Source of the DNA: a virus
Length of the DNA: 64,000 nucleotides
IMG/VR virus record: IMGVR_UViG_3300042350_001802
Span: 63,228-127,227 of that record
Direction: 5' to 3' (one strand)
Position 1 is the first letter of the stretch; every line of letters begins with the position of its first letter. The notes under the pieces are model-generated. The model made no database searches, was not told the DNA's origin, and saw nothing but the letters and a program-made list of their open reading frames with translations. Positions 1 to 64,000 of this stretch are shown piece by piece. A program made the translations under genes and the position numbers.

Positions 1-780
1 ATTAAGAATGGACAGCTAAGGATGAAAGTGTCTAACGATACTTTAGGTGACCCAGCTCCAGGTACTTTTAAGTTTTTAGAAGTGATTCATTCTGAGGGTA
101 TTAAGAAAGTTCCAGAAGGTTCCTACATCACTCTTCCAGAATCACAGATTAACAAACTTGGTATCTGGTATTCTAATAACAACCATGATAAAACAGTTAG
201 GGAATCCGTAATGAATCTTCAACGATTTGAAAACGTCGCGGATATTCTTACATGCGTATGGAATCCCATACCTGGAAATCCTTTCTATGAGGTGAGTGCT
301 ATGACTAAAAGTAGCAGTCATCTCAATATCGTAATCCAGATCTTACAACTTTTATATGCTGCAAAGTCTAGTGGTAAGTATAAGTATGTCAGCTTTTTAG
401 AGCATGATGTATTGTATCCAGATGGATACTTTAACTTCCCTGACTTTGAGACTGGCATCATGACTAATATGAACTACATTGGTATTTGCGAAGCAGGTTT
501 CCAGAGAAAGACAGCTAACCATGAACCTCTTCATCAGATGACAATGATCTTTACAGAAGCTATAGATCACTTTGAAAACTTAGTAAAGGAAGCTATAGAA
601 AAAGGTGGTGTGCTTGTAGAACCTAATCCAGGTAGAAAACAGTGGATGTGTGCAAATCCTGCAATCCATGTAAATCACGGTAGACACTTTACATCCCACT
701 TTAGTATATACAGTAGGGATACATATGAAGAAGATGCTTTCTGGGGAAAAGCTGATTCTTTGATTAATAAACTATTCTAA
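1..780 (+). CDS. 5'-truncated glycosyltransferase-like protein with an N-terminal GDPAPG (lectin/DUF3395-like) module
   Basis: The frame is open from base 1 (IKNGQLRMK...), so the start may lie upstream of the window. It contains NDTLGDPAPGTFKFLEV and a GT-A-like FLEHDVLY (DxD-equivalent) motif. Confidence 0.55.
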   Translation: MKNGQLRMKVSNDTLGDPAPGTFKFLEVIHSEGIKKVPEGSYITLPESQINKLGIWYSNNNHDKTVRESVMNLQRFENVADILTCVWNPIPGNPFYEVSAMTKSSSHLNIVIQILQLLYAAKSSGKYKYVSFLEHDVLYPDGYFNFPDFETGIMTNMNYIGICEAGFQRKTANHEPLHQMTMIFTEAIDHFENLVKEAIEKGGVLVEPNPGRKQWMCANPAIHVNHGRHFTSHFSIYSRDTYEEDAFWGKADSLINKLF

Positions 781-813
781 AATACAAAGTCAGGTTTGTT
801 GGTTTTCCTGACA

Positions 814-852
814 AAACCCCCGTCGTTTCTACGTCTGGGGGTTTATTTTTTT
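814..852 (+). terminator. Rho-independent terminator
   Basis: Stem aaacccc...ggggttt with an inner cgt/acg pairing, followed by a T-run, after the stop at 780. Confidence 0.75.
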
Positions 853-904
853 ATACGGAAAAGTATTTGTAATATTGTTTAACTTAACCCATTAATATAC
901 CCAT

Positions 905-2218
905 ATGAATCTTATCAATCAAGTGTATGATTCACTTAAGCTAAAGAAGAGTGATGCCTTCTGTGCAGCAAAGATAGGAATTTCCCTGGAGAAATACCGT
1001 CAACTCAAGCAACAAATTACTAACATAAAATCCTTAGTGCAAGACGATATGGATGGAATGATGAAGGATGTTATTAATAAACGAATGCTTGATATTATAG
1101 ATGACGATACTATTTTAAATAATTATGTTGGAGAACTTGAGGACCAACTGACCGACGCGCTAAACCATAAAAAGGAGCGCGTCGTTGAGTTTAAGGAGGA
1201 TCTTGAAGATGGTACAGCTGAGATAAAGGGGATAGCTTTTGCTGAACCTAAGAGTCCTGAAGAAATCATTCGTATTCTTAAGATTGACACTGATAAGTGG
1301 AAACTCTCATCCTATTGGAATAAGCAGCATAAAGACTACTGGTTAATTTCTGCAATGGTAACACAGGTGAAGCAGGAACCCCAAGATCTGCTTGTAAAGG
1401 TGCTAGAGAACTTTAATCCTTTTACACAGGTACTTCCAGAACCTAAGATTACAGATAAGTTTATAAACCCTTCTGTAGCAGTGCTTTCTATACAAGATCT
1501 ACACTTTGGTAAGGAGGGTAATGATGGGGTGGTAAAAGACTTCAAAGATGCTATAACTAACTTAGTATTAAGAGCTTATCATTCGCATATGCTTGCGAAA
1601 ATTATCTATGTTATTGGGGGTGACCTTCTTAATATGGATACTTTTAATGGAGGAACTACTAGTGGAACAATTGTAGATAATGAGCAAAGAGCACAGCAAG
1701 CTTACCAGGACGCTTTTAATGCTATGTACTGGTCTATCAACTACTTAGCAGAGTTTACGCACGATTTACACGTTGTTTATTTACCAGGTAACCATGACCG
1801 CTTAAGTTCTTTTCATCTTGCTCACGCTCTATCTAAATGTTTTAACGATGATAGGGTGAAGTTTGATGTAGAGTATGCTGAAAGAAAGGTGGTTACATAC
1901 GGAAATAACTTCTTTGCTTTTGAGCATGGAGATGTTACTAAGAAAAACACACCCCTAGTTTATGCTACAGAATTTGCAAATGATTGGGGATCAACTATTT
2001 ATAGAACTTGCTACACTGGACATTTCCATAGCAAGAAAACTATAGAATTTGTTACAGAGAATGAACACCACGGGTTCTCTATAAAGCACCTACCTAGTCT
2101 TTCTAAGACTGATTATTGGCACTATCATAATAAGTTCACAGGTGCTAAGCGTCAAGCAGTTATGGAGCTTCATGACAAGGAAAAGGGTAAAATTAGTGAG
2201 TTTGTATATACAGCTTAA
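905..2218 (+). CDS. Calcineurin-like metallophosphoesterase with an N-terminal helical extension
   Basis: Motifs DLHFG, GGDLLN, PGNHD, EHGD and GHFH occur in canonical order. Confidence 0.85.
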   Translation: MNLINQVYDSLKLKKSDAFCAAKIGISLEKYRQLKQQITNIKSLVQDDMDGMMKDVINKRMLDIIDDDTILNNYVGELEDQLTDALNHKKERVVEFKEDLEDGTAEIKGIAFAEPKSPEEIIRILKIDTDKWKLSSYWNKQHKDYWLISAMVTQVKQEPQDLLVKVLENFNPFTQVLPEPKITDKFINPSVAVLSIQDLHFGKEGNDGVVKDFKDAITNLVLRAYHSHMLAKIIYVIGGDLLNMDTFNGGTTSGTIVDNEQRAQQAYQDAFNAMYWSINYLAEFTHDLHVVYLPGNHDRLSSFHLAHALSKCFNDDRVKFDVEYAERKVVTYGNNFFAFEHGDVTKKNTPLVYATEFANDWGSTIYRTCYTGHFHSKKTIEFVTENEHHGFSIKHLPSLSKTDYWHYHNKFTGAKRQAVMELHDKEKGKISEFVYTA

Positions 2219-2274
2219 ACTCTATAAGTTTAGATAGGTTTATTGGTATTTTTTTCGTAAATTATTAATGTAGA
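2216..2274 (+). promoter_or_regulatory. TAAAC-N7-GTTTA palindrome plus putative late promoter (tcgtaaattattaatgtaga)
   Basis: The same two-part arrangement recurs at 18172-18228, and the promoter part recurs at 58990-59009. Confidence 0.55.
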
Positions 2275-2280
2275 TAGCTC

Positions 2281-2865
2281 TTGAGTAAACTATTTAGAAA
2301 ACCAGATCTTAATGCTCCTAGATTTAGGGCTAAAAGACTGAAAATATTAAACGCTGAGTTTTACAATGCGTTTAGAGCGGAAAATCCAAAGTTCTCCTAT
2401 TTATCAAATGATGATATTAAGGAGATAGTGAATGAGGTGAATGGTAAACTTTGGAATACGGTGATAGATGAAAGAGATGGTGTAGAACTACCAGAACAGT
2501 TAGGATACATCTTTATAGGAAGTTGTCCAGCTAAAGGGATGAATAAAGATTATAAAACTTCTGGAGAACTACAGCAGGTGATTCAACATCGTAATTGGGA
2601 ATCAGATAGTTATCTAGCTAAGATCTTTTATACAAACTATGGATCTAAATACAGATTCCATTTTTCTAAACTGTGGGGATTTAAACCTGTAAGACAGTTT
2701 TCTAGGAAGGTGGGTCAGACATATCCTGAACAATATCTCAAGTATGTTTATGTAGATAACAAGAAAAGAATTAATGAGATGTTTAAGAGAAAGTCGTATA
2801 AGATGAATAGAGAAAAGATTGAACAAGAAATGATGAAGACATACAATGAATTTGATCTAGATTAA
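2281..2865 (+). CDS. IHF/HU-like DNA-binding protein (crAss-like IHF family)
   Basis: TTG start; helical segment followed by DGVELPEQLGYIFIG and a KPVRQFSR arm; lies directly upstream of the tail genes, as in crAss-like phages. Confidence 0.6.
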   Translation: MSKLFRKPDLNAPRFRAKRLKILNAEFYNAFRAENPKFSYLSNDDIKEIVNEVNGKLWNTVIDERDGVELPEQLGYIFIGSCPAKGMNKDYKTSGELQQVIQHRNWESDSYLAKIFYTNYGSKYRFHFSKLWGFKPVRQFSRKVGQTYPEQYLKYVYVDNKKRINEMFKRKSYKMNREKIEQEMMKTYNEFDLD

Positions 2866-2874
2866 ACTTATGAC

Positions 2875-3546
2875 ATGACGACTATAGGAGAAGCAATATC
2901 AAGAGTGCGTAACTTAATTAAAGCAGTTAAGCAGGATGCGTTCCTAACAGATCGTTTTCTTTATAGTCTTATTTCTAAGCACGCGCATTGGTTGATGAAG
3001 CGAGAGGATTCTAAGAATAAGCTTATGAGGTTTTCTTCTGTTATGCAAACTATTGATGTATTGGAACTTGAAGAGGTTGATAAGATAGAAGCGCAATGTG
3101 CTGGTATTAAAACAAACTGTACGATTAAAAGATCTTGCAGAGAGGTTCCTACATTTATGCAGGGATATTACGGACCATTAATTCGTTCTATTACATCATT
3201 AGATGGATCTCAAGTGCTACAACCTACAAATCCATCTACATATACAGCAATGACTGCTAGTAGTTCTTTTAAGTATAACAAGACTAAATACTACTGGTAT
3301 TTAAATGACTATCTCTACTTTCCAGATTTAGAATGGGATGCTGTACGTATAGAAGCAATTTTTGAAGATGATATTACATCTTATAACTGTGATACTTGCG
3401 ATGATTGTGTTCTTAGAACTGACCAACAATTTAATGTCCCAGATTATTTACACGCTGAGGTTGAAAGTAATGTGATGAAAGATCTTAGTATAATGTTACA
3501 AATACCATCAGACGTGCAATCAGATAAGCAAAATCCGTTACGATAA
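2875..3546 (+). CDS. Tail ring/tubular structural protein
   Basis: 223 aa; YYWYLNDYLYF beta motif; located between the IHF-like and muzzle genes. Confidence 0.55.
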   Translation: MTTIGEAISRVRNLIKAVKQDAFLTDRFLYSLISKHAHWLMKREDSKNKLMRFSSVMQTIDVLELEEVDKIEAQCAGIKTNCTIKRSCREVPTFMQGYYGPLIRSITSLDGSQVLQPTNPSTYTAMTASSSFKYNKTKYYWYLNDYLYFPDLEWDAVRIEAIFEDDITSYNCDTCDDCVLRTDQQFNVPDYLHAEVESNVMKDLSIMLQIPSDVQSDKQNPLR

Positions 3547-4385
3547 TGGCACTAACAGAACCTAAATATAAAACGTTTGATCAACTTCTTTCGGATGTAA
3601 CAACTGATTTTTACAGTTTTGATCTGGAAGGAATGATTGATCCTCAGCAACTTATTAAGGTTGCGCAGCGTGTTAACTACGAACTTGGTCTTCGTATTTA
3701 TTCACCTAAAGACGCTGTATTAAATATTGAGAAAGGAAAAGCTCGTCTTCCCTTAGACTTTTATGTTTTAAACTATGCAAATCTTTGTGGTAAATATACT
3801 GTACTAGAACCAGTAATAAGTGGTACACAAATTGAAGAAAGAGTATTAGATCCTTCTTACACTAATGATAACCCTTGTAGTGTAAAACCATGTGTATCTG
3901 CTTGTGGTAATTATGTAAACTTAGTACAAACACTTAAGTCTGAGATTAGAACATACGAAGTTTTCTATCCTTTAAATATTAAACAGGGTAAACTTGTATC
4001 GTTGGATTGTCCAAATTTAAAGGTGGAAAGTGTAAACTCAGCATATTTAAAAGATGGTTTTTTATATTCAGATCTTGAACAAGCTGTAGTACATATTAAC
4101 TATATGGGCAACTTAGAAGATGAGCAAGGGAATCTTTTGGTATATGATAATCCACTCATTAATGAGTTTTATGAATATGCTCTGAAGCAACGTATTCTTG
4201 AGAATCTTTATTTGAATGGAGAAGATGTATCTCAAAGAATATCTCTTATAGAGCAAAGACTCAGAGCAGCTCGAAATAATGCTCTCACTATTACAAATAT
4301 GCCTGATTATGAGGAGTTGAAAAATGTGTGGGAGACAAACAGAAAAGCAATGTATGGAAAATACTACGCAATGTTCAAACGATAA
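3546..4385 (+). CDS. Tail ring/tubular structural protein
   Basis: 279 aa; KARLPLDF and HINYMG...DEQGNLLV motifs; TAATG-coupled to the previous gene. Confidence 0.55.
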   Translation: MALTEPKYKTFDQLLSDVTTDFYSFDLEGMIDPQQLIKVAQRVNYELGLRIYSPKDAVLNIEKGKARLPLDFYVLNYANLCGKYTVLEPVISGTQIEERVLDPSYTNDNPCSVKPCVSACGNYVNLVQTLKSEIRTYEVFYPLNIKQGKLVSLDCPNLKVESVNSAYLKDGFLYSDLEQAVVHINYMGNLEDEQGNLLVYDNPLINEFYEYALKQRILENLYLNGEDVSQRISLIEQRLRAARNNALTITNMPDYEELKNVWETNRKAMYGKYYAMFKR

Positions 4386-4746
4386 AAAGAAACTTAGGGT
4401 TGTCAAGAGTCTTAAAATACCTGTTTATGGATGCACACTTCAGTTCATTATAACTGATGTGCTAATTGATGAAGTAAACAAGATTTATAAGAAATATGAC
4501 ATCCCTGAACTTTTTACTGACTATGCGGAAGGATGTTTAATAAGTTCGGATATAGATTTATACATAGTAGTTTTTGAAGATAGATACTTATCTCACAATA
4601 CAATAGCACATGAAATCTTTCATGCTGTTACAAAAATAACTGAGGACAGAGGAATTGAGGATGATGAACAACAAGCATGGTTATGTGGATGGGTTACAGA
4701 ACACTTGTATAAATTTATAGCAAAGAAGAATCTTACAGTTAAGTAA
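4324..4746 (+). CDS. Small zincin-like (HExxH) protein
   Basis: TIAHEIFH followed by DDEQQAWLCGW; start codon uncertain. Confidence 0.6.
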   Translation: MCGRQTEKQCMENTTQCSNDKKKLRVVKSLKIPVYGCTLQFIITDVLIDEVNKIYKKYDIPELFTDYAEGCLISSDIDLYIVVFEDRYLSHNTIAHEIFHAVTKITEDRGIEDDEQQAWLCGWVTEHLYKFIAKKNLTVK

Positions 4747-7700
4747 TGGCAGAACAACAAAATACAAGTTCAATTAAAACAAACATCTTTACCAAAGGAA
4801 TGGTGAAGGATACAGATCCATCGTTTATTCCTGAAGGTGTTTGGACACATGCTCGTAATGCTGTTAATAATACAGTGTTAGGTCAAGTGGGGGATATTGG
4901 TAATGAACCTGCAAATAAATACTGTACATCAGCTCCATTTACAGTTATAGGAATAGTTTCTTTAATTGAAGATAAATGGGTTGTTTTTTCTACAAATGAT
5001 GTTGATTCTGAGATTGGCATATTTGATGAATCTGAATGCTCCTATAAAAAGATTGTAAGAGATGCATGCTTAAACTTTAAAACATCCCATCTTATAAAGG
5101 GGGTATCTCGTGAAAACTTTGACTGTACAAGATCCGTTTACTTTGTAGATTCTTTAAATCCAGATCGCGTTTTAAATCTTGATCGCGTCCCTTATATAGC
5201 AAAACGTAAAAGAAAGATTGGGGATAATTGTTACGTTGATGAGTATAGTGATAAACTAGATTGTGAAGCATTACGTATTGCCCCTCTTATTGATAGTCCA
5301 TGCATCTCATTAAAAAAATCAGATAGCTCAGGAACTCTTCCTAATGGATCATATCAGGTTGCTGTTGCTTATAGTAGCAATGGAATTAGACTTACAGATT
5401 ACTTTCTTCCATCTAATATACAATCCTTATTTAATCATTCTAATGTTGCGGGGGCAGTAGAAGTTGGTATTTCTTTTATGGATAGTTCTTATGATGAGTT
5501 TGAACTAGTATTGATTAGTACCATAAGTGCTAACACTGTAGCCCGTAGTATTGGGTTTTATTCTACAAGATCTAAAACTATTCTTATAGATAGATTGGAT
5601 GATGTAAGTCCCGCAGTTTCTCTTAGTGAGATTCCTTTGATTACACCATCTTATGAAACTTCAGATAATATAACTGAAGTGAATGGGTATTTAGTACGTA
5701 CTGGAATTTATACACGTCCTAATTTTAACTATCAACCTCAAGCAAACAATATAGTTACCAAATGGGTATCTGTAAATTTACCAGCTGACTATTATGTTAA
5801 AGGTGGTAATCAAACCTCGTACATGCGTGATGAGGTGTATTCTTTCTTTATCCGTTGGGTTTATAATACTGGAGATAGATCTGCATCCTATCATATTCCA
5901 GGTAGAAAAGCTATTGGTTCTGATAATAGAACTATTGGTGGTGCAGATGCATTAGAATCTGCTTCTGGTGTTGTTACTAGAAAGTGGGAAGCATATGATA
6001 CTTCTGACATTACATCTACAACACAATATCAACTTCCAAATGGACAGGGAACTGTTATTGCAGAAGGTGTTATGTCATACTGGGAATCTTCTGAATCTTA
6101 TCCTGATGATAAACCGATCATTTGGGGAGATTTATGTGGCGATAAAATCCGTCATCATAAATTTCCTGATAATTGCACAACTAATATTAATAGTAGCGAT
6201 GGCGCTAACATTAATATACTGGGTGTTAAGTTTGAAAATATCAGTCATCCGTTGGATATTAACGGAAATCCTATCCAATCTATAGTTGGATATGAAATCT
6301 TACGTGGATCTCGTGAAGGTAATAAAACAATTATTGCCAAGGGTATTCTTAATAATATGGGTGAATACGATCTTGATGAACAGATAACAGAACGTAAAGG
6401 ACTATATTCTAACTATCCTTTTAATGATCTGCGTGTAGATCCATATTTAAGTAAGAAAGAAGTTAAAGGTGGATGTGCAGGTAAGGGATATGAACCTATG
6501 GGTACATTTAAAAATGATGTATTTAGTTTTCATTCTCCAGAGACACAGTTCCAAGATCCGTTCTTAAATCCTTTTGAACTTAAGATACATGGTGAAATAT
6601 CTGGATCGGTAGATGGTCAGTTTAAACCTGTATATAATCATCCAGAACAAAAAGCACTAAGAGATGCAGCTATATTTACAGCTGCTGTTATAGGTACTGG
6701 TATAGGATTAATTGCTGCTACAGGTGAAAAAACTACTTATAATGTTAGTGAAAGAGTTTCTACATCAGGATTAACAATGACGCTTTTAGGAGCCTCAACA
6801 GGTACACTTGTTGATAATGGTTCTGGTATATTAGGATCAACAACAGATGTTTCTAGAAAACAATCCCCTGTTACAGCTAACTTAGCACAATCTATAGCAA
6901 CTCAAGTAGCTGGTGGATTTATCTTTGTTTCTTTCTTAGGGCAAGGAATGGAAGCTACTATAAAAGTATTAGAATCTTTAATACCTTATAATAAGTTTGC
7001 ATATCAATATAATGCGCATGGGTTTTATACCAACTATACATGTCCAAAACAAAGTAACACTCGTAGAAAAGTGCTTGATGCTCAGTATATTAATCCTTAT
7101 TTACAAGAGTTTGGCATTGACTACAGAATTAATAATCTTTTTAGAAGTAGAATTGTAGCTGTTAGACTAGATAATGAAATTGAACGTCCATCTGTAGTGG
7201 ATGATAGTCGTGTTACAATAGGTAATTTACAACTTTGGAAAGATCCTACAAGACCTTTTAAAAGAACTACTTCTGCATATTATTCTTCTTTGAAGATTAA
7301 AATGGCGAGTCAATATGGTCAGATTGATAGTATTATACAAGTTCCTATATCTTCTTGTGTATATGCTACTGAACCAAGTAAAGATCTTAAAATAACTTCT
7401 CCAGTTTTATTTGGTGGAGATATTTATATTAATCGATACACTGAAAAGAATACATTCTTCTTTTTTAACGATTGGTTGTTTGGTCAACCAGATGGGTATC
7501 AGTATGATTATATGCAGCATATAAACATTCCTTATCCTCGTTATTGGATGGATACCACTCAGTATGACTACACTAAATTAATTGCACCTTTTGCAGCTGG
7601 TATTGGTTCAGCAGCACTTTCAAGTTTAGCATTAGAAAGAATTTGGAAAAGAAGTTTAGCAAGAACAGAACAACTTTTACAGGAAGCTAAAAATGGTGCT

Positions 7701-9629
7701 GCACTTGCTGTAGATCCTGCTTCAGCTACAGCACTTGGAAACACAATTAAAAAACTTCAAGATAAAATAGATAGGTTAAATAGAAGAATAAATAATATTC
7801 AAGATGGAGATAGTGTTGTTAATCCACTTATAGGAGCTGCAGTTGGAGCTGCTGTAGCATTTGGAACTTGGAAAAATAGAGTGCTTCCTAATGATTATAG
7901 ATATTTAGATAGACAAAAAAGTGAGTGTGACTCTCAAGCTGCTGTAGGAATTACTGATGGTTATTTTTACTTATTTGCTAATGGCATACGTGACTTTTTT
8001 GTAGAGAGTGAAATTAATCTTGCTCAGCGCGATTGGGGTGAAGAATTATATCAACGTTTTTACGATCCATATAATAATACAGATCTTGATACACTGTTTA
8101 GATCTGATATTATAAAGAGTGGCAACTACTTTAAATATGATTATTCTCTATCAGCTTCTAAGTTTTATGTGAACAACATTAGTTGGGGTAGCGTACTTGC
8201 TCGTGATTTTGATCCTTTGATTGAAAATACCTGTTATAATTATTATCCAAATAGAGCAATCTATTCCCTACCACAAAGTGAAGAACTTAAAAAGGATAAT
8301 TGGTTAGTGTATCTTCCAAATAACTACAGAGATTTTGATGGTAGAGTGACAGCAATACAATCTGCTTATAAGACTGGTGCACTTATATTATTTAACGATG
8401 CAAGTCCTGTAGTATTTCCAGGAGTAGACCAACTTCAAACAGATAATGGTATTAAAGTGACTATTGGAGATGGAGGATTATTCACTGGTAATCTACAAAA
8501 TATATATACCTCAGATGCAGTTTATGAACAAGGATCTTGTCAATCATTTTACTCTGCAATAAACACACCTGTAGGATTATTTTGGGTTAGTCAGAATCAA
8601 GGTCGTGTATTCAACTTTAACTCTGGTCTTAAAGAGATTTCTCGTAATGGAATGAAGTGGTGGTTTGCTAAGTATTTACCATCAATGCTTCTTAAGGATT
8701 TTCCAACATTTGAACTTTATGATAATCCAGTGGCAGGGGTGGGTGTTATGTTAGCATATGATAATACTAATGAAATACTCTACCTGACTAAAAAGGACTA
8801 CAAACTTAAAGATGAGTATGAGGGTAAACTGGTGTATAAGAGTGGAAACACTTTCTTACTTGGAAGAAGAAAAATTCCTTTAGGAGATCCTACATATTTT
8901 GAAGATGCTTCATTTACAATCAGTTATGATCCTAAAGGAAACTCTGGAAGTGGAGCATGGGTATCTTTTCATGATTGGCATCCTAACATGATAGTTTCTT
9001 CAAGAGATCACTTTATGACTATTAAGGGTAAAGATGTATGGAAGCATAATGTAAGATGTGATAAGTTCTGTAACTTCTATGGTAAGGATTATCCATTTGA
9101 AGTGGAGTATGTTACATCTACAGGACAAGAAGTAGCCACTCTTAAAAACATAGAGTATCAGTTAGAGTGTTATAAATATGCTCCAAACTGCGAGGATGTT
9201 AACCACGTTCTTAATGAGAACTTTGACAATGCTATAATCTATAATACAGAGCAGGTATCTGGGAATCTTAAACTTGTTATGAAACAAGCTAATGATCCAC
9301 TTGCTACATTTGAATATCCAATCATTCGTCAAAATCAAATAGATATTCTTTGTTCTAAAGAGGAGAATAAATACAGATTTAACCAGTTCTGGGATATTAC
9401 ACGCAATCGTGGAGAGTTTACACCAAACTATGAAACAATATGGGATACAGCTCCTAATGGTTATGTTAAAGAGATAAACCCGACATATACAAATTATACA
9501 AAGGGTCCTCTTCAGCGTAAGAAGTTTAGACACTATCTTACACGTGTATTATTTAAGAAACTTGTATCAGATGACATTAAGATGCTTTTACGTATTTCTA
9601 ACAATAAACTTACTAAGTCTTTCAGATAA
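4746..9629 (+). CDS. Tail stabilisation / muzzle protein (P22 gp10-like, crAss-type)
   Basis: 1627 aa, beta-rich; N-terminal FTKGMVKD, SYMRDEVYSF, FGGDIYINRY and WVSFHDWHP; precedes the cargo genes. Confidence 0.75.
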   Translation: MAEQQNTSSIKTNIFTKGMVKDTDPSFIPEGVWTHARNAVNNTVLGQVGDIGNEPANKYCTSAPFTVIGIVSLIEDKWVVFSTNDVDSEIGIFDESECSYKKIVRDACLNFKTSHLIKGVSRENFDCTRSVYFVDSLNPDRVLNLDRVPYIAKRKRKIGDNCYVDEYSDKLDCEALRIAPLIDSPCISLKKSDSSGTLPNGSYQVAVAYSSNGIRLTDYFLPSNIQSLFNHSNVAGAVEVGISFMDSSYDEFELVLISTISANTVARSIGFYSTRSKTILIDRLDDVSPAVSLSEIPLITPSYETSDNITEVNGYLVRTGIYTRPNFNYQPQANNIVTKWVSVNLPADYYVKGGNQTSYMRDEVYSFFIRWVYNTGDRSASYHIPGRKAIGSDNRTIGGADALESASGVVTRKWEAYDTSDITSTTQYQLPNGQGTVIAEGVMSYWESSESYPDDKPIIWGDLCGDKIRHHKFPDNCTTNINSSDGANINILGVKFENISHPLDINGNPIQSIVGYEILRGSREGNKTIIAKGILNNMGEYDLDEQITERKGLYSNYPFNDLRVDPYLSKKEVKGGCAGKGYEPMGTFKNDVFSFHSPETQFQDPFLNPFELKIHGEISGSVDGQFKPVYNHPEQKALRDAAIFTAAVIGTGIGLIAATGEKTTYNVSERVSTSGLTMTLLGASTGTLVDNGSGILGSTTDVSRKQSPVTANLAQSIATQVAGGFIFVSFLGQGMEATIKVLESLIPYNKFAYQYNAHGFYTNYTCPKQSNTRRKVLDAQYINPYLQEFGIDYRINNLFRSRIVAVRLDNEIERPSVVDDSRVTIGNLQLWKDPTRPFKRTTSAYYSSLKIKMASQYGQIDSIIQVPISSCVYATEPSKDLKITSPVLFGGDIYINRYTEKNTFFFFNDWLFGQPDGYQYDYMQHINIPYPRYWMDTTQYDYTKLIAPFAAGIGSAALSSLALERIWKRSLARTEQLLQEAKNGAALAVDPASATALGNTIKKLQDKIDRLNRRINNIQDGDSVVNPLIGAAVGAAVAFGTWKNRVLPNDYRYLDRQKSECDSQAAVGITDGYFYLFANGIRDFFVESEINLAQRDWGEELYQRFYDPYNNTDLDTLFRSDIIKSGNYFKYDYSLSASKFYVNNISWGSVLARDFDPLIENTCYNYYPNRAIYSLPQSEELKKDNWLVYLPNNYRDFDGRVTAIQSAYKTGALILFNDASPVVFPGVDQLQTDNGIKVTIGDGGLFTGNLQNIYTSDAVYEQGSCQSFYSAINTPVGLFWVSQNQGRVFNFNSGLKEISRNGMKWWFAKYLPSMLLKDFPTFELYDNPVAGVGVMLAYDNTNEILYLTKKDYKLKDEYEGKLVYKSGNTFLLGRRKIPLGDPTYFEDASFTISYDPKGNSGSGAWVSFHDWHPNMIVSSRDHFMTIKGKDVWKHNVRCDKFCNFYGKDYPFEVEYVTSTGQEVATLKNIEYQLECYKYAPNCEDVNHVLNENFDNAIIYNTEQVSGNLKLVMKQANDPLATFEYPIIRQNQIDILCSKEENKYRFNQFWDITRNRGEFTPNYETIWDTAPNGYVKEINPTYTNYTKGPLQRKKFRHYLTRVLFKKLVSDDIKMLLRISNNKLTKSFR

Positions 9630-12600
9630 TGAAAAGATCTGACTCCATATTATTGAAGTTTTATAATAGTAAACTTCCTAAGTATCAGCAGAAAGGATTA
9701 GTTCTTCCTGGATATGCACAACAGTATATGTCTGGTAGAATGGGTGATCTTCAATCACTTATACCAAGAGTAGATGTAGACTTTGCTAAAAATATAGCTG
9801 CTGCTAGAAAAAGAGATGAGGAAGCTGCACTAATAGCAATTGCTCCTAAACTTTCTTTCATAGGTCCTGCAGATACACGTGTGAGTACACAAATTATAGA
9901 GAAAGAGTTAGCTGAGCAGCGTGCTAGACAAGAAGCTCAACAAAGATCAGCTCTTGCACAGACATTTGGGTCATTTACACCCACTGGTAGTCCTGCTGCT
10001 GGAGCAATAGGTGCTGAGATGTTTGTAAATATGAATCCTATTACAGGACCTGCAATGTCTGCAGGAAGACTTACACAACAAGCACTAGGTGAAAACCCTT
10101 ATGGGTTTGATTCTAATAATGCTTGGTGGAAAAATGCATTAGCTAACTTAGCAGTTGCAGGAGATATTGTTGGAGTGGGGATGCTTGGTAATATGAGATT
10201 GGCACAGAATGCACCAGCAAGTTCTCAAGTATTAAGTAGACTAAATCAACAAATAAGACCTTTACCTTTAGTAAAACCACAAACTGTTTTACAACAAGCT
10301 AAACCTACTGCTTCTGTAATTGGAAAAAATGTTTATGAAAAAGTAGATCCTGAAACTGGAGTGAGTACATTTCAAGAATCTCCTATTACACAGAGGTATG
10401 CTTCTAGTTCAAAACCTATATTTGGAAGAGATGAGCAAGGTGTTTTTTCTGAAATAAATGGTATAAGAACATATGAGTTATTACCTCCAGCTGATGAAAT
10501 AGTTTTAGGAAAACCAGTTAGAAACTCTCTTTTAAATATTACAGAAACTGATTATAATATTGTCATTAATAGATTACGCAATATACCAAAAATAGATAGA
10601 TTCTTAAGTGGTCCTTCAGGAAATATAGCAACTTATCGTATTCTTAGAGATTTGGGTTATGATGTTGGTGGTATGAGTTCTTCTCGACAAATAAGAGATA
10701 TGGTTAGAACTCTATCTGAAAATATAAATCAAGGAACAAACTTTGATGATGCTATTAGATCTACTATAAAATCTTATCTTACTGTGCCAACAAGTGGTTG
10801 GGAAGGTTATAGAGGAGGATTATCCAGTAACTATACTTATGATGCAAATTCTTGGACTAATAGAGGAAGTTTTTTAGGAAACCTTGTTCAAAAAATAAAA
10901 CGTCAAGCAAATACGGTTGACTATCAACTAGGAGATTTTTATAGAAGTCTTACCGCAAAAACACCACCTATTTATAATCAACAGTCATTAGTTGATGAAA
11001 TAAATCAAGAACTAGCAAAAGGTGTAGGGGTGAAAAAAACAAACCTTCCTTTAAGAATAGAGTTAAACTCAGGGAATCAAAATATAAATGATTTTTATTT
11101 AAGAACCTTTATTGATGATAAACTTGCAGGAGATATTAATCTTGTAAGAAATATAGGTCCATATACAGGGGGTCCTAGAAAAAAACTCACTGAAATATTA
11201 TTTAGTGATAATGTTAATAATGCTTATACTAAGTGGTTAAAAACCCCAGGTTTTTTAAAAAGGGGAGATTTTCCTTTATCCTATTATCAAGGAGCTAATT
11301 TAAAACAGCAGGGTATAAGCGGTGAATTTAATAAAGCTATTAATGAAGTTCTTAAGCGTAGAGGATTTGGAAATATTTTAAGTGGTGGTACAGGACATTC
11401 TACTCTTGGAAAAGAAAGATGGGAAAATCTTGTAAAAAGAGGTCTTGCTGAATTTTTAGGTGATCAATATTATAAGTTGAAAAAAAAGGGTGGTCCTATA
11501 GTTAATCCTCGTGGATTTATGGATGGTGAACCTCCTAGAGGATCTAACTGGAGAATACCTGGTGATACATTATACAACCCCACTCCAAATAAAATACGTG
11601 CTATTTCTGATAACGGTATAGAAAAAACACTTAATCCTTTTGATGAAACGCAAGTAAACTTTCCCGGTGCTCAATATGTTGATGAGTATAAGATGAAAAT
11701 GGGAGGACTATCTCCTAACAAAGCACGTGAGATATTACACGATGGTACAGTGCATGGTCGTCCTTTAACAGAAAAGCAGCGTAGATTCTTTGGTGCTATG
11801 TCTAAAGGAAACACTAAAAAGTATCAACTCGGTGGTAATGCTTTAGCAATGCTTAGAGATTATGGTGGAGGAATCTCAGTTGCTTCTCTTAACTCACCAC
11901 TTCCTAAAGCGCAAGGTGGTCTACCTATTAAGTCAACAACACCTATTATATCTCCAATACTTGAACTAACAAAGATTTTGACAGGAGTTACAGGAGATAA
12001 AAAAGAAACTGTTTCTAATAAACCTAAAGTACCAGAAGTAACACTTGAAAGGTATTTTAATGTTGTAGATCCTAGAAAGATTAGAGCAACCACTGGACAA
12101 CCTATTAACCCTAATGTTGATCTTGTTGCTGGTCAATATCCAACAAGATATATTACACAAGATTTAAAGTTAGCTAAACAAAAAGGTCTTTCAAAAGAAG
12201 ATGCATGGAATCTTGCAGCAATAGCTTTTCAGGAATCAGGATGGGGTAAGACTGATAGTAACTTGGGACATGTTTTAGGACCCGCTGGTAAGGGGGACTA
12301 TGGTAGTACTCTTATTAATGCTTATATGAATAAGATGAAAGAAGCAGATCGTTTGGGTATTACTGATCCGTATACACGTTTACAAGTGTATAACGGACTT
12401 GGAAAGATATTTCCTTCTACAGAACAGAAGTATCATAGGTTTAAAATGAAGAAGATATATGGAGTACCTGTTCCACAAGGAGGATTAAATTTGAGAGAAA
12501 ATCCTTTATATGGAAAACAAGTGGTTGATATCCGCGAGAATGTTCTTAAAAAGAATCCTAAGTTAGTAGAATACATTGATTCTCTATACAAAAAAAATGG

Positions 12601-12889
12601 TGGATCATTTGGAGCGTTCGGATATGTAGGAAAGGGGTGGTATAAGAATGGTGGTCAGCATGGAGGATTAGACAGATGGTTCGCTGAAAAGTGGGTTGAT
12701 GTAAAGACAGGTAAACCATGTGGTAGACAAGAAGGGGAAAGTAGAGCATACCCAGCATGTAGACCTAGCAGACGCGTATCATCTAAAACTCCTAAGACTA
12801 GTGGAGAGATGAGTTCATCTGAAAAAGCAAAGTTTAAAAGTAGTAAAACATCATCACAAAGAATACCTTACAATCATAAAAGACGATAA
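9629..12889 (+). CDS. Modular virion cargo protein (GNAT-like segment, SLT/lysozyme-like domain, small basic domains)
   Basis: Segments separated by xxxGG motifs; AIAFQESGWG...VYNG (SLT-like); C-terminal WFAEKWVDVKTGKPCGR domain. Confidence 0.55.
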   Translation: MKRSDSILLKFYNSKLPKYQQKGLVLPGYAQQYMSGRMGDLQSLIPRVDVDFAKNIAAARKRDEEAALIAIAPKLSFIGPADTRVSTQIIEKELAEQRARQEAQQRSALAQTFGSFTPTGSPAAGAIGAEMFVNMNPITGPAMSAGRLTQQALGENPYGFDSNNAWWKNALANLAVAGDIVGVGMLGNMRLAQNAPASSQVLSRLNQQIRPLPLVKPQTVLQQAKPTASVIGKNVYEKVDPETGVSTFQESPITQRYASSSKPIFGRDEQGVFSEINGIRTYELLPPADEIVLGKPVRNSLLNITETDYNIVINRLRNIPKIDRFLSGPSGNIATYRILRDLGYDVGGMSSSRQIRDMVRTLSENINQGTNFDDAIRSTIKSYLTVPTSGWEGYRGGLSSNYTYDANSWTNRGSFLGNLVQKIKRQANTVDYQLGDFYRSLTAKTPPIYNQQSLVDEINQELAKGVGVKKTNLPLRIELNSGNQNINDFYLRTFIDDKLAGDINLVRNIGPYTGGPRKKLTEILFSDNVNNAYTKWLKTPGFLKRGDFPLSYYQGANLKQQGISGEFNKAINEVLKRRGFGNILSGGTGHSTLGKERWENLVKRGLAEFLGDQYYKLKKKGGPIVNPRGFMDGEPPRGSNWRIPGDTLYNPTPNKIRAISDNGIEKTLNPFDETQVNFPGAQYVDEYKMKMGGLSPNKAREILHDGTVHGRPLTEKQRRFFGAMSKGNTKKYQLGGNALAMLRDYGGGISVASLNSPLPKAQGGLPIKSTTPIISPILELTKILTGVTGDKKETVSNKPKVPEVTLERYFNVVDPRKIRATTGQPINPNVDLVAGQYPTRYITQDLKLAKQKGLSKEDAWNLAAIAFQESGWGKTDSNLGHVLGPAGKGDYGSTLINAYMNKMKEADRLGITDPYTRLQVYNGLGKIFPSTEQKYHRFKMKKIYGVPVPQGGLNLRENPLYGKQVVDIRENVLKKNPKLVEYIDSLYKKNGGSFGAFGYVGKGWYKNGGQHGGLDRWFAEKWVDVKTGKPCGRQEGESRAYPACRPSRRVSSKTPKTSGEMSSSEKAKFKSSKTSSQRIPYNHKRR

Positions 12890-12890
12890 T

Positions 12891-14825
12891 ATGGCAAACA
12901 AACCTAATAACCCATCACTCTGGTCTAAAGCTAAATCATTAGCTAAGCAGAAGTTTGATGTTTACCCATCTGCATATGCTAACGGATGGGCAGCTAAGTG
13001 GTACAAATCTAAAGGTGGCACTTGGAGAAAAGCACAAGAAGGAATAACAGTTCCTTATTCTAAAGAGTATGTGGACTCACTTCGTAACAAATGGATTAAT
13101 TTTTATAATAATCCCGCTTCTTTAGTAGAATCTCCAAGCATGGATGATAGATTTGATGACTTTTACTATAGTGAAGCTAGAAAGATTCCAAAGGTTAAAA
13201 AAAATGTTTCTGGATGGATAAAATATTATGATAATGGAGAAAATGAATTTGAAATGGGATCTAAAGATAACCCACCTTCTAATTTTGGTAAACCTATTCC
13301 AGGATATAAATTTATTGAAAACGTTACTATAACAGAAGAACCTGATACTAGTGAACTTTCTAGACTAGTAAAAGCTATAGCTACTACCGAACAAGAAAAA
13401 CCTCGTCATTTAAGAAGTGTAAATTTTCCAAGAGAACTTATGCAAGTGGGTGGATTATTTCCACGTTTTATGCAAGACGGTGGTGAACCTGATGGAGGAA
13501 TGGCACTTGGTCAGATGGCTGCTGTTATAGATAAGCTTAGCAAACTACGCGAGTTTATTAGTGAAGACTCAGATCTTGAACCATGGGTTAGTTCTAAGCT
13601 TGCTGTAATGGATCATTATGCTGACGCTGTATCTGATTATATGATGTATGGTGCAGAAGGAGATCAGGAAGAAGAGGAAGAAGAGGAAGAGGATGAAGAA
13701 CTTTCTGAAGATGAAATGGAAGAGATGAAGAATGGCGGTATTCCTGAGCGTTATAGAAAACGCGGGTTTACTAGAGTGGGAGCAAAACGTAAGTCTAATC
13801 GTCCTGGTAAAAAATGGATGGTGCTTGCTAAGAAAGGTGATAAGTATAAGATTGTACACGGTGGGTATAAGGGTATGCAAGACTACACTCAGCATCGTAA
13901 CAGAAAACGTCAAAAGAACTTTTGGAACCGTATGGGTGGTCGTAACTCAGGTAAAGCAACAGATCCATTTTCTCCTCTATACTGGCATAAACGCTTTGGT
14001 ACATGGCAAGATGGTGGTAATACAAATAACAATTTAAATACAAACTTTATGAATCCTCTTTATGATTTCATCCAGCGTGCTCAGATGGGTGGACAACAAC
14101 AGTCACAAGATGAGCAATTAATGCAGATTATTGCTATGTTTGCTCAGATGCAAGGTATTGATCCTCAAGACCTTATGCAGCAATTACAGCAACTTTCTGC
14201 TGAAGAACAACAACAAGCTATTATGCAGATGGCACAAGCAGTACAACAACAGGGTGCTGATGGTCAACAGCAGATGATGCGTAGTGGTGGTATGCCATGC
14301 TTTGAGTGTGGTGGTAAGTATGGTGCGGGTGGAGAAATGGGTGGTCCTGTGGAACTTCCTGCTCTTCCTGTAGATATTTACGGTATCCCCACTTATGGTG
14401 GTGGAGGTGCTGCTTATCTTAATCCCTACACTGATGCTATGATGGAAATGCAAGATGGTGGTAAACCTGAGTGGTTAATTCGTGCACAACTTAAAGCACA
14501 AGGATATAGTGGATCTGCTTTAGAAAATAAGATGTCACAAATGAAACAGGGTGGTATACATATTAATCCAAAAAATAAAGGTAAATTTACAGCAAAAGCT
14601 AAAGCTGCTGGTATGGGTGTACAAGCGTATGCTAGTAAGGTGCTTGGAGCTCCTGAAGGACAATATCCTGCATCCACTCGTAGACAAGCAAACTTTGCAC
14701 GCAATGCTGCTGATTGGAAAAAACAAGATGGTGGACTTGCAATTGGAACAGTTATTGAGGATGCTGATGATGAATTGATTAACCGTTTAAGAAACGAAGG
14801 ATATACAATTGAAATTGTAGGATAA
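12891..14825 (+). CDS. Modular virion cargo protein made of small basic, acidic and Q-rich domains
   Basis: More than ten xxxGG motifs; YPSAYANGW, DUF5754-like KKWMV...SPLYW and IHINPKNKGKF modules; poly-E and poly-Q tracts. Confidence 0.55.
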   Translation: MANKPNNPSLWSKAKSLAKQKFDVYPSAYANGWAAKWYKSKGGTWRKAQEGITVPYSKEYVDSLRNKWINFYNNPASLVESPSMDDRFDDFYYSEARKIPKVKKNVSGWIKYYDNGENEFEMGSKDNPPSNFGKPIPGYKFIENVTITEEPDTSELSRLVKAIATTEQEKPRHLRSVNFPRELMQVGGLFPRFMQDGGEPDGGMALGQMAAVIDKLSKLREFISEDSDLEPWVSSKLAVMDHYADAVSDYMMYGAEGDQEEEEEEEEDEELSEDEMEEMKNGGIPERYRKRGFTRVGAKRKSNRPGKKWMVLAKKGDKYKIVHGGYKGMQDYTQHRNRKRQKNFWNRMGGRNSGKATDPFSPLYWHKRFGTWQDGGNTNNNLNTNFMNPLYDFIQRAQMGGQQQSQDEQLMQIIAMFAQMQGIDPQDLMQQLQQLSAEEQQQAIMQMAQAVQQQGADGQQQMMRSGGMPCFECGGKYGAGGEMGGPVELPALPVDIYGIPTYGGGGAAYLNPYTDAMMEMQDGGKPEWLIRAQLKAQGYSGSALENKMSQMKQGGIHINPKNKGKFTAKAKAAGMGVQAYASKVLGAPEGQYPASTRRQANFARNAADWKKQDGGLAIGTVIEDADDELINRLRNEGYTIEIVG

Positions 14826-16183
14826 TGAAGATACTTATCAAAAATACACCTCTTCCTAAAAATCAAATAGGAAAGTATATTCCTAAGTTTCCTCCTGGTT
14901 ATTTACAAGCAATGCAGATGACTGGGTGGAATCCTTCTATGACACCATTTACATTTCCTCAGAGTATGATTAGTAATGTAAATATTACACCTATTAATAT
15001 ACCTTTAGATGGACTAGTAAATGAATCTACTGTTGATCGACCCCCTTCAGATATATTTCCATATGATTTTATTGGACCTGAGTTAGAAGGACAAGAAAGA
15101 GAACTTGACCCTGTAACCAAAGCTGCTTGGGAACAAGCACAGCGTGATGCTGCTATAATTGGAACTAGAGATACAGATGATGGAGAAGTTAGATATAGTG
15201 CAGAGGATCTTATGAAAATGAGACAACCTAAAACTACTATTACAACCACAACTTCACAACAGAATCTTTCTGGTCCCATTCTTGCTTCTATGATTACAGC
15301 TGGGTTATCTGGTCTTGGTAACATGTTGCAAAAAAATAATTTACAACAAGCATCTAGAAGGTTTCAGATAAGATCTGGAATGACGGATAGTTATTTTCCA
15401 GTGATTCCAAATTTAACAAGTAGAGGAACAACAGAAATTAATACAGGAGAAATGTTTCCTAATCTTCGTGTTCCTGTGCAGTTTCCTGGTAATCCATATG
15501 CTTCTATAAATCGTCAACCCTACTTTGGAATGGCGCAAGAAGGTGCGTTAATTCCAAAAGTTCCTTATGATGTCCCATCAATTAGTATACCTACAACTCC
15601 ATCGTTTAACTATACGATGGGCACTGATGTTTATTCAGATAGAGAAGAAGCATCATCTATATATCCATCAACAGAATCTTCTAGTGTAAATATAGTGAAC
15701 TCAGATACAAATGCAGAGATTTCATTTACACATAATAATCCTTTAAACATTCATTACGGTGATTTTGCAAGAAAATATGGTGGGACTAAAGGGCATCCAG
15801 ATAGTGATGGAAATGTTGCTATTTTCCAAAATATTGATACTGGAATAACAGCAGCTAGAGATCTTTTATTTGGTCCCACTTATAGAAACCTTACAATTTC
15901 ACAAGCAAGAAAAAGATGGGTGGGTGGACCTAGCAATTCTATTTCTAATATAGTAAAAGCTATGGGTGGAGATAAGCTTTTAAGTAGTATGACTGTTGAA
16001 GAACGTGAAAAGCTTATTAAAGAGTTTGCGAGATGGGAAGGTAAACAAGCGTACAATCTTTTAAAAGATATGAATTTAAAACCGTATCTTAATGATGAGT
16101 ACCGTGAAGGAGGAGAATATGACCTTACAGATGACGAAATAGATTATATATTAGCTAACGGAGGTGAGATAGAATACCTCTAA
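14825..16183 (+). CDS. Virion cargo protein with an NNPxNI-type lysozyme-like domain
   Basis: HNNPLNIHYG...AIFQNIDTGITA...LTISQARKRW; C-terminal YREGGEYDL...LANGGEIEYL module. Confidence 0.55.
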   Translation: MKILIKNTPLPKNQIGKYIPKFPPGYLQAMQMTGWNPSMTPFTFPQSMISNVNITPINIPLDGLVNESTVDRPPSDIFPYDFIGPELEGQERELDPVTKAAWEQAQRDAAIIGTRDTDDGEVRYSAEDLMKMRQPKTTITTTTSQQNLSGPILASMITAGLSGLGNMLQKNNLQQASRRFQIRSGMTDSYFPVIPNLTSRGTTEINTGEMFPNLRVPVQFPGNPYASINRQPYFGMAQEGALIPKVPYDVPSISIPTTPSFNYTMGTDVYSDREEASSIYPSTESSSVNIVNSDTNAEISFTHNNPLNIHYGDFARKYGGTKGHPDSDGNVAIFQNIDTGITAARDLLFGPTYRNLTISQARKRWVGGPSNSISNIVKAMGGDKLLSSMTVEEREKLIKEFARWEGKQAYNLLKDMNLKPYLNDEYREGGEYDLTDDEIDYILANGGEIEYL

Positions 16184-16185
16184 AC

Positions 16186-18174
16186 TTGAATAATATGAAA
16201 CGCAAAGTAAAAATTGTTAAGAAACCTAGTTATGAATCAGGTGGGATGCACACAGGTGATCAGCAAAACTATGGACTATATCGTGGTGGTGGACAGATGC
16301 ACGATTATATGACAGGTCCTGAACAAGCATCCACTGAAGGTATTCGTACAATGTATCCTGAAGTTCCTCGTGATCAAGCAAGTATTGAAGTGGAAAAAGG
16401 TGAATATATTATACCAGCAGATATGACTGCATTATATAAAGTGGGTGGAAAGAAACACTCGCAAGGCGGTACTCCCGTATATGCAAAAGGTGGTGAGTAT
16501 GTCGTATCTGACTATATAACAATGCCTGATGGTTTGCAAGAACTGTTAGGTTTTGAAGGAAAAACGCGTAAGAAAAAAGACAATACTATTGCTGCTCTTC
16601 TTGGTGACAAGGTGGATGCTAAAGAATACAATCGTCTTAGTAAAATTATACAAGATGATTTAAGTGGTAAAGATGTAGATCAGTTTGAACTTGCGACAGC
16701 TCGTAATAGAATGCCATTATATCAAGAGTATGTATCTAAAGCTGCATTTGGTGGTGAAATGGCAAAAGCGTTACAAGGAAAAGATTATGAGATTCCAGCT
16801 ATTGCTCAACCTGCTATGGAAAAGATTATGATGGGGTCAAGACTTAATATGGTAGAACAAGAACCTCTTGCAGAAGCTAAAATGGGTGGTGAACTTGTTA
16901 AATATCAAACACGTGGTAAAGTTCCTAAATCTAAAGTGCAAGAATATTTAACTCAGGGATGGGCAGCAAATCCAGAAGGAACTGTTCTTTCTAGAACAGT
17001 ATCTAGTCCAGGGACTCTGACTCCTGGGAAAACAATTGTTATTCGCAATACAGGTTCTGTAAACGATTATGATTATGTAAAACAAAATCCTTCTGAGTTT
17101 CCTAGTTTTTTAGTTAAATCAGGATGGGGTCAAGCACCTGATGATCTTGCACGTAAAGCTTGGGAGACATGGAGATTAACAACACAACGTCCTACATATA
17201 CACCAGGGACAAGTACAACAGAATATATGGATGTTGTTTCTGAAGAAGCTCCAGGTGTAACTGGTAGTACAACTGGAACAACTAGTGGTGATAAACCTGC
17301 TAATGGAAATGTAACTATTAAGATTACTGGTAATAATACAGGAACAACAGGGGGTAAATCAGAAACAACAGGGGGTGATAGTGGTACAGAATCATCAACT
17401 TATAAACAACCATGGACATCTGGTGCTCAACCTTGGTGGACACAAAATGTTCTTCAAACAGGAATGCTTGCTGCTGATTTATTTAATAGACAAAGAATAG
17501 GACCTTGGGAAGCTTCTGTTGATGCTGTATATCCTACTGCAGTGTTTAGAAGTCCTCGTCAAGCTATTGCTGCTATACAATCAGATGCTGCTAGTGCAAG
17601 ACGTGCTGCTGCAATGCTTGCTGGTCCTCAACGTTTTGCTGCTACTAATGCTGCTATATCTGCACAATCTGTACGTCCAATCATGCAAGCAGAAGAAGCT
17701 GTTAATGCAGCTAATCAAAATGTTGCTAATCAACTGACTATGCAAGCTATTCCTGATGTAGCTAATAGATTGGCAATGATGAGAGCAGATCGTGCTACAA
17801 GATTGTACGATAAGAACACTGTATTATCTGCTCAAGCTAGAGAAGAAGATCGTATGAAACTTGCAGCACTGCTTGAAAAAGGAATTATTCCTGGAATGAA
17901 AGAAGCTATGAAAACATCTTGGTTGAATGCACTCACTAAATATCCTGTAGACCCTAGAACAGGTGTTATGTATTTTAGAGGTGGAAAAGATCTTAATGAA
18001 GATCCTACAAGTCAAGGAAATATAGAGTCTGATATTGCTACAATAGAACGTCTTAAGAAAATGGGACTATCTGGAGATGAGGCAGTTAAGTATGTTATTG
18101 GAATGCGTTCATCTAGCAGACGTGGTGGTCAATCACCTGAAGAACTATTTTTAAGAATGCAAGGACTCATTTAA
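16186..18174 (+). CDS. Virion cargo/ejection protein
   Basis: IEVEKGE...GKKHSQGGT motif, T/G-rich linker and A/Q-rich helical C-terminus; no Cys seen. The real start may be the ATG at 16195. Confidence 0.55.
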   Translation: MNNMKRKVKIVKKPSYESGGMHTGDQQNYGLYRGGGQMHDYMTGPEQASTEGIRTMYPEVPRDQASIEVEKGEYIIPADMTALYKVGGKKHSQGGTPVYAKGGEYVVSDYITMPDGLQELLGFEGKTRKKKDNTIAALLGDKVDAKEYNRLSKIIQDDLSGKDVDQFELATARNRMPLYQEYVSKAAFGGEMAKALQGKDYEIPAIAQPAMEKIMMGSRLNMVEQEPLAEAKMGGELVKYQTRGKVPKSKVQEYLTQGWAANPEGTVLSRTVSSPGTLTPGKTIVIRNTGSVNDYDYVKQNPSEFPSFLVKSGWGQAPDDLARKAWETWRLTTQRPTYTPGTSTTEYMDVVSEEAPGVTGSTTGTTSGDKPANGNVTIKITGNNTGTTGGKSETTGGDSGTESSTYKQPWTSGAQPWWTQNVLQTGMLAADLFNRQRIGPWEASVDAVYPTAVFRSPRQAIAAIQSDAASARRAAAMLAGPQRFAATNAAISAQSVRPIMQAEEAVNAANQNVANQLTMQAIPDVANRLAMMRADRATRLYDKNTVLSAQAREEDRMKLAALLEKGIIPGMKEAMKTSWLNALTKYPVDPRTGVMYFRGGKDLNEDPTSQGNIESDIATIERLKKMGLSGDEAVKYVIGMRSSSRRGGQSPEELFLRMQGLI

Positions 18175-18228
18175 ACATTATAAGTTTAGTTTTAAACTTC
18201 GAAGATTTATTGTTATATTATAAGTAGA
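18172..18228 (+). promoter_or_regulatory. Tandem TAAAC-N7-(G/A)TTTA palindromes plus putative late promoter (ttgttatattataagtaga)
   Basis: Sites at 18172-18188 and 18193-18209; matches the element at 2216-2274. Confidence 0.55.
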
Positions 18229-18235
18229 GAATACC

Positions 18236-21214
18236 ATGGCAACATATATTAAAGGATTGATGGATAGCCCGCTTGCGGTGACACCGTTTACTCCAGACTA
18301 TAGTTTTTTGCAGACTGTAATGAAGACAAAGGATGCAGAATACGAACAGGGGTTTGCGAAAGTTAAAGGTTTATATAACTCCCTACTCAATTCAAAAGTA
18401 TCTAATGCTGAGGATCAAGAGGTTCAAAAAGCATATATAGCTGATGCAGAACGCAAGCTTCAAAATCTTGCAAGTGTTGATTTATCTGTTCCGCAAAATG
18501 TAGGAATTGCAAATAGCGTATTCAAAACATTTCTTAATGATGATGAGTTGATGTATGATATTAATCTCACCAAACTTTCTGATCAACAACTAGCATTAGG
18601 ACAATCTTTTTTATCATCCGATGATGAAAAACAACGTGCAAAACATTCTTCTATATCTGATGAATACGTTAAAATACCTACAGATGAGTTAAAAAGAGCA
18701 AAGCGTGGGGATGGTAGTATTCTACAAGTGAGACCTCGTTATTATGTACCTTCTGTTAATCTATACGAAAAGTTTAAAGGATTCTTAGATGTTTCTAAGT
18801 ATAAAGCAGTACAAGAATCTCCAAATGGACAGGGATATATATTTACTACTGTTGATGGTAAGAAGGTAGAGATGGGGGTATACAATCTTATGAATGGTCT
18901 CCTTACAGGAGATGAGCGTAAATATTTTGATGCGTGGGGTGAAGTTGTTTTTAATCGTGAAGTTAATAACTACTTTCAGCAAGGAATGTCTGATAAAGAT
19001 GCTCGAATGGCTGTTGCTACAAATCTTTATACAGAAAACCTTGAAGCATTAACTAAAAGTAAAAATGCTACTATTGCAGATAAAGCTCTTGTAGATGCAA
19101 AGATTACATCTCTTCAACAATTAAATAGACCTCTTACACCATATGAACAAGAACTATCTACCAGCTTAACAATATCTGCATTAGATTATAAAAAAGCTAT
19201 AGATTATTATGAATCAACTATTAATAAAGAAATATCACAAAAGGATGACACCATTAGAAAAAATTTTGAGGGTAAGTCAAAGGTGTTTAGTGATATGATC
19301 TTAGAAAGAGATCTTAGATCAATAGCAAAAGGTGTTGGAACTTTAGCTCAAAGTTCAGAAGTTAAATCTGATGATGCATACTGGAAAAAACTTGAGCATT
19401 TACGCGGTATGGAACAGTTGGAAATAAATCGTATGAAAGCTATTGCAGGTATGTCTGATGGTGATTCTGGTGGAGGTAGTGGTGGTGGAACAGGTGGTGG
19501 GGGTCGTAAATTAACAGAAGCTGAAAAACTTTTAGCAAAAACAAACACCCCAACATATGAAGGTTTACAAGCTGTTCCAAAAGATGAAGGTAAACCCCTA
19601 CCTAGATTTTATAATAATCTAAATATGATTTATGATGCTATGATGGATGCTGGTATAAAAGGAATTGGTGAAATGTTAGGGGAGGAATTTAGTAAGGGAG
19701 GACCAGCTGCAATATCTGTGCTTACAAACTTTTTAGTTAAGAAAAAACAAGAGGGTAAGTTTTTTGATGAAGCTGTAGAAATTAACAGAGGAACTGGTCC
19801 AGAAGCAGAAGCAATGAGACAGTTTATAAAAGTTTACAAAGAAGATATTACACCATATTTATCTAAAGCTGGAAAGTTTGGTCCTAATGATCCTATCTCT
19901 TATGGAGATGTATATGATTTTCTTTTAAATAGATCATATACACAGTATGATAGTCAAAAGGAAGTTTTTGGTGATGCTAAAAAAATTGAGCTTTTGAGAA
20001 ACTCATTTGGTCAAATAGAGCAGTTAAAACAACTTGCTGATATATATGAAAACGATAAGCAAACTCTTGAAGATAAAGTTTATTCGCAAGCTGATATTAT
20101 TCTTGGTCCTGATAAATATGATGTTTCGTTATTGTTTAAAACAGATGCTAACGGTTATAAAAGATTGATTACAAAAAACGAACTAAATGATATTTATGCT
20201 GCAAAAAGATTAGAGATGCAGAAAGAATTAGCAGCAAAAGGTTTTTATAATAGAGATGATGTTGCCAGATCTACTAGAATGGCAAATGTTGTAAATGATT
20301 ATGATAAGATAGAAGAAACTCTTAATAAATATGTTGGAGAAGGATTAACTGCTAATAAATTTACTCTCAGCAAAGAAGCATTAAGTCAATTTGGAACTTA
20401 TTATCTTCCATTTAGATCTGATGTTCCTGGTGAAGTTGCAGAAAATTCTATAGCAATGCTATTAAGTGATGCTAATTTAAGTGTTGGAAAAGATAATACT
20501 AAAAATGCTATAGATCTTGTTCCTTTATTAGGAACAGATGATTTATCTCAAGGTGATGTAGATGCAGCACGTAAGGTACTTGCACAACTTGCTTCTGATT
20601 TAAAAAATCCTGATAGCGGATATAGCGGAACGGTACAGTTTAAACAGTTTACTGGTGATCGCGCAGATAATAGAAAAGAGTATGTTATTAGAATAGACTC
20701 TAAAAAACTTCAAGATCAAGCAGATTTTTATGAGAAGAAAGATAATCGTACTAACGAAGATTTGGTAATAGGTAGTATATATAGAAGGATTATTAAAGAG
20801 GGAGGTGTATCAGTAAGAACAAATGATCCTATACCAGGTGGTACAGGTGAGTATAATGTATTAGAAAGATATTATCAATCACGAAATAAGTATACATCAC
20901 CAGAAATGGCAAAAGATCTTTATCAGTTTACTATTCTTAAAAAAGTTGGGGATCAGGGGTATGAACTATCTCCTGATTCATATTATATGGTTAAAAACCC
21001 TACAACAGGAGCTCCTGAAAAGATTAATTTAACAGGTATTGATTTTCCTCCACAATCTAGTTTTTTAGGACTTGCTGCAGAAACTACAAACTATATTATT
21101 GCTAGAATAGAAGCGTACACTAAAAAGCTTCAGCAGCAGCAAGCTAATCCTGGAAATACTAAAGTATATATGCAAGATATACTTAATCAGTATAATTATA
21201 AACCAGGTCAATAA
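18236..21214 (+). CDS. Large virion cargo/ejection protein
   Basis: 992 aa, helical, with a glycine linker and no Cys seen; first gene of the giant-protein cluster. Confidence 0.6.
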   Translation: MATYIKGLMDSPLAVTPFTPDYSFLQTVMKTKDAEYEQGFAKVKGLYNSLLNSKVSNAEDQEVQKAYIADAERKLQNLASVDLSVPQNVGIANSVFKTFLNDDELMYDINLTKLSDQQLALGQSFLSSDDEKQRAKHSSISDEYVKIPTDELKRAKRGDGSILQVRPRYYVPSVNLYEKFKGFLDVSKYKAVQESPNGQGYIFTTVDGKKVEMGVYNLMNGLLTGDERKYFDAWGEVVFNREVNNYFQQGMSDKDARMAVATNLYTENLEALTKSKNATIADKALVDAKITSLQQLNRPLTPYEQELSTSLTISALDYKKAIDYYESTINKEISQKDDTIRKNFEGKSKVFSDMILERDLRSIAKGVGTLAQSSEVKSDDAYWKKLEHLRGMEQLEINRMKAIAGMSDGDSGGGSGGGTGGGGRKLTEAEKLLAKTNTPTYEGLQAVPKDEGKPLPRFYNNLNMIYDAMMDAGIKGIGEMLGEEFSKGGPAAISVLTNFLVKKKQEGKFFDEAVEINRGTGPEAEAMRQFIKVYKEDITPYLSKAGKFGPNDPISYGDVYDFLLNRSYTQYDSQKEVFGDAKKIELLRNSFGQIEQLKQLADIYENDKQTLEDKVYSQADIILGPDKYDVSLLFKTDANGYKRLITKNELNDIYAAKRLEMQKELAAKGFYNRDDVARSTRMANVVNDYDKIEETLNKYVGEGLTANKFTLSKEALSQFGTYYLPFRSDVPGEVAENSIAMLLSDANLSVGKDNTKNAIDLVPLLGTDDLSQGDVDAARKVLAQLASDLKNPDSGYSGTVQFKQFTGDRADNRKEYVIRIDSKKLQDQADFYEKKDNRTNEDLVIGSIYRRIIKEGGVSVRTNDPIPGGTGEYNVLERYYQSRNKYTSPEMAKDLYQFTILKKVGDQGYELSPDSYYMVKNPTTGAPEKINLTGIDFPPQSSFLGLAAETTNYIIARIEAYTKKLQQQQANPGNTKVYMQDILNQYNYKPGQ

Positions 21215-21233
21215 AGTTTAAATTGTAAACAAG

Positions 21234-24200
21234 ATGCCAGATAAAAGTAATATTGACCCTGGGTTTGGTGTTTTAGTACCTAACAGACCATATGATGTTC
21301 CTGAACAAAGAACACCTGTGGTTGCACCTCCAGGTCCTTTATATGGAGAAGGACCATCTGTTTTACAAACAGAACAGGAAGCTCTAGATAAGTTTAGAAG
21401 ACAAGCTGGTTCTCATTTTGAGTTTCAATCTCTTATACAACCTATTCGTTATGATGATCCAATGTACGATAAATTACAACGTACATTTGATAATGCTGAT
21501 AGAGACTATCTATTTCAGAAGTTGGGGTTTATGCCTAACAGAGATAATGAAGATTTGTTTGCTAATAACTTAACTAGATGGCAGAAGTTGGGACTTGCAT
21601 GGGATCAGATGGGAGAACTTGCAAAAACTACATTTGCAGAGCAATGGGAAACAGAAGCAGAGTTTTGGGGTAATCTTGCTACAGCAAGAGTGAAAGACGC
21701 TTTCCTACCTTTTGGTGATCAAGAAGAACTACAAAGCATGTATGATAACATGCAGTCTATTAGTAGTAATAATTACATCCCATTAACTTCTGAAGAAAGA
21801 GCTGGTGACTATGGATTTGGAAAATTTTCTACAGCGCTAGGACAGTTTGGATTTACACTAGGTACAATAGGTGCTTTTGCTACACAACTTGGACTTGAGT
21901 ATGCATTTGCTGCTCTCACTGCTCCAGAAACAGGAGGAGCATCTATAGTAGCTGCTGGTGCTAGTACAGCAAATAAAGCAAGTCGATTACTTCGTATAGC
22001 TGAGATGTTTAAAAATCTTAATCGTTTTGAGAATACTGCTCAGACAACTAATAAGATTAAACAAGCATATGATTATTTAACTAACACACAAAATCTAAAA
22101 ACAGGTTTTGGTAAGTTTTACTCTTTTTCCAAACAATGGAATGCTGCTGCTGGAGAAGCTAAATTTGAAGCTGCTTTTTCTTATGGGGATCATGTTAACT
22201 CAGAAATAGAGAAAGCTAAACAACAGGGGATAACACTTTCATTTGCAGATAGAGAGAGAATTGAAAAGGATGGGATGGAGATTGCAATGAGAAACGGTAT
22301 AACAAACACAGGATTATTGTTTGTTATGAACCGTATGAACATGAACAATCTCTTTAGAGGTCCTTTTAATCCTCAGCGTCGTTATATGACCGAACTAGCA
22401 TCTAGTATACAAGATGACTTAGTTAAGGTGGGTGGGAAGACTATGTCTCGTTTTGAGGTTCCTTTCTTTACAAAACAAGGAATGCTTCAAGCAGGTAAGA
22501 GTCTTGGTACATGGACTGCTAATAGTGCTTGGGAAGGTGTTCAAGAAGTGGGTCAAGGTATATCTTCTAACTACTGGGAAGCATTTTATGATAATAAATA
22601 TAGTGAAGAAAAGGTAAACAATCTATATCTACTTGGTAAAACCATTGGGGATAGATTAGAAAGTAATGAAGCTTTTGAGGAGTTTATCAGTGGTTTTATT
22701 ATTGGTGCTCCAGGTAGTATGGTGAATGCTGGGTTAGGTAGATTAATGACCAGTGGTGCACAACGTGCTCAATATAAACAAGCAGTTAGTGACTATGCAA
22801 AGAAAATAAACGAATACGAGAATGATCCTTTAAGAGTGTTTGATCAGCGTAAAGCTAATGCTAATACGCAAATGTCTGTTTCTAGTCAAATGGACGAAGC
22901 TGTTCGTACCAATAATGTATACGCATACAAGAATCTTTCAAAAGAGCAGATGCGTGATATGATTATGTTAGGTATTCGAACTGGAAAACTTGATTACATG
23001 ATTGGCAATATGAAAGACCAGGTTGCTAATATGTCTGATGAAGATTTTCAAAAACAGTTCGCTATGGTGTCTGATGCTACTAATAGAAAGAAAGCAACAG
23101 ACTACATTAACGCTTTTGAACAAGAATCTATTAACATTCTTAAGGAGTATGATAAGACTAAACAACTTTTCCCAAATCCATATAGTAACACAAAAAATGT
23201 TGCAAAGGGTTCCCCAGAAGAAATTAATCAAAAGATTAAATATCAAGCGTGGGAAGATGCTGTACAAGATTTAGTATTTGAAAGAAATAACTACAACGAT
23301 ACGTTAAAACGTATGCGTGAGATATTAGGAGACTCTAAGGATTATATTGGTGATGCTCTTTATAACACATACCAGATGTTGACATCTGATAGAAGTGTAG
23401 ATAAAGAAATATCAATGCTTCAGTTAGAGATTGCTAATGATCTGAAGATAGAAAACAAAGATAAATCCGTACTAGACAGAATCAATAAAAAGAAAAAGCA
23501 GATTGAAGCTCTTAAAAAATGGAGACAGTCATACACTGCTATAGTTGATTTTAGAGATAACCCTCAACCTATTGACTTACTTCAAGATAGTACAGCAGAT
23601 CAGGAATGGAAAAATAAGTCTCGTGATGTATTTGAGGAAGTGTTAAATGCATACCAACTTGATGAAGATCTTACACCTCTTACATCAGAAAATGTAGGAA
23701 GAGCATATCAGGGTGTATTGGATTTTATTCAACTCCAAAAAGATAACGAGACAGCTGTAAAGAACATATCCTTTTTATCTTCTCCTGAAGGGTTTGATCA
23801 AAACTTTGGACAACGTGCATTACAAGCAGAACTTTTTTATAACAAAGTGCTACAGAATAGAAAAGAAACTATTCAAAAAAGAGAAGCTGTTTTACAAGCT
23901 TTAGAAGAGGATGCTGAGTTTTACAATCGTCCCGATGTACAGGAACTTGTTCAGATATTAAACCAAACTATTGCTGAAAGTGAGCATGATGCTTCTGCAG
24001 TTATTCTTGATATGCTTCAAGAAATATATGAGAAGGGAGAAATTGCAGAACCTGTAAATATTGAAGACACATCAAAAGACAGTGCAGATAAACCACTTAT
24101 TGGTGAAACACCGGAAGGAGATTATCTTATAGCATTTGAGGGCGTTAACTATCAAGTGTTTAAAGATGAACCAGAACTATTCTATGTAGAAATGCCAGAT

Positions 24201-27200
24201 GGTACTATTGATCCTATTGAAAATATTAATGTGCCACAAGCAGTTAAAGATGCTTTAAAAGATTATATAGCAAAAAAGACACAACCTCAGCAACCATCTA
24301 CTGCTGTTGTAGGTGGTCCACCTCCAAAATCATCTCAACCTTCCAATTTAACTTTTACAGATTTTCTTTCCAAGATTGCGAATGCGGATCAAGCAACTCT
24401 ATCTGGATTAGCTGAGGACATATCTAAAAATGTTACCACTGCACCATATTCTAATTTTAATAATGCAGAGCTTGGAATGATCTATGACGCTATGGAAAAA
24501 AGACAAGCGGAATTAGATTTACAAGCACAGAAAGCAAAACCAAAAGTTGGAACTAAATCTGAGAATGACACAGACTTTATACAAGAATATAATGAAGCTT
24601 TAACTAAGGTGAAGCAAATTGTTGATAAAGAAGGTGTTACAGCAAATGAGGTGAAAGCTGCATTTGCTAGCATGATGACTGTATTAAATACACTAGCTGA
24701 TGCTGCAGTACGTAATAAATACATTGCTAATCTGATTACACAACAGAATGCAATTATTGATCGTATAAATAAAATTAACTACGCTAAAAACCCAGTTCTC
24801 ATCAAGTCCACTATAGATGATATCTTTAAGAATAATACATCTTTAGAAACAGCAGTTCAAGAGATATTGGTGCTGTTTGAAAACTCTACAGATCCTTCTA
24901 TCAAAGAGGAAATGATATCCTATTTTGAAGAAGCATTTAAAAAGAAGGTAGATGAAATGACTGAATCTTTGAAAGCACTTGCAAGTCAAGGAGTTACATC
25001 AGAGGTTCTTAAAAAGTTTGCAGAAGAGACTACAAAGTTTAGAAACAATGTCATCGCTAGTCTTAACGAACTAGAAACACTTAGTGGTCAGATTGCGGAT
25101 GAAACAGCTAATAATAACTACAACCTTGCTGTAAGTGTAGATGAGTCTTTTACAAATCCTACACATAGGTATATTATTGATAATATATCACCCACCATCA
25201 AAGCAACTTTGTCGCAAACCATTGCGATAAGAAACCTTGTAAATGCTGGTATTCTTACAGAAGATGAAGTTGCAACTACCGACCAGGATATTTTAGTAGA
25301 AGCAAGCGATCTTATCAATCTTGGAGTTGCTCGTATTTTTACAATCGGTATTAACAAAGAGCTTCATCGCTATTTTACTCTTGGAAAGAAGGATAGAAAG
25401 AAAGACTTAGAAGATATTATAGCAACATACTTAGAGACCAAAGATGACGATTTTAAAGGACCAATAGCTTTAGAAACAGCTCGTGAGTTTATTAAAACTG
25501 CAGAAGACAATGGTCAGTCTGTAGATGTTCTTTTAGAAGCTTTAGAGATTCCCACTACATCAATTATTTCAGACGAACATAGAGATCTTCTTGATAAACA
25601 ACGTCGTGTACTTAATGACTTGCTTAGAAATAACGCAACATTAGATATAATGACAAGTCTTGATGAAAGACAAAACACCGCTCTTTCTTCTCTAGGAATG
25701 GAGACTGTTGAACCTTCCTATTTTATTGATGGAGAATTTATAAACAAGCTATCAAAGCTCTCTAAGAAAGATGCTGATAAGGTGGCAATGAAGTCTGAAT
25801 TAACAGCACTTGTAAATGAAGTTAAAGACGAAACTGATATAAAAGTTGCTAATAAGAAGATAAATACGTTTGTTCAAAAGTATGCATCAAATAATGCAAG
25901 AGCAGCTTCTAATCTTAAAAATGTTGTAATCTCCACTGTTAGTTATATATCTCAAACTCAGAATGCAATCGACAGTGGTGAAACCTCTAAAGAACCTCTT
26001 ACAGATAATGATATTAAGGGTGTTCTAAGTGGGAACACTGTCCCTTTGACATTAGCGCAGATCAACCAAGTACAGGAATTTGCTCTAAATGTGGTACTTG
26101 AGGATGCCAAGAAGACATTCAATGTTACCAGTGGGTATGTGGGATCTATTGATTTTACACCAGAAATGCTTCCTGATCCAACCGCAGGGTTTAGAACTAA
26201 GTTTTCTGTACTTCGTATCAAGGAAGCAGGTGATATAAGAACTTTAGAAGATCTTAATGCTCTTCTTAAAGTGGAGAATAATACAGTTAACACCCATACT
26301 GCTCTTAGAATGATAATGGATAGTGACTTTTCCACTCCTTCTGAGAAGATGATTGCGGGTAGACTTCTTACTATTATACCATCAACTGAAACTATTACTA
26401 TTGACAACGCTCAAGAAGATCTTGGTACATACGATGTTGATACTAATATGGTTACCATCAATCTTGCGTCAGTAGGATATAAAGAAGATGCTCCAACATA
26501 TCCAGTAGAAACACTTATTTTACATGAGCTTTTACACCGTGTAATCGAGGTAGAAGCATCTAACCCTAAGAGTTCTTTTTACAATCAAATTAGATCTGTA
26601 ATAGAGGTTGTAAAGAACAACCCAGCATCTAAAACTTTTTACGCATTCCAAGGAAATCTCACTGAAGATGAGCAAGTTAGAGAGTTTGTAATAGAAGCAC
26701 TCACTAATCCTGCGTTCCAATACCATTTGTCTCAGATTCAATACGCAAAGAGTGGAAAGACAGCATGGGAGAAGTTTGTAGATGTGTTGGTTAAGATGCT
26801 AGCAGCAGTCGGTATTAATGTAGATGGTACAGCACTAGGAGAAGTTCTTAATGTAACTGACGATCTTTTAAGATTTCAAGCATCAGAGGAAACACTTAAG
26901 AGAATATCCGTAGCTAATAAAGAACAACTTGGTGAATTACAAAAAGAGGTTGAGTCTGATACGACTATGATACCATCTGTAAAAGATGCTATGATGTCCT
27001 TGATTAACAAGAAGTTACAAGGATATGCATCTGCTGAGATGTACAATAAGACTAAAACCATGAATCCATTTAAAGGATCTGATGGTATAACTTATTACTA
27101 TGCAATTGATAATGGGTCTCTACTTGTAGTACGTAAAGGTCGCGATGGTTATAAAGAATCTAAGAAACAGTCTATTAAGGTTGAGATTATAAATCAATTG

Positions 27201-29417
27201 ATTAAAACTAATAAGATTGGTTCTTTTATTCCTAAAAACATTGTAGAAGAAATCTTGAATGTTGCTGGTGATCCTAAAGTGATGGGCACTTATTCTAGCG
27301 GTGCAATGGTGAGTGATGGTGCTACTATTGGTGAAACACGTTTTCCAAATGCTTCTGAAGTAGTTGTAGAAATACCAATCAGAAATCCTCAAGATTATAC
27401 CAAGTTTAAGAATGACTTCTGGGCAGCTATGAAACTCCGTGGTGCTGCACGTGCAGGTGCATTGGATACAATGCGATCTAAGTATGGATCTACAGCAGTT
27501 GGTGATTATGGTGAATTAGCTAATGCTATTGGCAGTCGTGCAGATATAGAGCGTCTTGTTAGAATGGGATATATTTCTATTGGAAAAACTGGAGCTAACA
27601 CTCTTGGTGATCTCACTTATGATACTAATCTGACACAGGATGAGTTATTTGAAATGTATAAGTTTGTTTTAGGTGGTGGTAAACTTGATATGTCAGAGTA
27701 CTCCGATATATCAAACTATATCAATCGTACTTTATCTTCATTGTTTAAAGTTCCAATCTCTGCTGAACTTCAAACAAAAATAGAATCAGAACTTTTCAAT
27801 ATTGAACAAGAAGAATACGATGAAGTGCCCCCACCACCTGCTGAAGATGGAGTGGTTATATTCTCCACTACTAGTAAGGGGATGGAAGAAGATCCTGCAG
27901 CATACGCAGCAAATAAAGATGATATTGAACTTACAAACACTGCAGTGGAAACTAATCCGTTAAGATCCTTCTATCCTGATGGATATACAGATTATAATAC
28001 TGGTGAGTTTGTAGAGAATAAGCAATTTAAACTGTATTACAATAAAGTGAGAGCAGTTGTAAATGCTTTATCTGTAAAGAATCTTGAGGAGTTGAAAGGT
28101 GTTATGGTCACCTTTGATATTGACAATGAGTTTCTAAGATGGGATGGATCTGCACAAGATAGTGAATGGAAAGAAGCACAGAAAGGTGTAGTAGGATACT
28201 TATCAGATAATAAAGGAAACCCATATATTTTTAATAAGAAAGGTGATATTGTTGGTACACTAGATCGTAACAACCTTGCAGATCAGAAAGGATTAAATAA
28301 TGGGGAGAACCAGATTGTATACTTCTATACGTTTGCTAATCCTGAAAGACCAGCTGCTAAAGCTGCACAAAAGAATGATCCTGAAGGTTTTGCAAAACTT
28401 ATGGAAATGCGCAAGATGGTTATGTCTGGTACTCCTGTAATATCAGCACTAACTAGTGTTTCTCAAGGACAGTTTAATAAGAAGGTGTTAGTTAATCCTA
28501 CTAATGCTAATAGACAAGATACGCGTAATGATGAGTTTAGAGATCAATTATTACAACCCCATGTAACATTTGCATTCTCTAATAAGTCTGGAACACTTCT
28601 TGCAAACGTAAAAGCTCCTAATGGGTCAGTCAATAGTTTTGGATTGTTTGCACCTAATATGCGATATGTTTCTATAAAAGTTGGTGATAAACAAATGCCA
28701 ATTACAGATTATGTTATGGAACTTATGCGTGTATATCAAGAGGTGTTGCTTAGAGATCCTAAAGCAGCAGAGCAAATCCAAAGCGGTCTTGTAATGTTTA
28801 ATAACAATATGTGGTTGACAGGACTTGATAAGAACGTTCAGATTCCTAAAAGTCTTCGTAGAGTGGGGGTAAAAAAATACACTACAACAGCACAGGGTAA
28901 AAGACTACCTAGTTTAAACTATTATGATTTGTTTAGCGTGGTGAATGGTGTTGTAGTAATGAATGATAAAAATGCTCAGCTTTTAAGAAACTATCTGAAT
29001 AACCAACCTATGAATATTTGGTCTCAGTGGTTATCTGGAAAGCAAGAGTTTATGATTCCAGTGATTGTTACACGTGGTGATGAAAGAAGTATTACATTTG
29101 TAAAGAAAGATTATAAAGAGTTCTTATTCAAGGATGTAGGGTTGAAATCTAATGTTGTAGAGATTCCTGCAGAGGAGTATTTAACAGCATATAATTCAAT
29201 TGTTCACTTTACAGAAGGACAACCTTTGAATCCTGTAACACAGGTGATAGCACCAACAACACAAGATTTGATTGATGATCCAAACGCGATAAAGAAGTCT
29301 ATTGAAAACGTCGGTGATGATGTTAAAACAGATGAAGAAGAAATTAAAGCTCTGAAAAAAGGAAGACGTTTTAAAGTTCCTGGGTACACTGAAATATTTG
29401 AAAAAATCTGTAGGTAA
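21234..29417 (+). CDS. Giant ejection protein with a zincin-like domain
   Basis: 2727 aa; N-terminal hydrophobic G/A-rich helices; HELLH (26523-26537) followed by EFVIEALTNPAF; adjacent to the RNAP gene. Confidence 0.7.
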   Translation: MPDKSNIDPGFGVLVPNRPYDVPEQRTPVVAPPGPLYGEGPSVLQTEQEALDKFRRQAGSHFEFQSLIQPIRYDDPMYDKLQRTFDNADRDYLFQKLGFMPNRDNEDLFANNLTRWQKLGLAWDQMGELAKTTFAEQWETEAEFWGNLATARVKDAFLPFGDQEELQSMYDNMQSISSNNYIPLTSEERAGDYGFGKFSTALGQFGFTLGTIGAFATQLGLEYAFAALTAPETGGASIVAAGASTANKASRLLRIAEMFKNLNRFENTAQTTNKIKQAYDYLTNTQNLKTGFGKFYSFSKQWNAAAGEAKFEAAFSYGDHVNSEIEKAKQQGITLSFADRERIEKDGMEIAMRNGITNTGLLFVMNRMNMNNLFRGPFNPQRRYMTELASSIQDDLVKVGGKTMSRFEVPFFTKQGMLQAGKSLGTWTANSAWEGVQEVGQGISSNYWEAFYDNKYSEEKVNNLYLLGKTIGDRLESNEAFEEFISGFIIGAPGSMVNAGLGRLMTSGAQRAQYKQAVSDYAKKINEYENDPLRVFDQRKANANTQMSVSSQMDEAVRTNNVYAYKNLSKEQMRDMIMLGIRTGKLDYMIGNMKDQVANMSDEDFQKQFAMVSDATNRKKATDYINAFEQESINILKEYDKTKQLFPNPYSNTKNVAKGSPEEINQKIKYQAWEDAVQDLVFERNNYNDTLKRMREILGDSKDYIGDALYNTYQMLTSDRSVDKEISMLQLEIANDLKIENKDKSVLDRINKKKKQIEALKKWRQSYTAIVDFRDNPQPIDLLQDSTADQEWKNKSRDVFEEVLNAYQLDEDLTPLTSENVGRAYQGVLDFIQLQKDNETAVKNISFLSSPEGFDQNFGQRALQAELFYNKVLQNRKETIQKREAVLQALEEDAEFYNRPDVQELVQILNQTIAESEHDASAVILDMLQEIYEKGEIAEPVNIEDTSKDSADKPLIGETPEGDYLIAFEGVNYQVFKDEPELFYVEMPDGTIDPIENINVPQAVKDALKDYIAKKTQPQQPSTAVVGGPPPKSSQPSNLTFTDFLSKIANADQATLSGLAEDISKNVTTAPYSNFNNAELGMIYDAMEKRQAELDLQAQKAKPKVGTKSENDTDFIQEYNEALTKVKQIVDKEGVTANEVKAAFASMMTVLNTLADAAVRNKYIANLITQQNAIIDRINKINYAKNPVLIKSTIDDIFKNNTSLETAVQEILVLFENSTDPSIKEEMISYFEEAFKKKVDEMTESLKALASQGVTSEVLKKFAEETTKFRNNVIASLNELETLSGQIADETANNNYNLAVSVDESFTNPTHRYIIDNISPTIKATLSQTIAIRNLVNAGILTEDEVATTDQDILVEASDLINLGVARIFTIGINKELHRYFTLGKKDRKKDLEDIIATYLETKDDDFKGPIALETAREFIKTAEDNGQSVDVLLEALEIPTTSIISDEHRDLLDKQRRVLNDLLRNNATLDIMTSLDERQNTALSSLGMETVEPSYFIDGEFINKLSKLSKKDADKVAMKSELTALVNEVKDETDIKVANKKINTFVQKYASNNARAASNLKNVVISTVSYISQTQNAIDSGETSKEPLTDNDIKGVLSGNTVPLTLAQINQVQEFALNVVLEDAKKTFNVTSGYVGSIDFTPEMLPDPTAGFRTKFSVLRIKEAGDIRTLEDLNALLKVENNTVNTHTALRMIMDSDFSTPSEKMIAGRLLTIIPSTETITIDNAQEDLGTYDVDTNMVTINLASVGYKEDAPTYPVETLILHELLHRVIEVEASNPKSSFYNQIRSVIEVVKNNPASKTFYAFQGNLTEDEQVREFVIEALTNPAFQYHLSQIQYAKSGKTAWEKFVDVLVKMLAAVGINVDGTALGEVLNVTDDLLRFQASEETLKRISVANKEQLGELQKEVESDTTMIPSVKDAMMSLINKKLQGYASAEMYNKTKTMNPFKGSDGITYYYAIDNGSLLVVRKGRDGYKESKKQSIKVEIINQLIKTNKIGSFIPKNIVEEILNVAGDPKVMGTYSSGAMVSDGATIGETRFPNASEVVVEIPIRNPQDYTKFKNDFWAAMKLRGAARAGALDTMRSKYGSTAVGDYGELANAIGSRADIERLVRMGYISIGKTGANTLGDLTYDTNLTQDELFEMYKFVLGGGKLDMSEYSDISNYINRTLSSLFKVPISAELQTKIESELFNIEQEEYDEVPPPPAEDGVVIFSTTSKGMEEDPAAYAANKDDIELTNTAVETNPLRSFYPDGYTDYNTGEFVENKQFKLYYNKVRAVVNALSVKNLEELKGVMVTFDIDNEFLRWDGSAQDSEWKEAQKGVVGYLSDNKGNPYIFNKKGDIVGTLDRNNLADQKGLNNGENQIVYFYTFANPERPAAKAAQKNDPEGFAKLMEMRKMVMSGTPVISALTSVSQGQFNKKVLVNPTNANRQDTRNDEFRDQLLQPHVTFAFSNKSGTLLANVKAPNGSVNSFGLFAPNMRYVSIKVGDKQMPITDYVMELMRVYQEVLLRDPKAAEQIQSGLVMFNNNMWLTGLDKNVQIPKSLRRVGVKKYTTTAQGKRLPSLNYYDLFSVVNGVVVMNDKNAQLLRNYLNNQPMNIWSQWLSGKQEFMIPVIVTRGDERSITFVKKDYKEFLFKDVGLKSNVVEIPAEEYLTAYNSIVHFTEGQPLNPVTQVIAPTTQDLIDDPNAIKKSIENVGDDVKTDEEEIKALKKGRRFKVPGYTEIFEKICR

Positions 29418-32400
29418 TGGCAAACAACTGTTCAATTAACATTAAAGCTGATAAGCTACCTATTGTACTTAAGAAGGTAGAATACTATATGTTTAAAGCG
29501 TTAGATCGCTCTGGCATATCCTTTTTACAACTTCCTAAAACTAATGTAGATGAAAAACTTCAGCTTTTAGAAAATGCACGTTTGTTGCTTGAAGAAGATA
29601 TTCTACTCTATTCTAAAAAAGCAGTGAAGTTAAAAGATACAGAAGAAGGTGCGTTATATGAGAGTTTTGCACAAAACCTACAGGGTATAAATGCAAACTG
29701 GTCTGAAGCATCTGCATTGTTTCTAAAACACTTTGGTGGTATTATAAATTTAAGGACAAAGTTTAGACTTGATGAAGCGGGTCTTATAGATTTAGATGAA
29801 ACAGTGGATGAAGAAGAAGCTTTAAACACTAAGTTTGTATATGATCAACCAGCAAATGAGATTGATCCTGTAGATAATATAGATAAGGGGATTGAATTAT
29901 TTCTAAGATCTATTACTAAAAAGGATGTTTTTGACGACTATGGGTTTAATGTACTAGTAGACTACGGATCTTTTGTACGTCGTCTATCAACTGATTTAGA
30001 GAACACTGTAAACACTAATGAGATTATTAGTCGTTTAGAAACATTAAAAACAAGTGTTCCAGAATACCAGCAGATATTAGATAAGCTTCAGTTTAAACCT
30101 ACAGATAATGCTGATGACCTTCAGTTTAAAATAAACTTCCGTAATTCTTTTGCTAAAGCATTGATTCCTATATATGTTACATCTTTAGAGAATGGGGTTG
30201 TTAAGGTGATAGAAGCTACTACAGCTAAAAAGAATGCATACGAGCAAAGAGTTAACTCTAACTTTTTTAGACGCGGGATGCCTGTAACTGTAAATGGTAA
30301 AAAGGTAAATCTAGCAAGTAAAGAAGGAGGGGTGTGGGTGCTTACTAAGAGTGATCTTTCTAAGCTTCAAAAGTTTATGGATGAGAAATCTATTCCAGCT
30401 GGAGAGATTACAGAAAGAAAGATTCAATTTTTAGAAGCACTCGGATTTGAGTTTTCTCCTGAGTCAAGAGAACTTTTAAAAAAGGTTAGCAATCTTAACA
30501 CAGTTGTTAAATATATATACGATCATACAGTAAGAATATTAGAAAAAGGTGATAGGATTAAAAGTCCTATTGATGCCATTTCTAAGACAGTCTTTATTAA
30601 TAAGAAGAAATATCAGGGACAGAGAGGTAATCTTAATATAATTACCAACTTTGAGATTAAATATAATAAAAGCTTTAACACTGAAAGAAGTATTGTAAAT
30701 CAGGATGGTAATAGACAGCATGCTATTCAACACCATAACAATTTTACTATTGTAAATAAGTTCTTATCTGATCCTCAATCTTATCCTACACTTCAAAGTA
30801 TAATTCAATCAGAACCATCTATGTTCTGGTTAGATCCTATACGCAATCCCTCGATTGCAAATAGTGTTCTATTGAATAGTCTATTTTACTATTCTCCTCA
30901 AGATCCAAACTTTGGTGCTAGAAGACGTGTTACTAAAAATCAGCAGGGTGTTGTTTTTTCACCAACTGAAGGTGAATTTGTTACAATCAGTGTTACCAAC
31001 ACTGGTGGTATGCAAATGAAAGATGAGCGAGGTCTTAAGAGTGATTCTGCAGGTAGTACTTCCTTGACAAGTGTTGATAAACTCATACAGGATATAAATA
31101 TGTTTATGTTCCGTGGGATTACAAGTGTTCAACGACTTTCAGATAAAGCTACAGATCTTGGAGTTTCATTAAACTATTATATTGATCCAGTAACCGGTGC
31201 TCCAGTGCAGCGTATATTAGGTGGTGCAACAAATTACGAAAGCATATTTAATACAGATCAGTTTTTAGAGAGTACGTTAAATGCTTTGCGAGATGTAATG
31301 AAGTCTGCGTATTTAGCAAAAAATGGATTTTACGATGAGTTGGCAGTAGCAAGTAAAACTATAATGTCACCATCTAACTTTGGTGTATTTACTAGTATAT
31401 TGAGTAGTGATGTTAAGTCTATTCTTAACTCAATGATTGATAATGCAGTATCTGTAGAAGATATTGATAATATGATGTTAGAAAACACTGATGAAAGAGA
31501 AGTGATTCTTTTTGATATTCAGGAGTATATGACAGAGTATAGAGAGCGTTTTAAAGATCTCTTAAACCCTGTTTTATCTTTAGTTCCAACAACTAATATA
31601 TTTGGTGCTGATGGTGCGGGTAAAGCTAAAGATGTGGATAATATAATTGACTACTATCTTGCTAATACATTTCTACAGGATATAGAAAACCTTAAAGTAT
31701 TTTTTGGTGATTCTTTCTTCTTTAAAGCATTTCATAAGCGTAGCAGTAAAGATTCTGCAACAGGAATTTTTACAATCATTGATGATGCTATTATTGAAAG
31801 ATTTAATAACTACAGTGATGCTCAAGGATATGGTGCAAATACCAACCTTGGTGGAAGAATGCTAGCAGAAAGACTTTATAATCAGGGTGTTATAAATAAT
31901 GATTCTAAAAACTCTGTTATTGAATTACAACAAGTTAGCAAGTCTTTTAGATCTGGTGTAATAAGCGATGTAAATTTTAAATCATCGTATATAAAAAACA
32001 TTAAAGATAACATCGAGAGACTTCGTTCACAAGGACTTATTTCAGATGAGAACTATAAGTTGTATAAAGACAATCTACAAAAAGTTATTAGCGAAAGTTA
32101 TAACGGTGTAGAAGCAGATGGACAGGGTAAATGTACATTTGATTTCTATCGTATTATGAGCATTCTTACTAGCGATTGGAGTAGGGAGCATGAGGACGCA
32201 TATAAAAAAATCACCTTATACGCACATTATCAGAGTCTTGTTGAGTCTGAAAAAGATGAAGCTAAGCGTGCTGAGTATTTAATGAAAAGAGATGCTGTAG
32301 GATACGACCCCCTACTTGAGGTGTATTTTCCACCTAAAAAGTTTCAATACTCTGGACCAATGGAATACTCAAAAGCTGTCAATGGTCAAGAGTATGGGCA

Positions 32401-35400
32401 AATGATTCCTGTGTTTGATAAGTTTTCTTTACAACCACTTATACCTACAATCATCAAAGGAACTGCAGATGAGCACTTAGCTAATAAAATGATGTTTAAT
32501 GGTGTTGGATATGTAAAGTTTGAAAGTGGAACAAAGGTAGAAAGTCCTAAGAATAAGGATAGTTACTATGCTGAATACAATGAGTCTAATCCTCAAAGTA
32601 GATCTATATATACATTGGAGCAGATGATTGAGATGGGTAGGAACGTTCGTTTTAAATCCGAACAAACTCTCTTCTTTAATCATCTAAAGCAACAGGTTCG
32701 TATTGATTCAAATGTGCATCTAACATCAATCTTTGGTTCACAAATTCGTAAGCTTGTTTTAAGTAACATCTTAGGAATGGACACTGAGTTTAATAAATCA
32801 GAGTTTGTCCGTATTTATAATAAGTATACCGGATTGATTAACAGTTTGATTCGTGCTGAAAAGAGAGACTTGTACGGTAAGATGGGAGTTAGAGAAAACG
32901 CTGATCGTGAGCTTAGTATATCAAATATCAAAAAACTTGTTCAATTCTTTTTTGAAGAGATAGATAAGAAGAACCAAGATAGTAATGTTCGTCGTGCTTT
33001 AAATTATAACGAAGAGACAGGACAGTTTGAGATTCCTTTAGATGGATCTGTACAAGCACAAATTATAGAGGGTATTATTATTTCTTCTCTGAATAACCGT
33101 ATTGTAAGACACCGTACTAATGGTTCTATGCTCACCCAAGTGGCAATTACTGGTAGTGAGCGTGTTCAGTTTAGTAAGGAGAAGTCTAAAGAAGCTCTAA
33201 AGACTTTCGGTAACACCGAGCTTAAATACTATGACGTTATAGAAGAAAATGGTAAGCTTACAGTTACACCTATGCAGGTGAAGATTGGTTTAACACCACA
33301 GTGGAGACCTCTTTTGAATCTTAAGCATATTGATGGTAATCCAATTGGATCAATAGAGCGTTTAAATGAAATGCTTAAGAATGACACTTGGAAGAAAAGG
33401 AATAAAGAATCTATTAGACTTACCGCATATCGTATTCCTACACAAGGTCTTAACTTCTCTGAAGTGATGGAAGTTGCTGAGTTCTTACCAGCAGCATTTG
33501 GAGATGCTATTATTCTACCTTCTGAGATTGTAATTAAAACAGGATCTGACTTTGACATCGATAAGATGTTTGTATTCTACCCAAATCTTGTAACAGAGGG
33601 AGAAAATTCTGGAACAGTTGTAAAAGATGGAAGTAAACAAAGCATTGAGAATGAACTATTTGCAACAATGCAAGAGTTGATTCTCCATCCATCTAACTAT
33701 ATGCAGCTTGTTACACCTAGTACAAGCTTCCATATAATGCCAACTGTAAATAAGATATATAAGAAACTTTATGGTAAGGAGAGAGAGCAGACAGACTACA
33801 AAGACACTCAATTAATAGATAGAGATTATAACATTCGCAAGTTCAAATCCCTACTAACTGGTAAGAATGATCTTGGTATTGCAGCAATTGCTAACACCTT
33901 CAATGTGTTATTTCAATTGTCAAATGCAGTATCTAGCAGTCAGTTTTTAGAGACTAATGAAATTAGAACTTTACTCAAAAGTCCTTCTGTAATAAAAGAT
34001 AGGGAGACGGATAAAGTTTTAGAGATTAAGTTTGGGAATATATATGATCAGGATGGGATGTATAAGAGCGAGTTCTTTGCTGAGTTTATTAGTGCTTTTG
34101 TGGACGTTGCTAAAGATGACTACGTGTTTGCAATAAACGTTGTTACAGAACTTAGTCCTTTGATCTTTAGCATGAAGTTCCAGGGCTACTCAACAGAAAG
34201 TATTTTAGCATTTATAAATCAACCTGCTATAAGAGATTTTACTAAGAACCTTGCTAAGTATAATAGCATGATTGTTGATACGTATTTAGAATCTGAAAAG
34301 AAAAGAATAGCAAAGATTATAGATACATCATCACCTGCTGACATTGAAGAAAACGAACAAATTAAGGTGTTTCAAGCAAGACTTGAAAAGCTTAAATACT
34401 CTGCAAGAAGGAAAGCATTATCAGAAACATTGAAGAATCTAGGGTTTGGAGATATCAAACCGTACAGGAAGTCAATGTTTAATTTCTTAACTAAGAACAA
34501 TAAGAAGCTATCATCTTATAGTGGTGCATTTACGCAGGAATCTTTAATGGATAGTATAAAACCTGATGAGTTTGATGTTTCTATGCTTTCTCAAGATCAG
34601 AAGCTATCGCAGCTTGCTATGCTCTTTGAACTTGAAAATCAAAAGATTATATCTGATAGCATGACAGAAACAGAGTCCTTCTTAAACTTTGATACTAAAC
34701 CTCACGCTAGTAGCTTTGATGCATATCTTAGAAACAGTAAGTATATGAAAGCGAAAGCTGGTGGTTCTATACTTTCTATTGATACAATCAATACGATTAA
34801 AGACTTAAGTCCAATCGCTCCTTTAAATATAGGAAAAGAAATAGTATCAATTCTTGAGTCTGCGTTCCCTATTCGAAATAATAGAAAGATAAATGCAGAG
34901 GTTTTAGAGGCAGCGTTAGCAGCTCGTCAAGATCCAAACATCATCAATGTTCGCACTGAAGATGATATGAACACTCTTGCTCGCACTTTTAAGAATGACT
35001 TTATGAGTTATATTCTGTATAACTATCTGGATAAGTCAGAAGCTGGTAGAGAGTTCTTTAAGAAAGAGTTTAATACAGATAAGACCTTTGTAGAATATAT
35101 GAAGGAACTTGTTGAAACTCCTAAGCTGTTGGATCTATTTAATAAAGTGAAAGATGACCTTTCTGTTGAAGACTACCAGGAGTTAATTAAGATGTACCCA
35201 TTCATACAGAACATTGTACCAAAGAGTGGGGAGAAAAATACACAACTTGTTGGTTTTAAACTTGTTGAGAATAGTTCTCATACAGTGGATAAGGAAAGTG
35301 TTATTGCTCAGTTTGAAGATGCAATCAATCTGACTGGGGAAGAAAGCAAAGATGTAAGAATGTTCCTTAGAAATCTTGCACTATATTCTACATTCCAGTC

Positions 35401-36703
35401 AGGATATAATTACGGAGAGTTTTCGTATATTGCAGTGACACCTATTAATCTGATTAACAAGCTGTATGGTGAAGCTGTTCAAGAGTTTAATAGAGCATCA
35501 TCTGAACAGAAAAATGTTTCCTATAGAGATTTTAAGGATATGTTTAGGAAGAATAACCCAGTGTTTTATGCTGAAAGGTCTAGTATAAACCCTATGACCG
35601 GGGAACTTTCTAAACAAGGTAAGTGGTATGTTAGTGGAGTGAACTTAGACTTTACCAAAAATGTTCCGAAAGTAGGTAATCCGTTGATTGACGCTGGTGT
35701 TAAACCAACTGATATGAACGGTAATGCTGCTAAAGATGTGGTGATGGCAAGTGAGTCTACACAATTTATTGGGTTTAAATCTGGAAGCGCTGCAATATCA
35801 TCTACTGATAAGTATAGACTTGCTTGGGGTGATAAAGCTAATACAGGCAAGTATACCTCTTCAGATGTTGTAATGGTGTCTGCAAGTGGCGTATTTAGAG
35901 GAGTAACTAGAGAAGAAGTAATTAAAACTTTTGAGTCTAAATATATACCCATCTTAAATAAAGCTATGGAAGCAGGTGTTAGTTTTAGAGTGGGTAATCA
36001 ATACGATAAAGGTAACTTAGGAGATTTCTTAGTTGCTGATCATCTTCGTAAAAATGGATATGTTGAACAGAAGTTTGAAGGATATTCTAGATGGTTTCCT
36101 AAAAAGTCAGATCAAGCAAATGAGTTTTTACTTGCTGATAGTTTAGCACCTATACAACAAAATTTTGCTGATAGCGCTACTAGAAGAATGCGACCTGAGT
36201 TTGCTGGAAAGTCAACTATGGATCTTATTATATCTGGAGATAGAACTAGAAGTACTAGAGCTAAGACAGATATATCTAGAATGTTAAAAGATTACAATCT
36301 ATCTAAAATATCAGAACTTGTGGGTAAGGTTATCAGAATGACTGATCAACAAGGAAGAGTGGTATACACAAAGATTACTAGTGTAAATGAATTTACACAA
36401 CAATATCAAGATAAGACATGGATGAAAGAGGGTTGGACTAAGGAAGTTACAGATAGTCTTGTAGGTAAATACCCTTATGCTATAGAGTTTGAGGTGGTTA
36501 GGAAACCAGCAAGTTCTGCAGAACCTTTGCAAAAACCTACAGATTTAACTTCTAAGATAGATGCATGGATTTCTAGTGAGCTTCCCTGGAGTATTGAAAC
36601 ACCTTCTGATAAGATTGCTAAAATGTACGAGAACGAGAAACTTACAGGTGAAACAATTGAAGAATTTTTACACAGGATGTCATGTCTTGGTAAACTAAAA
36701 TAA
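29417..36703 (+). CDS. Virion RNA polymerase (double-psi beta-barrel, crAss/phi14:2 gp66-like)
   Basis: 2428 aa; catalytic GSDFDIDK (DFDID at 33548-33562) preceded by YRIPTQ; also EADGQG, FDKFSL and FESGTKV motifs. Confidence 0.9.
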   Translation: MANNCSINIKADKLPIVLKKVEYYMFKALDRSGISFLQLPKTNVDEKLQLLENARLLLEEDILLYSKKAVKLKDTEEGALYESFAQNLQGINANWSEASALFLKHFGGIINLRTKFRLDEAGLIDLDETVDEEEALNTKFVYDQPANEIDPVDNIDKGIELFLRSITKKDVFDDYGFNVLVDYGSFVRRLSTDLENTVNTNEIISRLETLKTSVPEYQQILDKLQFKPTDNADDLQFKINFRNSFAKALIPIYVTSLENGVVKVIEATTAKKNAYEQRVNSNFFRRGMPVTVNGKKVNLASKEGGVWVLTKSDLSKLQKFMDEKSIPAGEITERKIQFLEALGFEFSPESRELLKKVSNLNTVVKYIYDHTVRILEKGDRIKSPIDAISKTVFINKKKYQGQRGNLNIITNFEIKYNKSFNTERSIVNQDGNRQHAIQHHNNFTIVNKFLSDPQSYPTLQSIIQSEPSMFWLDPIRNPSIANSVLLNSLFYYSPQDPNFGARRRVTKNQQGVVFSPTEGEFVTISVTNTGGMQMKDERGLKSDSAGSTSLTSVDKLIQDINMFMFRGITSVQRLSDKATDLGVSLNYYIDPVTGAPVQRILGGATNYESIFNTDQFLESTLNALRDVMKSAYLAKNGFYDELAVASKTIMSPSNFGVFTSILSSDVKSILNSMIDNAVSVEDIDNMMLENTDEREVILFDIQEYMTEYRERFKDLLNPVLSLVPTTNIFGADGAGKAKDVDNIIDYYLANTFLQDIENLKVFFGDSFFFKAFHKRSSKDSATGIFTIIDDAIIERFNNYSDAQGYGANTNLGGRMLAERLYNQGVINNDSKNSVIELQQVSKSFRSGVISDVNFKSSYIKNIKDNIERLRSQGLISDENYKLYKDNLQKVISESYNGVEADGQGKCTFDFYRIMSILTSDWSREHEDAYKKITLYAHYQSLVESEKDEAKRAEYLMKRDAVGYDPLLEVYFPPKKFQYSGPMEYSKAVNGQEYGQMIPVFDKFSLQPLIPTIIKGTADEHLANKMMFNGVGYVKFESGTKVESPKNKDSYYAEYNESNPQSRSIYTLEQMIEMGRNVRFKSEQTLFFNHLKQQVRIDSNVHLTSIFGSQIRKLVLSNILGMDTEFNKSEFVRIYNKYTGLINSLIRAEKRDLYGKMGVRENADRELSISNIKKLVQFFFEEIDKKNQDSNVRRALNYNEETGQFEIPLDGSVQAQIIEGIIISSLNNRIVRHRTNGSMLTQVAITGSERVQFSKEKSKEALKTFGNTELKYYDVIEENGKLTVTPMQVKIGLTPQWRPLLNLKHIDGNPIGSIERLNEMLKNDTWKKRNKESIRLTAYRIPTQGLNFSEVMEVAEFLPAAFGDAIILPSEIVIKTGSDFDIDKMFVFYPNLVTEGENSGTVVKDGSKQSIENELFATMQELILHPSNYMQLVTPSTSFHIMPTVNKIYKKLYGKEREQTDYKDTQLIDRDYNIRKFKSLLTGKNDLGIAAIANTFNVLFQLSNAVSSSQFLETNEIRTLLKSPSVIKDRETDKVLEIKFGNIYDQDGMYKSEFFAEFISAFVDVAKDDYVFAINVVTELSPLIFSMKFQGYSTESILAFINQPAIRDFTKNLAKYNSMIVDTYLESEKKRIAKIIDTSSPADIEENEQIKVFQARLEKLKYSARRKALSETLKNLGFGDIKPYRKSMFNFLTKNNKKLSSYSGAFTQESLMDSIKPDEFDVSMLSQDQKLSQLAMLFELENQKIISDSMTETESFLNFDTKPHASSFDAYLRNSKYMKAKAGGSILSIDTINTIKDLSPIAPLNIGKEIVSILESAFPIRNNRKINAEVLEAALAARQDPNIINVRTEDDMNTLARTFKNDFMSYILYNYLDKSEAGREFFKKEFNTDKTFVEYMKELVETPKLLDLFNKVKDDLSVEDYQELIKMYPFIQNIVPKSGEKNTQLVGFKLVENSSHTVDKESVIAQFEDAINLTGEESKDVRMFLRNLALYSTFQSGYNYGEFSYIAVTPINLINKLYGEAVQEFNRASSEQKNVSYRDFKDMFRKNNPVFYAERSSINPMTGELSKQGKWYVSGVNLDFTKNVPKVGNPLIDAGVKPTDMNGNAAKDVVMASESTQFIGFKSGSAAISSTDKYRLAWGDKANTGKYTSSDVVMVSASGVFRGVTREEVIKTFESKYIPILNKAMEAGVSFRVGNQYDKGNLGDFLVADHLRKNGYVEQKFEGYSRWFPKKSDQANEFLLADSLAPIQQNFADSATRRMRPEFAGKSTMDLIISGDRTRSTRAKTDISRMLKDYNLSKISELVGKVIRMTDQQGRVVYTKITSVNEFTQQYQDKTWMKEGWTKEVTDSLVGKYPYAIEFEVVRKPASSAEPLQKPTDLTSKIDAWISSELPWSIETPSDKIAKMYENEKLTGETIEEFLHRMSCLGKLK

Positions 36704-36712
36704 TAAATCAAT

Positions 36713-39700
36713 ATGAGTGCTTGTCCTAATCTAAAGTCTCAAGAGTGGAAAACATTGTCTAGTGCAATCGGTGAAGATCGTGCTATGCTGGCATTTATTC
36801 GTAATAATGAAGCTATCCCTTCTGTAGAAAAAGCTCGTGAGCTTATAACAGATAGAGGATTGCTAGAGTCTTTTGAAAAGATGCCACTACTCACTACAGA
36901 ATTAGTGAATGGTATTTTAAAATCTAGGGGTTTAATTACAGATGAGACTACCAGAATTGATGGAAACACTTATTATAGAATAGATAAGAGTGGTCCAAAT
37001 ATTGGTCAGCGTCTTGGAGATTTTACCGATCAGTACGGAATGATATTAGATTATCGTGGGGATTATGTACGTCCTACAGAATCTGGCATGGAACAGTTTA
37101 ACTCTTTTGCTGGCACTGTAAACTTTGACAATAGAACTCTTACAGAGATATCTAAGTCTTTTCTTTCTTCTATTGGTGTTGGTATTCAAACTCAGAATGA
37201 TGTATTAGCAAAATATGGATCTAATGGTGTTGCTGACTTTGCAGCTAGAATGGTTCGTATTCAGGAAGGATTTGAAGATGAAGCTTTACCAGAAGAAGCA
37301 TTGCACTTCTTTTTGGATATGATTGATCAATCCACTCCTGAACTTATGGAAGCGTTAGATAAGATACGCGAGCTTCCTATCTATAAGTCTACATTAGAGC
37401 AGTACAAAAACAATAAGAACTATCAGACTCCTGATGGTAAGATTCGTTTTGAAAAGATTAAAAAAGAAGCATTAGCTAAACACCTTGCACAAAAACTTAA
37501 GGAAAAGGAAATGCGTGGGTGGTTAAAAAATCTATGGGACTATATTGTATCTGCAATTAAGAATCTTACATTCAATAAAGATCCTATGGAAAAGCTTCAG
37601 TTGCTTTTCTTAAAAGGTAGGATTGATGCTCTCCAATCTAATTTTAATTCTTCAGAAATCTACAATCAGCTTTCTGATGAGTATAAAAACTTCTATGAGT
37701 CTCAAGTTTCTACGGAAGAGCAGAGACAAACAGTAGCTGCAGTGTTTCAAGCTACTGCTCCTATTATGTTTGAACCTGAAAATCACAAACTTACGATGCG
37801 TGATGCAACAGGTACAGATCATATAATGAAGTCTACAACATCTATTTTAGGGTCTGACTATATAACTGAACTTGATTCTCTGGATGTTATTCTTGCTATC
37901 ACTACAAACTACTCATTAGAGATGGGTGCGCAAGCTGGTATTACACTTGGGGACGATGCTCAAGTGACTGGTAAAAAGCTCACTGACTATCTTGTAAATC
38001 TAATTGTACAGAATAAAGTAGAAGAGGAAGAGATACAGCAGCGTTTGGGTGATCGTATTAAAGAACTATTGTTTCAAGCAGCAGAGAGTAAGAGAAAAAC
38101 CTTATTTGGTACTGCAGTGCATAGTATTGCAGAAGCTGCTATTCTTAATAAACCTATAGACTTAGATGCTTTAGATCCAATTATCTACAATATTATGGAT
38201 CGTAAAACGATTGAGCGTTTAGTATATGGTACTGCATCTGAACCTGGAATTATAGGGATAATCAGAGATCTTAAAAATAGTGGTCATGTTATTATGACTG
38301 AGGTTGCTGTAGGTAATGGAGAGATTGGTGGTATCATAGATATAATTGCAATCGATAAGAAAGGAGTGGCACACATCTACGACTTTAAAACAAAGTTTAT
38401 AAATCCTGAGAAAACAGCTAAGAAGTTTAATACACTAGAAGACTACTTCAACTATGTAACTTCTCTTCTTAGTAAAGGGGGTATTAAAGATGAGGAGCAA
38501 ACTCTACCAGAATTAGTTGGTAAGCGCAGATCCCAGATGGAAAAATATGGTCAGCAGCAATCTATTTATAAGAAGCTACTAATGCAGTCTGGGGTTAAGG
38601 TTGGAGACATTAATATTATTGGTGTACCATATACGCTAAACACTAATACTAACAAGGTGGATGATATTAAACCATTTGTTGTAAAAAACATAGGGTTTAA
38701 TGATCGTATTGCAAACTCTTATTTCCCAAATCTTGATCCTACAATGGATGCTAATGCTACAAAAGAGGTTAAGAAGATTGAGGATGATAGAGTGAAAGCA
38801 TTAGAAAGTATATCAAAAGAAAAGCTTAAGGAGACGTTTGCTAATATGCAAGCTCGTTTAACTCAAATCTATAACTACTTTTCAAGAAATAGAGAAGGAC
38901 GTGTTGTATATGAAATGTTAAACGATGAAGCTACAAAAAGTAATAGGGTTAAATTACAAAGAGATCTTGTTACTGATGTAATTGAGAATTTTGATAGTTT
39001 TAACGATATGCTTTCTGCACAAAAAACTTTTGTGGAGATTATAGATTCTGCTGGTCCGATACTGAATATCTTAAGTAAGAGATTCCAAGAGCTTAGAGCT
39101 TTAACACCTGCAGATACAAAAGCAGCAAGTGCTAAGCTTTCTGAAATGAAAAAGATTAGAGACTTTATTGTAGGTTATCAGAATATGTTTGATGAGATGT
39201 CTCAATATCTTGACAAGACTGAAAATAACCCATTAGTTAGTCGTATTAATGAAATGCAAGGGATTATAGCAGGTATAAGAGTTGACTATATTCATGGCAT
39301 TACTCCTGAGACTATTAAGATTTTAAAGGATGTATTTAGTCCTCAAGAGGTTGAGAATATGAAGCGTGAGTATAATGAGATGATTAAATCTGCAGAGGAA
39401 CGCGGTGATAAACAAAGAGCGGAACAACTTAGAAAAGAGCTTGATGAGTTGCCATCTGAGCGTATGATTGCAGAACTTTTGAGTGGTAATAAGGGTGATG
39501 TAGGTTGGTTTTTCTCAAAGTTTCTACCAGCAATATCAAATCCTGATATTATTATAGCAGGTCTTGCTAAACGTCTTAAAGCAGTTTTAGATAAGGTGCG
39601 TCTTATAAATAAAGACTTTAGAGATCGTTTAGATGTAGAATTTACAAAACGTGCTGCTGTATATGGTAGAGGTCTTGATGTTAAAGCAATCAATCAGTCT

Positions 39701-42700
39701 CTTGTTTATACGCAAAAAACAATATCTAGAAGCGGTGAGGAGATGAACCAGTTGTTTTTCTTATCTGAATTTGATGAGAAACTTTATTATGATTATGATA
39801 AGCTACGCTATGAGCTTGAGCAAGTAAGAGAAAAGTTTAGCAATGGAGAAGCTACTGAAGCTGAGTTGAGAGAAGCAAAAAAGAATCTCAAGGAGTTTGA
39901 ATTAAAATACCTTGAGTCTCAATATACAGATGAGTATTATCAGATGAGCTCTATCCTTGATACCACTGTAACTTATAAAGGTAGAAAACAGACTGTCAGA
40001 GAAATAAGAGATGGTATTATAGATGGTATGCGTGCTATTCAAAGAAAATATCACCGAGATGACATAGCAGAAGGTGCTGTAAGTGAAGCAGATTTACAAG
40101 AACTTCAAATGTATAGAGAGCAATTGACAGAGTTACAGGAGAAAACAAATCCTGATGGTAGTAAAAAGACTGGAGATGCTCTTCGTATAGCAGATATTCT
40201 TCAACGTTATAGTGCTAATAGCAAAAAGATGTATGAGAATGTCGAGATGGGTGGGTTATTTGAAAGAAAAAGAGAGCGTGTAAAACTCGCTTATGGTGAA
40301 AATAGTGAGGAGTATAAACGCTGGATGGCAAATAATACACGTCTTGTAATATCAGATCGTTATTATGAAGAGATGGAGTCTATTATGACCGAGCTTGCAG
40401 ATCTCACACAAGATCCTTATGGAGATAGAAAGAAAGAATTATACGCTGAGTTGCGCACATTAGTGTCTCCATTTAAAGATAAAGACGGATATATTAAAGG
40501 TGAACTAATTGATAATCAAAGAATTGAGAGAATAAAGAACGTACAAAGAGAAATTGATCTGTTGAATAGTCTTACAAACGACTATACATCTTTAGGATAT
40601 ACAAAGGAGGAAGCAGCAGAATTAAAGCGTCAAAGATTCTTGAGTTCTATCACTGATCCAAATCATCCTAACTATGGAGACTTTAATCCTTTTGCTGTAG
40701 ATGATATAAAGAAAGCAAGGGAAGCTCGTCTTAAAGCAGATAAGAATCTTGAAGAAAGAATCAAGCGTATTGATGTTCTTAGAAAGCAATTGTTTGCAAT
40801 GCGCAAAACTGAGAACACAAAGTATTACTATCAGGAATTAGAAAATCAAGAACGTTTATATGCAGACGCTGCAGGGATTTCTTATGAAGAGCTTAAGAAA
40901 GATAATAGATTATATTCTCAGTTCCGTGAATCTGAATGGTTCCAGACAAATCACACGCATAAAGTTAGAAATGTATTTGATGAGAATCTTGGAGATAATC
41001 TTCAATCTGAGTCTTGGGAACCTATATACATCTGGAGGCGTAATACCCCAGTAGAAGAGTATATAGAAGAAAAACCAGCTAGTCATTTTTATAAGTATGT
41101 ACTTCGTGAATCATTTGTTGATGATAATGGTAAGACTGTACAGCTTATAAATAAAGATAATAAGGATATACAGGGAAGACCTAAACCTAAAGCTAATACT
41201 GTTTACAAAGCAAAATATGGTGCAGATCATCCATACTTAAATGAAAGATATAAAGATCTCAAAACAAAATATGAGAACAACACTGCTTCTGAAAAAGAAC
41301 GTGTTGACTATGAGAACCTTATCTACATTCATAAAGAACTGATTGATGCTCAGCAGGATATAGAATATCGATATCGTTTAGGTTTTGGTGTTCCATTTAT
41401 GGAAAAAAACCTACTTCAAAGAACTGTTGAAGCTAAAGGTCAAAATCTTAAAGAAGCTGCACGTAATACAGTTAATACCATTAAGCGTGGATTTGTACGT
41501 ACAGAAGCAGACTTGAATGAAGGTGTCCCAGATTCTACCTCCTCTGCAGCTCGTATTGCTACGATGGATAACGAAGAGGTTAAATTTATACCAGTTCGTT
41601 TTGCAAGTAGAAGTGACGCAGATAATGCTTCATACGATGTATGGGGTGCTATGCTTAACTATGTATCCTCAATCAATCGCAAGAAAGAACTTGAAAAGGA
41701 ACTTGCGTTTGTAAATGCTGTAGAAGAAGTTATTGGAGACAAGATGAATCAACCTAAGAGTGAGACAAAGAATCTTATACTTAGTAACATCTTTAAAAAG
41801 GTATTTAAAGATGAGGACATTGCTAAAAGAATCAACTTAGGAAGTAATAATCGTGCTGAGGTTATAAAGAGTTTTGTAAATAGTGTGCTATATAATGAGG
41901 AGTACTTTGAAGGATATGATGTACTAGGTGTAAATACGCAGAAGACTATTAGTAGACTTATGAGTTTAAGTAGCTTTACACTACTTGGATTTGCTCCTTT
42001 TAACTGGACGGTGAATGCTCTTTCTGGTAATGTACAAGCTACGATTGAAGCTGTTGCAGGAAAGATGTATGGGTATAGAGATTTTCTTTCTGCTAAAAAG
42101 ATCATTTATGCTGATAGTGTTGTAGGAGGTGAGTATGGATCTATTATGAAAGATATGATGGCAGACTTTGGAAAGGTTGGTAATAGATCTTTCTGGGGTC
42201 AAATGATGGAGGTATATGATCCTATTCAGGGAGAGTTTGAAAATGAGTACGGAAGAAAAACAAACTATAATAGCGTTAAGAACATTTTAAGTTTGGGTGC
42301 TTTTTCTGGTAAGATCTGGGGTGAGTGGGAGATTCAGACATCTTCATGGGTAGCGTTTATGAAAAACGTGCGTCTTTATAATGGTAAGTTCGTAGATAGA
42401 GAAACATTCCTAACAATGAAGTTAGGATCTGAGTTTTCTGGAATGACCATGAAAGACTATACAACACAGCGTTTAGAAGCTTTGAAGGAGTGGGATGGGT
42501 TAAAGGTTAATCTGTTAGACGCACATGAGTTAGATGTAAATGGTAAACTTAGAATTAAAGCTGAGTACCAAGATGCTTTTAAAATTGGTAGTCAAGAGTT
42601 TTCCGATATCGTTGCTAAGCTGCATTTTATGCAGAAAAAGATAAACGGATCGTATGCTGAGTTTGATAAAGCGTATGTACAGAAGACATCACTTGGTCGT

Positions 42701-43381
42701 ATGCTATTCTTCTTCCGTAGATATTTCTTACAGCTTGCAATGAATCGTTGGGGTACACGTAGACCAGATTTTGAAGGGATGGGTGTAGAGCAAGGGTTTT
42801 ATCTTACATTCTATCAGACATTTGTAAAAGATCTTCTTAAATTTAGATTTAACATTGCTAAGAACTGGCAGTCATACAGCCCTCAAGAAAAGAGAGCAAT
42901 ACAAAAGACACTTGCAGAACTTGGTATTATTCTTTCTGTGTTTGCAATGTATACTGTTCTATTTGGATATGATGACGATGATGAAGATCGTTTTGCAAAA
43001 CTTCGTCAGCAATCATGGGGAACGCAGTCTATGCTGTTTGTACTACTAAAAGTAAACTCTGAAACTGGTCAGTTCTTACCAGTTGCAGGTGCAGAGGAAT
43101 TAAACCGTATATACAGTAATCCGTCTCTTCTTTGGAACCAAGTGACTAGTTATATTAGTCTTTCTAAGATGACACTGATGCATATAGGAAACTTAACACC
43201 ATTCTTTGATTATGATAAGTCTCTATACTATCAGAAAGACAGTGGTGAATCATGGCTTAAAGAAGAAGGAGATAGTAAGTTTGTAGCAGAGTTTATTAGA
43301 ACCTTTACAGGATATACAGGTAAGACGTTTAATCCTGTCGATGCGGTGAAAGGATTTGAGTTCTCTCAGAGATTGAAATAA
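36713..43381 (+). CDS. Giant ejection protein with degenerate zincin and PD-(D/E)xK nuclease-like domains
   Basis: 2222 aa; EEALH (37292-37306); GTAVH...TEV...GIIDII...IYDFKT (about 38108-38392); helical C-terminus. Confidence 0.7.
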   Translation: MSACPNLKSQEWKTLSSAIGEDRAMLAFIRNNEAIPSVEKARELITDRGLLESFEKMPLLTTELVNGILKSRGLITDETTRIDGNTYYRIDKSGPNIGQRLGDFTDQYGMILDYRGDYVRPTESGMEQFNSFAGTVNFDNRTLTEISKSFLSSIGVGIQTQNDVLAKYGSNGVADFAARMVRIQEGFEDEALPEEALHFFLDMIDQSTPELMEALDKIRELPIYKSTLEQYKNNKNYQTPDGKIRFEKIKKEALAKHLAQKLKEKEMRGWLKNLWDYIVSAIKNLTFNKDPMEKLQLLFLKGRIDALQSNFNSSEIYNQLSDEYKNFYESQVSTEEQRQTVAAVFQATAPIMFEPENHKLTMRDATGTDHIMKSTTSILGSDYITELDSLDVILAITTNYSLEMGAQAGITLGDDAQVTGKKLTDYLVNLIVQNKVEEEEIQQRLGDRIKELLFQAAESKRKTLFGTAVHSIAEAAILNKPIDLDALDPIIYNIMDRKTIERLVYGTASEPGIIGIIRDLKNSGHVIMTEVAVGNGEIGGIIDIIAIDKKGVAHIYDFKTKFINPEKTAKKFNTLEDYFNYVTSLLSKGGIKDEEQTLPELVGKRRSQMEKYGQQQSIYKKLLMQSGVKVGDINIIGVPYTLNTNTNKVDDIKPFVVKNIGFNDRIANSYFPNLDPTMDANATKEVKKIEDDRVKALESISKEKLKETFANMQARLTQIYNYFSRNREGRVVYEMLNDEATKSNRVKLQRDLVTDVIENFDSFNDMLSAQKTFVEIIDSAGPILNILSKRFQELRALTPADTKAASAKLSEMKKIRDFIVGYQNMFDEMSQYLDKTENNPLVSRINEMQGIIAGIRVDYIHGITPETIKILKDVFSPQEVENMKREYNEMIKSAEERGDKQRAEQLRKELDELPSERMIAELLSGNKGDVGWFFSKFLPAISNPDIIIAGLAKRLKAVLDKVRLINKDFRDRLDVEFTKRAAVYGRGLDVKAINQSLVYTQKTISRSGEEMNQLFFLSEFDEKLYYDYDKLRYELEQVREKFSNGEATEAELREAKKNLKEFELKYLESQYTDEYYQMSSILDTTVTYKGRKQTVREIRDGIIDGMRAIQRKYHRDDIAEGAVSEADLQELQMYREQLTELQEKTNPDGSKKTGDALRIADILQRYSANSKKMYENVEMGGLFERKRERVKLAYGENSEEYKRWMANNTRLVISDRYYEEMESIMTELADLTQDPYGDRKKELYAELRTLVSPFKDKDGYIKGELIDNQRIERIKNVQREIDLLNSLTNDYTSLGYTKEEAAELKRQRFLSSITDPNHPNYGDFNPFAVDDIKKAREARLKADKNLEERIKRIDVLRKQLFAMRKTENTKYYYQELENQERLYADAAGISYEELKKDNRLYSQFRESEWFQTNHTHKVRNVFDENLGDNLQSESWEPIYIWRRNTPVEEYIEEKPASHFYKYVLRESFVDDNGKTVQLINKDNKDIQGRPKPKANTVYKAKYGADHPYLNERYKDLKTKYENNTASEKERVDYENLIYIHKELIDAQQDIEYRYRLGFGVPFMEKNLLQRTVEAKGQNLKEAARNTVNTIKRGFVRTEADLNEGVPDSTSSAARIATMDNEEVKFIPVRFASRSDADNASYDVWGAMLNYVSSINRKKELEKELAFVNAVEEVIGDKMNQPKSETKNLILSNIFKKVFKDEDIAKRINLGSNNRAEVIKSFVNSVLYNEEYFEGYDVLGVNTQKTISRLMSLSSFTLLGFAPFNWTVNALSGNVQATIEAVAGKMYGYRDFLSAKKIIYADSVVGGEYGSIMKDMMADFGKVGNRSFWGQMMEVYDPIQGEFENEYGRKTNYNSVKNILSLGAFSGKIWGEWEIQTSSWVAFMKNVRLYNGKFVDRETFLTMKLGSEFSGMTMKDYTTQRLEALKEWDGLKVNLLDAHELDVNGKLRIKAEYQDAFKIGSQEFSDIVAKLHFMQKKINGSYAEFDKAYVQKTSLGRMLFFFRRYFLQLAMNRWGTRRPDFEGMGVEQGFYLTFYQTFVKDLLKFRFNIAKNWQSYSPQEKRAIQKTLAELGIILSVFAMYTVLFGYDDDDEDRFAKLRQQSWGTQSMLFVLLKVNSETGQFLPVAGAEELNRIYSNPSLLWNQVTSYISLSKMTLMHIGNLTPFFDYDKSLYYQKDSGESWLKEEGDSKFVAEFIRTFTGYTGKTFNPVDAVKGFEFSQRLK

Positions 43382-43383
43382 AG

Positions 43384-43413
43384 AAAAGGGGAAAGTTAAA
43401 TTTCCCCTTTTTT
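43384..43413. terminator. Bidirectional terminator between convergent modules
   Basis: aaaaggggaaa-gttaaa-tttcccctttt lies between the + stop (43381) and the - stop (43412). Confidence 0.85.
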
Positions 43414-43843
43414 ATTTCTCCACTATAAACTCGTGCTTTCCTATATAGCAGTCTTGATCCCAATCCATATGCTTTTTGAATCCATTAATATAACTCTGGA
43501 TATTTGCAGCACCAATGGGATTATGTGAATGTACAGAACAGCGGTTTAGCTTCAGGTTATTCTTTTGTACATACTCACATAACCATCTAGCACAATCTAG
43601 TCCTGTCTTTTCTTTATACGTATCATAACTAGGTTGTTGCCAACCTATGTTTAGCTTCTGATTAAAATAATCATCTATGTGTTCTTTAGCGAGATCGTGG
43701 TCAAATGACACAAGATCCGGAACACCATTTTTCTCTATCCAACTTACAAACTCATCGTAGTTTCTCACTACCTCCCAGGGATGATAACCTGGGATTGTTG
43801 TTGTAGGGGTACGTTGGTCATCTAAGTATAATGCTCTTTTCAT
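43412..43843 (-). CDS. Cyclic-phosphate-processing receiver domain protein
   Basis: LYLDDQR, VSFDHDL, TGLDCARWL and VHSHNPIG motifs. Confidence 0.8.
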   Translation of the reverse strand: MKRALYLDDQRTPTTTIPGYHPWEVVRNYDEFVSWIEKNGVPDLVSFDHDLAKEHIDDYFNQKLNIGWQQPSYDTYKEKTGLDCARWLCEYVQKNNLKLNRCSVHSHNPIGAANIQSYINGFKKHMDWDQDCYIGKHEFIVEK

Positions 43844-44067
43844 GGTTTATCTTTATTAACTAATCTTACTGCCACTTCCTTATCGAGAGTGGGCGAATAC
43901 AACCTTTTTTTATTAGTGCATCTGTTTCTAAGTACTGCATTAGTAACTCCTAAACAAGCGGATGCTCTACCTAATGTGTTGTATTTTTGTATCACTGTCT
44001 TTGTCTCAGGATCGTACACTCTAACTTCGAGGTCCTTGTATCCAAACTGATCAATATCAATACTCAT
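43840..44067 (-). CDS. Small NUMOD1-like helix-turn-helix protein
   Basis: VRVYD...YNTLGRASACLGV pattern. Confidence 0.45.
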   Translation of the reverse strand: MSIDIDQFGYKDLEVRVYDPETKTVIQKYNTLGRASACLGVTNAVLRNRCTNKKRLYSPTLDKEVAVRLVNKDKP

Positions 44068-44081
44068 GCAGCAAATTAAGT

Positions 44082-44118
44082 AAAAAAATAGGGGAGAGAA
44101 AAATCTTCCCCCCCCTTT
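44082..44118 (-). terminator. Rho-independent terminator
   Basis: On the - strand, a G-run/gaag...ctctcccc stem followed by a T-run. Confidence 0.7.
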
Positions 44119-44137
44119 GTTTGTTGGTTTTCCTGGA

Positions 44138-44311
44138 TTAAGCTATATTCTTATCTCTAAACGCAATAGCTTCTTTACGCGTTGCAAAGTTACGACTAAC
44201 TAACTTTCCGTTCTTTTTAAAACGAACACGGTAGCTGTTGTTTTCTTTACAGATGTTGTTTGCCACTCTTTTGTAGGTGGTAGTGGTGTACCTTTTGTTG
44301 GTGGTAGACAT
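44138..44311 (-). CDS. 57-aa AP2-like DNA-binding protein (absent from the ORF track)
   Basis: Manual translation: MSTTNKRYTTTTYKRVANNICKENNSYRVRFKKNGKLVSRNFATRKEAIAFRDKNIA. Confidence 0.6.
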   Translation of the reverse strand: MSTTNKRYTTTTYKRVANNICKENNSYRVRFKKNGKLVSRNFATRKEAIAFRDKNIA

Positions 44312-44328
44312 GGTCTTATATTTAAGGG

Positions 44329-44583
44329 TTAATCAAATACGCGCTCAATGGTTTTTGAGAAGGGGTTAAACTCTACTTGGTTGAAGCTGTAGTATGTACC
44401 CTTATCAAACACCATACGATCGTGCTCATCGTGTGTAAGAATACCCATGCCACTAAGCATAAACTTAATGTGGTCTTGAGTGCGCTCATACGTGATGTCA
44501 CTCTTAGATTCTAGGACGTGCTTGTGTCCAACAACTTCTCCTTCACCGAGGACAAGTCTTTTAGTAGTCTGTTTGTTGTTCAT
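44329..44583 (-). CDS. Small His-rich beta protein (GExxGHxH...HxEH family, usual partner of DUF6745)
   Basis: LGEGEVVGHKH, LTHDEH and QVEFNP motifs; the likely start is the internal ATG at 44583. Confidence 0.6.
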   Translation of the reverse strand: MNNKQTTKRLVLGEGEVVGHKHVLESKSDITYERTQDHIKFMLSGMGILTHDEHDRMVFDKGTYYSFNQVEFNPFSKTIERVFD

Positions 44584-44642
44584 GATTGTAAATTTAATAC
44601 TAAGTTTTGAATAATGCCTAAAAGATATACACAAGATTTCCA

Positions 44643-45377
44643 CTATGTTTCAGAGTACATCAAGCTGAGATAGTCATCTTTAGATAGATGTCTTGTCCAT
44701 CCTGATGCTACGCTGTCTTTGCTTGCTTTTACTACGATGATGTCACCTTGACGATAGATGCGTTCTGGTCTAGTGATGTTAGTTCTAATAGTCCAAGCGA
44801 TAGCTTTAATAGCATCGTAAGTTATTTTAGATCCTTTCTCAGTATAGTTTGTTTCTGAACATCCATTTTCTGGTACAAATAACCAATACTCACGTCCTGT
44901 AGTGGTACACCAGCATCTTACAACAAAGATGTCGTCTTGACGCATCCATTTTTCTGCTGGTTTCTCAAACAACTCGGTATAAGGAATTTTATATAGCTCG
45001 TATACATCTTCAAACTCATACTCGTACTCTTTATTCTTGTCATCCCAACGAGCACGTTTTTTCTTAACCACTTGTCTATCAAGTTGTTTTGTTTTTACTT
45101 GCTCAAACATTCTTTTAGGACCGATACAGTCAAAGTAGGTACGTCTATCTTCTGTATTTTTAAGCTGTAGAGCTTCTTTTACAGTGACTTCTTTGATGTC
45201 ATCCCACATCTCCGCTACGAAGTTATAGAACTCCTCAAGAGCTTCATTTTTACACACTTCAGACTTAAACTGCTTTAAATCTGTATACTTAGTTTTCCAT
45301 AAGCGTAAAGCAGTAGAAAGGGAATATCCCTCTCTACCACTTACATTGTACGTTAGTTTTTCAAACTGATTTTTCAT
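44643..45377 (-). CDS. DUF6745-like protein
   Basis: NTEDRR...IG, VRCWCTTTGREYWLFVP, AIAWT and RQGD motifs. Confidence 0.55.
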   Translation of the reverse strand: MKNQFEKLTYNVSGREGYSLSTALRLWKTKYTDLKQFKSEVCKNEALEEFYNFVAEMWDDIKEVTVKEALQLKNTEDRRTYFDCIGPKRMFEQVKTKQLDRQVVKKKRARWDDKNKEYEYEFEDVYELYKIPYTELFEKPAEKWMRQDDIFVVRCWCTTTGREYWLFVPENGCSETNYTEKGSKITYDAIKAIAWTIRTNITRPERIYRQGDIIVVKASKDSVASGWTRHLSKDDYLSLMYSET

Positions 45378-45378
45378 G

Positions 45379-46080
45379 TTAGTCTAAATTAAGTTCTAAA
45401 TCTTCTACTGAAATATATATGTCTTTTTCATCTACTTCGGAAACACGTTTGCTAACAGGTTGCATCCACGCCACCATATCTCCTGTCTCTGGATCTTTTT
45501 CAAAGTCTGTAGATCTGTAGGTGTGGTCTGCAAACATGTTACATTCATCATCTTCGTCTAGTTCTCTATCAAACGCTTCTATCACTGCAGTTGCAATTTC
45601 AGATGCAACTTTCGCGTGCCTATCTGTAGTGAAACCATTTTGAACTAATAGTTCTACTTCCACTCCTTCTTTATATACACTACCTTGTGACTCTTCCACT
45701 TGAATAGATAATCCATCAAACCATACATCTTTAGGAACGCGTAAGAATACTTTGATGTCTTCGTTAACAACTTCCTCTGTACTATAATTGTCTAGTCCTA
45801 TAAACGCTTTTTCTTTAGGGTCGTAGATTGCTTCACCTGAAGCACTAAAATCACCAGCCCATGATCCATAGTCTAGTGTATCATAACAATAGTTTATAAG
45901 AGCTTCTGTATATTGGTTTTCTTCTTCTGGGTTTTCCCCATCTATTTTAAACTCTACCCATCCAGAGTCATTACCACCATCCCATGTAAGAGATAGCTCG
46001 TGTCCTTTAGCTACCATAGCGTCGCACCATTCTAAGATGCTTAATTGTTTTTCTTCTTTAGATTGTTTCTTCTTTGACAT
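45379..46080 (-). CDS. DUF6878-like acidic protein
   Basis: WDGGNDSG and WAGDFSASG motifs; adjacent to a DUF6915-like gene. Confidence 0.5.
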   Translation of the reverse strand: MSKKKQSKEEKQLSILEWCDAMVAKGHELSLTWDGGNDSGWVEFKIDGENPEEENQYTEALINYCYDTLDYGSWAGDFSASGEAIYDPKEKAFIGLDNYSTEEVVNEDIKVFLRVPKDVWFDGLSIQVEESQGSVYKEGVEVELLVQNGFTTDRHAKVASEIATAVIEAFDRELDEDDECNMFADHTYRSTDFEKDPETGDMVAWMQPVSKRVSEVDEKDIYISVEDLELNLD

Positions 46081-46447
46081 AGTCTAGTTTTTGTTCGTTA
46101 ATTTCTTTTAATACTTTTCTACCTTCACCTGGTTTAAACATCCATCCAGCTTGTTCCATATTATCTAAGTAGTCTTTGATAGTTGGAATAAACCCAATGT
46201 CTTCCATAAGATGTTGTTCACCAATAGTTCTTACAGGTACATTTTTACCATCTGAGTTTGTAATAACATATCCAAATTGTTGCTCACACCAGAAGATACC
46301 TTCTGAATGATGTCTAAGAGCGCGATGACGCATGTCTGGATAATGTGCTTTGGTCTCATCAAACCAACTGTGAATCTTTATATAGTCTTCCCATTTACCT
46401 CCGAACTTGCGCGCGGAGGAAATGGAATGATGATAGGGATGTGACAT
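46058..46447 (-). CDS. DUF6915-like His-rich protein
   Basis: HPYHHSISSARKFGG, IHSWFD, RHRALRHHSEG and EQHLMED motifs. Confidence 0.7.
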   Translation of the reverse strand: MSHPYHHSISSARKFGGKWEDYIKIHSWFDETKAHYPDMRHRALRHHSEGIFWCEQQFGYVITNSDGKNVPVRTIGEQHLMEDIGFIPTIKDYLDNMEQAGWMFKPGEGRKVLKEINEQKLDYVKEETI

Positions 46448-46450
46448 AAT

Positions 46451-46684
46451 TTAGTCTTTTGATAACCAATAAATCTCTCTAACTTTTGCTCCTAGTTCTG
46501 CATCGTTAGGAGTATTATAAATCATGTGCGCAGGGATTAACATATGTTCACGGTCACTTCCTCTGCTATAACATTTAGAACAGAGCTGTCCAGCTCCTTC
46601 TATATAACCAACACGCATATCAATATGCGTTTCAAACTCATATGGTGTCTCTACACCACACATAATACAATTGTCTTTTGCCAT
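46451..46684 (-). CDS. Small zinc-finger protein
   Basis: CIMCG...YIEGAGQLCSKC; probable start MAKDNC at 46684. Confidence 0.6.
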   Translation of the reverse strand: MAKDNCIMCGVETPYEFETHIDMRVGYIEGAGQLCSKCYSRGSDREHMLIPAHMIYNTPNDAELGAKVREIYWLSKD

Positions 46685-46688
46685 AGTT

Positions 46689-46880
46689 TTATTTTTTATG
46701 TTCTTCAGGAGATGTTTCCCAATAATAATCACAACCACGTCCTTCTTCGTAAGGAGCGGATACAAAATAACTCTGATGAAGATCATCAGGTTCTACTAAA
46801 AATCTATAACAGGTGTTCCTATAAGGACACTCTGCATGGGTATTGAAGTCAATACCATTACACATAGTTATATCTGGCAT
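46689..46880 (-). CDS. Small Cys-rich phage protein
   Basis: MPDITMC...CPYRNTCYRF...CDYYW. Confidence 0.6.
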   Translation of the reverse strand: MPDITMCNGIDFNTHAECPYRNTCYRFLVEPDDLHQSYFVSAPYEEGRGCDYYWETSPEEHKK

Positions 46881-47536
46881 AATAGCTGTTTTACTTGTTC
46901 TGTTAAAAATGTAAGATCGCCATCGTTATTTATTACATGGTCAAATTTATATCCATCTAAAGATATTTCTGAAGGATGATCGTTAATAGGTTTAATACCT
47001 GGTCTATTAATACGTACCATTATTCCTCCAGCTTTTTTAATAGCAGCTGCTTCATTAGGAAAACGTGTGTCTGTAATAATCCAGTTAGGGTATTTAGAAC
47101 ATTTAACAACAGTTCCTTTTTTACTTGTACCACATTCTGACAACTCTTTTTTATAGTCAGACATAAGAGCATTAACCCAGGTATTATAGTGTAATCCATG
47201 TCGTAGAGCATCTGTACCTAGGCGTTGTAGAAGATCTCTTACAGTGATTGGTATACCACGATCACTCCACTCTGGTCCTAGTTGAGTTTTTTTGAACTCT
47301 TGATCTTCAAACTTTTCTGTAGGGATACCTGTAAGTAGACTAGCAATAATCTTTAGCTTTCCAGCAAACTTCTTAATCTCCCATCCAGACTGATCTTCTA
47401 ACCACCAATCATGAACATCCGTTCTAGTGATTTCTTTTACTGTCACATCTCCAACATTAGGACAGTTTAAATACTGGATAATCTTACCAACTGTATCTTT
47501 ACCAGATTGGGCATATCCATTTATTCCTATTATCAT
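46868..47536 (-). CDS. Deoxynucleoside monophosphate kinase
   Basis: GYAQSGKDT P-loop, FAGKLK, RDLLQRLGT, ITDTRFPNE and HPSE motifs. Confidence 0.9.
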   Translation of the reverse strand: MIIGINGYAQSGKDTVGKIIQYLNCPNVGDVTVKEITRTDVHDWWLEDQSGWEIKKFAGKLKIIASLLTGIPTEKFEDQEFKKTQLGPEWSDRGIPITVRDLLQRLGTDALRHGLHYNTWVNALMSDYKKELSECGTSKKGTVVKCSKYPNWIITDTRFPNEAAAIKKAGGIMVRINRPGIKPINDHPSEISLDGYKFDHVINNDGDLTFLTEQVKQLLCQI

Positions 47537-47541
47537 ATAAT

Positions 47542-47865
47542 TTAAATTTTAGGGAAAGGTAATGAATCTTTTTTCCAGTTCAAAGCTTCTTGTGGGGTAA
47601 TTATTAAACCCTTAACTCTTTTCTGATATTCTCTATGCACCTTACTAAAAGCTTCTTTTGACATATAGTCTGAGCTTGTTAAGTGATAACCATTACAATG
47701 CTGGCATCTATAATATCTTTTTAGAGTTGATTTACCACATGCTTTTTTACTTCTGTTCTTTGATTTGTTGTGCGATAATTTACTTATTAGTGTTTTTTTA
47801 GCATCACCGGGAGTTGGATACCGACATTTTCCAGTGGCACTACATTTAAAAGGATTGTTAATCAT
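47542..47865 (-). CDS. Basic zinc-finger protein
   Basis: CSATGKCRY...YYRCQHCNGYHLTS. Confidence 0.6.
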   Translation of the reverse strand: MINNPFKCSATGKCRYPTPGDAKKTLISKLSHNKSKNRSKKACGKSTLKRYYRCQHCNGYHLTSSDYMSKEAFSKVHREYQKRVKGLIITPQEALNWKKDSLPFPKI

Positions 47866-47878
47866 AGCTTATAAAATT

Positions 47879-47912
47879 AAAAAAGGGGGAATTTTTGTTT
47901 TCCCCCTTTTTT
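47879..47912 (-). terminator. Rho-independent terminator
   Basis: aaaaaagggggaa...ttccccctttttt inverted repeat after the stop at 47915. Confidence 0.8.
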
Positions 47913-47914
47913 GT

Positions 47915-48802
47915 TTAGAATAAATCTAGTATATCTGCTTCTGTAGGACTTGTATCAGGTTCTTTAACCTCAAGTTGTCCTCTATCATCTACAGAGAAAC
48001 CAGCACTATCACATTCTGGACCCTCATCTATTGGATCTACAGGTACCAATATACCTGAACCACCACTCATACCAAACTCATTTGCAAAAAACTTATGTAG
48101 GTCAGTATGTCTTTTAATCCAGTTACGTGGAGAGTCTTCTTTGAAAGCATGAGTAGCATAGTTATATACAGCCCATGCATTCATAGGACTAACACCATAA
48201 TCGAATGTAGATTTATCCATCTCACGCTTCATAATATTAAGCTGTGTTGATGTAATAATCTGATCATACAAATACATTCTACCAATCATCTCAGAAACTT
48301 GTTTAAGAGTAAGATCGTGAGTCTTTAACTTATCTCTATCCTCTACAAGTTTTGTAAAAATGGAAGATGCTGATTTAATATAGTCTACAATATGACTCAA
48401 TGCATCTTCGTCTGCTGTACCTGTATGCTTACGACGATAAGCAGCAAGATCACCTGCCACCATACCATTTGCACATACAAATACATGAGCACCAATAGCG
48501 TATTTAAAACTCACTTGTTTATTGTAGCTATTTTGCCATGCGAGCATCAGTCCCATCTCTGAATCACCACCAAACTCAAGATGGTACTCACCAGATCCGA
48601 TGAGTCCATCCATAGAGCTACGATAGTTGTGTTTTTTAATAGTAAAGTTTTGTTTTTCAAGAACACCTAATGTATGTTCAATTATAACTTTATGCGAGAT
48701 TGGTGTATAACTATCCGTTTTTTCAGGGATAGGTGCATTTAAAAGCTTATACAACGCTGAATCTTGCATATCTGCGCTAAGATCTAACTTAAGTTGTGAC
48801 AT
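47915..48802 (-). CDS. DUF932-family protein
   Basis: YTPISH, NSYNKQ, VFVCANGM, RRKHT and AWAVYNYAT motifs. Confidence 0.75.
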   Translation of the reverse strand: MSQLKLDLSADMQDSALYKLLNAPIPEKTDSYTPISHKVIIEHTLGVLEKQNFTIKKHNYRSSMDGLIGSGEYHLEFGGDSEMGLMLAWQNSYNKQVSFKYAIGAHVFVCANGMVAGDLAAYRRKHTGTADEDALSHIVDYIKSASSIFTKLVEDRDKLKTHDLTLKQVSEMIGRMYLYDQIITSTQLNIMKREMDKSTFDYGVSPMNAWAVYNYATHAFKEDSPRNWIKRHTDLHKFFANEFGMSGGSGILVPVDPIDEGPECDSAGFSVDDRGQLEVKEPDTSPTEADILDLF

Positions 48803-48803
48803 T

Positions 48804-50738
48804 TTAAAATAATTCTAGTTGAGTAAATTTTCTTTTGATTTGTTTATCGATGTTGTGTATCTCCTTATGTATCTGTTCAAGATAATAATCTTCATTTACA
48901 TCCAGTTCATCGAAGCTTTTAGCAGATGCTCGATTGTAAATAGTGTGCGTCCATCTACCGGAGTCAACTTGTATCTCTCTTTTGTCCACTTTATTTCTTC
49001 TAAAGAGTTTAATACCTTTATTAGATATAAAATAGCGATTGGTTTTCTGTAGTTCTGTTTCTTTCATCACACCCTTATCTACTTCTACAGCAACTATAGA
49101 CCAGTCACCTTTTGCTTTTATACCACCGCAATAGTCATAGATATCTCTATTACTTTTTAGGTAATCTTTAGGATCTGTTCCGTAAACAAAATAGTGATAG
49201 ATTGCTTTAGGAATAATAAGGAAAGATTTATTCTTATGTAGTATTGCCACCTTCTTTTCTGTCTGGTCTTTCCATTCAAATCTACCTTTACACTTTGGTT
49301 CTTTTTTAGGATTATCATACATAGCAATGTAGTTATTTACATCTGCCAATATAATTTTCTTATACTCATCGTGTTCTAGCTGTAGACTTGTAAGTCTTTC
49401 CCATTCTTCACATATCTCCTTATACTTATCCTTGAAAGTCTTAGGAATCATAACTTCGAGACCATCTGTATTCACCATTATCGGTATAGCACCGGGTATT
49501 CTTTCAACAAGCATCTCTAATAGTTTAGTTAGAAGAAGCTGACCGTTGATAGTAATACTCATAGTGAGTTGCGGATCATACAGGAAACTGTTCTCATCAT
49601 TACTTAATCCGTATGTAGCATTAAGAATAATTTTAAAGACATAGTTTTTAGGATCAGACTTAGGATATTTCTTTCTTTCCTCAAAGAACCATTCATACAG
49701 ATTGCAAAACTGGTTTTGATCTAGATGTGCTGGTGCTAACTTATTTCTAATAGCTAGATTAGGATAGAATGATGTGACATCCGATGTCATAATTGTATAT
49801 CCATCTTTAGCTTCATAAATACCAGATTCTCTAGCAGCATGTACACCACCCAGTCCATAGTATATTTCCATGTTCTTATACTTGACCATATGGTTTAAGC
49901 TACCTTTCGTTTCTGTTACCACCTTACCTCTAAAAAACTTATGTAACTCTTTAAAACAGGGAACATCAAAGTTTATGTATGGAAGTATACATTCCTCTAA
50001 TGCAACATGTGTTCTAAAAGTTCTAAGTTGTTTTAAATCTGATTTAGAGATACCAGTTTGTTTGCTAAGAAAGTGTGCAAATAGTTCTCTTGCAATCTTT
50101 GTTTCTGATGCTGAGAACAAGTTTATACCGTATTCTTCAGTGAGACTTTTGCGAAGAGCTAACTGTTCACTACTTCTCTTGAAGATTTCTTTTGTAGACG
50201 CAACGTCATTTATACAATATTTAATGATCTTTTCTAATGTGGGTATATCATCTACAAGTTTATAGTGGGCATGTGGCATATCTTCCACATTATCCCAATC
50301 CATAGAGAATTGTATCCACTTTAGACTAGATCTTTTAGCTGCATTATCCCAGTGATTCATTTTAAATAAATCAATCTGTTTAATGAACAGCTTCCACTCT
50401 GGAAAATCTGGAGGTTGATCTCTTTCTCTACTAATTACCTTCTGTGCATAATTATAAATAAGGGAAGCTATCTCATCATTAGATAGATCTTTCCATTCTT
50501 CATAATGTGTTAGAATGTATTGAGTGATTTGAGAGTCAAAATGAAGACCATTAAAGGAGATATGCCACTCGTCGCGTTCTACATTCTCCATAAGAAAAGA
50601 AACCAGGTCATCAAATTGAGACCTGGAACTTAGCTTATTTACGACGAATACACGTCTTTTAGATTCCTTATAATGTTCAAACACAGCTACGAAACAGTTG
50701 CATATTGTTTCGTAGTCCATGATCCAGTGACTTTTCAT
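48804..50738 (-). CDS. polB: Family B DNA polymerase with 3'-5' exonuclease
   Basis: Exonuclease motifs DYET, FNGLHFD and YCINDV; polymerase motifs SDVTSFYPN, KIILNATYG and NTDG. Confidence 0.92.
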   Translation of the reverse strand: MKSHWIMDYETICNCFVAVFEHYKESKRRVFVVNKLSSRSQFDDLVSFLMENVERDEWHISFNGLHFDSQITQYILTHYEEWKDLSNDEIASLIYNYAQKVISRERDQPPDFPEWKLFIKQIDLFKMNHWDNAAKRSSLKWIQFSMDWDNVEDMPHAHYKLVDDIPTLEKIIKYCINDVASTKEIFKRSSEQLALRKSLTEEYGINLFSASETKIARELFAHFLSKQTGISKSDLKQLRTFRTHVALEECILPYINFDVPCFKELHKFFRGKVVTETKGSLNHMVKYKNMEIYYGLGGVHAARESGIYEAKDGYTIMTSDVTSFYPNLAIRNKLAPAHLDQNQFCNLYEWFFEERKKYPKSDPKNYVFKIILNATYGLSNDENSFLYDPQLTMSITINGQLLLTKLLEMLVERIPGAIPIMVNTDGLEVMIPKTFKDKYKEICEEWERLTSLQLEHDEYKKIILADVNNYIAMYDNPKKEPKCKGRFEWKDQTEKKVAILHKNKSFLIIPKAIYHYFVYGTDPKDYLKSNRDIYDYCGGIKAKGDWSIVAVEVDKGVMKETELQKTNRYFISNKGIKLFRRNKVDKREIQVDSGRWTHTIYNRASAKSFDELDVNEDYYLEQIHKEIHNIDKQIKRKFTQLELF

Positions 50739-51152
50739 TTATGATGTAATAATCTTTGGTGCTTCTACAGTTTCTAATTTAGTCATAAACTTATAGTAAT
50801 CAAAAGAATCTGCATTACCAGCGTGTGTTTTAATAAAGTTTACGATCTCATCTTTCTCATGAATAAAATATTCCCAAGGAGTTGACACTTGAACACGTTG
50901 TTGTTTAGTAACCTGCTTTAGTCCTCCCTTATCTTTATCTTTTACAGCGACTACACTCACCTCTCCATTCTCATCAAGTCTTTCCATCATTGTAAATGTA
51001 TCTCGTGTACTCTTGCTTAATACTGCAAGAGCTTCTAACTTTGGCATATAGATAGCTTCGTTAAATGGACAATCCATATTAACAGGCATTAATCCAAAAG
51101 TTTTCTCACCATTTGTAGCTGTAGTGTACAGCATCATGTTTTTTTCTCTCAT
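50739..51152 (-). CDS. Hypothetical protein of the replication module
   Basis: 137-aa ORF tightly packed in the operon. Confidence 0.6.
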   Translation of the reverse strand: MREKNMMLYTTATNGEKTFGLMPVNMDCPFNEAIYMPKLEALAVLSKSTRDTFTMMERLDENGEVSVVAVKDKDKGGLKQVTKQQRVQVSTPWEYFIHEKDEIVNFIKTHAGNADSFDYYKFMTKLETVEAPKIITS

Positions 51153-51154
51153 GT

Positions 51155-51736
51155 TTACTTGTTTAAATTTAGGGATGACAAATCTACGTTAATTGGGGAT
51201 GTTTTCAAAGTTTCTTTTTCTAAATCAGGTTTGTCTATTAGCTCTTTACCATCCTTAAGAATATCCACTGATATATTTAAAAGCTCAGCGTAGTCGTTAT
51301 AATGTTCAGAAGGATATAAATAGGAAGTAATATAGTCGTAAGTGACAGTTCCAGACTTATAAAAAGACAGTATCTCGTTTTTAATTGTTGGAAGAAACTT
51401 TGAATAAGACCCTTTCATAAAGTCATCCCATGTGGTCTTGTACTTTGCGTCATTGAATGTAAATAAGTAAATGCACGTACCATCTTCAAGCTCATAGTAA
51501 TTGATAAATCTAGGATGTTTTAGAAGATACTGCTTTTCAAGTTCTTGATCTATAGGAGATACAAACTTTTTATATTTACAAACAAGAGTATACTCTTCAT
51601 TAGGACTATTGCTCCAAGAGACATATGTGCTAATTGGTAGTAGTTTCTTGGAGATCTTAAGCAAGGGATACAAAAAGAACATGGATTTCTGAAAGTACCC
51701 CTTGTTTAAGTTTTTTATTTTACTACGCTTCTCCAT
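51155..51736 (-). CDS. Hypothetical protein of the replication module
   Basis: 193-aa ORF with an FMKGSYSKF motif, between the nuclease and polymerase genes. Confidence 0.6.
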   Translation of the reverse strand: MEKRSKIKNLNKGYFQKSMFFLYPLLKISKKLLPISTYVSWSNSPNEEYTLVCKYKKFVSPIDQELEKQYLLKHPRFINYYELEDGTCIYLFTFNDAKYKTTWDDFMKGSYSKFLPTIKNEILSFYKSGTVTYDYITSYLYPSEHYNDYAELLNISVDILKDGKELIDKPDLEKETLKTSPINVDLSSLNLNK

Positions 51737-51744
51737 AGTGGTGT

Positions 51745-52806
51745 TTATAGGACCACCTCTCCTTTTACAAAGTCATAAGGCAGAGTGTAGTCTTTGTTAG
51801 TGTAATGATAATCTGCCTTCAAAAGTACAGATTGTAACTCAGATGTCCAATTTTTCATTGTTGCTGAGGATACAATAAAGGGATACATCTGCAGATTTTT
51901 ATCTATAACAATAAATCTGAACTCTACTTTGTAACCCTTACGTATTAACTCTTCGTACTTACTAACAACAAGAAGATTATATATAGCTGCCTGAAGATCA
52001 TAACGATAGAACTTAATAGACTCAGGAAAATCTTTAAGTGTTTTACTTGTAGTCTTGATATCATTAATGCGGATCACTCCATTACCTGGATCAATAACCA
52101 GATTATCAATCATACCCTTAAGACCAAATTCAAACTTCTTAAGTTCCATATCTACCTTAACCTCGTTATAAGACTCTACAGTTGTCCACCATTCTTCTTT
52201 ACTATTAGCGTTAATCAACTGACAAATCTCTTTGTTTTCTTTAATCCTTTCAACTATTGCTTTGCATCTTTCGTATGTATCAAAATCAACATAGGTTTTT
52301 CCTTCGCTATTACGTAAGAAGTTCCAATAGTTTACAGTTTCTGCTGTCAGCATTTTTTCTATACGCTGCTCATCAGTCTTGAGAGTTTGATAGAGATTGA
52401 TATCTTTTAAGACATCAATGATAGCATTTGCATGGTCTGCTAGATTAGGTTTATCTTCTGCACCATTAGCAACAAGTTCTTTGTTGTGTGCATACACTCT
52501 ATCAACCACAGCTTTAGCATTATCGCTAGGAAGCTTAGTAGTGGATAGTATAAACTGCTCCTCAAACTTTTCAGGTTCTAACAGTAGAGCGTGTATCACT
52601 TTACCTTCTGTAAGATAGGACTCTAGTTTCTCTTCTTTATCACCTAGCACATATTCTTTATAGAATACTTCTGGACAATAGAGAAGCTTATTTAAACTAC
52701 TATACGAGAAATAGAACTTCTTTTCGTAGAAGCTATTCTCCTGTAATACTGTAGAAGGATTAAAACCTTCTACAAATTGTTCTGTTGTAATTGTTCCTGT
52801 TTTCAT
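51745..52806 (-). CDS. PD-(D/E)xK exonuclease (RecE/Cas4-like)
   Basis: FSYSSL, GKVIHALLLE, KGMIDNL, INDIKTT and YDLQAAIY motifs; likely start MKTG at 52806. Confidence 0.85.
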   Translation of the reverse strand: MKTGTITTEQFVEGFNPSTVLQENSFYEKKFYFSYSSLNKLLYCPEVFYKEYVLGDKEEKLESYLTEGKVIHALLLEPEKFEEQFILSTTKLPSDNAKAVVDRVYAHNKELVANGAEDKPNLADHANAIIDVLKDINLYQTLKTDEQRIEKMLTAETVNYWNFLRNSEGKTYVDFDTYERCKAIVERIKENKEICQLINANSKEEWWTTVESYNEVKVDMELKKFEFGLKGMIDNLVIDPGNGVIRINDIKTTSKTLKDFPESIKFYRYDLQAAIYNLLVVSKYEELIRKGYKVEFRFIVIDKNLQMYPFIVSSATMKNWTSELQSVLLKADYHYTNKDYTLPYDFVKGEVVL

Positions 52807-52807
52807 A

Positions 52808-52984
52808 TTAATCCCAGTCATCAATGTTTTCTGCTTCGTTAAAAGCTAAATAAAATGTAGATCCGTCAATAAGGTCAAGGTAGATGCACCCGGTAGGGTC
52901 ACATTCTACTTTAACTACGTTTTCAATATCAAAGGGAACATCCAGAAACTTTTTGATGTTATCCCAAAATAGTTGCTCTGTCAT
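52808..52984 (-). CDS. 58-aa acidic hypothetical protein (absent from the ORF track)
   Basis: Manual translation MTEQLFWDNIKKFLDVPFDIENVVKVECDPTGCIYLDLIDGSTFYLAFNEAENIDDWD; fills the gap with an ATGA overlap. Confidence 0.6.
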   Translation of the reverse strand: MTEQLFWDNIKKFLDVPFDIENVVKVECDPTGCIYLDLIDGSTFYLAFNEAENIDDWD

Positions 52985-53163
52985 GAGTTTTCAATTTTGT
53001 TCCATACTTCTTTTCTTTCTAAAAATGTACGGATGCGATCTGCTGTATTTTTATCTGTAGTGAGAGCTTCAGTCATTGCTAAAAAATCATGTAGCTCATC
53101 TATTTCCCTACTTATGTCTTTTAACTTAAGTAGGATTCTTTCAAGTTTTTCTTTGTTCATCAT
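52981..53163 (-). CDS. Small helical hypothetical protein
   Basis: 60-aa ORF in the operon. Confidence 0.55.
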   Translation of the reverse strand: MMNKEKLERILLKLKDISREIDELHDFLAMTEALTTDKNTADRIRTFLERKEVWNKIENS

Positions 53164-53169
53164 GTTTGA

Positions 53170-53397
53170 TTATTTAAAAGGTGGTGGTTTAAGATTTTCT
53201 CCTGTTGATGGATTACCATATACACGTATATCATTTTGATCTACTGTGCGAAGTTCTCCAGTCTTATATATTCTGACTATAAATTGTGGGTTAGAATGTA
53301 TAGATCCTGCTATCATAAATACAGCAACTCCATATCCTAATCCTTTTACCTCAACATCAAATGGATTGAGGATTTCATGGATGCTTTGTACTATCAT
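53170..53397 (-). CDS. Small hypothetical protein
   Basis: Probable start MIVQSIHE at 53397; beta-rich; ends GNPSTGENLKPPPFK. Confidence 0.55.
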   Translation of the reverse strand: MIVQSIHEILNPFDVEVKGLGYGVAVFMIAGSIHSNPQFIVRIYKTGELRTVDQNDIRVYGNPSTGENLKPPPFK

Positions 53398-53779
53398 CCT
53401 TTTCTTGTTTTGTTTTTTTATCGTGACATTTGGAACATAAAACTTGTAACCCATCAATCTCACAGAATAATCTTTCTACAAATCCGGGAAGATCATTAGC
53501 ACAGCGTAGAGTACCTGCAGGGGTAATGTGATCAACATTTACATGTTTATCAGGAAACCATTGTTGACACTGCTTACACTGGTATTCAAACTTCTGACGC
53601 TTGTTAGGTCCTTTATATGGACGACGAGCTTTTAGTTTGCACTGTGTAATAGGTTTCCACCATCTAGACTTTTGACGGAGAGCACTTCGGATAAAACTCC
53701 AAAATGCAGACTCCGTCATAGTACCAGAATTACGAGGTTTAGCTACTCGTGGTTTCTTTATCTTCCTTCTCTTTGTCAT
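53375..53779 (-). CDS. HNH endonuclease
   Basis: CKQC...VDHITP...LQVLCSKCHDKKT. Confidence 0.8.
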   Translation of the reverse strand: MTKRRKIKKPRVAKPRNSGTMTESAFWSFIRSALRQKSRWWKPITQCKLKARRPYKGPNKRQKFEYQCKQCQQWFPDKHVNVDHITPAGTLRCANDLPGFVERLFCEIDGLQVLCSKCHDKKTKQEKDDSTKHP

Positions 53780-54762
53780 GAATTATTAAGCTTCTTGTTT
53801 ATTAAAGGTACAAGTTTTTTCTTTACTATATCTGGTCCGTGCGCTTTGACAGCATCCGCCACATCTTTCTCAAGATCAAAATACACATAGTCAATATCAT
53901 AAAGTTCTTTGTATTTTTTCATAGCTGCTATCCCTGCTTCATCGTTATCAAACAAACTAAGGATTGTTTTATACTTTTTCTTAAACTCTTCCATTACAAT
54001 CTCTTTGATTATTGTATTCTCTGAGTCAGGAACTATAAAGCTGCATTTTATTCCTAATGACTTCATTACCATTGTATCTTTAAGACTAGATGCTATTATA
54101 AGACAATGTCCTTCTTCTAATTGGTCAGATCCTTGTAGATAATCTTTGATCTTTATAAACTTATGCTCCTTTACATTCGGTTGATATATTTTGTATAAAG
54201 TACCTTCAGCAGTAAAGTAACCATATAATAGTAATCCCTTAATTTCTAAACTCTTAAGCTCACCGTCTTCTTCTTTAGACATTGTATAGCTTTCTAAGGG
54301 TTTTATATTATATCGCTCAAGTAATAAAGATGAGATATTAAACTGAGACCAGAATTTTTGATCGCGTGCGGTCCATTTTCTTATTTTATGACTAGTAACT
54401 TTAAACCTACTTCTCACCTTAAATTCGGTAATCTTATGAGCATCACCATTATTTAGGAGAATGTAATTGTTATAGTCTTCTATAATCTTTTCTCTAGCTG
54501 TGTGGTAGTCTATAGAAAATAGTTCTTGAACAAGCTTTATTGGACCACCACCCTTACCTGTAGAGAAGTCTTTAAATACATACTTATTAGTCTTCTCAAA
54601 TACGTAGATGCACATACTAGGTGTCTTATCTTTTGAATTAAACACCGAGTTGATCTTAATGCTTTGTCCTGTAAGTTTTTCTGTAAGCTTACAGTAGTGT
54701 TCAAACATCCACGTATCCGGAACATTTTTACATGTTTGTAAAAGATATTTCGTGGATAGCAT
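53776..54762 (-). CDS. dnaG: DNA primase (crAss-type DnaG/TOPRIM)
   Basis: DKTPS...FKDFSTGKGG N-terminus; SSLKD, DSEN, FDNDEAG and KDVAD motifs. Confidence 0.85.
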   Translation of the reverse strand: MLSTKYLLQTCKNVPDTWMFEHYCKLTEKLTGQSIKINSVFNSKDKTPSMCIYVFEKTNKYVFKDFSTGKGGGPIKLVQELFSIDYHTAREKIIEDYNNYILLNNGDAHKITEFKVRSRFKVTSHKIRKWTARDQKFWSQFNISSLLLERYNIKPLESYTMSKEEDGELKSLEIKGLLLYGYFTAEGTLYKIYQPNVKEHKFIKIKDYLQGSDQLEEGHCLIIASSLKDTMVMKSLGIKCSFIVPDSENTIIKEIVMEEFKKKYKTILSLFDNDEAGIAAMKKYKELYDIDYVYFDLEKDVADAVKAHGPDIVKKKLVPLINKKLNNS

Positions 54763-54765
54763 AGA

Positions 54766-54797
54766 CAAAATAGGGGTGAGAAACTCCCACCCCTTTT
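54766..54797 (-). terminator. Rho-independent terminator
   Basis: On the - strand, ggggtgggag-ttt-ctcacccc followed by tattttg. Confidence 0.7.
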
Positions 54798-54815
54798 GTT
54801 TTAAATGTTAATGTA

Positions 54816-55511
54816 TTAGAGTTCGAATCCTGTTGGTTTCCAGTTTTCTGATTTAGAAGCTGCTGGAGCATCCCAACCTGATACAGGTTCATCTGCTTTC
54901 TTTGTATCATCTTGCACATGTTTTTCATATGCAAACTTTGTTACAGCATCTGCTTTTTCTAGTGGTGCAAAATTAACTGTAGATACTGATCTATCATATT
55001 TTGGCAGATAGAGGGTATAATCTTTGTTACCATCATCTTTCAGATATGCAGAACCACCAATGCACCAGTTTAGAAATACTCCGTTATTAAGAAACTTTGA
55101 TGCAGCTGCTACAAAATCTTCAATGCTCTCAGATTCGATATTATCAATTTCAGTTCTTACACCTAATGCTTCTGCTAAAGAAACAATGTCACGTAAAATC
55201 TGACGGTCTCTTGAAACAGGGTAACCAGATTTAGTTACCATATCTTTATATGAGTATTGTGAGAACTTAACGCGTGCCACTTGACCTTTTGCACGACCTA
55301 GTTCAGGTTTCTCTGAGTTATAATAAAACCCTTCAAACTCTGGACCTAGATCTTCTCCTTCTAGATTCATTATAAGAAACAATGCATCGGGGTTAGACTT
55401 TTGTTGCTGAACAAATATGCTGTTCACTTTAGCTTTAATGTTGCTAGGTCTAAAAATTTTGGGTGTCTTACCACCACTTTTCTGTGTTTGGATGTCCTTT
55501 GTTGTTAACAT
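54816..55511 (-). CDS. Putative ssDNA-binding / replication accessory protein
   Basis: Beta-rich N-terminus and a flexible C-tail ending in FEL; lies between the AAA ATPase and primase (inference). Confidence 0.4.
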   Translation of the reverse strand: MLTTKDIQTQKSGGKTPKIFRPSNIKAKVNSIFVQQQKSNPDALFLIMNLEGEDLGPEFEGFYYNSEKPELGRAKGQVARVKFSQYSYKDMVTKSGYPVSRDRQILRDIVSLAEALGVRTEIDNIESESIEDFVAAASKFLNNGVFLNWCIGGSAYLKDDGNKDYTLYLPKYDRSVSTVNFAPLEKADAVTKFAYEKHVQDDTKKADEPVSGWDAPAASKSENWKPTGFEL

Positions 55512-55532
55512 GATTGATAGTTTATAAAGTTA

Positions 55533-56216
55533 TTAATTCTCATAAGCAATGATTGCTTCTCTTACAAATTGCAAATCGTTTGGAATCTCGAAGGTAGTAA
55601 ACATACCCTTTGGACTTTTACAGGTGTTCTCGCTATTATTCTGCGTCTCAAATACATAACGTAACTCTCCTTCTTTATTCTTCTTCACTTTGCCGAACAA
55701 AACTATGGAAAATAATCCTTCCAACGTCAACTTTTCGTCAACCATTTTTCCAATAGTTTTTGCTTTCACCCTACGCTTACCTTCTAGGTCAGTAGATTCT
55801 TCAGCGTGTGTAAGATAGAATACCATAAGATCGTCACGCATTAAAATAGGAAGCTTTGCAATGTGAGCTAGAGCAGCACCCATCTGGGTAAACTTCTCAT
55901 AACCTTTCTCGCTAGCTCTTCCAAAATATTCAAATGCACTCATATACTGAAAGTCATCAATAACAATGTTCTTAATCTCTTTACGCTCATTGTTAATAAT
56001 CTTCAGAACTGCTTCAATATCAGCAGGTTTTGATACAGCTGCTACATTACCTTTCTTGGTGGCAATGTCAAATTGCGTGTACTTTTTCTTCCATCCTTTA
56101 AACGGAAGAGGTTTGTTTGCTACGTTGATGATAAATGTTTCTTCTGGTTTCAGATTCTCAATCGAGGTAGACTTACCCGATCCAGACTCTGCGATGATGA
56201 GGATACTTTGTGCCAT
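55533..56216 (-). CDS. AAA ATPase (AAA_24/Sak4-like)
   Basis: AESGSGKST Walker A, IVIDD Walker B, LTH and KSPKGMF motifs. Confidence 0.85.
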   Translation of the reverse strand: MAQSILIIAESGSGKSTSIENLKPEETFIINVANKPLPFKGWKKKYTQFDIATKKGNVAAVSKPADIEAVLKIINNERKEIKNIVIDDFQYMSAFEYFGRASEKGYEKFTQMGAALAHIAKLPILMRDDLMVFYLTHAEESTDLEGKRRVKAKTIGKMVDEKLTLEGLFSIVLFGKVKKNKEGELRYVFETQNNSENTCKSPKGMFTTFEIPNDLQFVREAIIAYEN

Positions 56217-56218
56217 TG

Positions 56219-56764
56219 TTATTGTTTATTTGATTTTTTGATGAGATCATTTAACCACTGCTTATTACTCTCTGGAACACGTAAGTCAATACAAGCTCTA
56301 TCTCTTGCTGTTAACTCAGAATAGTGACAGTCAGGATATTCTTCATCTGTTGGTTGTGGTAATTCTATGTTTTGACTACTTGTACTTTTAGATTCTTTTG
56401 GTACATCTACAAGGATGAGAGTATCAAGAGGAACTAGATAGCGATCAGCTCCTGACTTCTGTAAATGATTAACATATGCTTGTTTATAATCTGCTCTATA
56501 CGGAAGATAATAAAGTGTAGGTTCAGTGTTCAGAGGTAGGTTATCACCATCTGTTAACTCAATGTACACACCTTCTGTCTTTGTTAATTCTGAGTCAAAC
56601 ATTCCTACAACCAGTTCAGATACTATTCTGTCCGTAGGGATGTACGCCATCTTAATCTTAAAGAATGGCGGTTCCATAAATCCTAATCGTTTAAAGTTGT
56701 CCATATTCCTTTCTCTAAGGATGGACTCTGCTACTTTTCTTTCCATTTTGTTTTGTGTTTTCAT
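56219..56764 (-). CDS. Hypothetical protein of the replication module
   Basis: 181 aa; C-terminal LTARDRACIDLRVPESNKQWLNDLI motif. Confidence 0.6.
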   Translation of the reverse strand: MKTQNKMERKVAESILRERNMDNFKRLGFMEPPFFKIKMAYIPTDRIVSELVVGMFDSELTKTEGVYIELTDGDNLPLNTEPTLYYLPYRADYKQAYVNHLQKSGADRYLVPLDTLILVDVPKESKSTSSQNIELPQPTDEEYPDCHYSELTARDRACIDLRVPESNKQWLNDLIKKSNKQ

Positions 56765-56772
56765 TTTGATGT

Positions 56773-57717
56773 TTATTTGGGTCTTATTGCTGTTGGTGGA
56801 GCATCCATATCATATATCATCATACGATCAAATTCTGCACGCATAAAGGATAACTGATTAGATTCTCCGTGTCTATTTTTTAAATAGTGTACTACTAAAG
56901 TTGATTTATCTCTTATTGTATACTTGAGTGGACCATATTGTGTAAGACCGTGTTTGAATGGATTGTTAATTCCAAGAACAAGATCTGCGTGTTGCAACAA
57001 TGCATCACCTCCATATATATCTGAATCAAGTAGGTAGTTACCAAAAGTTCCAGGTTTTAATCTTTCAACACTTTCACAATCTCTATTGAGCTGTGTCAGG
57101 ACTATAAAGATAACCTTAAATCTCTTAAGTTCCGTCATCATTTTGGATAAATTATGAAGAGTTTCAAAACTATCCTTTTCTGATGCATCCTTTCTCACCA
57201 AAATAGAGTGATCTATAGTGACAATCAAGGGTTTATTAAAGTCTATTAAAGCTTGTTCTATATCCTTACGTATCTGCTTTACAGATCCGGGTTGTTCTAT
57301 GATATAGATGTCTTTATTCTTATTGTTTTCTACATAACTAAGTACTGCTTGCACTTCTGCATCGCTCACCTCATCAAACACGCTGGCAAGTTTTGTAGAC
57401 TGTACTCCTGTTTTTGCAGAAAACTCTCGCATTGCTGTATGCTTTGCTAACATTTCAAATTGAAAGTCTAACACTGCAAAGTCTTGATCTGGATTAAGTT
57501 TATGTGCTTCTCTTGTTATAAGATTAGCAAGCATTGTTTTACCACCCCCAGGTCTACCACCTATTACAATAATGTTGTTCCATTCTAATCCGTTAAATGT
57601 TGCACGATTCATTTTTTCCCAAGGAGTCTTGATGCTTTTTTCTTCACCGCTTCTCCTCTTATGAATGTAATCAATTGCACTACTATAAGCTTCACTAATG
57701 TGTATCCTTTTGCTCAT
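56773..57717 (-). CDS. dnaB: Replicative helicase (DnaB C-terminal domain only)
   Basis: GGRPGGGKT, FQFEM, TIDH, LTQLNR, ADLVL and KNRHG motifs. Confidence 0.9.
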   Translation of the reverse strand: MSKRIHISEAYSSAIDYIHKRRSGEEKSIKTPWEKMNRATFNGLEWNNIIVIGGRPGGGKTMLANLITREAHKLNPDQDFAVLDFQFEMLAKHTAMREFSAKTGVQSTKLASVFDEVSDAEVQAVLSYVENNKNKDIYIIEQPGSVKQIRKDIEQALIDFNKPLIVTIDHSILVRKDASEKDSFETLHNLSKMMTELKRFKVIFIVLTQLNRDCESVERLKPGTFGNYLLDSDIYGGDALLQHADLVLGINNPFKHGLTQYGPLKYTIRDKSTLVVHYLKNRHGESNQLSFMRAEFDRMMIYDMDAPPTAIRPK

Positions 57718-57910
57718 CTTTTTCGTCTGGTTCTATTCCTGTTAATTTATATACAAATATAAGGCAATGTGACATACCAAGTATCGATATTTCTATAAGT
57801 ATATACTTGATAAATCCAATATCAATAATCAAAAAATCTACAAGTTTCCAGTTTATAATTGAGAAAAGGATAGATATAATCAATCTGTGTATCCACTCTG
57901 GTAGTCTCAT
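57695..57910 (-). CDS. Small two-helix membrane protein
   Basis: 71 aa with two hydrophobic stretches. Confidence 0.5.
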   Translation of the reverse strand: MRLPEWIHRLIISILFSIINWKLVDFLIIDIGFIKYILIEISILGMSHCLIFVYKLTGIEPDEKDEQKDTH

Positions 57911-58495
57911 TTATAATACTTTATGGGTTTCTACACTTGTTGGTATATGATCATCACCTTCTTTTATCATATCACAATAAGATGCTAATGTGGATATAAC
58001 TATGTTCTTTTCTGTTTTTGCTATAAAGTAACCAGATGTCTTCATATACTTATAAGACTGAGCTTCATATTCTGATACATACTTTTTAGCAGCTTTGATA
58101 ATAGTATCCCAGTCATAATCGTAGTTTAAATGAAACCACAAGAACTTCTTTTCCAACTCCTTTACAGGGACTCTTGATGGGTATCCTGAAGGTAACATAC
58201 CTTTTGGAAATACCTCTCTATATTCTTTTACTCTTTCGAGTTCATCATCTGAAAGTTTCACATTACGTGTAACCTTCCCAGCAGAAGACTTAAACGTTGC
58301 TTCAAACTTTTCTACCACTTCAACTGCTTTGTTAGTCAGCTTGCTGTCTTGTATATATCCTGTTGACTCTAACTTCTTTAGCTCATACTGCAAAGTGGGA
58401 ATCTTTGGAATTTGTTTGTGGTAGATAGAAAGGAGTGTATAAAACTCATTAGGTGTCAGATTTAGGTTTGTTATGTAATCAAACAGCATCAACAT
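57911..58495 (-). CDS. Replisome organiser / replication initiator-like protein
   Basis: N-terminal winged-helix-like segment, then EYREVFPK...IIKAAKKYV...YMKTSGYFI; upstream of DnaB. Confidence 0.55.
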   Translation of the reverse strand: MLMLFDYITNLNLTPNEFYTLLSIYHKQIPKIPTLQYELKKLESTGYIQDSKLTNKAVEVVEKFEATFKSSAGKVTRNVKLSDDELERVKEYREVFPKGMLPSGYPSRVPVKELEKKFLWFHLNYDYDWDTIIKAAKKYVSEYEAQSYKYMKTSGYFIAKTEKNIVISTLASYCDMIKEGDDHIPTSVETHKVL

Positions 58496-58943
58496 GTTGT
58501 TCTTTATTTAAAGCGTCAAAAATAATTTTGTAAAAGTTCCTGAATCTTTCATCAGTCTCCAGCAGTTGATCTGCTCTTTTGTTCATATGAAGAATACTTG
58601 TGTGATCACGTTTGATATGTCTAGCTACAGCAACCAGACTAAATCCCAACACTTTACAAGCAATGTGACAAAATACACATCTCACTTCTACATACTCTCC
58701 TTTTCTTGAGTTGGTTCTCATTGGGTTTTTGTCCAAAGGAATTGGGACCACTTTCAGTAAATTGTTTTCTAAAATATCAAGACTAATTATCTTATTGATT
58801 GGTCCATTTTCCAAGTAGGACATCTTAAGATTCTCAATTTTGATAGTTGCGTGCATACCAGTTTTTTCAAATAGTTCCTCTATAAAAGCTTTGCTCATCT
58901 TATAAGCAAGTCTTTGTTGGTACTCTTTGGTCGAAAGCATCAT
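58479..58943 (-). CDS. Protein with a DnaA C-terminal (domain IV) helix-turn-helix
   Basis: SRKGEYVEVR...FSLVAVARHIKRDHTSILH matches the DnaA-CTD RDHTT signature. Confidence 0.75.
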   Translation of the reverse strand: MMLSTKEYQQRLAYKMSKAFIEELFEKTGMHATIKIENLKMSYLENGPINKIISLDILENNLLKVVPIPLDKNPMRTNSRKGEYVEVRCVFCHIACKVLGFSLVAVARHIKRDHTSILHMNKRADQLLETDERFRNFYKIIFDALNKEQHVDAV

Positions 58944-58989
58944 AAATGCAGAAGGTTTAGGGGTTAATACATTGAAGATTCCAAAAAAA

Positions 58990-59009
58990 TCGTTATATTA
59001 TACTGTAGA
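58990..59009 (+). promoter_or_regulatory. Putative phage late promoter (tcgttatattatactgtaga)
   Basis: Matches 2255-2274 and 18210-18228; upstream of the lysis cassette. Confidence 0.5.
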
Positions 59010-59044
59010 GTATGCTCTGCATACACTATGTATATTTATATAGA

Positions 59045-59075
59045 CGAAGGTACAGAATCAATGAAATATTTACAA
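59045..59075 (-). promoter_or_regulatory. Putative Bacteroidota sigma-A-type promoter for the replication operon
   Basis: The - strand reads TTG-N20-TACCTTCG, one mismatch from the -33/-7 consensus TTG...TAnnTTTG. Confidence 0.45.
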
Positions 59076-59192
59076 GTAATTCACAAAATATTTTTAAAGA
59101 ACCATAACCTGTTGAATATAAGTGGGTTAGAGGTTGCTGTCCTGTCTATGGTTAAATGTTTCACCGCATAATGCGCTAAAACCCCATGGATT

Positions 59193-59519
59193 ATGTCCCA
59201 GCAAGATATCGCTACTAAACTAAAAATATGGCTGTTCCCGTCCCTAGTAACGATCTTAGGGACACTTATATGGAGAGATGTATCAGAAATGAAATCTGAT
59301 ATAAAATCACTGTTAGCACAATCAAATGTTGATAAGACAAGAATTGATAATTTAGAAAGAATGGTTTATAACAACGATAAAACAGCTATGTTGTTGGAAA
59401 CCAACCCGTTAGGAGAAGAACCTAAAGAAAATAATTCATATTACGCATCTAAAGACTTGATTATCAATGACAGCAAAAAGAAAAAGTTCAAAATCTACCT
59501 TAAAAGAGTCACTTCTTAA
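59193..59519 (+). CDS. Membrane-anchored coiled-coil protein (holin/antiholin-like)
   Basis: One N-terminal TM segment followed by a coiled coil; first gene of the lysis cassette. Confidence 0.45.
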   Translation: MSQQDIATKLKIWLFPSLVTILGTLIWRDVSEMKSDIKSLLAQSNVDKTRIDNLERMVYNNDKTAMLLETNPLGEEPKENNSYYASKDLIINDSKKKKFKIYLKRVTS

Positions 59520-60132
59520 TCACTTGAAGGGTAATATCCATAACCTAATAGTGATTGTACTGATTCTTTTGGTACTACTACAACGATGTAATGATCCTAA
59601 ACCACCTGGTACACCCACTGTAGTTCGTGATACAGTATGGGTGGTAAAGGATTCTACTATTTATTCTAGACCGCAGATTATTAAAACTATTCCTATAGAT
59701 GTTCCACGTGAAACAATCATCAAAGAATATCTACCCGATACTAACTATAATGCACTATTAAAACAATACGAAAGTGTTGTAAATGAACTACTTGCGAAGA
59801 ACATCCAACGAGATAGTATATCTGTAGATTCAATCGGATACGTTAAAATTACAGATACAGTGCAGAAAAATATGGTGGTTGGTAGATCCACCCAGGTGAA
59901 TGTAAAGTATCCTATTATAAAGGAAACAATCACCTTACCTGCTCCTAAGACGAGACAGGTGTATGCTGGAGGTCAGATCTCAGGTAATTCTGCAGAACTG
60001 ATTAATGGTATAAACGCAGGTTTGCTCTTGAAGAACAAGAGAGACCAAATATATGGTGTAACAATAGGACTAAATACTAATGGACAAGTGTCCTATGGTT
60101 TACAGTCCTATTGGAAAATTAAACTGAAATAA
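59467..60132 (+). CDS. Putative spanin-like lipoprotein/membrane protein
   Basis: Hydrophobic stretch ending LLQRC, RDTVWV/DTV repeats, and a beta-stranded C-terminus ending YWKIKLK. Confidence 0.5.
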   Translation: MTAKRKSSKSTLKESLLNHLKGNIHNLIVIVLILLVLLQRCNDPKPPGTPTVVRDTVWVVKDSTIYSRPQIIKTIPIDVPRETIIKEYLPDTNYNALLKQYESVVNELLAKNIQRDSISVDSIGYVKITDTVQKNMVVGRSTQVNVKYPIIKETITLPAPKTRQVYAGGQISGNSAELINGINAGLLLKNKRDQIYGVTIGLNTNGQVSYGLQSYWKIKLK

Positions 60133-60133
60133 T

Positions 60134-60358
60134 ATGAAGTTCGGATTCAAACACTACTTTGCTCCTACTCCTAAGCGCTTGCGCGTTATGGGTGATAGTC
60201 TTGCAGCAGCTGGTACTTTTGGTGCTAGCATTGTCATTATGAATGGACATCCTTTAGCAGGAACCATTATTATGGTGGTAGCAGTGCTTGGTAAGTTCAT
60301 TTCTAACTTCTTCACTGAAGAAACTATCGAGGTTAAACCTTCAAAGAAAAAGAAATGA
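60134..60358 (+). CDS. Putative holin
   Basis: 74 aa, two TM helices and a basic C-tail; overlaps the endolysin start. Confidence 0.6.
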   Translation: MKFGFKHYFAPTPKRLRVMGDSLAAAGTFGASIVIMNGHPLAGTIIMVVAVLGKFISNFFTEETIEVKPSKKKK

Positions 60359-60999
60359 ATCTGATCCAGACTCCTTTTCCTGAAAGTCAATACATTAAGG
60401 AAGAGCATCCTAAATCTCAGATATATTTACATCACACTGCAGGTAATTCTGATGGTGTTAATGTATTTAAACACTGGGAAGCTAATAAAGAAAGGATTGC
60501 CACCTGTGTATCTATATCTGGTAAAGGATCTGTAGATGGACAAATAGTACAAGGATTTAGTTCTAAGTACTGGGCATTCCATCTAGGATTAAAAGAAAGT
60601 ACATTCCAGAAACATGGAGTTTCTTATAGAAGTCTTGATAGAATATCTATAGGAATAGAGATATGTAACTGGGGTCAATTAAAAAAAGTTGGTGGTAAGT
60701 ATTTTAACTATGTTAATAGAGTGGTTCCTGAAGATGAGGTGATCCAATTAGACACCCCATATAAAGGATATGAATACTTCCACAACTACACTGATAAACA
60801 GATTGAATCTGTAAAAGATCTTCTACTTCTATGGAACAACCGCTATGGTATTCCATTAGATTACAATGAGGATATATGGGATGTTTCAAAACGTGCATTA
60901 AGAGGAGAGAAAGGAGTTTTCACCCACAATTCTGTCCGCACTGATAAGATAGACATCTACCCACATCCCAAGATGATAGAAATGCTTAAATCTCTATAA
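60355..60999 (+). CDS. Endolysin, N-acetylmuramoyl-L-alanine amidase (Amidase_2)
   Basis: YLHHTAG, WAFH, SIGIEICN and FTHNSVRTDKID motifs. Confidence 0.88.
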   Translation: MNLIQTPFPESQYIKEEHPKSQIYLHHTAGNSDGVNVFKHWEANKERIATCVSISGKGSVDGQIVQGFSSKYWAFHLGLKESTFQKHGVSYRSLDRISIGIEICNWGQLKKVGGKYFNYVNRVVPEDEVIQLDTPYKGYEYFHNYTDKQIESVKDLLLLWNNRYGIPLDYNEDIWDVSKRALRGEKGVFTHNSVRTDKIDIYPHPKMIEMLKSL

Positions 61000-61015
61000 T
61001 TTTAAAATTTGTTTT

Positions 61016-61555
61016 ATGAAACAACGTGCCTTCGTGCGTTATACTAAGTCTGGAAAGATTGTCCCAGGTAGTATGATTATAACGCAGGGTGACTATCCTA
61101 ACGGTCCTGCAACATGGGCTGAGGTGACTGTCGACCTATGCTGTGACAATCCGGTTGGACCAACCACACCGTCTAAAAAAATGGGTTGGGTTAGATATAC
61201 TAAAGCTGGTAAAATTGTACCAGGAAGTCTTATTATTACCGATGGCTACCCTAAAGGTAGTGGTGGTACATGGAAACGTGTAAGTATTGATCTATGTTGT
61301 GATGGTTTACCATCAAACTGTATTGAGTTTGTTGTAGACACTACAGAGGGTACATTCTTTAGTTTTAGCTTCAACACTTTAGGACCTATCAACTTCACTG
61401 TTGATTGGGGTGATGGTACTGTACATCCTGATGCAGGAGCTGGTGGATTCTATTTAGAAGAGCACACCTTCCCAGCAGATGACACTCAATATACCGTTAG
61501 AGTGTGCTTCGATGATATAAACAGTGTCACTGATCTTAACTTTTCTAACGACTAA
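61016..61555 (+). CDS. Virion decoration-like protein: two FVRYTK...DLCC repeats plus a PKD-like domain
   Basis: Tandem ~42-aa repeats; FTVDWGDG motif. Confidence 0.55.
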   Translation: MKQRAFVRYTKSGKIVPGSMIITQGDYPNGPATWAEVTVDLCCDNPVGPTTPSKKMGWVRYTKAGKIVPGSLIITDGYPKGSGGTWKRVSIDLCCDGLPSNCIEFVVDTTEGTFFSFSFNTLGPINFTVDWGDGTVHPDAGAGGFYLEEHTFPADDTQYTVRVCFDDINSVTDLNFSND

Positions 61556-61567
61556 AACTAAATAACT

Positions 61568-62188
61568 ATGTCACAAATAGTATCAATAACGGGTTTACAA
61601 AATCTTGTGAACCTAGATTATTTTAACGCAGACTTTAACAGTCTTCAAACTGTTAATCTGTCTAATCTTCCTAATTTAACATATGTAGATGTTAGTGACT
61701 GTGACTTTCCTGGAACAGGCATTTCTAGCTTAACATCTGTTAACTTTTCAGGATCTACAGGTATTACAGAGATTCGTCTTGATGATAGTGATTTCTCTGC
61801 AGGACTTCCTAATATCTCAGCACTTACAAATCTGTATTGGCTTGATGTAGATCAATGTAATCTACCTTCCTTAAATCTATCTGGATTGAGCAACTTATTT
61901 TTTGTAGACGCTTGGGGAAATGATAATATGACAACAATTGACATTACAGGATGTAGCAGTCTAGTAGAACTTTACCTGGATAGCTGTGCTTTAACACAGC
62001 AATCCGTTGATCATATACTTGCTGAACTTGATGATCAAGGTAACACAGGTGGTTATTTGGATATTAGTGATACTGGAAATGCTTATCCTTCTCCTGCAGG
62101 AATGGTGAGTCTTGCTAACCTTCAGGGTAAGGGATGGAGTATTTATTACAATGCTCCTCCAAGTACCACTACAACAACAACTATTTAA
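61568..62188 (+). CDS. Leucine-rich-repeat protein
   Basis: Repeated LxxLxxLDxxxC/NxL units; C-terminal LQGKGWSI and poly-T tail. Confidence 0.75.
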   Translation: MSQIVSITGLQNLVNLDYFNADFNSLQTVNLSNLPNLTYVDVSDCDFPGTGISSLTSVNFSGSTGITEIRLDDSDFSAGLPNISALTNLYWLDVDQCNLPSLNLSGLSNLFFVDAWGNDNMTTIDITGCSSLVELYLDSCALTQQSVDHILAELDDQGNTGGYLDISDTGNAYPSPAGMVSLANLQGKGWSIYYNAPPSTTTTTTI

Positions 62189-62209
62189 TAATCTTTAAAA
62201 CTAATAGTT

Positions 62210-62362
62210 ATGTCAGAGTTTAAATCATTTAAAGACTTCTATAACGGTCCTGATGAAAGAACCACCGAGCTCACTAAAGAGCAAAGAGAAGCAAAGAAAA
62301 AAGCTGAGAAAGAGTATTTGGAATATCTCAAAAGTGTAGCAGCACAAAGAAAACAATCTTAA
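62210..62362 (+). CDS. 50-aa charged helical protein (absent from the ORF track)
   Basis: Manual translation MSEFKSFKDFYNGPDERTTELTKEQREAKKKAEKEYLEYLKSVAAQRKQS. Confidence 0.55.
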   Translation: MSEFKSFKDFYNGPDERTTELTKEQREAKKKAEKEYLEYLKSVAAQRKQS

Positions 62363-62363
62363 T

Positions 62364-62741
62364 ATGAAACAAAGAGCATTTGTAAGATATACTAAAAGTG
62401 GAAAAATAGTACCTGGTAGTATGATTGTCACTCAGGGTTCTTACCCTGATAGACCTGCTTTATGGGCTGAAGTGTCTACAGACTTGTGCTGTGATGACCC
62501 TGCTTTTACTACTACAAGTAGAGTAAAAGGATTTGTTCGTTATACTAAATCAGGAAATATTGTACCTGGATCATTAATTTTATCTAAGTCTTACCCAAAA
62601 GGTGGTGGAATCTGGAGAGATGTCACTATTAATCTTTGTTGCGATCCTGGTCCTGAAGGGGACTTTTTACTATTAGAAAACAGCGTTCCTGGAGATTCTA
62701 ATTACCTATTACAAGAAGATAGTGATCGTATTATTCTTTAA
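62364..62741 (+). CDS. Paralogue of 61016: two FVRYTK...LCC repeats plus an acidic LLLEN/LLQED tail
   Basis: The N-terminus MKQRAFVRYTKSGKIVPGSMI is identical to that of 61016. Confidence 0.6.
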   Translation: MKQRAFVRYTKSGKIVPGSMIVTQGSYPDRPALWAEVSTDLCCDDPAFTTTSRVKGFVRYTKSGNIVPGSLILSKSYPKGGGIWRDVTINLCCDPGPEGDFLLLENSVPGDSNYLLQEDSDRIIL

Positions 62742-62761
62742 ATCTTTTAAATATAACCGTT

Positions 62762-63478
62762 ATGTCAGACAAAAAAATTAGTCAGTTAACCGCAGCAACT
62801 ACTCCTTTAACTGGAACAGAAATCCTTCCTATTGTACAGGGAGGACAGACAGTTAAAGTGAGTGCACAAAGTGTTGCAAATTTAGCACCAGCACAACTTC
62901 CTTCACAAAGTGGTAATGCAAATAAATATTTACAAACAAATGGTACTTCCGCAAGTTGGGACGCAGTTAATATAAGCACTGCGGATATTACTGGAACTTT
63001 ACCTATTGCAAATGGGGGTACTGGACAAACGAGTGCAAGCAGCGCAATCAACGCTTTGTTACCATCACAAACGGGGGAAAATGGTAAGTATTTAACAACA
63101 AATGGTACAACAGCTTCATGGGCAAATGTAAGTGCTGGTTATCCGACAATAGCTTTTGCAGTTACACTAACATCTGGTTTAGTTGGCACTACACAATTAA
63201 TAAATACAACAGGAGCAACCATAAGTATTACTAGTAGTACTAACATTATAACAGTTACATCATCGAGCAATATTTTTACATTAAATAAAACATTTTGTAC
63301 GTCTAATGCAATTAGAAGCACAAACGCTTTCACATTTGGAATTTTGACACCTATATTTCAAAGAAGCAATGACAGCAGTTGCACATTTGATGTATTTGCT
63401 AATGATGGTTCAGCAGCTAATATATCCCAAATAACAGCACCAGCAGTTTGGCAATTTGAAATTGTAATTTATCCTTAA
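62762..63478 (+). CDS. Fibre-like structural protein
   Basis: MSDKKISQL N-terminus, two LPSQxG..KYLxTNGTxASW repeats, GTLPIANGGTG, and a beta-rich tip. Confidence 0.7.
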   Translation: MSDKKISQLTAATTPLTGTEILPIVQGGQTVKVSAQSVANLAPAQLPSQSGNANKYLQTNGTSASWDAVNISTADITGTLPIANGGTGQTSASSAINALLPSQTGENGKYLTTNGTTASWANVSAGYPTIAFAVTLTSGLVGTTQLINTTGATISITSSTNIITVTSSSNIFTLNKTFCTSNAIRSTNAFTFGILTPIFQRSNDSSCTFDVFANDGSAANISQITAPAVWQFEIVIYP

Positions 63479-63488
63479 TACCTAAAAA

Positions 63489-63617
63489 ATGGCAAAAGGA
63501 AAAGCAGGTGGTGAATCTCGTAAGATCACCTTTGGTAAACGTAAAGGTGGGAAAGCTAGAAAGTCTAGCGGTCCTAAAGATAAAGCTGTCTCTAAGTATA
63601 GAGGACAGGGTCGTTAA
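63489..63617 (+). CDS. 42-aa highly basic protein ending KYRGQGR (absent from the ORF track)
   Basis: Manual translation MAKGKAGGESRKITFGKRKGGKARKSSGPKDKAVSKYRGQGR. Confidence 0.65.
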   Translation: MAKGKAGGESRKITFGKRKGGKARKSSGPKDKAVSKYRGQGR

Positions 63618-63638
63618 CGAATACTAAATGTATGGAAA

Positions 63639-63866
63639 GTGAACATGTTAAGAAAGCAAAGAAAGAAATTAACAACCTTAAGAGACGCATCCCTAATGCT
63701 AGCGATGTTCTTCCTACCGTTTGGGTACGACTTCCTTTTCAAACTGATAATGGAGGTAACTGGCTCATTCTGGGTAGCAGATCTTATCTTCTATGGAATC
63801 TCCGCTTCCTTCTTTGCATCCTATATCTTGTTGTCCAAGTACTTAAATAAAGAACGTACGTCTTAG
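63639..63866 (+). CDS. Small two-TM membrane protein
   Basis: LMLAMFFLPFGYD and LIFYGISASFFASYILL segments; start codon uncertain. Confidence 0.55.
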   Translation: MNMLRKQRKKLTTLRDASLMLAMFFLPFGYDFLFKLIMEVTGSFWVADLIFYGISASFFASYILLSKYLNKERTS

Positions 63867-63929
63867 GTTAACATTTACATAAGCTTACATACCCCCTCAA
63901 CATCTTCTGTAAGCTGCCTAAGCAAAAGT

Positions 63930-63961
63930 AAGGGTCCCACAATCGGGACCCTTTTCCTTTA
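63930..63961 (+). terminator. Rho-independent terminator
   Basis: aagggtccc-acaatc-gggaccctt followed by a T-rich tail. Confidence 0.8.
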
Positions 63962-64000
63962 CTACCAAGATATACCACCAAGATTCTTAGATGCTAACCA

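What the first reader, a model, noticed from the sequence alone, without database searches (positions are those of the whole stretch)
789..852. Late 3'-UTR hairpin whose loop is antisense to a 17-nt site in an opposite-strand 3'-UTR
Seen: gtcagg(789-794)/cctgac(807-812) closes a 12-nt loop tttgttggtttt immediately before a terminator. The 17-mer gtttgttggttttcctg (794-810) recurs exactly at 44119-44135, between the stop of the - strand AP2-like gene and its terminator. Because the two loci are transcribed from opposite strands, the RNAs are perfectly complementary (UUUGUUGGUUUUCCUG versus CAGGAAAACCAACAAAC). Inference: a trans-acting sRNA with its target or sponge, linking the late and replication programmes; the loop could also pair with A/C-rich Bacteroidota translation-initiation regions.
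Basis: partly seen in the sequence, partly recalled or inferred. Interest (0 to 1): 0.72.

Follow-up and report, generated by a model that had tools for sequence, protein, structure and literature searches.

The report
Conserved anti-leader RNA hairpin, crAss-like phages
A small RNA hairpin at the end of a late gene block of this lake crAss-like phage is kept in all related phages examined, and its exposed loop mirrors a short signal in front of a few virion genes, which suggests RNA-on-RNA control of their translation; the second 17-letter copy that drew attention is peculiar to this phage.

Summary
Observation confirmed. The hairpin (789-812), its terminator and the exact 17-mer at 794-810 and 44119-44135 are all there. 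The hairpin is real: it sits at the syntenic spot in 80 of 80 related loci. Its stem covaries (7 of 7 pairs; 0 of 500 shuffles reach the score). The loop core UUGUUGGUU is near-invariant, G-U pairs mark the sense strand, and no Rfam family matches.

The 17-mer partner is not conserved. The 57-aa gene beside it has no homologue in 21 related regions, and a strain variant already alters the 17-mer. A repeated 17-mer somewhere in the window occurs in 65 of 100 shuffles.

A different set of complementary sites is conserved. An A/C box (AACCAA core) lies 1-12 nt before the start codons of the two genes flanking the capsid gene (22 of 23 and 21 of 23 genomes; capsid gene itself 1 of 25) and of a third family (7 of 7). 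Only 4 of 116 leaders in this genome carry it. Real loops pair with these leaders far better than shuffled loops (0 of 100).

Best reading (about 0.5): a terminator-sharing 3'-UTR riboregulator. No transcript has been seen, and no genome-specific co-variation was found. The scan reported look-alike hairpins before on other crAss-like genomes.

The parts
1..780 (+). Last gene of the upstream late transcription unit (5'-open ORF, stop TAA 778-780). HP1 lies in its 3'-UTR.
   Evidence: ORF list. It lies in the same + block as TerL, portal and major head protein. No PHROG or Pfam family.
789..812 (+). HP1: 6-bp stem (789-794 with 807-812) and 12-nt loop UUUGUUGGUUUU (795-806). This is the conserved element.
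   Evidence: Core present in 79 of 80 loci at the syntenic spot, and about 600 nt upstream in the 80th genome. Covariation. G-U-type 12 versus A-C-type 1.
814..852 (+). Intrinsic terminator: bulged hairpin 814-844 (GC core 817-841), then TTTATTTTTTT 842-852. Its loop UUUCU(A) is conserved in the closer relatives.
   Evidence: RNAfold. My scan gives -15.8 kcal/mol. Not called by the consensus scanner. Loop conservation seen in alignment A1.
856..904 (+). Promoter-like spacer before the metallophosphoesterase ('DNA repair exonuclease') gene. Relatives share TAACTTTATACACCATATAC here. Inferred middle-type promoter.
   Evidence: Conserved motif seen. The positional counterpart in phi14:2 (g075) has a mapped middle promoter P075. 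Inference, not tested here.
905..2218 (+). 437-aa metallophosphoesterase gene, the synteny anchor of HP1.
   Evidence: phrog_704 at 4e-51. 106 relatives in viral contigs.
44119..44135 (-). Locus 2: second copy of the 17-mer (+ strand letters). On the - strand RNA it reads CAGGAAAACCAACAAAC in the 3'-UTR of the 57-aa gene. It is specific to this lineage.
   Evidence: Not conserved. Matched only as a bare loop by the model.
44090..44116 (-). Intrinsic terminator of the 57-aa gene (- strand only).
   Evidence: 12 pairs, tail ATTTTTTTAC. Not called on the + strand.
44138..44311 (-).
   Evidence: ORF list. No PHROG or Pfam family. No homologue in 21 related regions.

Best explanation
SHOWN. HP1 (789-812) and the intrinsic terminator that follows it form one conserved, single-copy RNA module. 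The module closes the last late (tail-fibre and glycosylation) transcription unit, just upstream of the promoter of the metallophosphoesterase-cargo-RNA-polymerase operon. It occurs across a large clade of uncultured crAss-like phages. The stem is kept by compensatory changes. The loop displays a near-invariant single-stranded UUGUUGGUU. The folded strand is the sense strand.

ALSO SHOWN. The invariant part of the loop (UUGGUUU[U]) is the complement of an A/C box, AAAACCAA(A/C). The box is conserved 1-12 nt upstream of the start codons of a few specific virion genes: the two genes flanking the major-capsid gene, and a phrog_4417-family gene. It is absent from the capsid gene's own leader.

INFERRED. 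The module is, or gives rise to, a small RNA that shares the mRNA's terminator. Its loop base-pairs with these Shine-Dalgarno-less leaders and so tunes translation initiation, most simply by blocking the ribosome landing site. This would link transcription of the distal late unit to synthesis of head-module proteins.

The second 17-mer copy at 44119-44135 is a lineage-specific box-type site in the 3'-UTR of an accessory gene. It could be an extra target or a sponge, but it is not part of the conserved system.
For: Structure and conservation
- 106 relatives of the neighbouring gene were found and 80 loci kept.
- The core, with at most 1 mismatch, lies within 330 nt upstream in 79 of 80. The 80th genome (G003) has the module about 600 nt upstream, with an HNH-like ORF inserted between terminator and promoter.
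- 35 distinct stems among 67 distinct sequences; 61 of 67 have at least 4 pairs.
- With all non-Watson-Crick pairs scored alike: G-U-type 12, A-C-type 1.
- Covariance model R1 hits the syntenic spot in 64 of 68 sources.
- On its alignment (35 distinct rows) 80.9% of cells pair versus 50.6% in shuffles (0 of 500 reach it). All 7 of 7 pairs have double changes. Covariation score 0.657 versus 0.175 (0 of 500), and 0.04-0.11 for slid registers.
- Eight more variants came from exact-word scans. All five viral-contig variants lie upstream of a homologue of the same gene at 30-46% identity.
- One hairpin copy per genome.
- The other three strong + strand terminators of the block have no such hairpin.

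Box
- AACCAA occurs in 22 of 23 gU leaders, 21 of 23 gD leaders and 1 of 25 capsid-gene leaders.
- It occurs in 7 of 7 evaluable leaders of the 310-aa family.
- Only 4 of 116 leaders in this genome have it, and they are exactly gU, gD, the 310-aa gene and an 82-aa gene.
- Own loop versus shuffled own loop: gU -8.52 versus -5.81 kcal/mol (sd 0.35), gD -8.09 versus -5.76 (sd 0.45), 0 of 100 shuffles as low in each. Capsid gene -4.5 versus -4.16 (20 of 100).
- In this genome the top-5 leader duplexes average -10.76 versus -9.41 (sd 0.63) for 300 shuffled loops; 1.7% are as low.
- Perfect pairing of at least 7 nt with the genome's own loop in 21 of 23 gU and 19 of 23 gD leaders.
- Two outgroups without the hairpin also lack the box in the head-module leaders I looked at: phi14:2 (100,000 of 100,418 bases searched) and a 38-kb segment of cr55_1.
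Against: - No transcript has been seen; no RNA run holds the locus.
- Own loops pair no better with own leaders than other genomes' loops do (gU -8.52 versus -8.49, permutation fraction 0.45; gD -8.09 versus -8.44, fraction 0.92). This is co-conservation of two near-invariant motifs, not demonstrated co-variation, and it amounts to roughly one coincidence.
- Given the composition, a complementary 6-7-mer arrangement has a chance of roughly 1 in 15 to 1 in 21 (my estimate).
- Many boxes read AAACCAA-A-CAAA, which leaves only 7-8 contiguous pairs, mostly A-U.
- A blunter test was negative: exact k-mers of the 12-nt complement in all leaders versus letter permutations gave, at k = 8, 3 observed versus a mean of 3.9.
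- Extra copies of the 11-mer in 25 genomes (11) fall within the range of same-composition control words (5, 5, 8, 10, 32).
- Gene starts were inferred from alignments and the nearest in-frame ATG, so some may be wrong.
- The box could be a translation enhancer or a DNA or protein site unrelated to HP1.
- Only two outgroups were examined, one of them in part.
Confidence: 0.5

Rival explanations
1. HP1 is a cis-acting 3'-end element that works with its terminator. Its loop is a docking site for a host or phage protein, or for RNA polymerase itself. That partner sets termination efficiency, read-through into the next operon, or 3'-end stability. The complementarity to leader boxes is a coincidence between two low-complexity motifs.
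For: - HP1 always travels with the terminator, even where an HNH-like gene separates both from the promoter.
- The terminator loop is itself conserved in the closer relatives.
- It is single-copy and sits at one specific operon boundary.
- No genome-specific co-variation with the boxes.
- Bacteroidetes have RRM-type single-stranded-RNA binders. RbpB binds GUAGGAUA, which resembles GUUGGUUU at 5 of 8 positions (passages of bioRxiv 10.1101/2021.04.27.441718). This is a lead only.
Against: - It does not explain why a rare box (4 of 116 leaders), complementary to the invariant loop core, is conserved at three orthologous leaders.
- It does not explain why the box is absent in the two outgroups that lack HP1.
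- The position of the core within the loop varies (0-6 nt from the 5' arm, 0-5 nt from the 3' arm). That argues against structure-specific recognition of the boxB or MS2 kind.
- HP1 and the terminator do not overlap, so no switch between alternative folds is apparent.
Confidence: 0.25
2. One reading: HP1 is a trans-acting small RNA whose partner is the perfectly complementary 17-nt site in the 3'-UTR of the opposite-strand 57-aa gene (target or sponge). This would link the late and replication programmes.
For: - Exact 17-nt identity, found only at these two places in 127 kb.
- It extends 1 + 4 nt beyond the loop into this genome's own stem. Other genomes' extra copies extend 0-3 nt.
- Duplex -28.2 kcal/mol, with both sites accessible.
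- It is one of five box-type sites on transcribed strands in this genome.
- Two other genomes have an A/C tract of the same kind between a - strand stop codon and its terminator (L108, L150).
Against: - The 57-aa gene is absent from 21 related regions, although its neighbours are conserved (143-aa gene in 13, 75-aa gene in 10).
- The genes next to the three such sites are unrelated.
- A strain variant changes position 16 and the next two bases. One change in 17 nt is about the background rate there.
- A repeated 17-mer somewhere in the window is expected (65 of 100 shuffles).
- HP1 is conserved far beyond the phages that have this site.
Confidence: 0.12
3. A DNA-level signal. TTGGTTTT/AAAACCAA is a double-stranded binding site for a phage regulator, or HP1 is a single-stranded DNA hairpin used in replication or packaging.
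For: - The same word recurs near gene starts and in HP1.
- G-T wobbles would also be tolerated in single-stranded DNA.
Against: - Stem covariation and strand asymmetry are not expected of a double-stranded site.
- Cumulative GC skew turns only at about 14-17 kb and about 106 kb, not at about 64 kb where HP1 lies.
- The boxes keep one orientation and lie 1-12 nt from the ATG, which is typical of an mRNA leader element.
Confidence: 0.06

Closest known systems
GcvB small RNA silencing C/A-rich (ACA) translation-enhancing elements in target leaders (PLoS Genet 2014, PMC3879156; abstract read)
   Same: A G/U-rich single-stranded seed in a small RNA faces A/C-rich sequence just upstream of start codons of several genes. 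Many boxes here contain ACA (AACCAACA, CCAAACA).
   Different: No sequence or structure relation: no Rfam family reaches threshold. The seed is in a hairpin loop. The element is phage-encoded and lies in a 3'-UTR. The host type has no Shine-Dalgarno signal in these leaders and probably no Hfq (passages). Regulation is untested.
3'-UTR-derived base-pairing small RNAs that share the mRNA's terminator (CpxQ, SroC, DapZ type; recalled, no paper read)
   Same: Position directly after a stop codon, use of the parent mRNA's intrinsic terminator, and a conserved short seed.
   Different: No evidence of a processed or separately transcribed short RNA. No conserved promoter upstream (inspection). Chaperone and RNase dependence unknown.
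Lambda nut (boxA/boxB) and HK022 put antitermination RNAs (recalled)
   Same: The order gene stop, conserved hairpin, terminator, next operon resembles cro-nutR-tR1.
   Different: One copy per genome, at the end of a long late unit rather than just after an early promoter. The loop is 10-19 nt with a motif whose position shifts. No boxA-like partner was identified.
Cellulophaga phage phi14:2 (Crassvirales), g076-g075 boundary with middle promoter P075 (bioRxiv 10.1101/2020.03.07.982082, passages; NC_021806)
   Same: Same gene order: a metallophosphatase gene opens the block that runs to the virion RNA polymerase. A host-type promoter sits in front of it.
   Different: phi14:2 has no HP1, no terminator in that spacer and no box in the head-module leaders. 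TerL identity to this phage's clade is only about 25%.

Membership tests
Any Rfam family | Score at or above the family's gathering threshold | tested here: not met
   Window 600-1000 in E-value mode: best hits rli38 24.9 (threshold 49) and NsiR1 19.3 (threshold 39), both driven by the terminator. Ten diverse related loci at gathering threshold: 0 matches.
3'-UTR-derived, terminator-sharing base-pairing small RNA | Lies after a stop codon and ends at the mRNA's own intrinsic terminator | tested here: met
   Stop at 778-780, HP1 at 789-812, terminator at 814-852. Same order in the relatives.
3'-UTR-derived, terminator-sharing base-pairing small RNA | Conserved single-stranded seed complementary to conserved sites in target mRNAs | tested here: met
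   Invariant loop core. Box in 22 of 23, 21 of 23 and 7 of 7 orthologous leaders. Real loops beat shuffled loops, 0 of 100. Genome-specific co-variation was not found.
3'-UTR-derived, terminator-sharing base-pairing small RNA | A stable short RNA species exists (by processing or an internal promoter) | not testable with these tools
   No RNA run is listed as holding the locus.
3'-UTR-derived, terminator-sharing base-pairing small RNA | Expression of the target changes when pairing is changed | not testable with these tools
   Needs reporter or infection experiments.
   57-aa gene in 0 of 21 regions. The 11-mer is absent from most syntenic regions. A strain variant alters the site. The HP1 arm of that strain could not be recovered.
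Lambda-type nut site | Two or more copies just downstream of early promoters; short structured loop at a fixed geometry | tested here: not met
   One hairpin per genome. It lies at an operon end. Loop 10-19 nt with the core shifting in position.
Intrinsic terminator (second hairpin) | G+C-rich stem followed by a T run | tested here: met
   The consensus scanner misses it because the stem is bulged.
AP2 DNA-binding domain (57-aa ORF) | Match to a Pfam or PHROG family | tested here: not met
   0 families at E <= 0.01 in Pfam and 0 in PHROGs.

The most novel reading that the evidence does not exclude
A clade-wide, chaperone-independent phage riboregulator. The last hairpin of the tail-fibre and glycosylation transcript is released as a small RNA of about 65 nt. 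Its G/U loop silences (or activates) an A/C-rich, ACA-containing enhancer box in the Shine-Dalgarno-less leaders of a small regulon of virion genes, so that head-module protein synthesis is timed by completion of late transcription. In this particular phage an accessory gene of the replication arm has captured a perfect 17-nt site, which acts as a sponge or cross-talk point between the two programmes.
Probability: 0.15. Interest if true: 0.8.

Novelty: new variant of a known kind. Interest (0 to 1): 0.6.

Why it matters
My searches found no regulatory RNA described in print for crAss-like phages, and the element matches no Rfam family. Little is known about post-transcriptional control in hosts that lack both Shine-Dalgarno-led initiation and Hfq. 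A short conserved hairpin paired with a rare conserved leader box gives a concrete circuit to test: one loop, three or four leaders, and obvious compensatory mutations. It would test how translation is regulated in Bacteroidota-type systems and how these abundant phages balance virion components. It also shows that the eye-catching exact repeat was the least conserved part of the system.

Tried and rejected
- DNA-level searches of both loci against GenBank phages found nothing.
- The neighbouring gene and TerL have only distant named relatives (under 32% and about 25% identity).
- The search for related loci with the 244-aa gene found no relative.
- RNAalifold on MAFFT alignments missed HP1 because the stems are out of register. 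I built the model from seven hairpins of equal geometry instead.
- My first leader test (exact k-mers versus letter permutations) was negative.
- My conclusion, 'no conserved phage target', was wrong. The sites compared there were different members of the box set: L086 is the gU leader of G013 and L106 is the 310-aa-family leader of G014.
- Extra copies of the 11-mer are not enriched over same-composition words.
- The 1.7-fold excess of the 9-mer (103 in all, about 23 of them HP1, versus 47 for the control) falls largely 4-6 kb upstream on the opposite strand. In this genome that is where Thr-rich ACN coding tracts lie.
- No RNA holder is listed for the locus.
- The test of whether the HP1 3' arm and locus 2 change together in strains could not be done.
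- Origin or terminus role: no skew turn at HP1.
- My note that no terminator follows the giant gene was wrong. A bidirectional terminator lies at 43384-43411. At locus 2 the terminator is called only on the - strand.
- Considered by inspection and dropped without a dedicated call:
  - an H-type pseudoknot between the loop and the A-rich spacer (the 1-3 nt linker cannot span the stem);
  - an antiterminator pairing GGUUU with the terminator's 5' arm (not conserved);
  - a mimic of a CRISPR repeat (recalled similarity of UUUCUAC only, in the wrong order).
- The resemblance to the RbpB motif is a lead only.
- gU and gD match no PHROG family.
- Supplements of the phi14:2 preprint (promoter lists) were not seen and may bear on the promoter inference.

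Full report
WHAT IS THERE. The window is the right half of a 127,227-bp phage genome assembled with 127-bp end repeats. Its DNA is held by lake and freshwater metagenomes.

At 789-812 the + strand reads gtcagg-tttgttggtttt-cctgac. This folds as a 6-bp stem with a 12-nt loop. It is followed at 814-844 by a second, G+C-rich bulged hairpin and the run TTTATTTTTTT (-25.3 kcal/mol, z -3.27). My own terminator scan calls the second hairpin. The simple consensus scanner does not.

The 17-mer GTTTGTTGGTTTTCCTG occurs at 794-810 and 44119-44135. It occurs nowhere else in the genome, even with 2 mismatches. At the second place it lies between the stop codon of a - strand 57-aa ORF and that gene's terminator. 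So the two transcripts would be complementary over 17 nt: -28.2 kcal/mol, with both sites accessible.

IS THE REPEAT MORE THAN CHANCE? The window holds exactly one repeated 17-mer. Dinucleotide shuffles hold 1.59 on average, and 65 of 100 hold at least one. A repeat of this length somewhere is therefore expected. That it falls on this particular element is less expected: the word itself is expected 0.00 times, and the match runs 1 + 4 nt beyond the loop into this genome's own stem. Nothing else is shared by the two loci.

THE HAIRPIN IS A REAL, CONSERVED RNA STRUCTURE. The gene downstream (905-2218) is a metallophosphoesterase, phrog_704 'DNA repair exonuclease'. Of 106 relatives in viral contigs, 80 loci were kept.
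- In 79 of 80 the core TTGTTGGTT, with at most 1 mismatch, lies within 330 nt upstream.
- In the 80th genome the same hairpin and terminator lie about 600 nt upstream. An HNH-like ORF is inserted between the terminator and the gene's promoter. The hairpin therefore belongs with the terminator.
- Among 67 distinct sequences there are 35 different stems, for example GUCAGG/CCUGAC, GGAGG/CCUCC, AGAGGG/CCCUCU, GUAGAG/CUCUAC, UGUUACG/CGUAACA. Six columns of the core are invariant.
- With all non-Watson-Crick pairs penalised alike, G-U-type pairs on the + strand number 12 and A-C-type pairs 1. The sense strand is the folded one.
- A covariance model built from seven equal-geometry hairpins finds the syntenic hairpin in 64 of 68 sources. 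It misses L064, L076, L077 and L080.
- On its alignment (48 matches, 35 distinct rows, one of them a false positive) 80.9% of cells pair versus 50.6% in shuffles (0 of 500). All 7 pairs show double changes. The covariation score is 0.657 versus 0.175 (0 of 500) and 0.04-0.11 for slid registers. This alignment is fitted to the model, which favours the structure.
- Exact-word scans added eight more stem variants. The five from viral contigs all sit upstream of a homologue of the same gene at 30-46% identity.
- No Rfam family matches.
- Each genome has one hairpin copy.

WHERE IT SITS. The genome has a long + block (about 19-106.6 kb) carrying TerL, portal, major head protein, tail genes and then giant virion proteins. 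By my scan it has only four strong + strand terminators, at 36,022, 55,961, 64,073 (the HP1 terminator) and 106,637. The other three have no hairpin in front.

TerL places the phage as a distant relative (about 25% identity) of Crassvirales infecting Bacteroides, Flavobacterium and Cellulophaga. In Cellulophaga phage phi14:2 the positional counterpart of the metallophosphoesterase gene is g075. Its promoter P075 was mapped as a middle promoter used by host RNA polymerase (passages of bioRxiv 10.1101/2020.03.07.982082). HP1 plus its terminator thus closes a late unit right before a probable middle-type promoter. This last step is inference.

THE 17-MER PARTNER IS NOT CONSERVED. I located the end of the giant-protein gene in 21 of 25 related genomes and fetched 4.6 kb beyond it in 20.
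- In those regions plus L108, the 143-aa neighbour is found in 13, the 75-aa neighbour in 10 and the 57-aa gene in 0.
- The 11-mer with at most 1 mismatch resembles locus 2 only in G014. G015 has a similar arrangement 6.3 kb away. The genes next to these three sites are unrelated.
- A strain variant differs by 35 letters over 1,497. It changes position 16 of the 17-mer and the next two bases. That is about the background rate.
- The model matches locus 2 only as a loop without a stem (13.5 bits, E 8.3).

A CONSERVED SET OF COMPLEMENTARY SITES ELSEWHERE. Earlier notes of this scan on other crAss-like genomes reported hairpins of this kind facing an A/C box in front of head genes. I took this as a lead and tested it here. 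The major head protein is 73-89% identical in 25 of 30 related records. I call the genes just upstream and downstream of it gU and gD (genome 29228..30490 and 32377..33393).
- AACCAA occurs in 22 of 23 gU leaders and 21 of 23 gD leaders, ending 1-12 nt before the ATG. It occurs in 1 of 25 leaders of the head gene itself.
- The next-commonest same-composition words are overlapping pieces of one box, AAAACCAA(A/C).
- Only 4 of 116 leaders in this genome have AACCAA: gU, gD, a 310-aa phrog_4417 gene at 61784 and an 82-aa gene at 19266.
- All 7 evaluable orthologues of the 310-aa gene also keep the box. Six further hits could not be evaluated.
- The box is the complement of the invariant loop part UUGGUUU(U).
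- Each genome's own loop pairs with its gU and gD leaders at -8.52 and -8.09 kcal/mol on average. Shuffled versions of the same loop give -5.81 and -5.76 (0 of 100 as low). The head-gene leaders show no such effect (-4.5 versus -4.16; 20 of 100).
- Two outgroups without the hairpin lack the box in the head-module leaders I looked at: phi14:2, and a 38-kb part of cr55_1.

LIMITS.
- Own loops do no better than other genomes' loops (permutation fractions 0.45 and 0.92). I did not reproduce genome-specific co-variation. Loop core and box are both nearly invariant.
- Two single cases fit co-variation: the G031 loop UUUUAUUGGUUUUU with box AAAACCAATAAAA, and the G033 loop UUGUUGGUUCU with AACCAACAA twice. 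They prove nothing alone.
- Contiguous pairing is short: median 7 nt, range 6-13 for gU and 4-11 for gD.
- Extra 11-mer copies are not enriched.
- No RNA has been seen.

MECHANISM, WITH ODDS.
- Most likely (about 0.5): HP1 with its terminator is, or yields, a small RNA whose loop pairs with the box in these leaders and tunes translation initiation. The leaders are A-rich and G-poor (positions -14 to -10: A 0.47-0.67, G 0.06-0.12). The closest functional analogy is GcvB, which silences ACA-containing enhancer sequences in target leaders (abstract of PMC3879156). Many boxes here contain ACA.
- Rival (about 0.25): a protein- or polymerase-binding 3'-end element, with coincidental complementarity.
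- The 17-mer pair as the main function: about 0.12. It may be an extra, lineage-specific target or sponge.
- A DNA-level signal: about 0.06. Stem covariation, strand asymmetry and GC skew argue against it.

NOVELTY. No matching family was found in Rfam. None of my three literature searches on crAss-like phage transcription signals and RNAs listed such an element. The phi14:2 preprint has no occurrence of 'hairpin' or 'terminator' in its main text. The scan itself has reported look-alike hairpins before on other genomes. A look-up by this sequence found none.

Noticed in passing
L104:1545-2040 (genome G003): An ORF with an HNH-type endonuclease motif (by eye; no family search run) is inserted between the HP1-terminator module and the promoter of the metallophosphoesterase gene. 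This shows that the two modules are separable.
   Followed up: partly
window 827-832 and the same spot in L003-L046: The loop of the terminator hairpin (UUUCUA) is conserved across the closer relatives while its stem covaries. This is unusual for a plain terminator and suggests the whole two-hairpin unit is under selection.
   Followed up: no
outside the window: genome 17,200-18,900: A non-coding stretch of about 1.7 kb between the leftward and rightward blocks coincides with the minimum of cumulative GC skew. It is a candidate origin or early region. phi14:2 has highly transcribed long intergenic regions (passages).
   Followed up: no
window 43384-43411: A bidirectional intrinsic terminator fills the 30-nt gap between the converging 2222-aa gene and the 143-aa gene.
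   Followed up: partly
window 856-904 and L003-L046 around 2930-3000: A conserved motif TAACTTTATACACCATATAC, preceded in many relatives by TGTGTATAA, lies before the metallophosphoesterase gene. It looks like a Bacteroidota-type promoter (the TAnnTTTG element is recalled, not tested).
   Followed up: no
outside the window: genome 19253-19264: The full 12-nt complement of the loop (AAAACCAACAAA) overlaps the stop codon of one small ORF and ends 1 nt before the ATG of an 82-aa gene. It gives the best predicted leader duplex in the genome (-12.9 kcal/mol).
   Followed up: partly
outside the window: genome 59,000-61,800: Thr-rich (ACN-repeat) ORFs give many near-matches to the loop's complement on the sense strand. 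They probably explain much of the excess of the 9-mer in relatives.
   Followed up: partly
L159, L161, L162, L168 and 10 more viral contigs: The exact 17-mer also occurs inside an unrelated conserved coding sequence (protein start MRIVCWFSCGAA...) in 14 of 34 viral-contig hits. This shows that the word arises independently.
   Followed up: no
genome ends (window 63874-64000): The 127-bp terminal repeat equals a common assembler word length (recalled). It probably reflects a circular assembly rather than true genome ends.
   Followed up: no

What the first reader, a model, noticed from the sequence alone, without database searches (positions are those of the whole stretch)
21234..43381. Terminal cysteines on three otherwise Cys-free giant ejection proteins: a possible head-to-tail disulfide chain
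Seen (counted by eye): the 2727-aa protein has one Cys, the penultimate residue (...EKICR, 29409). The 2428-aa RNAP has Cys5 (MANNC, 29429), one internal Cys (GKCTF) and one near the C-terminus (...MSCLGKLK, 36683). The 2222-aa protein has only Cys4 (MSACP, 36722). So four of about five Cys in ~7400 residues sit at the two gene junctions, while the outer ends (N-terminus of the first, C-terminus of the last) have none. Known: virion-injected polymerases such as N4 vRNAP lack Cys. Inference: C-to-N disulfides link the three proteins in gene order into one covalent ~7400-residue chain, fixing 1:1:1 stoichiometry and ejection order, with release on reduction in the cytoplasm.
Basis: partly seen in the sequence, partly recalled or inferred. 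Interest (0 to 1): 0.88.

Follow-up and report, generated by a model that had tools for sequence, protein, structure and literature searches.

The report
Terminal cysteine pairs chain crAss cargo
Three giant proteins that this crAss-like phage probably packs into its particle, with its RNA polymerase in the middle, have almost no cysteine except one at each end that faces the next protein, a pattern kept across the whole phage order and absent where the genes are fused, which points to untested disulfide bonds tying the proteins end to end.

Summary
B (21234-29417, 2727 aa) has only Cys2726. C (29417-36703, 2428 aa, RNA polymerase) has Cys5, Cys906 and Cys2423. D (36713-43381, 2222 aa) has only Cys4. 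That is 5 Cys in 7377 residues where about 87 are expected.

The pattern is conserved, not chance. In 47 dereplicated crAss-like lineages, 60 of 63 junctions between adjacent giant genes carry a Cys on both facing ends. Outer C-termini carry one in 0 of 44 cases. Single fused polyproteins of 4652-5346 aa have no Cys at all. crAss001, phi14:2 and the prototype crAssphage obey the rule. In crAss001 the first gene lies on the other strand, so gene-junction DNA cannot explain it.

The same signature occurs in cyanophage A-4L (sole Cys1715 of 1717; sole Cys5). There cryo-EM shows that disulfide (PMC12002296).

Best reading: two inter-protein disulfides make one thread-like chain equivalent to the fused polyprotein. 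The bond and its role remain untested; a co-fold gave no verdict.

I found no paper describing this for Crassvirales. This scan has reported the same pattern on at least eight other crAss-like genomes.

The parts
21234..29417 (+). Gene B, 2727 aa, first giant cargo protein. Its sole Cys is the penultimate residue.
   Evidence: All 12 database homologues have a single Cys, at the last or penultimate residue, in a conserved tail ..IFEKIC[RK].
29409..29411 (+). Codon of B Cys2726 (TGT). Proposed partner of C Cys5.
26523..26537 (+). HELLH motif in B (residues 1764-1768). It lies in a region similar to the zincin regions of phi14:2 gp076 and crAssphage gp45.
29417..36703 (+). Gene C, 2428 aa, crAss-type virion RNA polymerase. 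Its start overlaps the stop of B by one base (TAATG).
   Evidence: A profile of C and 13 relatives hits 6vr4_A (phi14:2 RNAP) at E 8.5e-21.
29429..29431 (+). Codon of C Cys5. Invariant in 20 of 20 and in 14 of 14 aligned relatives.
32132..32134 (+). Codon of C Cys906, the one internal Cys. It is the majority residue in near relatives and absent in the sister clade. It is not part of the junction pattern.
33548..33562 (+). DFDID catalytic motif of the polymerase (residues 1378-1382).
   Evidence: D1378, F1379, D1380, I1381 and D1382 are invariant.
36545..36700 (+). Conserved C-terminal tail of C (about the last 52 aa). It is modelled as three short helices, the last ending at Cys2423.
   Evidence: pLDDT 72-89 over this tail, from an alignment of only 6 sequences.
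36683..36685 (+). Codon of C Cys2423. Proposed partner of D Cys4. C2423, G2425 and K2426 are invariant.
36713..43381 (+). Gene D, 2222 aa, third giant cargo protein. Homologous to crAss001 gp49, phi14:2 gp076 and the C-terminal part of crAssphage gp44.
36722..36724 (+). Codon of D Cys4, in the N-terminal motif MxxCPN..W. C4, P5 and W12 are invariant in 49 relatives.
   Evidence: Residues 1-9 are modelled as coil before the first helix.
14825..21214 (+). Three upstream ORFs (452, 659 and 992 aa) with no Cys at all. They are probably further cargo proteins but are not part of the Cys-linked chain.
   Evidence: The junction between the 992-aa ORF and B has no Cys on either side.

Best explanation
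In the assembled particle the four junction-facing cysteines form two inter-protein disulfides: B Cys2726 with C Cys5, and C Cys2423 with D Cys4. This stitches the three otherwise Cys-free cargo proteins head to tail into one quasi-linear chain of about 7,400 residues.

That chain is the split-gene equivalent of the single fused polyprotein of other crassviruses, and is analogous to the one-piece, Cys-free vRNAP of N4. Each Cys lies 0-6 residues from its terminus, so each link leaves only a tiny stub. The lack of other Cys prevents loops.

Shown here: the pattern, its order-wide conservation, its gain and loss together with gene fission and fusion, and the same signature in a phage where the bond has been seen.

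Inferred: that the bond forms in crassviruses; that it keeps the proteins together for packaging and serial passage through the tail; and that it is opened by reduction in the host cytoplasm.
For: 1. Window: 4 of 5 Cys lie at the two junctions, none at the outer ends, against an expected 87 Cys.
2. Survey: in 47 lineages dereplicated at 70% core identity, 60 of 63 junctions carry Cys on both sides. The upstream Cys lies 0-6 residues from the C-terminus and the downstream Cys at position 2-7. Outer C-termini carry a Cys in 0 of 44 cases, outer N-termini in 3 of 36. Internal Cys make up 0.041% of 277,348 residues.
3. Fused forms: single polyproteins L038, L043, L056, L060 and L070 (4652-5346 aa) have 0 Cys. 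Two-protein forms have exactly one pair, at their one junction.
4. Tree: a tree of the polymerase core needs at least 7 changes of split or fused state at B|C and 4 at C|D, each with the matching Cys state.
5. New junction: L022 has an extra break inside what is one protein in L027. It carries its own Cys pair, and L027 has no Cys there.
6. Gene order: in crAss001 and L063 the B homologue is on the opposite strand yet keeps its C-terminal Cys. This excludes a DNA-level cause at the gene junction.
7. Independent protein sets: 70 of 72 D homologues have a Cys in the first 10 residues and 0 of 72 in the last 10. Of 120 proteins sharing C's C-terminal modules, 112 have a Cys in the last 10 residues and 106 have 3 Cys or fewer. 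All 12 B homologues have a sole terminal Cys.
8. Positive control: A-4L ORF27 has sole Cys1715 of 1717 and ORF26 has sole Cys5. Cryo-EM shows that disulfide (PMC12002296, passages). All 4 relatives examined keep the signature.
9. Plausibility: crAss001 particles hold many inter-subunit disulfides, and their cargo must partly unfold to pass the tail (PMC10172136, passages).
10. Linker: where a split form and a fused form are compared, the break lies in a Lys/Pro-rich linker.
Against: No disulfide between these proteins has been observed in any crassvirus.

The proteins are made in a reducing cytoplasm. The phage genome shows no thioredoxin or glutaredoxin gene. The Erv1 search is uninformative because its control rang nowhere. 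So how and when oxidation would occur is unknown.

There are exceptions. In L030 the upstream Cys is 31 residues from the end. 2 of 72 D homologues and 8 of 120 C-module proteins lack the expected Cys.

The A-4L proteins show no sequence similarity to B, C or D, so the precedent is an analogy. In A4 the authors describe the bond as stabilising a packed ring, not as a thread for ejection.

Lineages are related, so the raw counts overstate the number of independent observations. The tree was a quick search with long branches.
Confidence: 0.66

Rival explanations
1. The disulfides form, but their role is only to staple a compact packed cargo assembly inside the head, as described for the A4 pre-ejectosome ring. 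They play no part in threading, ejection order or redox-triggered release.
For: The A4 paper describes the gp27-gp26 bond as stabilising the insertion of a C-terminal helix into a cleft in a pentameric ring. The tail of C is modelled as short helices ending at the Cys. Both termini carry conserved motifs, which suggests docking surfaces.
Against: Cys pairs are gained and lost exactly with gene fission and fusion, and a peptide linker takes their place in fused forms. This points to chain continuity as the selected property. The near-total lack of other Cys over thousands of residues fits passage through a channel better than stapling alone.
Confidence: 0.15
2. The facing cysteines bridge the two termini through a shared metal ion (for example zinc) rather than a disulfide.
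For: Paired thiolates at an interface can bind metal. Such a site could form in the reducing cytoplasm where the proteins are made (inference; no call supports it directly).
Against: Only one Cys per terminus is conserved. No second Cys or His is conserved beside it, and flanking residues vary widely across the order. Two ligands do not make a stable site. In A4 the same signature is a disulfide.
Confidence: 0.06
3. Each terminal Cys bonds to something else, such as a copy of the same protein, a head or portal protein, or a cofactor or lipid, and not to the neighbouring cargo protein.
For: crAss001 has many disulfides among head and tail proteins. Pairing partners cannot be read from sequence.
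Against: If partners were elsewhere, fused polyproteins would still need the Cys, yet they have none. Outer ends carry a Cys in 0 of 44 (C-termini) and 3 of 36 (N-termini) cases, and two of those three have the partner gene elsewhere or cut off. The two Cys of a junction are always present or absent together, in 62 of 63 junctions.
Confidence: 0.06
4. The pattern is chance, an artefact of gene calling, or a DNA-level feature of gene junctions.
For: All five Cys codons in the window are TGT, and the genes abut or overlap.
Against: The random-placement probability is 4.3e-9 in the window alone. The pattern is conserved at 16-25% protein identity. It is kept when the first gene lies on the other strand. 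Both TGT (105) and TGC (16) occur. 0 of 36 other junctions in the window show it.
Confidence: 0.01

Closest known systems
Cyanopodophage A4 (Anabaena phage A-4L) ejection proteins gp27 and gp26, with disulfide Cys1715-Cys5 in the pre-ejectosome (PNAS 2025, PMC12002296; passages read)
   Same: These are adjacent genes for large, packaged ejection proteins. The upstream protein's only Cys is 2 residues from its C-terminus and the downstream protein's only Cys is residue 5. All 4 relatives examined keep this. The bond is seen by cryo-EM.
   Different: There is no detectable sequence similarity to B, C or D, and a fold search of the D N-terminus gave no significant match. A4 has one link between two proteins, no polymerase, and a pentameric ring. 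Here there are two links in series with the polymerase in the middle, plus covariation with gene fusion.
crAss001 gp47, gp50 and gp49, and phi14:2 gp078, gp077 and gp076 (gp67, gp66 and gp65 in the paper's numbering, which I inferred from an offset): RNA-polymerase-associated cargo proteins
   Same: C and D are homologous to their counterparts. These proteins were detected in particles by mass spectrometry (record notes; PMC10172136). They show the same terminal Cys pattern.
   Different: Identity is only 21-27%. B has no detectable similarity to gp47 or gp078. In crAss001 gp47 is on the opposite strand. Neither paper mentions the cysteines. The preprint proposes cleavage of fused polyproteins, not a link between split ones.
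N4 virion RNA polymerase gp50 (Schitoviridae)
   Same: It is a giant ejected polymerase with no Cys (3500 aa, 0 Cys). The co-ejected gp51 and gp52 also have none. It is described as beads on a string that pass the tail unfolded or loosely folded (PMC13434306, passages).
   Different: It is a single polypeptide with a T7-like polymerase fold, so it needs no link. The 2026 paper leaves open how the three crassvirus proteins relate to its three parts.

Membership tests
crAss-type virion RNA polymerase (phi14:2 gp66 kind) | DFDxD catalytic motif | tested here: met
   DFDID at residues 1378-1382, invariant in 14 relatives. The motif is named in the abstract of 10.1101/2020.03.07.982082.
crAss-type virion RNA polymerase (phi14:2 gp66 kind) | Sequence similarity to the solved enzyme and to annotated crassvirus polymerases | tested here: met
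   The profile hits 6vr4_A at E 8.5e-21. tblastn matches 98 phage records, mostly crAss-like by organism name, with the under-match features of many listed rows annotated as RNA polymerase. The single sequence found nothing in the PDB at E 0.01.
crAss-type virion RNA polymerase (phi14:2 gp66 kind) | Protein is packaged in the particle | not testable with these tools
   Inferred from proteomics of phi14:2 and crAss001.
Terminal C-to-N disulfide between adjacent ejection proteins (A4 gp27-gp26 kind) | Upstream protein has its only or nearly only Cys within a few residues of the C-terminus | tested here: met
   B Cys2726 of 2727 and C Cys2423 of 2428.
Terminal C-to-N disulfide between adjacent ejection proteins (A4 gp27-gp26 kind) | Downstream protein has a Cys within about the first 8 residues and is otherwise Cys-poor | tested here: met
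   C Cys5 and D Cys4. 70 of 72 D homologues have such a Cys.
Terminal C-to-N disulfide between adjacent ejection proteins (A4 gp27-gp26 kind) | The disulfide is physically present in the particle | not testable with these tools
   This needs non-reducing gels, disulfide mapping or a structure.
Terminal C-to-N disulfide between adjacent ejection proteins (A4 gp27-gp26 kind) | Common descent with A4 gp26 and gp27 | tested here: not met
   BLASTP and profile searches gave no hit better than E 0.1. The fold search found no significant match, which is inconclusive. So this works like the A4 link but is not filed as a homologue.

The most novel reading that the evidence does not exclude
Across Crassvirales, a disulfide can stand in for a peptide bond. 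The injected polymerase and its partner proteins are a modular polyprotein whose pieces may be encoded together or apart, even on opposite strands, and are re-joined after translation by terminal cysteine clasps. The reducing host cytoplasm then acts as the compartment sensor that unclasps the chain and releases the active polymerase. This would be a redox-gated delivery device that also explains the extreme avoidance of cysteine in all ejected proteins.
Probability: 0.33. Interest if true: 0.85.

Novelty: new variant of a known kind. Interest (0 to 1): 0.74.

Why it matters
Crassviruses are the most abundant phages of the human gut. How their three giant polymerase-associated proteins are arranged in the head and delivered is stated as open in 2023 and 2026 structural papers.

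The cysteine rule gives a concrete and cheap test on phages that are already cultured: compare reduced and non-reduced particles. If it holds, several things follow.

- It explains why these genes can be fused, split or moved without loss of function.
- It links crassvirus delivery to the one-piece N4 polymerase.
- It gives a simple sequence signature, Cys-free proteins with facing terminal Cys, for predicting ejected protein chains in uncultured phages.

Tried and rejected
**Co-fold.** I co-folded D residues 1-700 with C residues 2330-2428, using alignments. Scores were 0.38, 0.27 and 0.20 against a mark of 0.32. The tool gave no verdict, so this counts neither for nor against binding.

**Fold of the D N-terminus.** The model had mean pLDDT 65.8. 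Foldseek against the PDB found no match at E 0.001 or better. There were only weak rows to PD-(D/E)xK nucleases and zincin proteases, and none to the A4 proteins.

**PDB sequence searches.** B alone, C alone and the D profile found nothing.

**Near-identity DNA search.** A megablast search of the phage collection found nothing.

**Pfam.** No family was found for whole B, C or D.

**The two repeated modules of C.** Pfam and PHROGs gave no match. The Atlas gave only a weak ASCH lead at 0.80.

**Redox genes in the phage genome.** Searches for thioredoxin, Erv1 and glutaredoxin found none. The Erv1 control rang nowhere, so that search says nothing.

**An apparent exception resolved.** L050 seemed to combine a C-terminal Cys with a fused relative at 66-74% identity. 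This is a frameshift artefact.

**Rejected readings.** Intramolecular cyclisation of C, or B-to-D pairing, is rejected on parsimony: each junction's pair is gained or lost on its own.

**Literature searches.** I ran six searches. None turned up a paper describing terminal cysteines in crassvirus cargo proteins.
- In PMC10172136 the words cysteine and non-reduc do not occur, and its disulfide passages concern tail and portal proteins.
- In the phi14:2 preprint neither cysteine nor Cys occurs.
- The journal version of that preprint is not held.
- Supplements were not seen. The crAss001 reduced versus untreated proteomics tables might bear on the claim.
- For one search I saw only the listing of 25 of 57 papers.

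**Rows dropped.**
- The count uses one representative for each of 47 clusters out of 82 sources. crAss001 and crAssphage were examined apart from it.
- The tree uses 52 rows that I chose, leaving out near-duplicates and broken or heavily truncated loci.


Full report
**What is there.** The window is the second half of a 127,227-base virus record with direct terminal repeats. On the + strand it carries a run of late genes that ends with three abutting giant ORFs:
- B: 21234-29417, 2727 aa
- C: 29417-36703, 2428 aa
- D: 36713-43381, 2222 aa

C is a crAss-type virion RNA polymerase.
- It matches 98 phage records at under 60% identity. By the first word of the organism name these are mostly crAss-like or uncultured gut phages, and the under-match features of many listed rows are annotated as RNA polymerase.
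- It carries an invariant DFDID motif.
- A profile of C and 13 relatives hits the solved phi14:2 enzyme, 6vr4_A, at E 8.5e-21.

D is homologous to crAss001 gp49, phi14:2 gp076 and the C-terminal part of crAssphage gp44. B has no detectable similarity to crAss001 gp47 or phi14:2 gp078. It shares only a zincin-like region with phi14:2 gp076 and crAssphage gp45.

**The observation.** It is exact.
- B has only Cys2726.
- C has Cys5, Cys906 and Cys2423.
- D has only Cys4.
- The outer ends have none.

Other ORFs of the window hold 1.18% Cys. About 87 Cys are therefore expected in these 7377 residues, and 5 are seen. Random placement would put at least 4 of 5 Cys into the 40 junction-facing residues with probability 4.3e-9. 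None of the 36 other adjacent ORF pairs in the window has Cys on both facing ends. The three ORFs just upstream (452, 659 and 992 aa) have no Cys at all and take no part in the pattern.

**Conservation.** A scan of viral contigs gave 80 related loci. I read them under table 11, or under TAG=Q where only that code opens the frames. After dereplication to 47 lineages at 70% identity of the polymerase core, the count was as follows.
- 60 of 63 junctions between adjacent giant ORFs have a Cys within 10 residues of both facing ends.
- The upstream Cys lies 0-6 residues from the C-terminus, and the downstream Cys at position 2-7.
- Two junctions have neither Cys: this window's junction between the 992-aa ORF and B, and a probable frameshift split of D in L004.
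- One junction has only the downstream Cys: L030, where the upstream Cys sits 31 residues from the end.
- Outer C-termini carry a Cys in 0 of 44 cases.
- Outer N-termini carry one in 3 of 36 cases. In L024 the upstream gene is cut off by the contig end. In L063 it lies on the other strand. L048 belongs to a Cys-richer lineage.
- Internal Cys are 113 of 277,348 residues.

Three searches of a much larger protein collection agree.
- D homologues: 70 of 72 have a Cys in the first 10 residues and 0 of 72 in the last 10.
- Proteins sharing C's C-terminal modules: 112 of 120 have a Cys in the last 10 residues, 85 of 120 in the first 10, and 106 of 120 have 3 Cys or fewer.
- B homologues: 12 of 12 have one Cys, at the last or penultimate residue.

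Cultured and reference phages obey the rule.
- phi14:2: Cys1797 of 1797; then Cys3 and Cys2179 of 2180; then Cys3.
- crAss001: gp47 Cys2339 of 2341; gp50 Cys5, Cys1334 and Cys2404 of 2412; gp49 Cys5.
- Prototype crAssphage: gp45 Cys1956 of 1957; gp44 Cys3 and no C-terminal Cys, because C and D are fused there.

**The natural experiment.**
- Where the genes are fused into one polyprotein (L038, L043, L056, L060, L070; 4652-5346 aa), there is no Cys at all.
- Where two proteins exist, there is one pair, at the one junction. This holds whether the break is B|CD (L051, crAssphage) or BC|D (many loci).
- A quick maximum-likelihood tree of the polymerase core (52 rows) needs at least 7 changes of state at B|C and 4 at C|D. 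Long branches make the exact numbers soft.
- L022 has a further break inside what is one protein in L027. That new junction has its own pair, and L027 has no Cys there.
- In L051 compared with the fused L043, the break lies in a Lys/Pro-rich linker.
- In crAss001 and L063 the B gene is on the opposite strand and still ends with the Cys. A cause in the DNA of gene junctions is therefore excluded.
- An apparent exception, L050, proved to be a frameshift artefact.

**What it most likely is.** The simplest chemistry for one conserved Cys on each of two facing termini is a disulfide.

The paper reports that the C-terminal helix of gp27 inserts into a cleft of gp26 and is fixed by a Cys1715-Cys5 disulfide inside the head (passages). 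In the A-4L record those are the only Cys of a 1717-aa protein and a 1114-aa protein encoded by adjacent genes. Four relatives at 23-27% identity keep the signature. So the sequence signature corresponds to a real bond in the one system where it has been seen.

A-4L shows no sequence similarity to B, C or D, so this is a working analogy and not membership.

Two further results make such a bond plausible here.
- crAss001 particles hold many inter-subunit disulfides, and their cargo must partly unfold to pass constrictions under 50 Å (passages).
- The last 52 residues of C are modelled as short helices ending at Cys2423. D Cys4 sits on a coil before the first helix. Both models are of modest confidence.

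**How it may work (inferred).** The two bonds turn three gene products into one thread with stubs of at most a few residues. This matches the fused polyprotein of other crassviruses and the single, Cys-free N4 vRNAP. The N4 vRNAP is described as beads on a string that pass the tail loosely folded.

The link would keep the three proteins together in packaging and delivery, and would open in the reducing cytoplasm. A more modest reading is that it merely staples the packed cargo, as the A4 authors describe. The exact covariation with fusion and fission favours chain continuity as the selected trait.

How oxidation occurs is unknown. The genome shows no thioredoxin or glutaredoxin gene, and the Erv1 search was uninformative.

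**What is known.** I found no description of these cysteines for Crassvirales.
- The two key structural papers do not mention them.
- A 2026 N4 paper states that the relation of the three crassvirus proteins to the parts of N4 vRNAP is open.
- Six literature searches gave nothing.
- Supplements and the journal version of the phi14:2 paper were not available to me.
- This scan has reported the same pattern on at least eight other crAss-like genomes. My counts were made independently on this window's relatives.

**Verdict.** The head-to-tail disulfide reading is the best-supported explanation (about two in three). Its functional part is untested. I class it as a new variant of a known kind, the known kind being the single A4 link. 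Here the link comes as a two-link chain carrying the polymerase, with order-wide covariation with gene architecture.

Noticed in passing
window 35678-36541 (C residues 2088-2230 and 2231-2375): Two modules of about 140 aa are 55-74% identical to modules placed at quite different positions in over 100 giant proteins that are otherwise only about 20-30% identical to C, or not alignable at all. Those proteins carry varied domains: AlkB-like PF13532, helicase PF13604 and PF13245, kinase PF06414 and PF13671, PF08719, PF18760, PF25176 and RNase H PF00075. This looks like shuffling of payload modules among polyvalent cargo proteins. Neither module has a Pfam or PHROG match. For the second module the Atlas gave only a weak ASCH lead.
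   Followed up: partly
window 37292-37306 (D residues 194-198) and 26523-26537 (B residues 1764-1768): D has EEALH where the sister clade has the zincin motif HEFAH, so the first His is lost throughout this clade. B carries an intact HELLH in a region similar to the zincin regions of phi14:2 gp076 and crAssphage gp45. The protease-like domain seems to sit in different proteins of the chain in different lineages.
   Followed up: partly
window 38012-38812 (D residues about 434-700): This is an exonuclease-like domain. It matches phrog_298 at E 4.6e-7 and phrog_69 at 1e-4. D543, D557 and K559 are invariant. Foldseek gave weak rows to PD-(D/E)xK nucleases.
   Followed up: partly
window 14825-21214: Three consecutive ORFs (452, 659 and 992 aa) have no Cys in 2103 residues, where about 25 would be expected at the window's background rate (the expectation is my arithmetic). 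They are probably further ejected proteins. They have no family match beyond weak PHROG hits.
   Followed up: no
loci L029, L033, L034, L045, L047, L064-L080: The polymerase-block genes of these relatives are open only if TAG is read as a residue. There are 3-60 in-frame TAG per giant gene in the 11 loci of this group that I read under that code. The other ten were assigned to it by a script that chose the code giving the most long open frames. The junction Cys pairs are still kept.
   Followed up: partly
loci L050, L010, L059, L004: These loci show frameshift-like breaks in giant genes, probably assembly errors. The breaks mimic exceptions to the Cys rule: a false C-terminal Cys in L050 and truncated ends in the others.
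   Followed up: partly
window about 43400: Coding strand and GC skew both switch sign just after gene D. ORFs are on the + strand up to 43381 and on the - strand from 43412 to about 58900.
   Followed up: no
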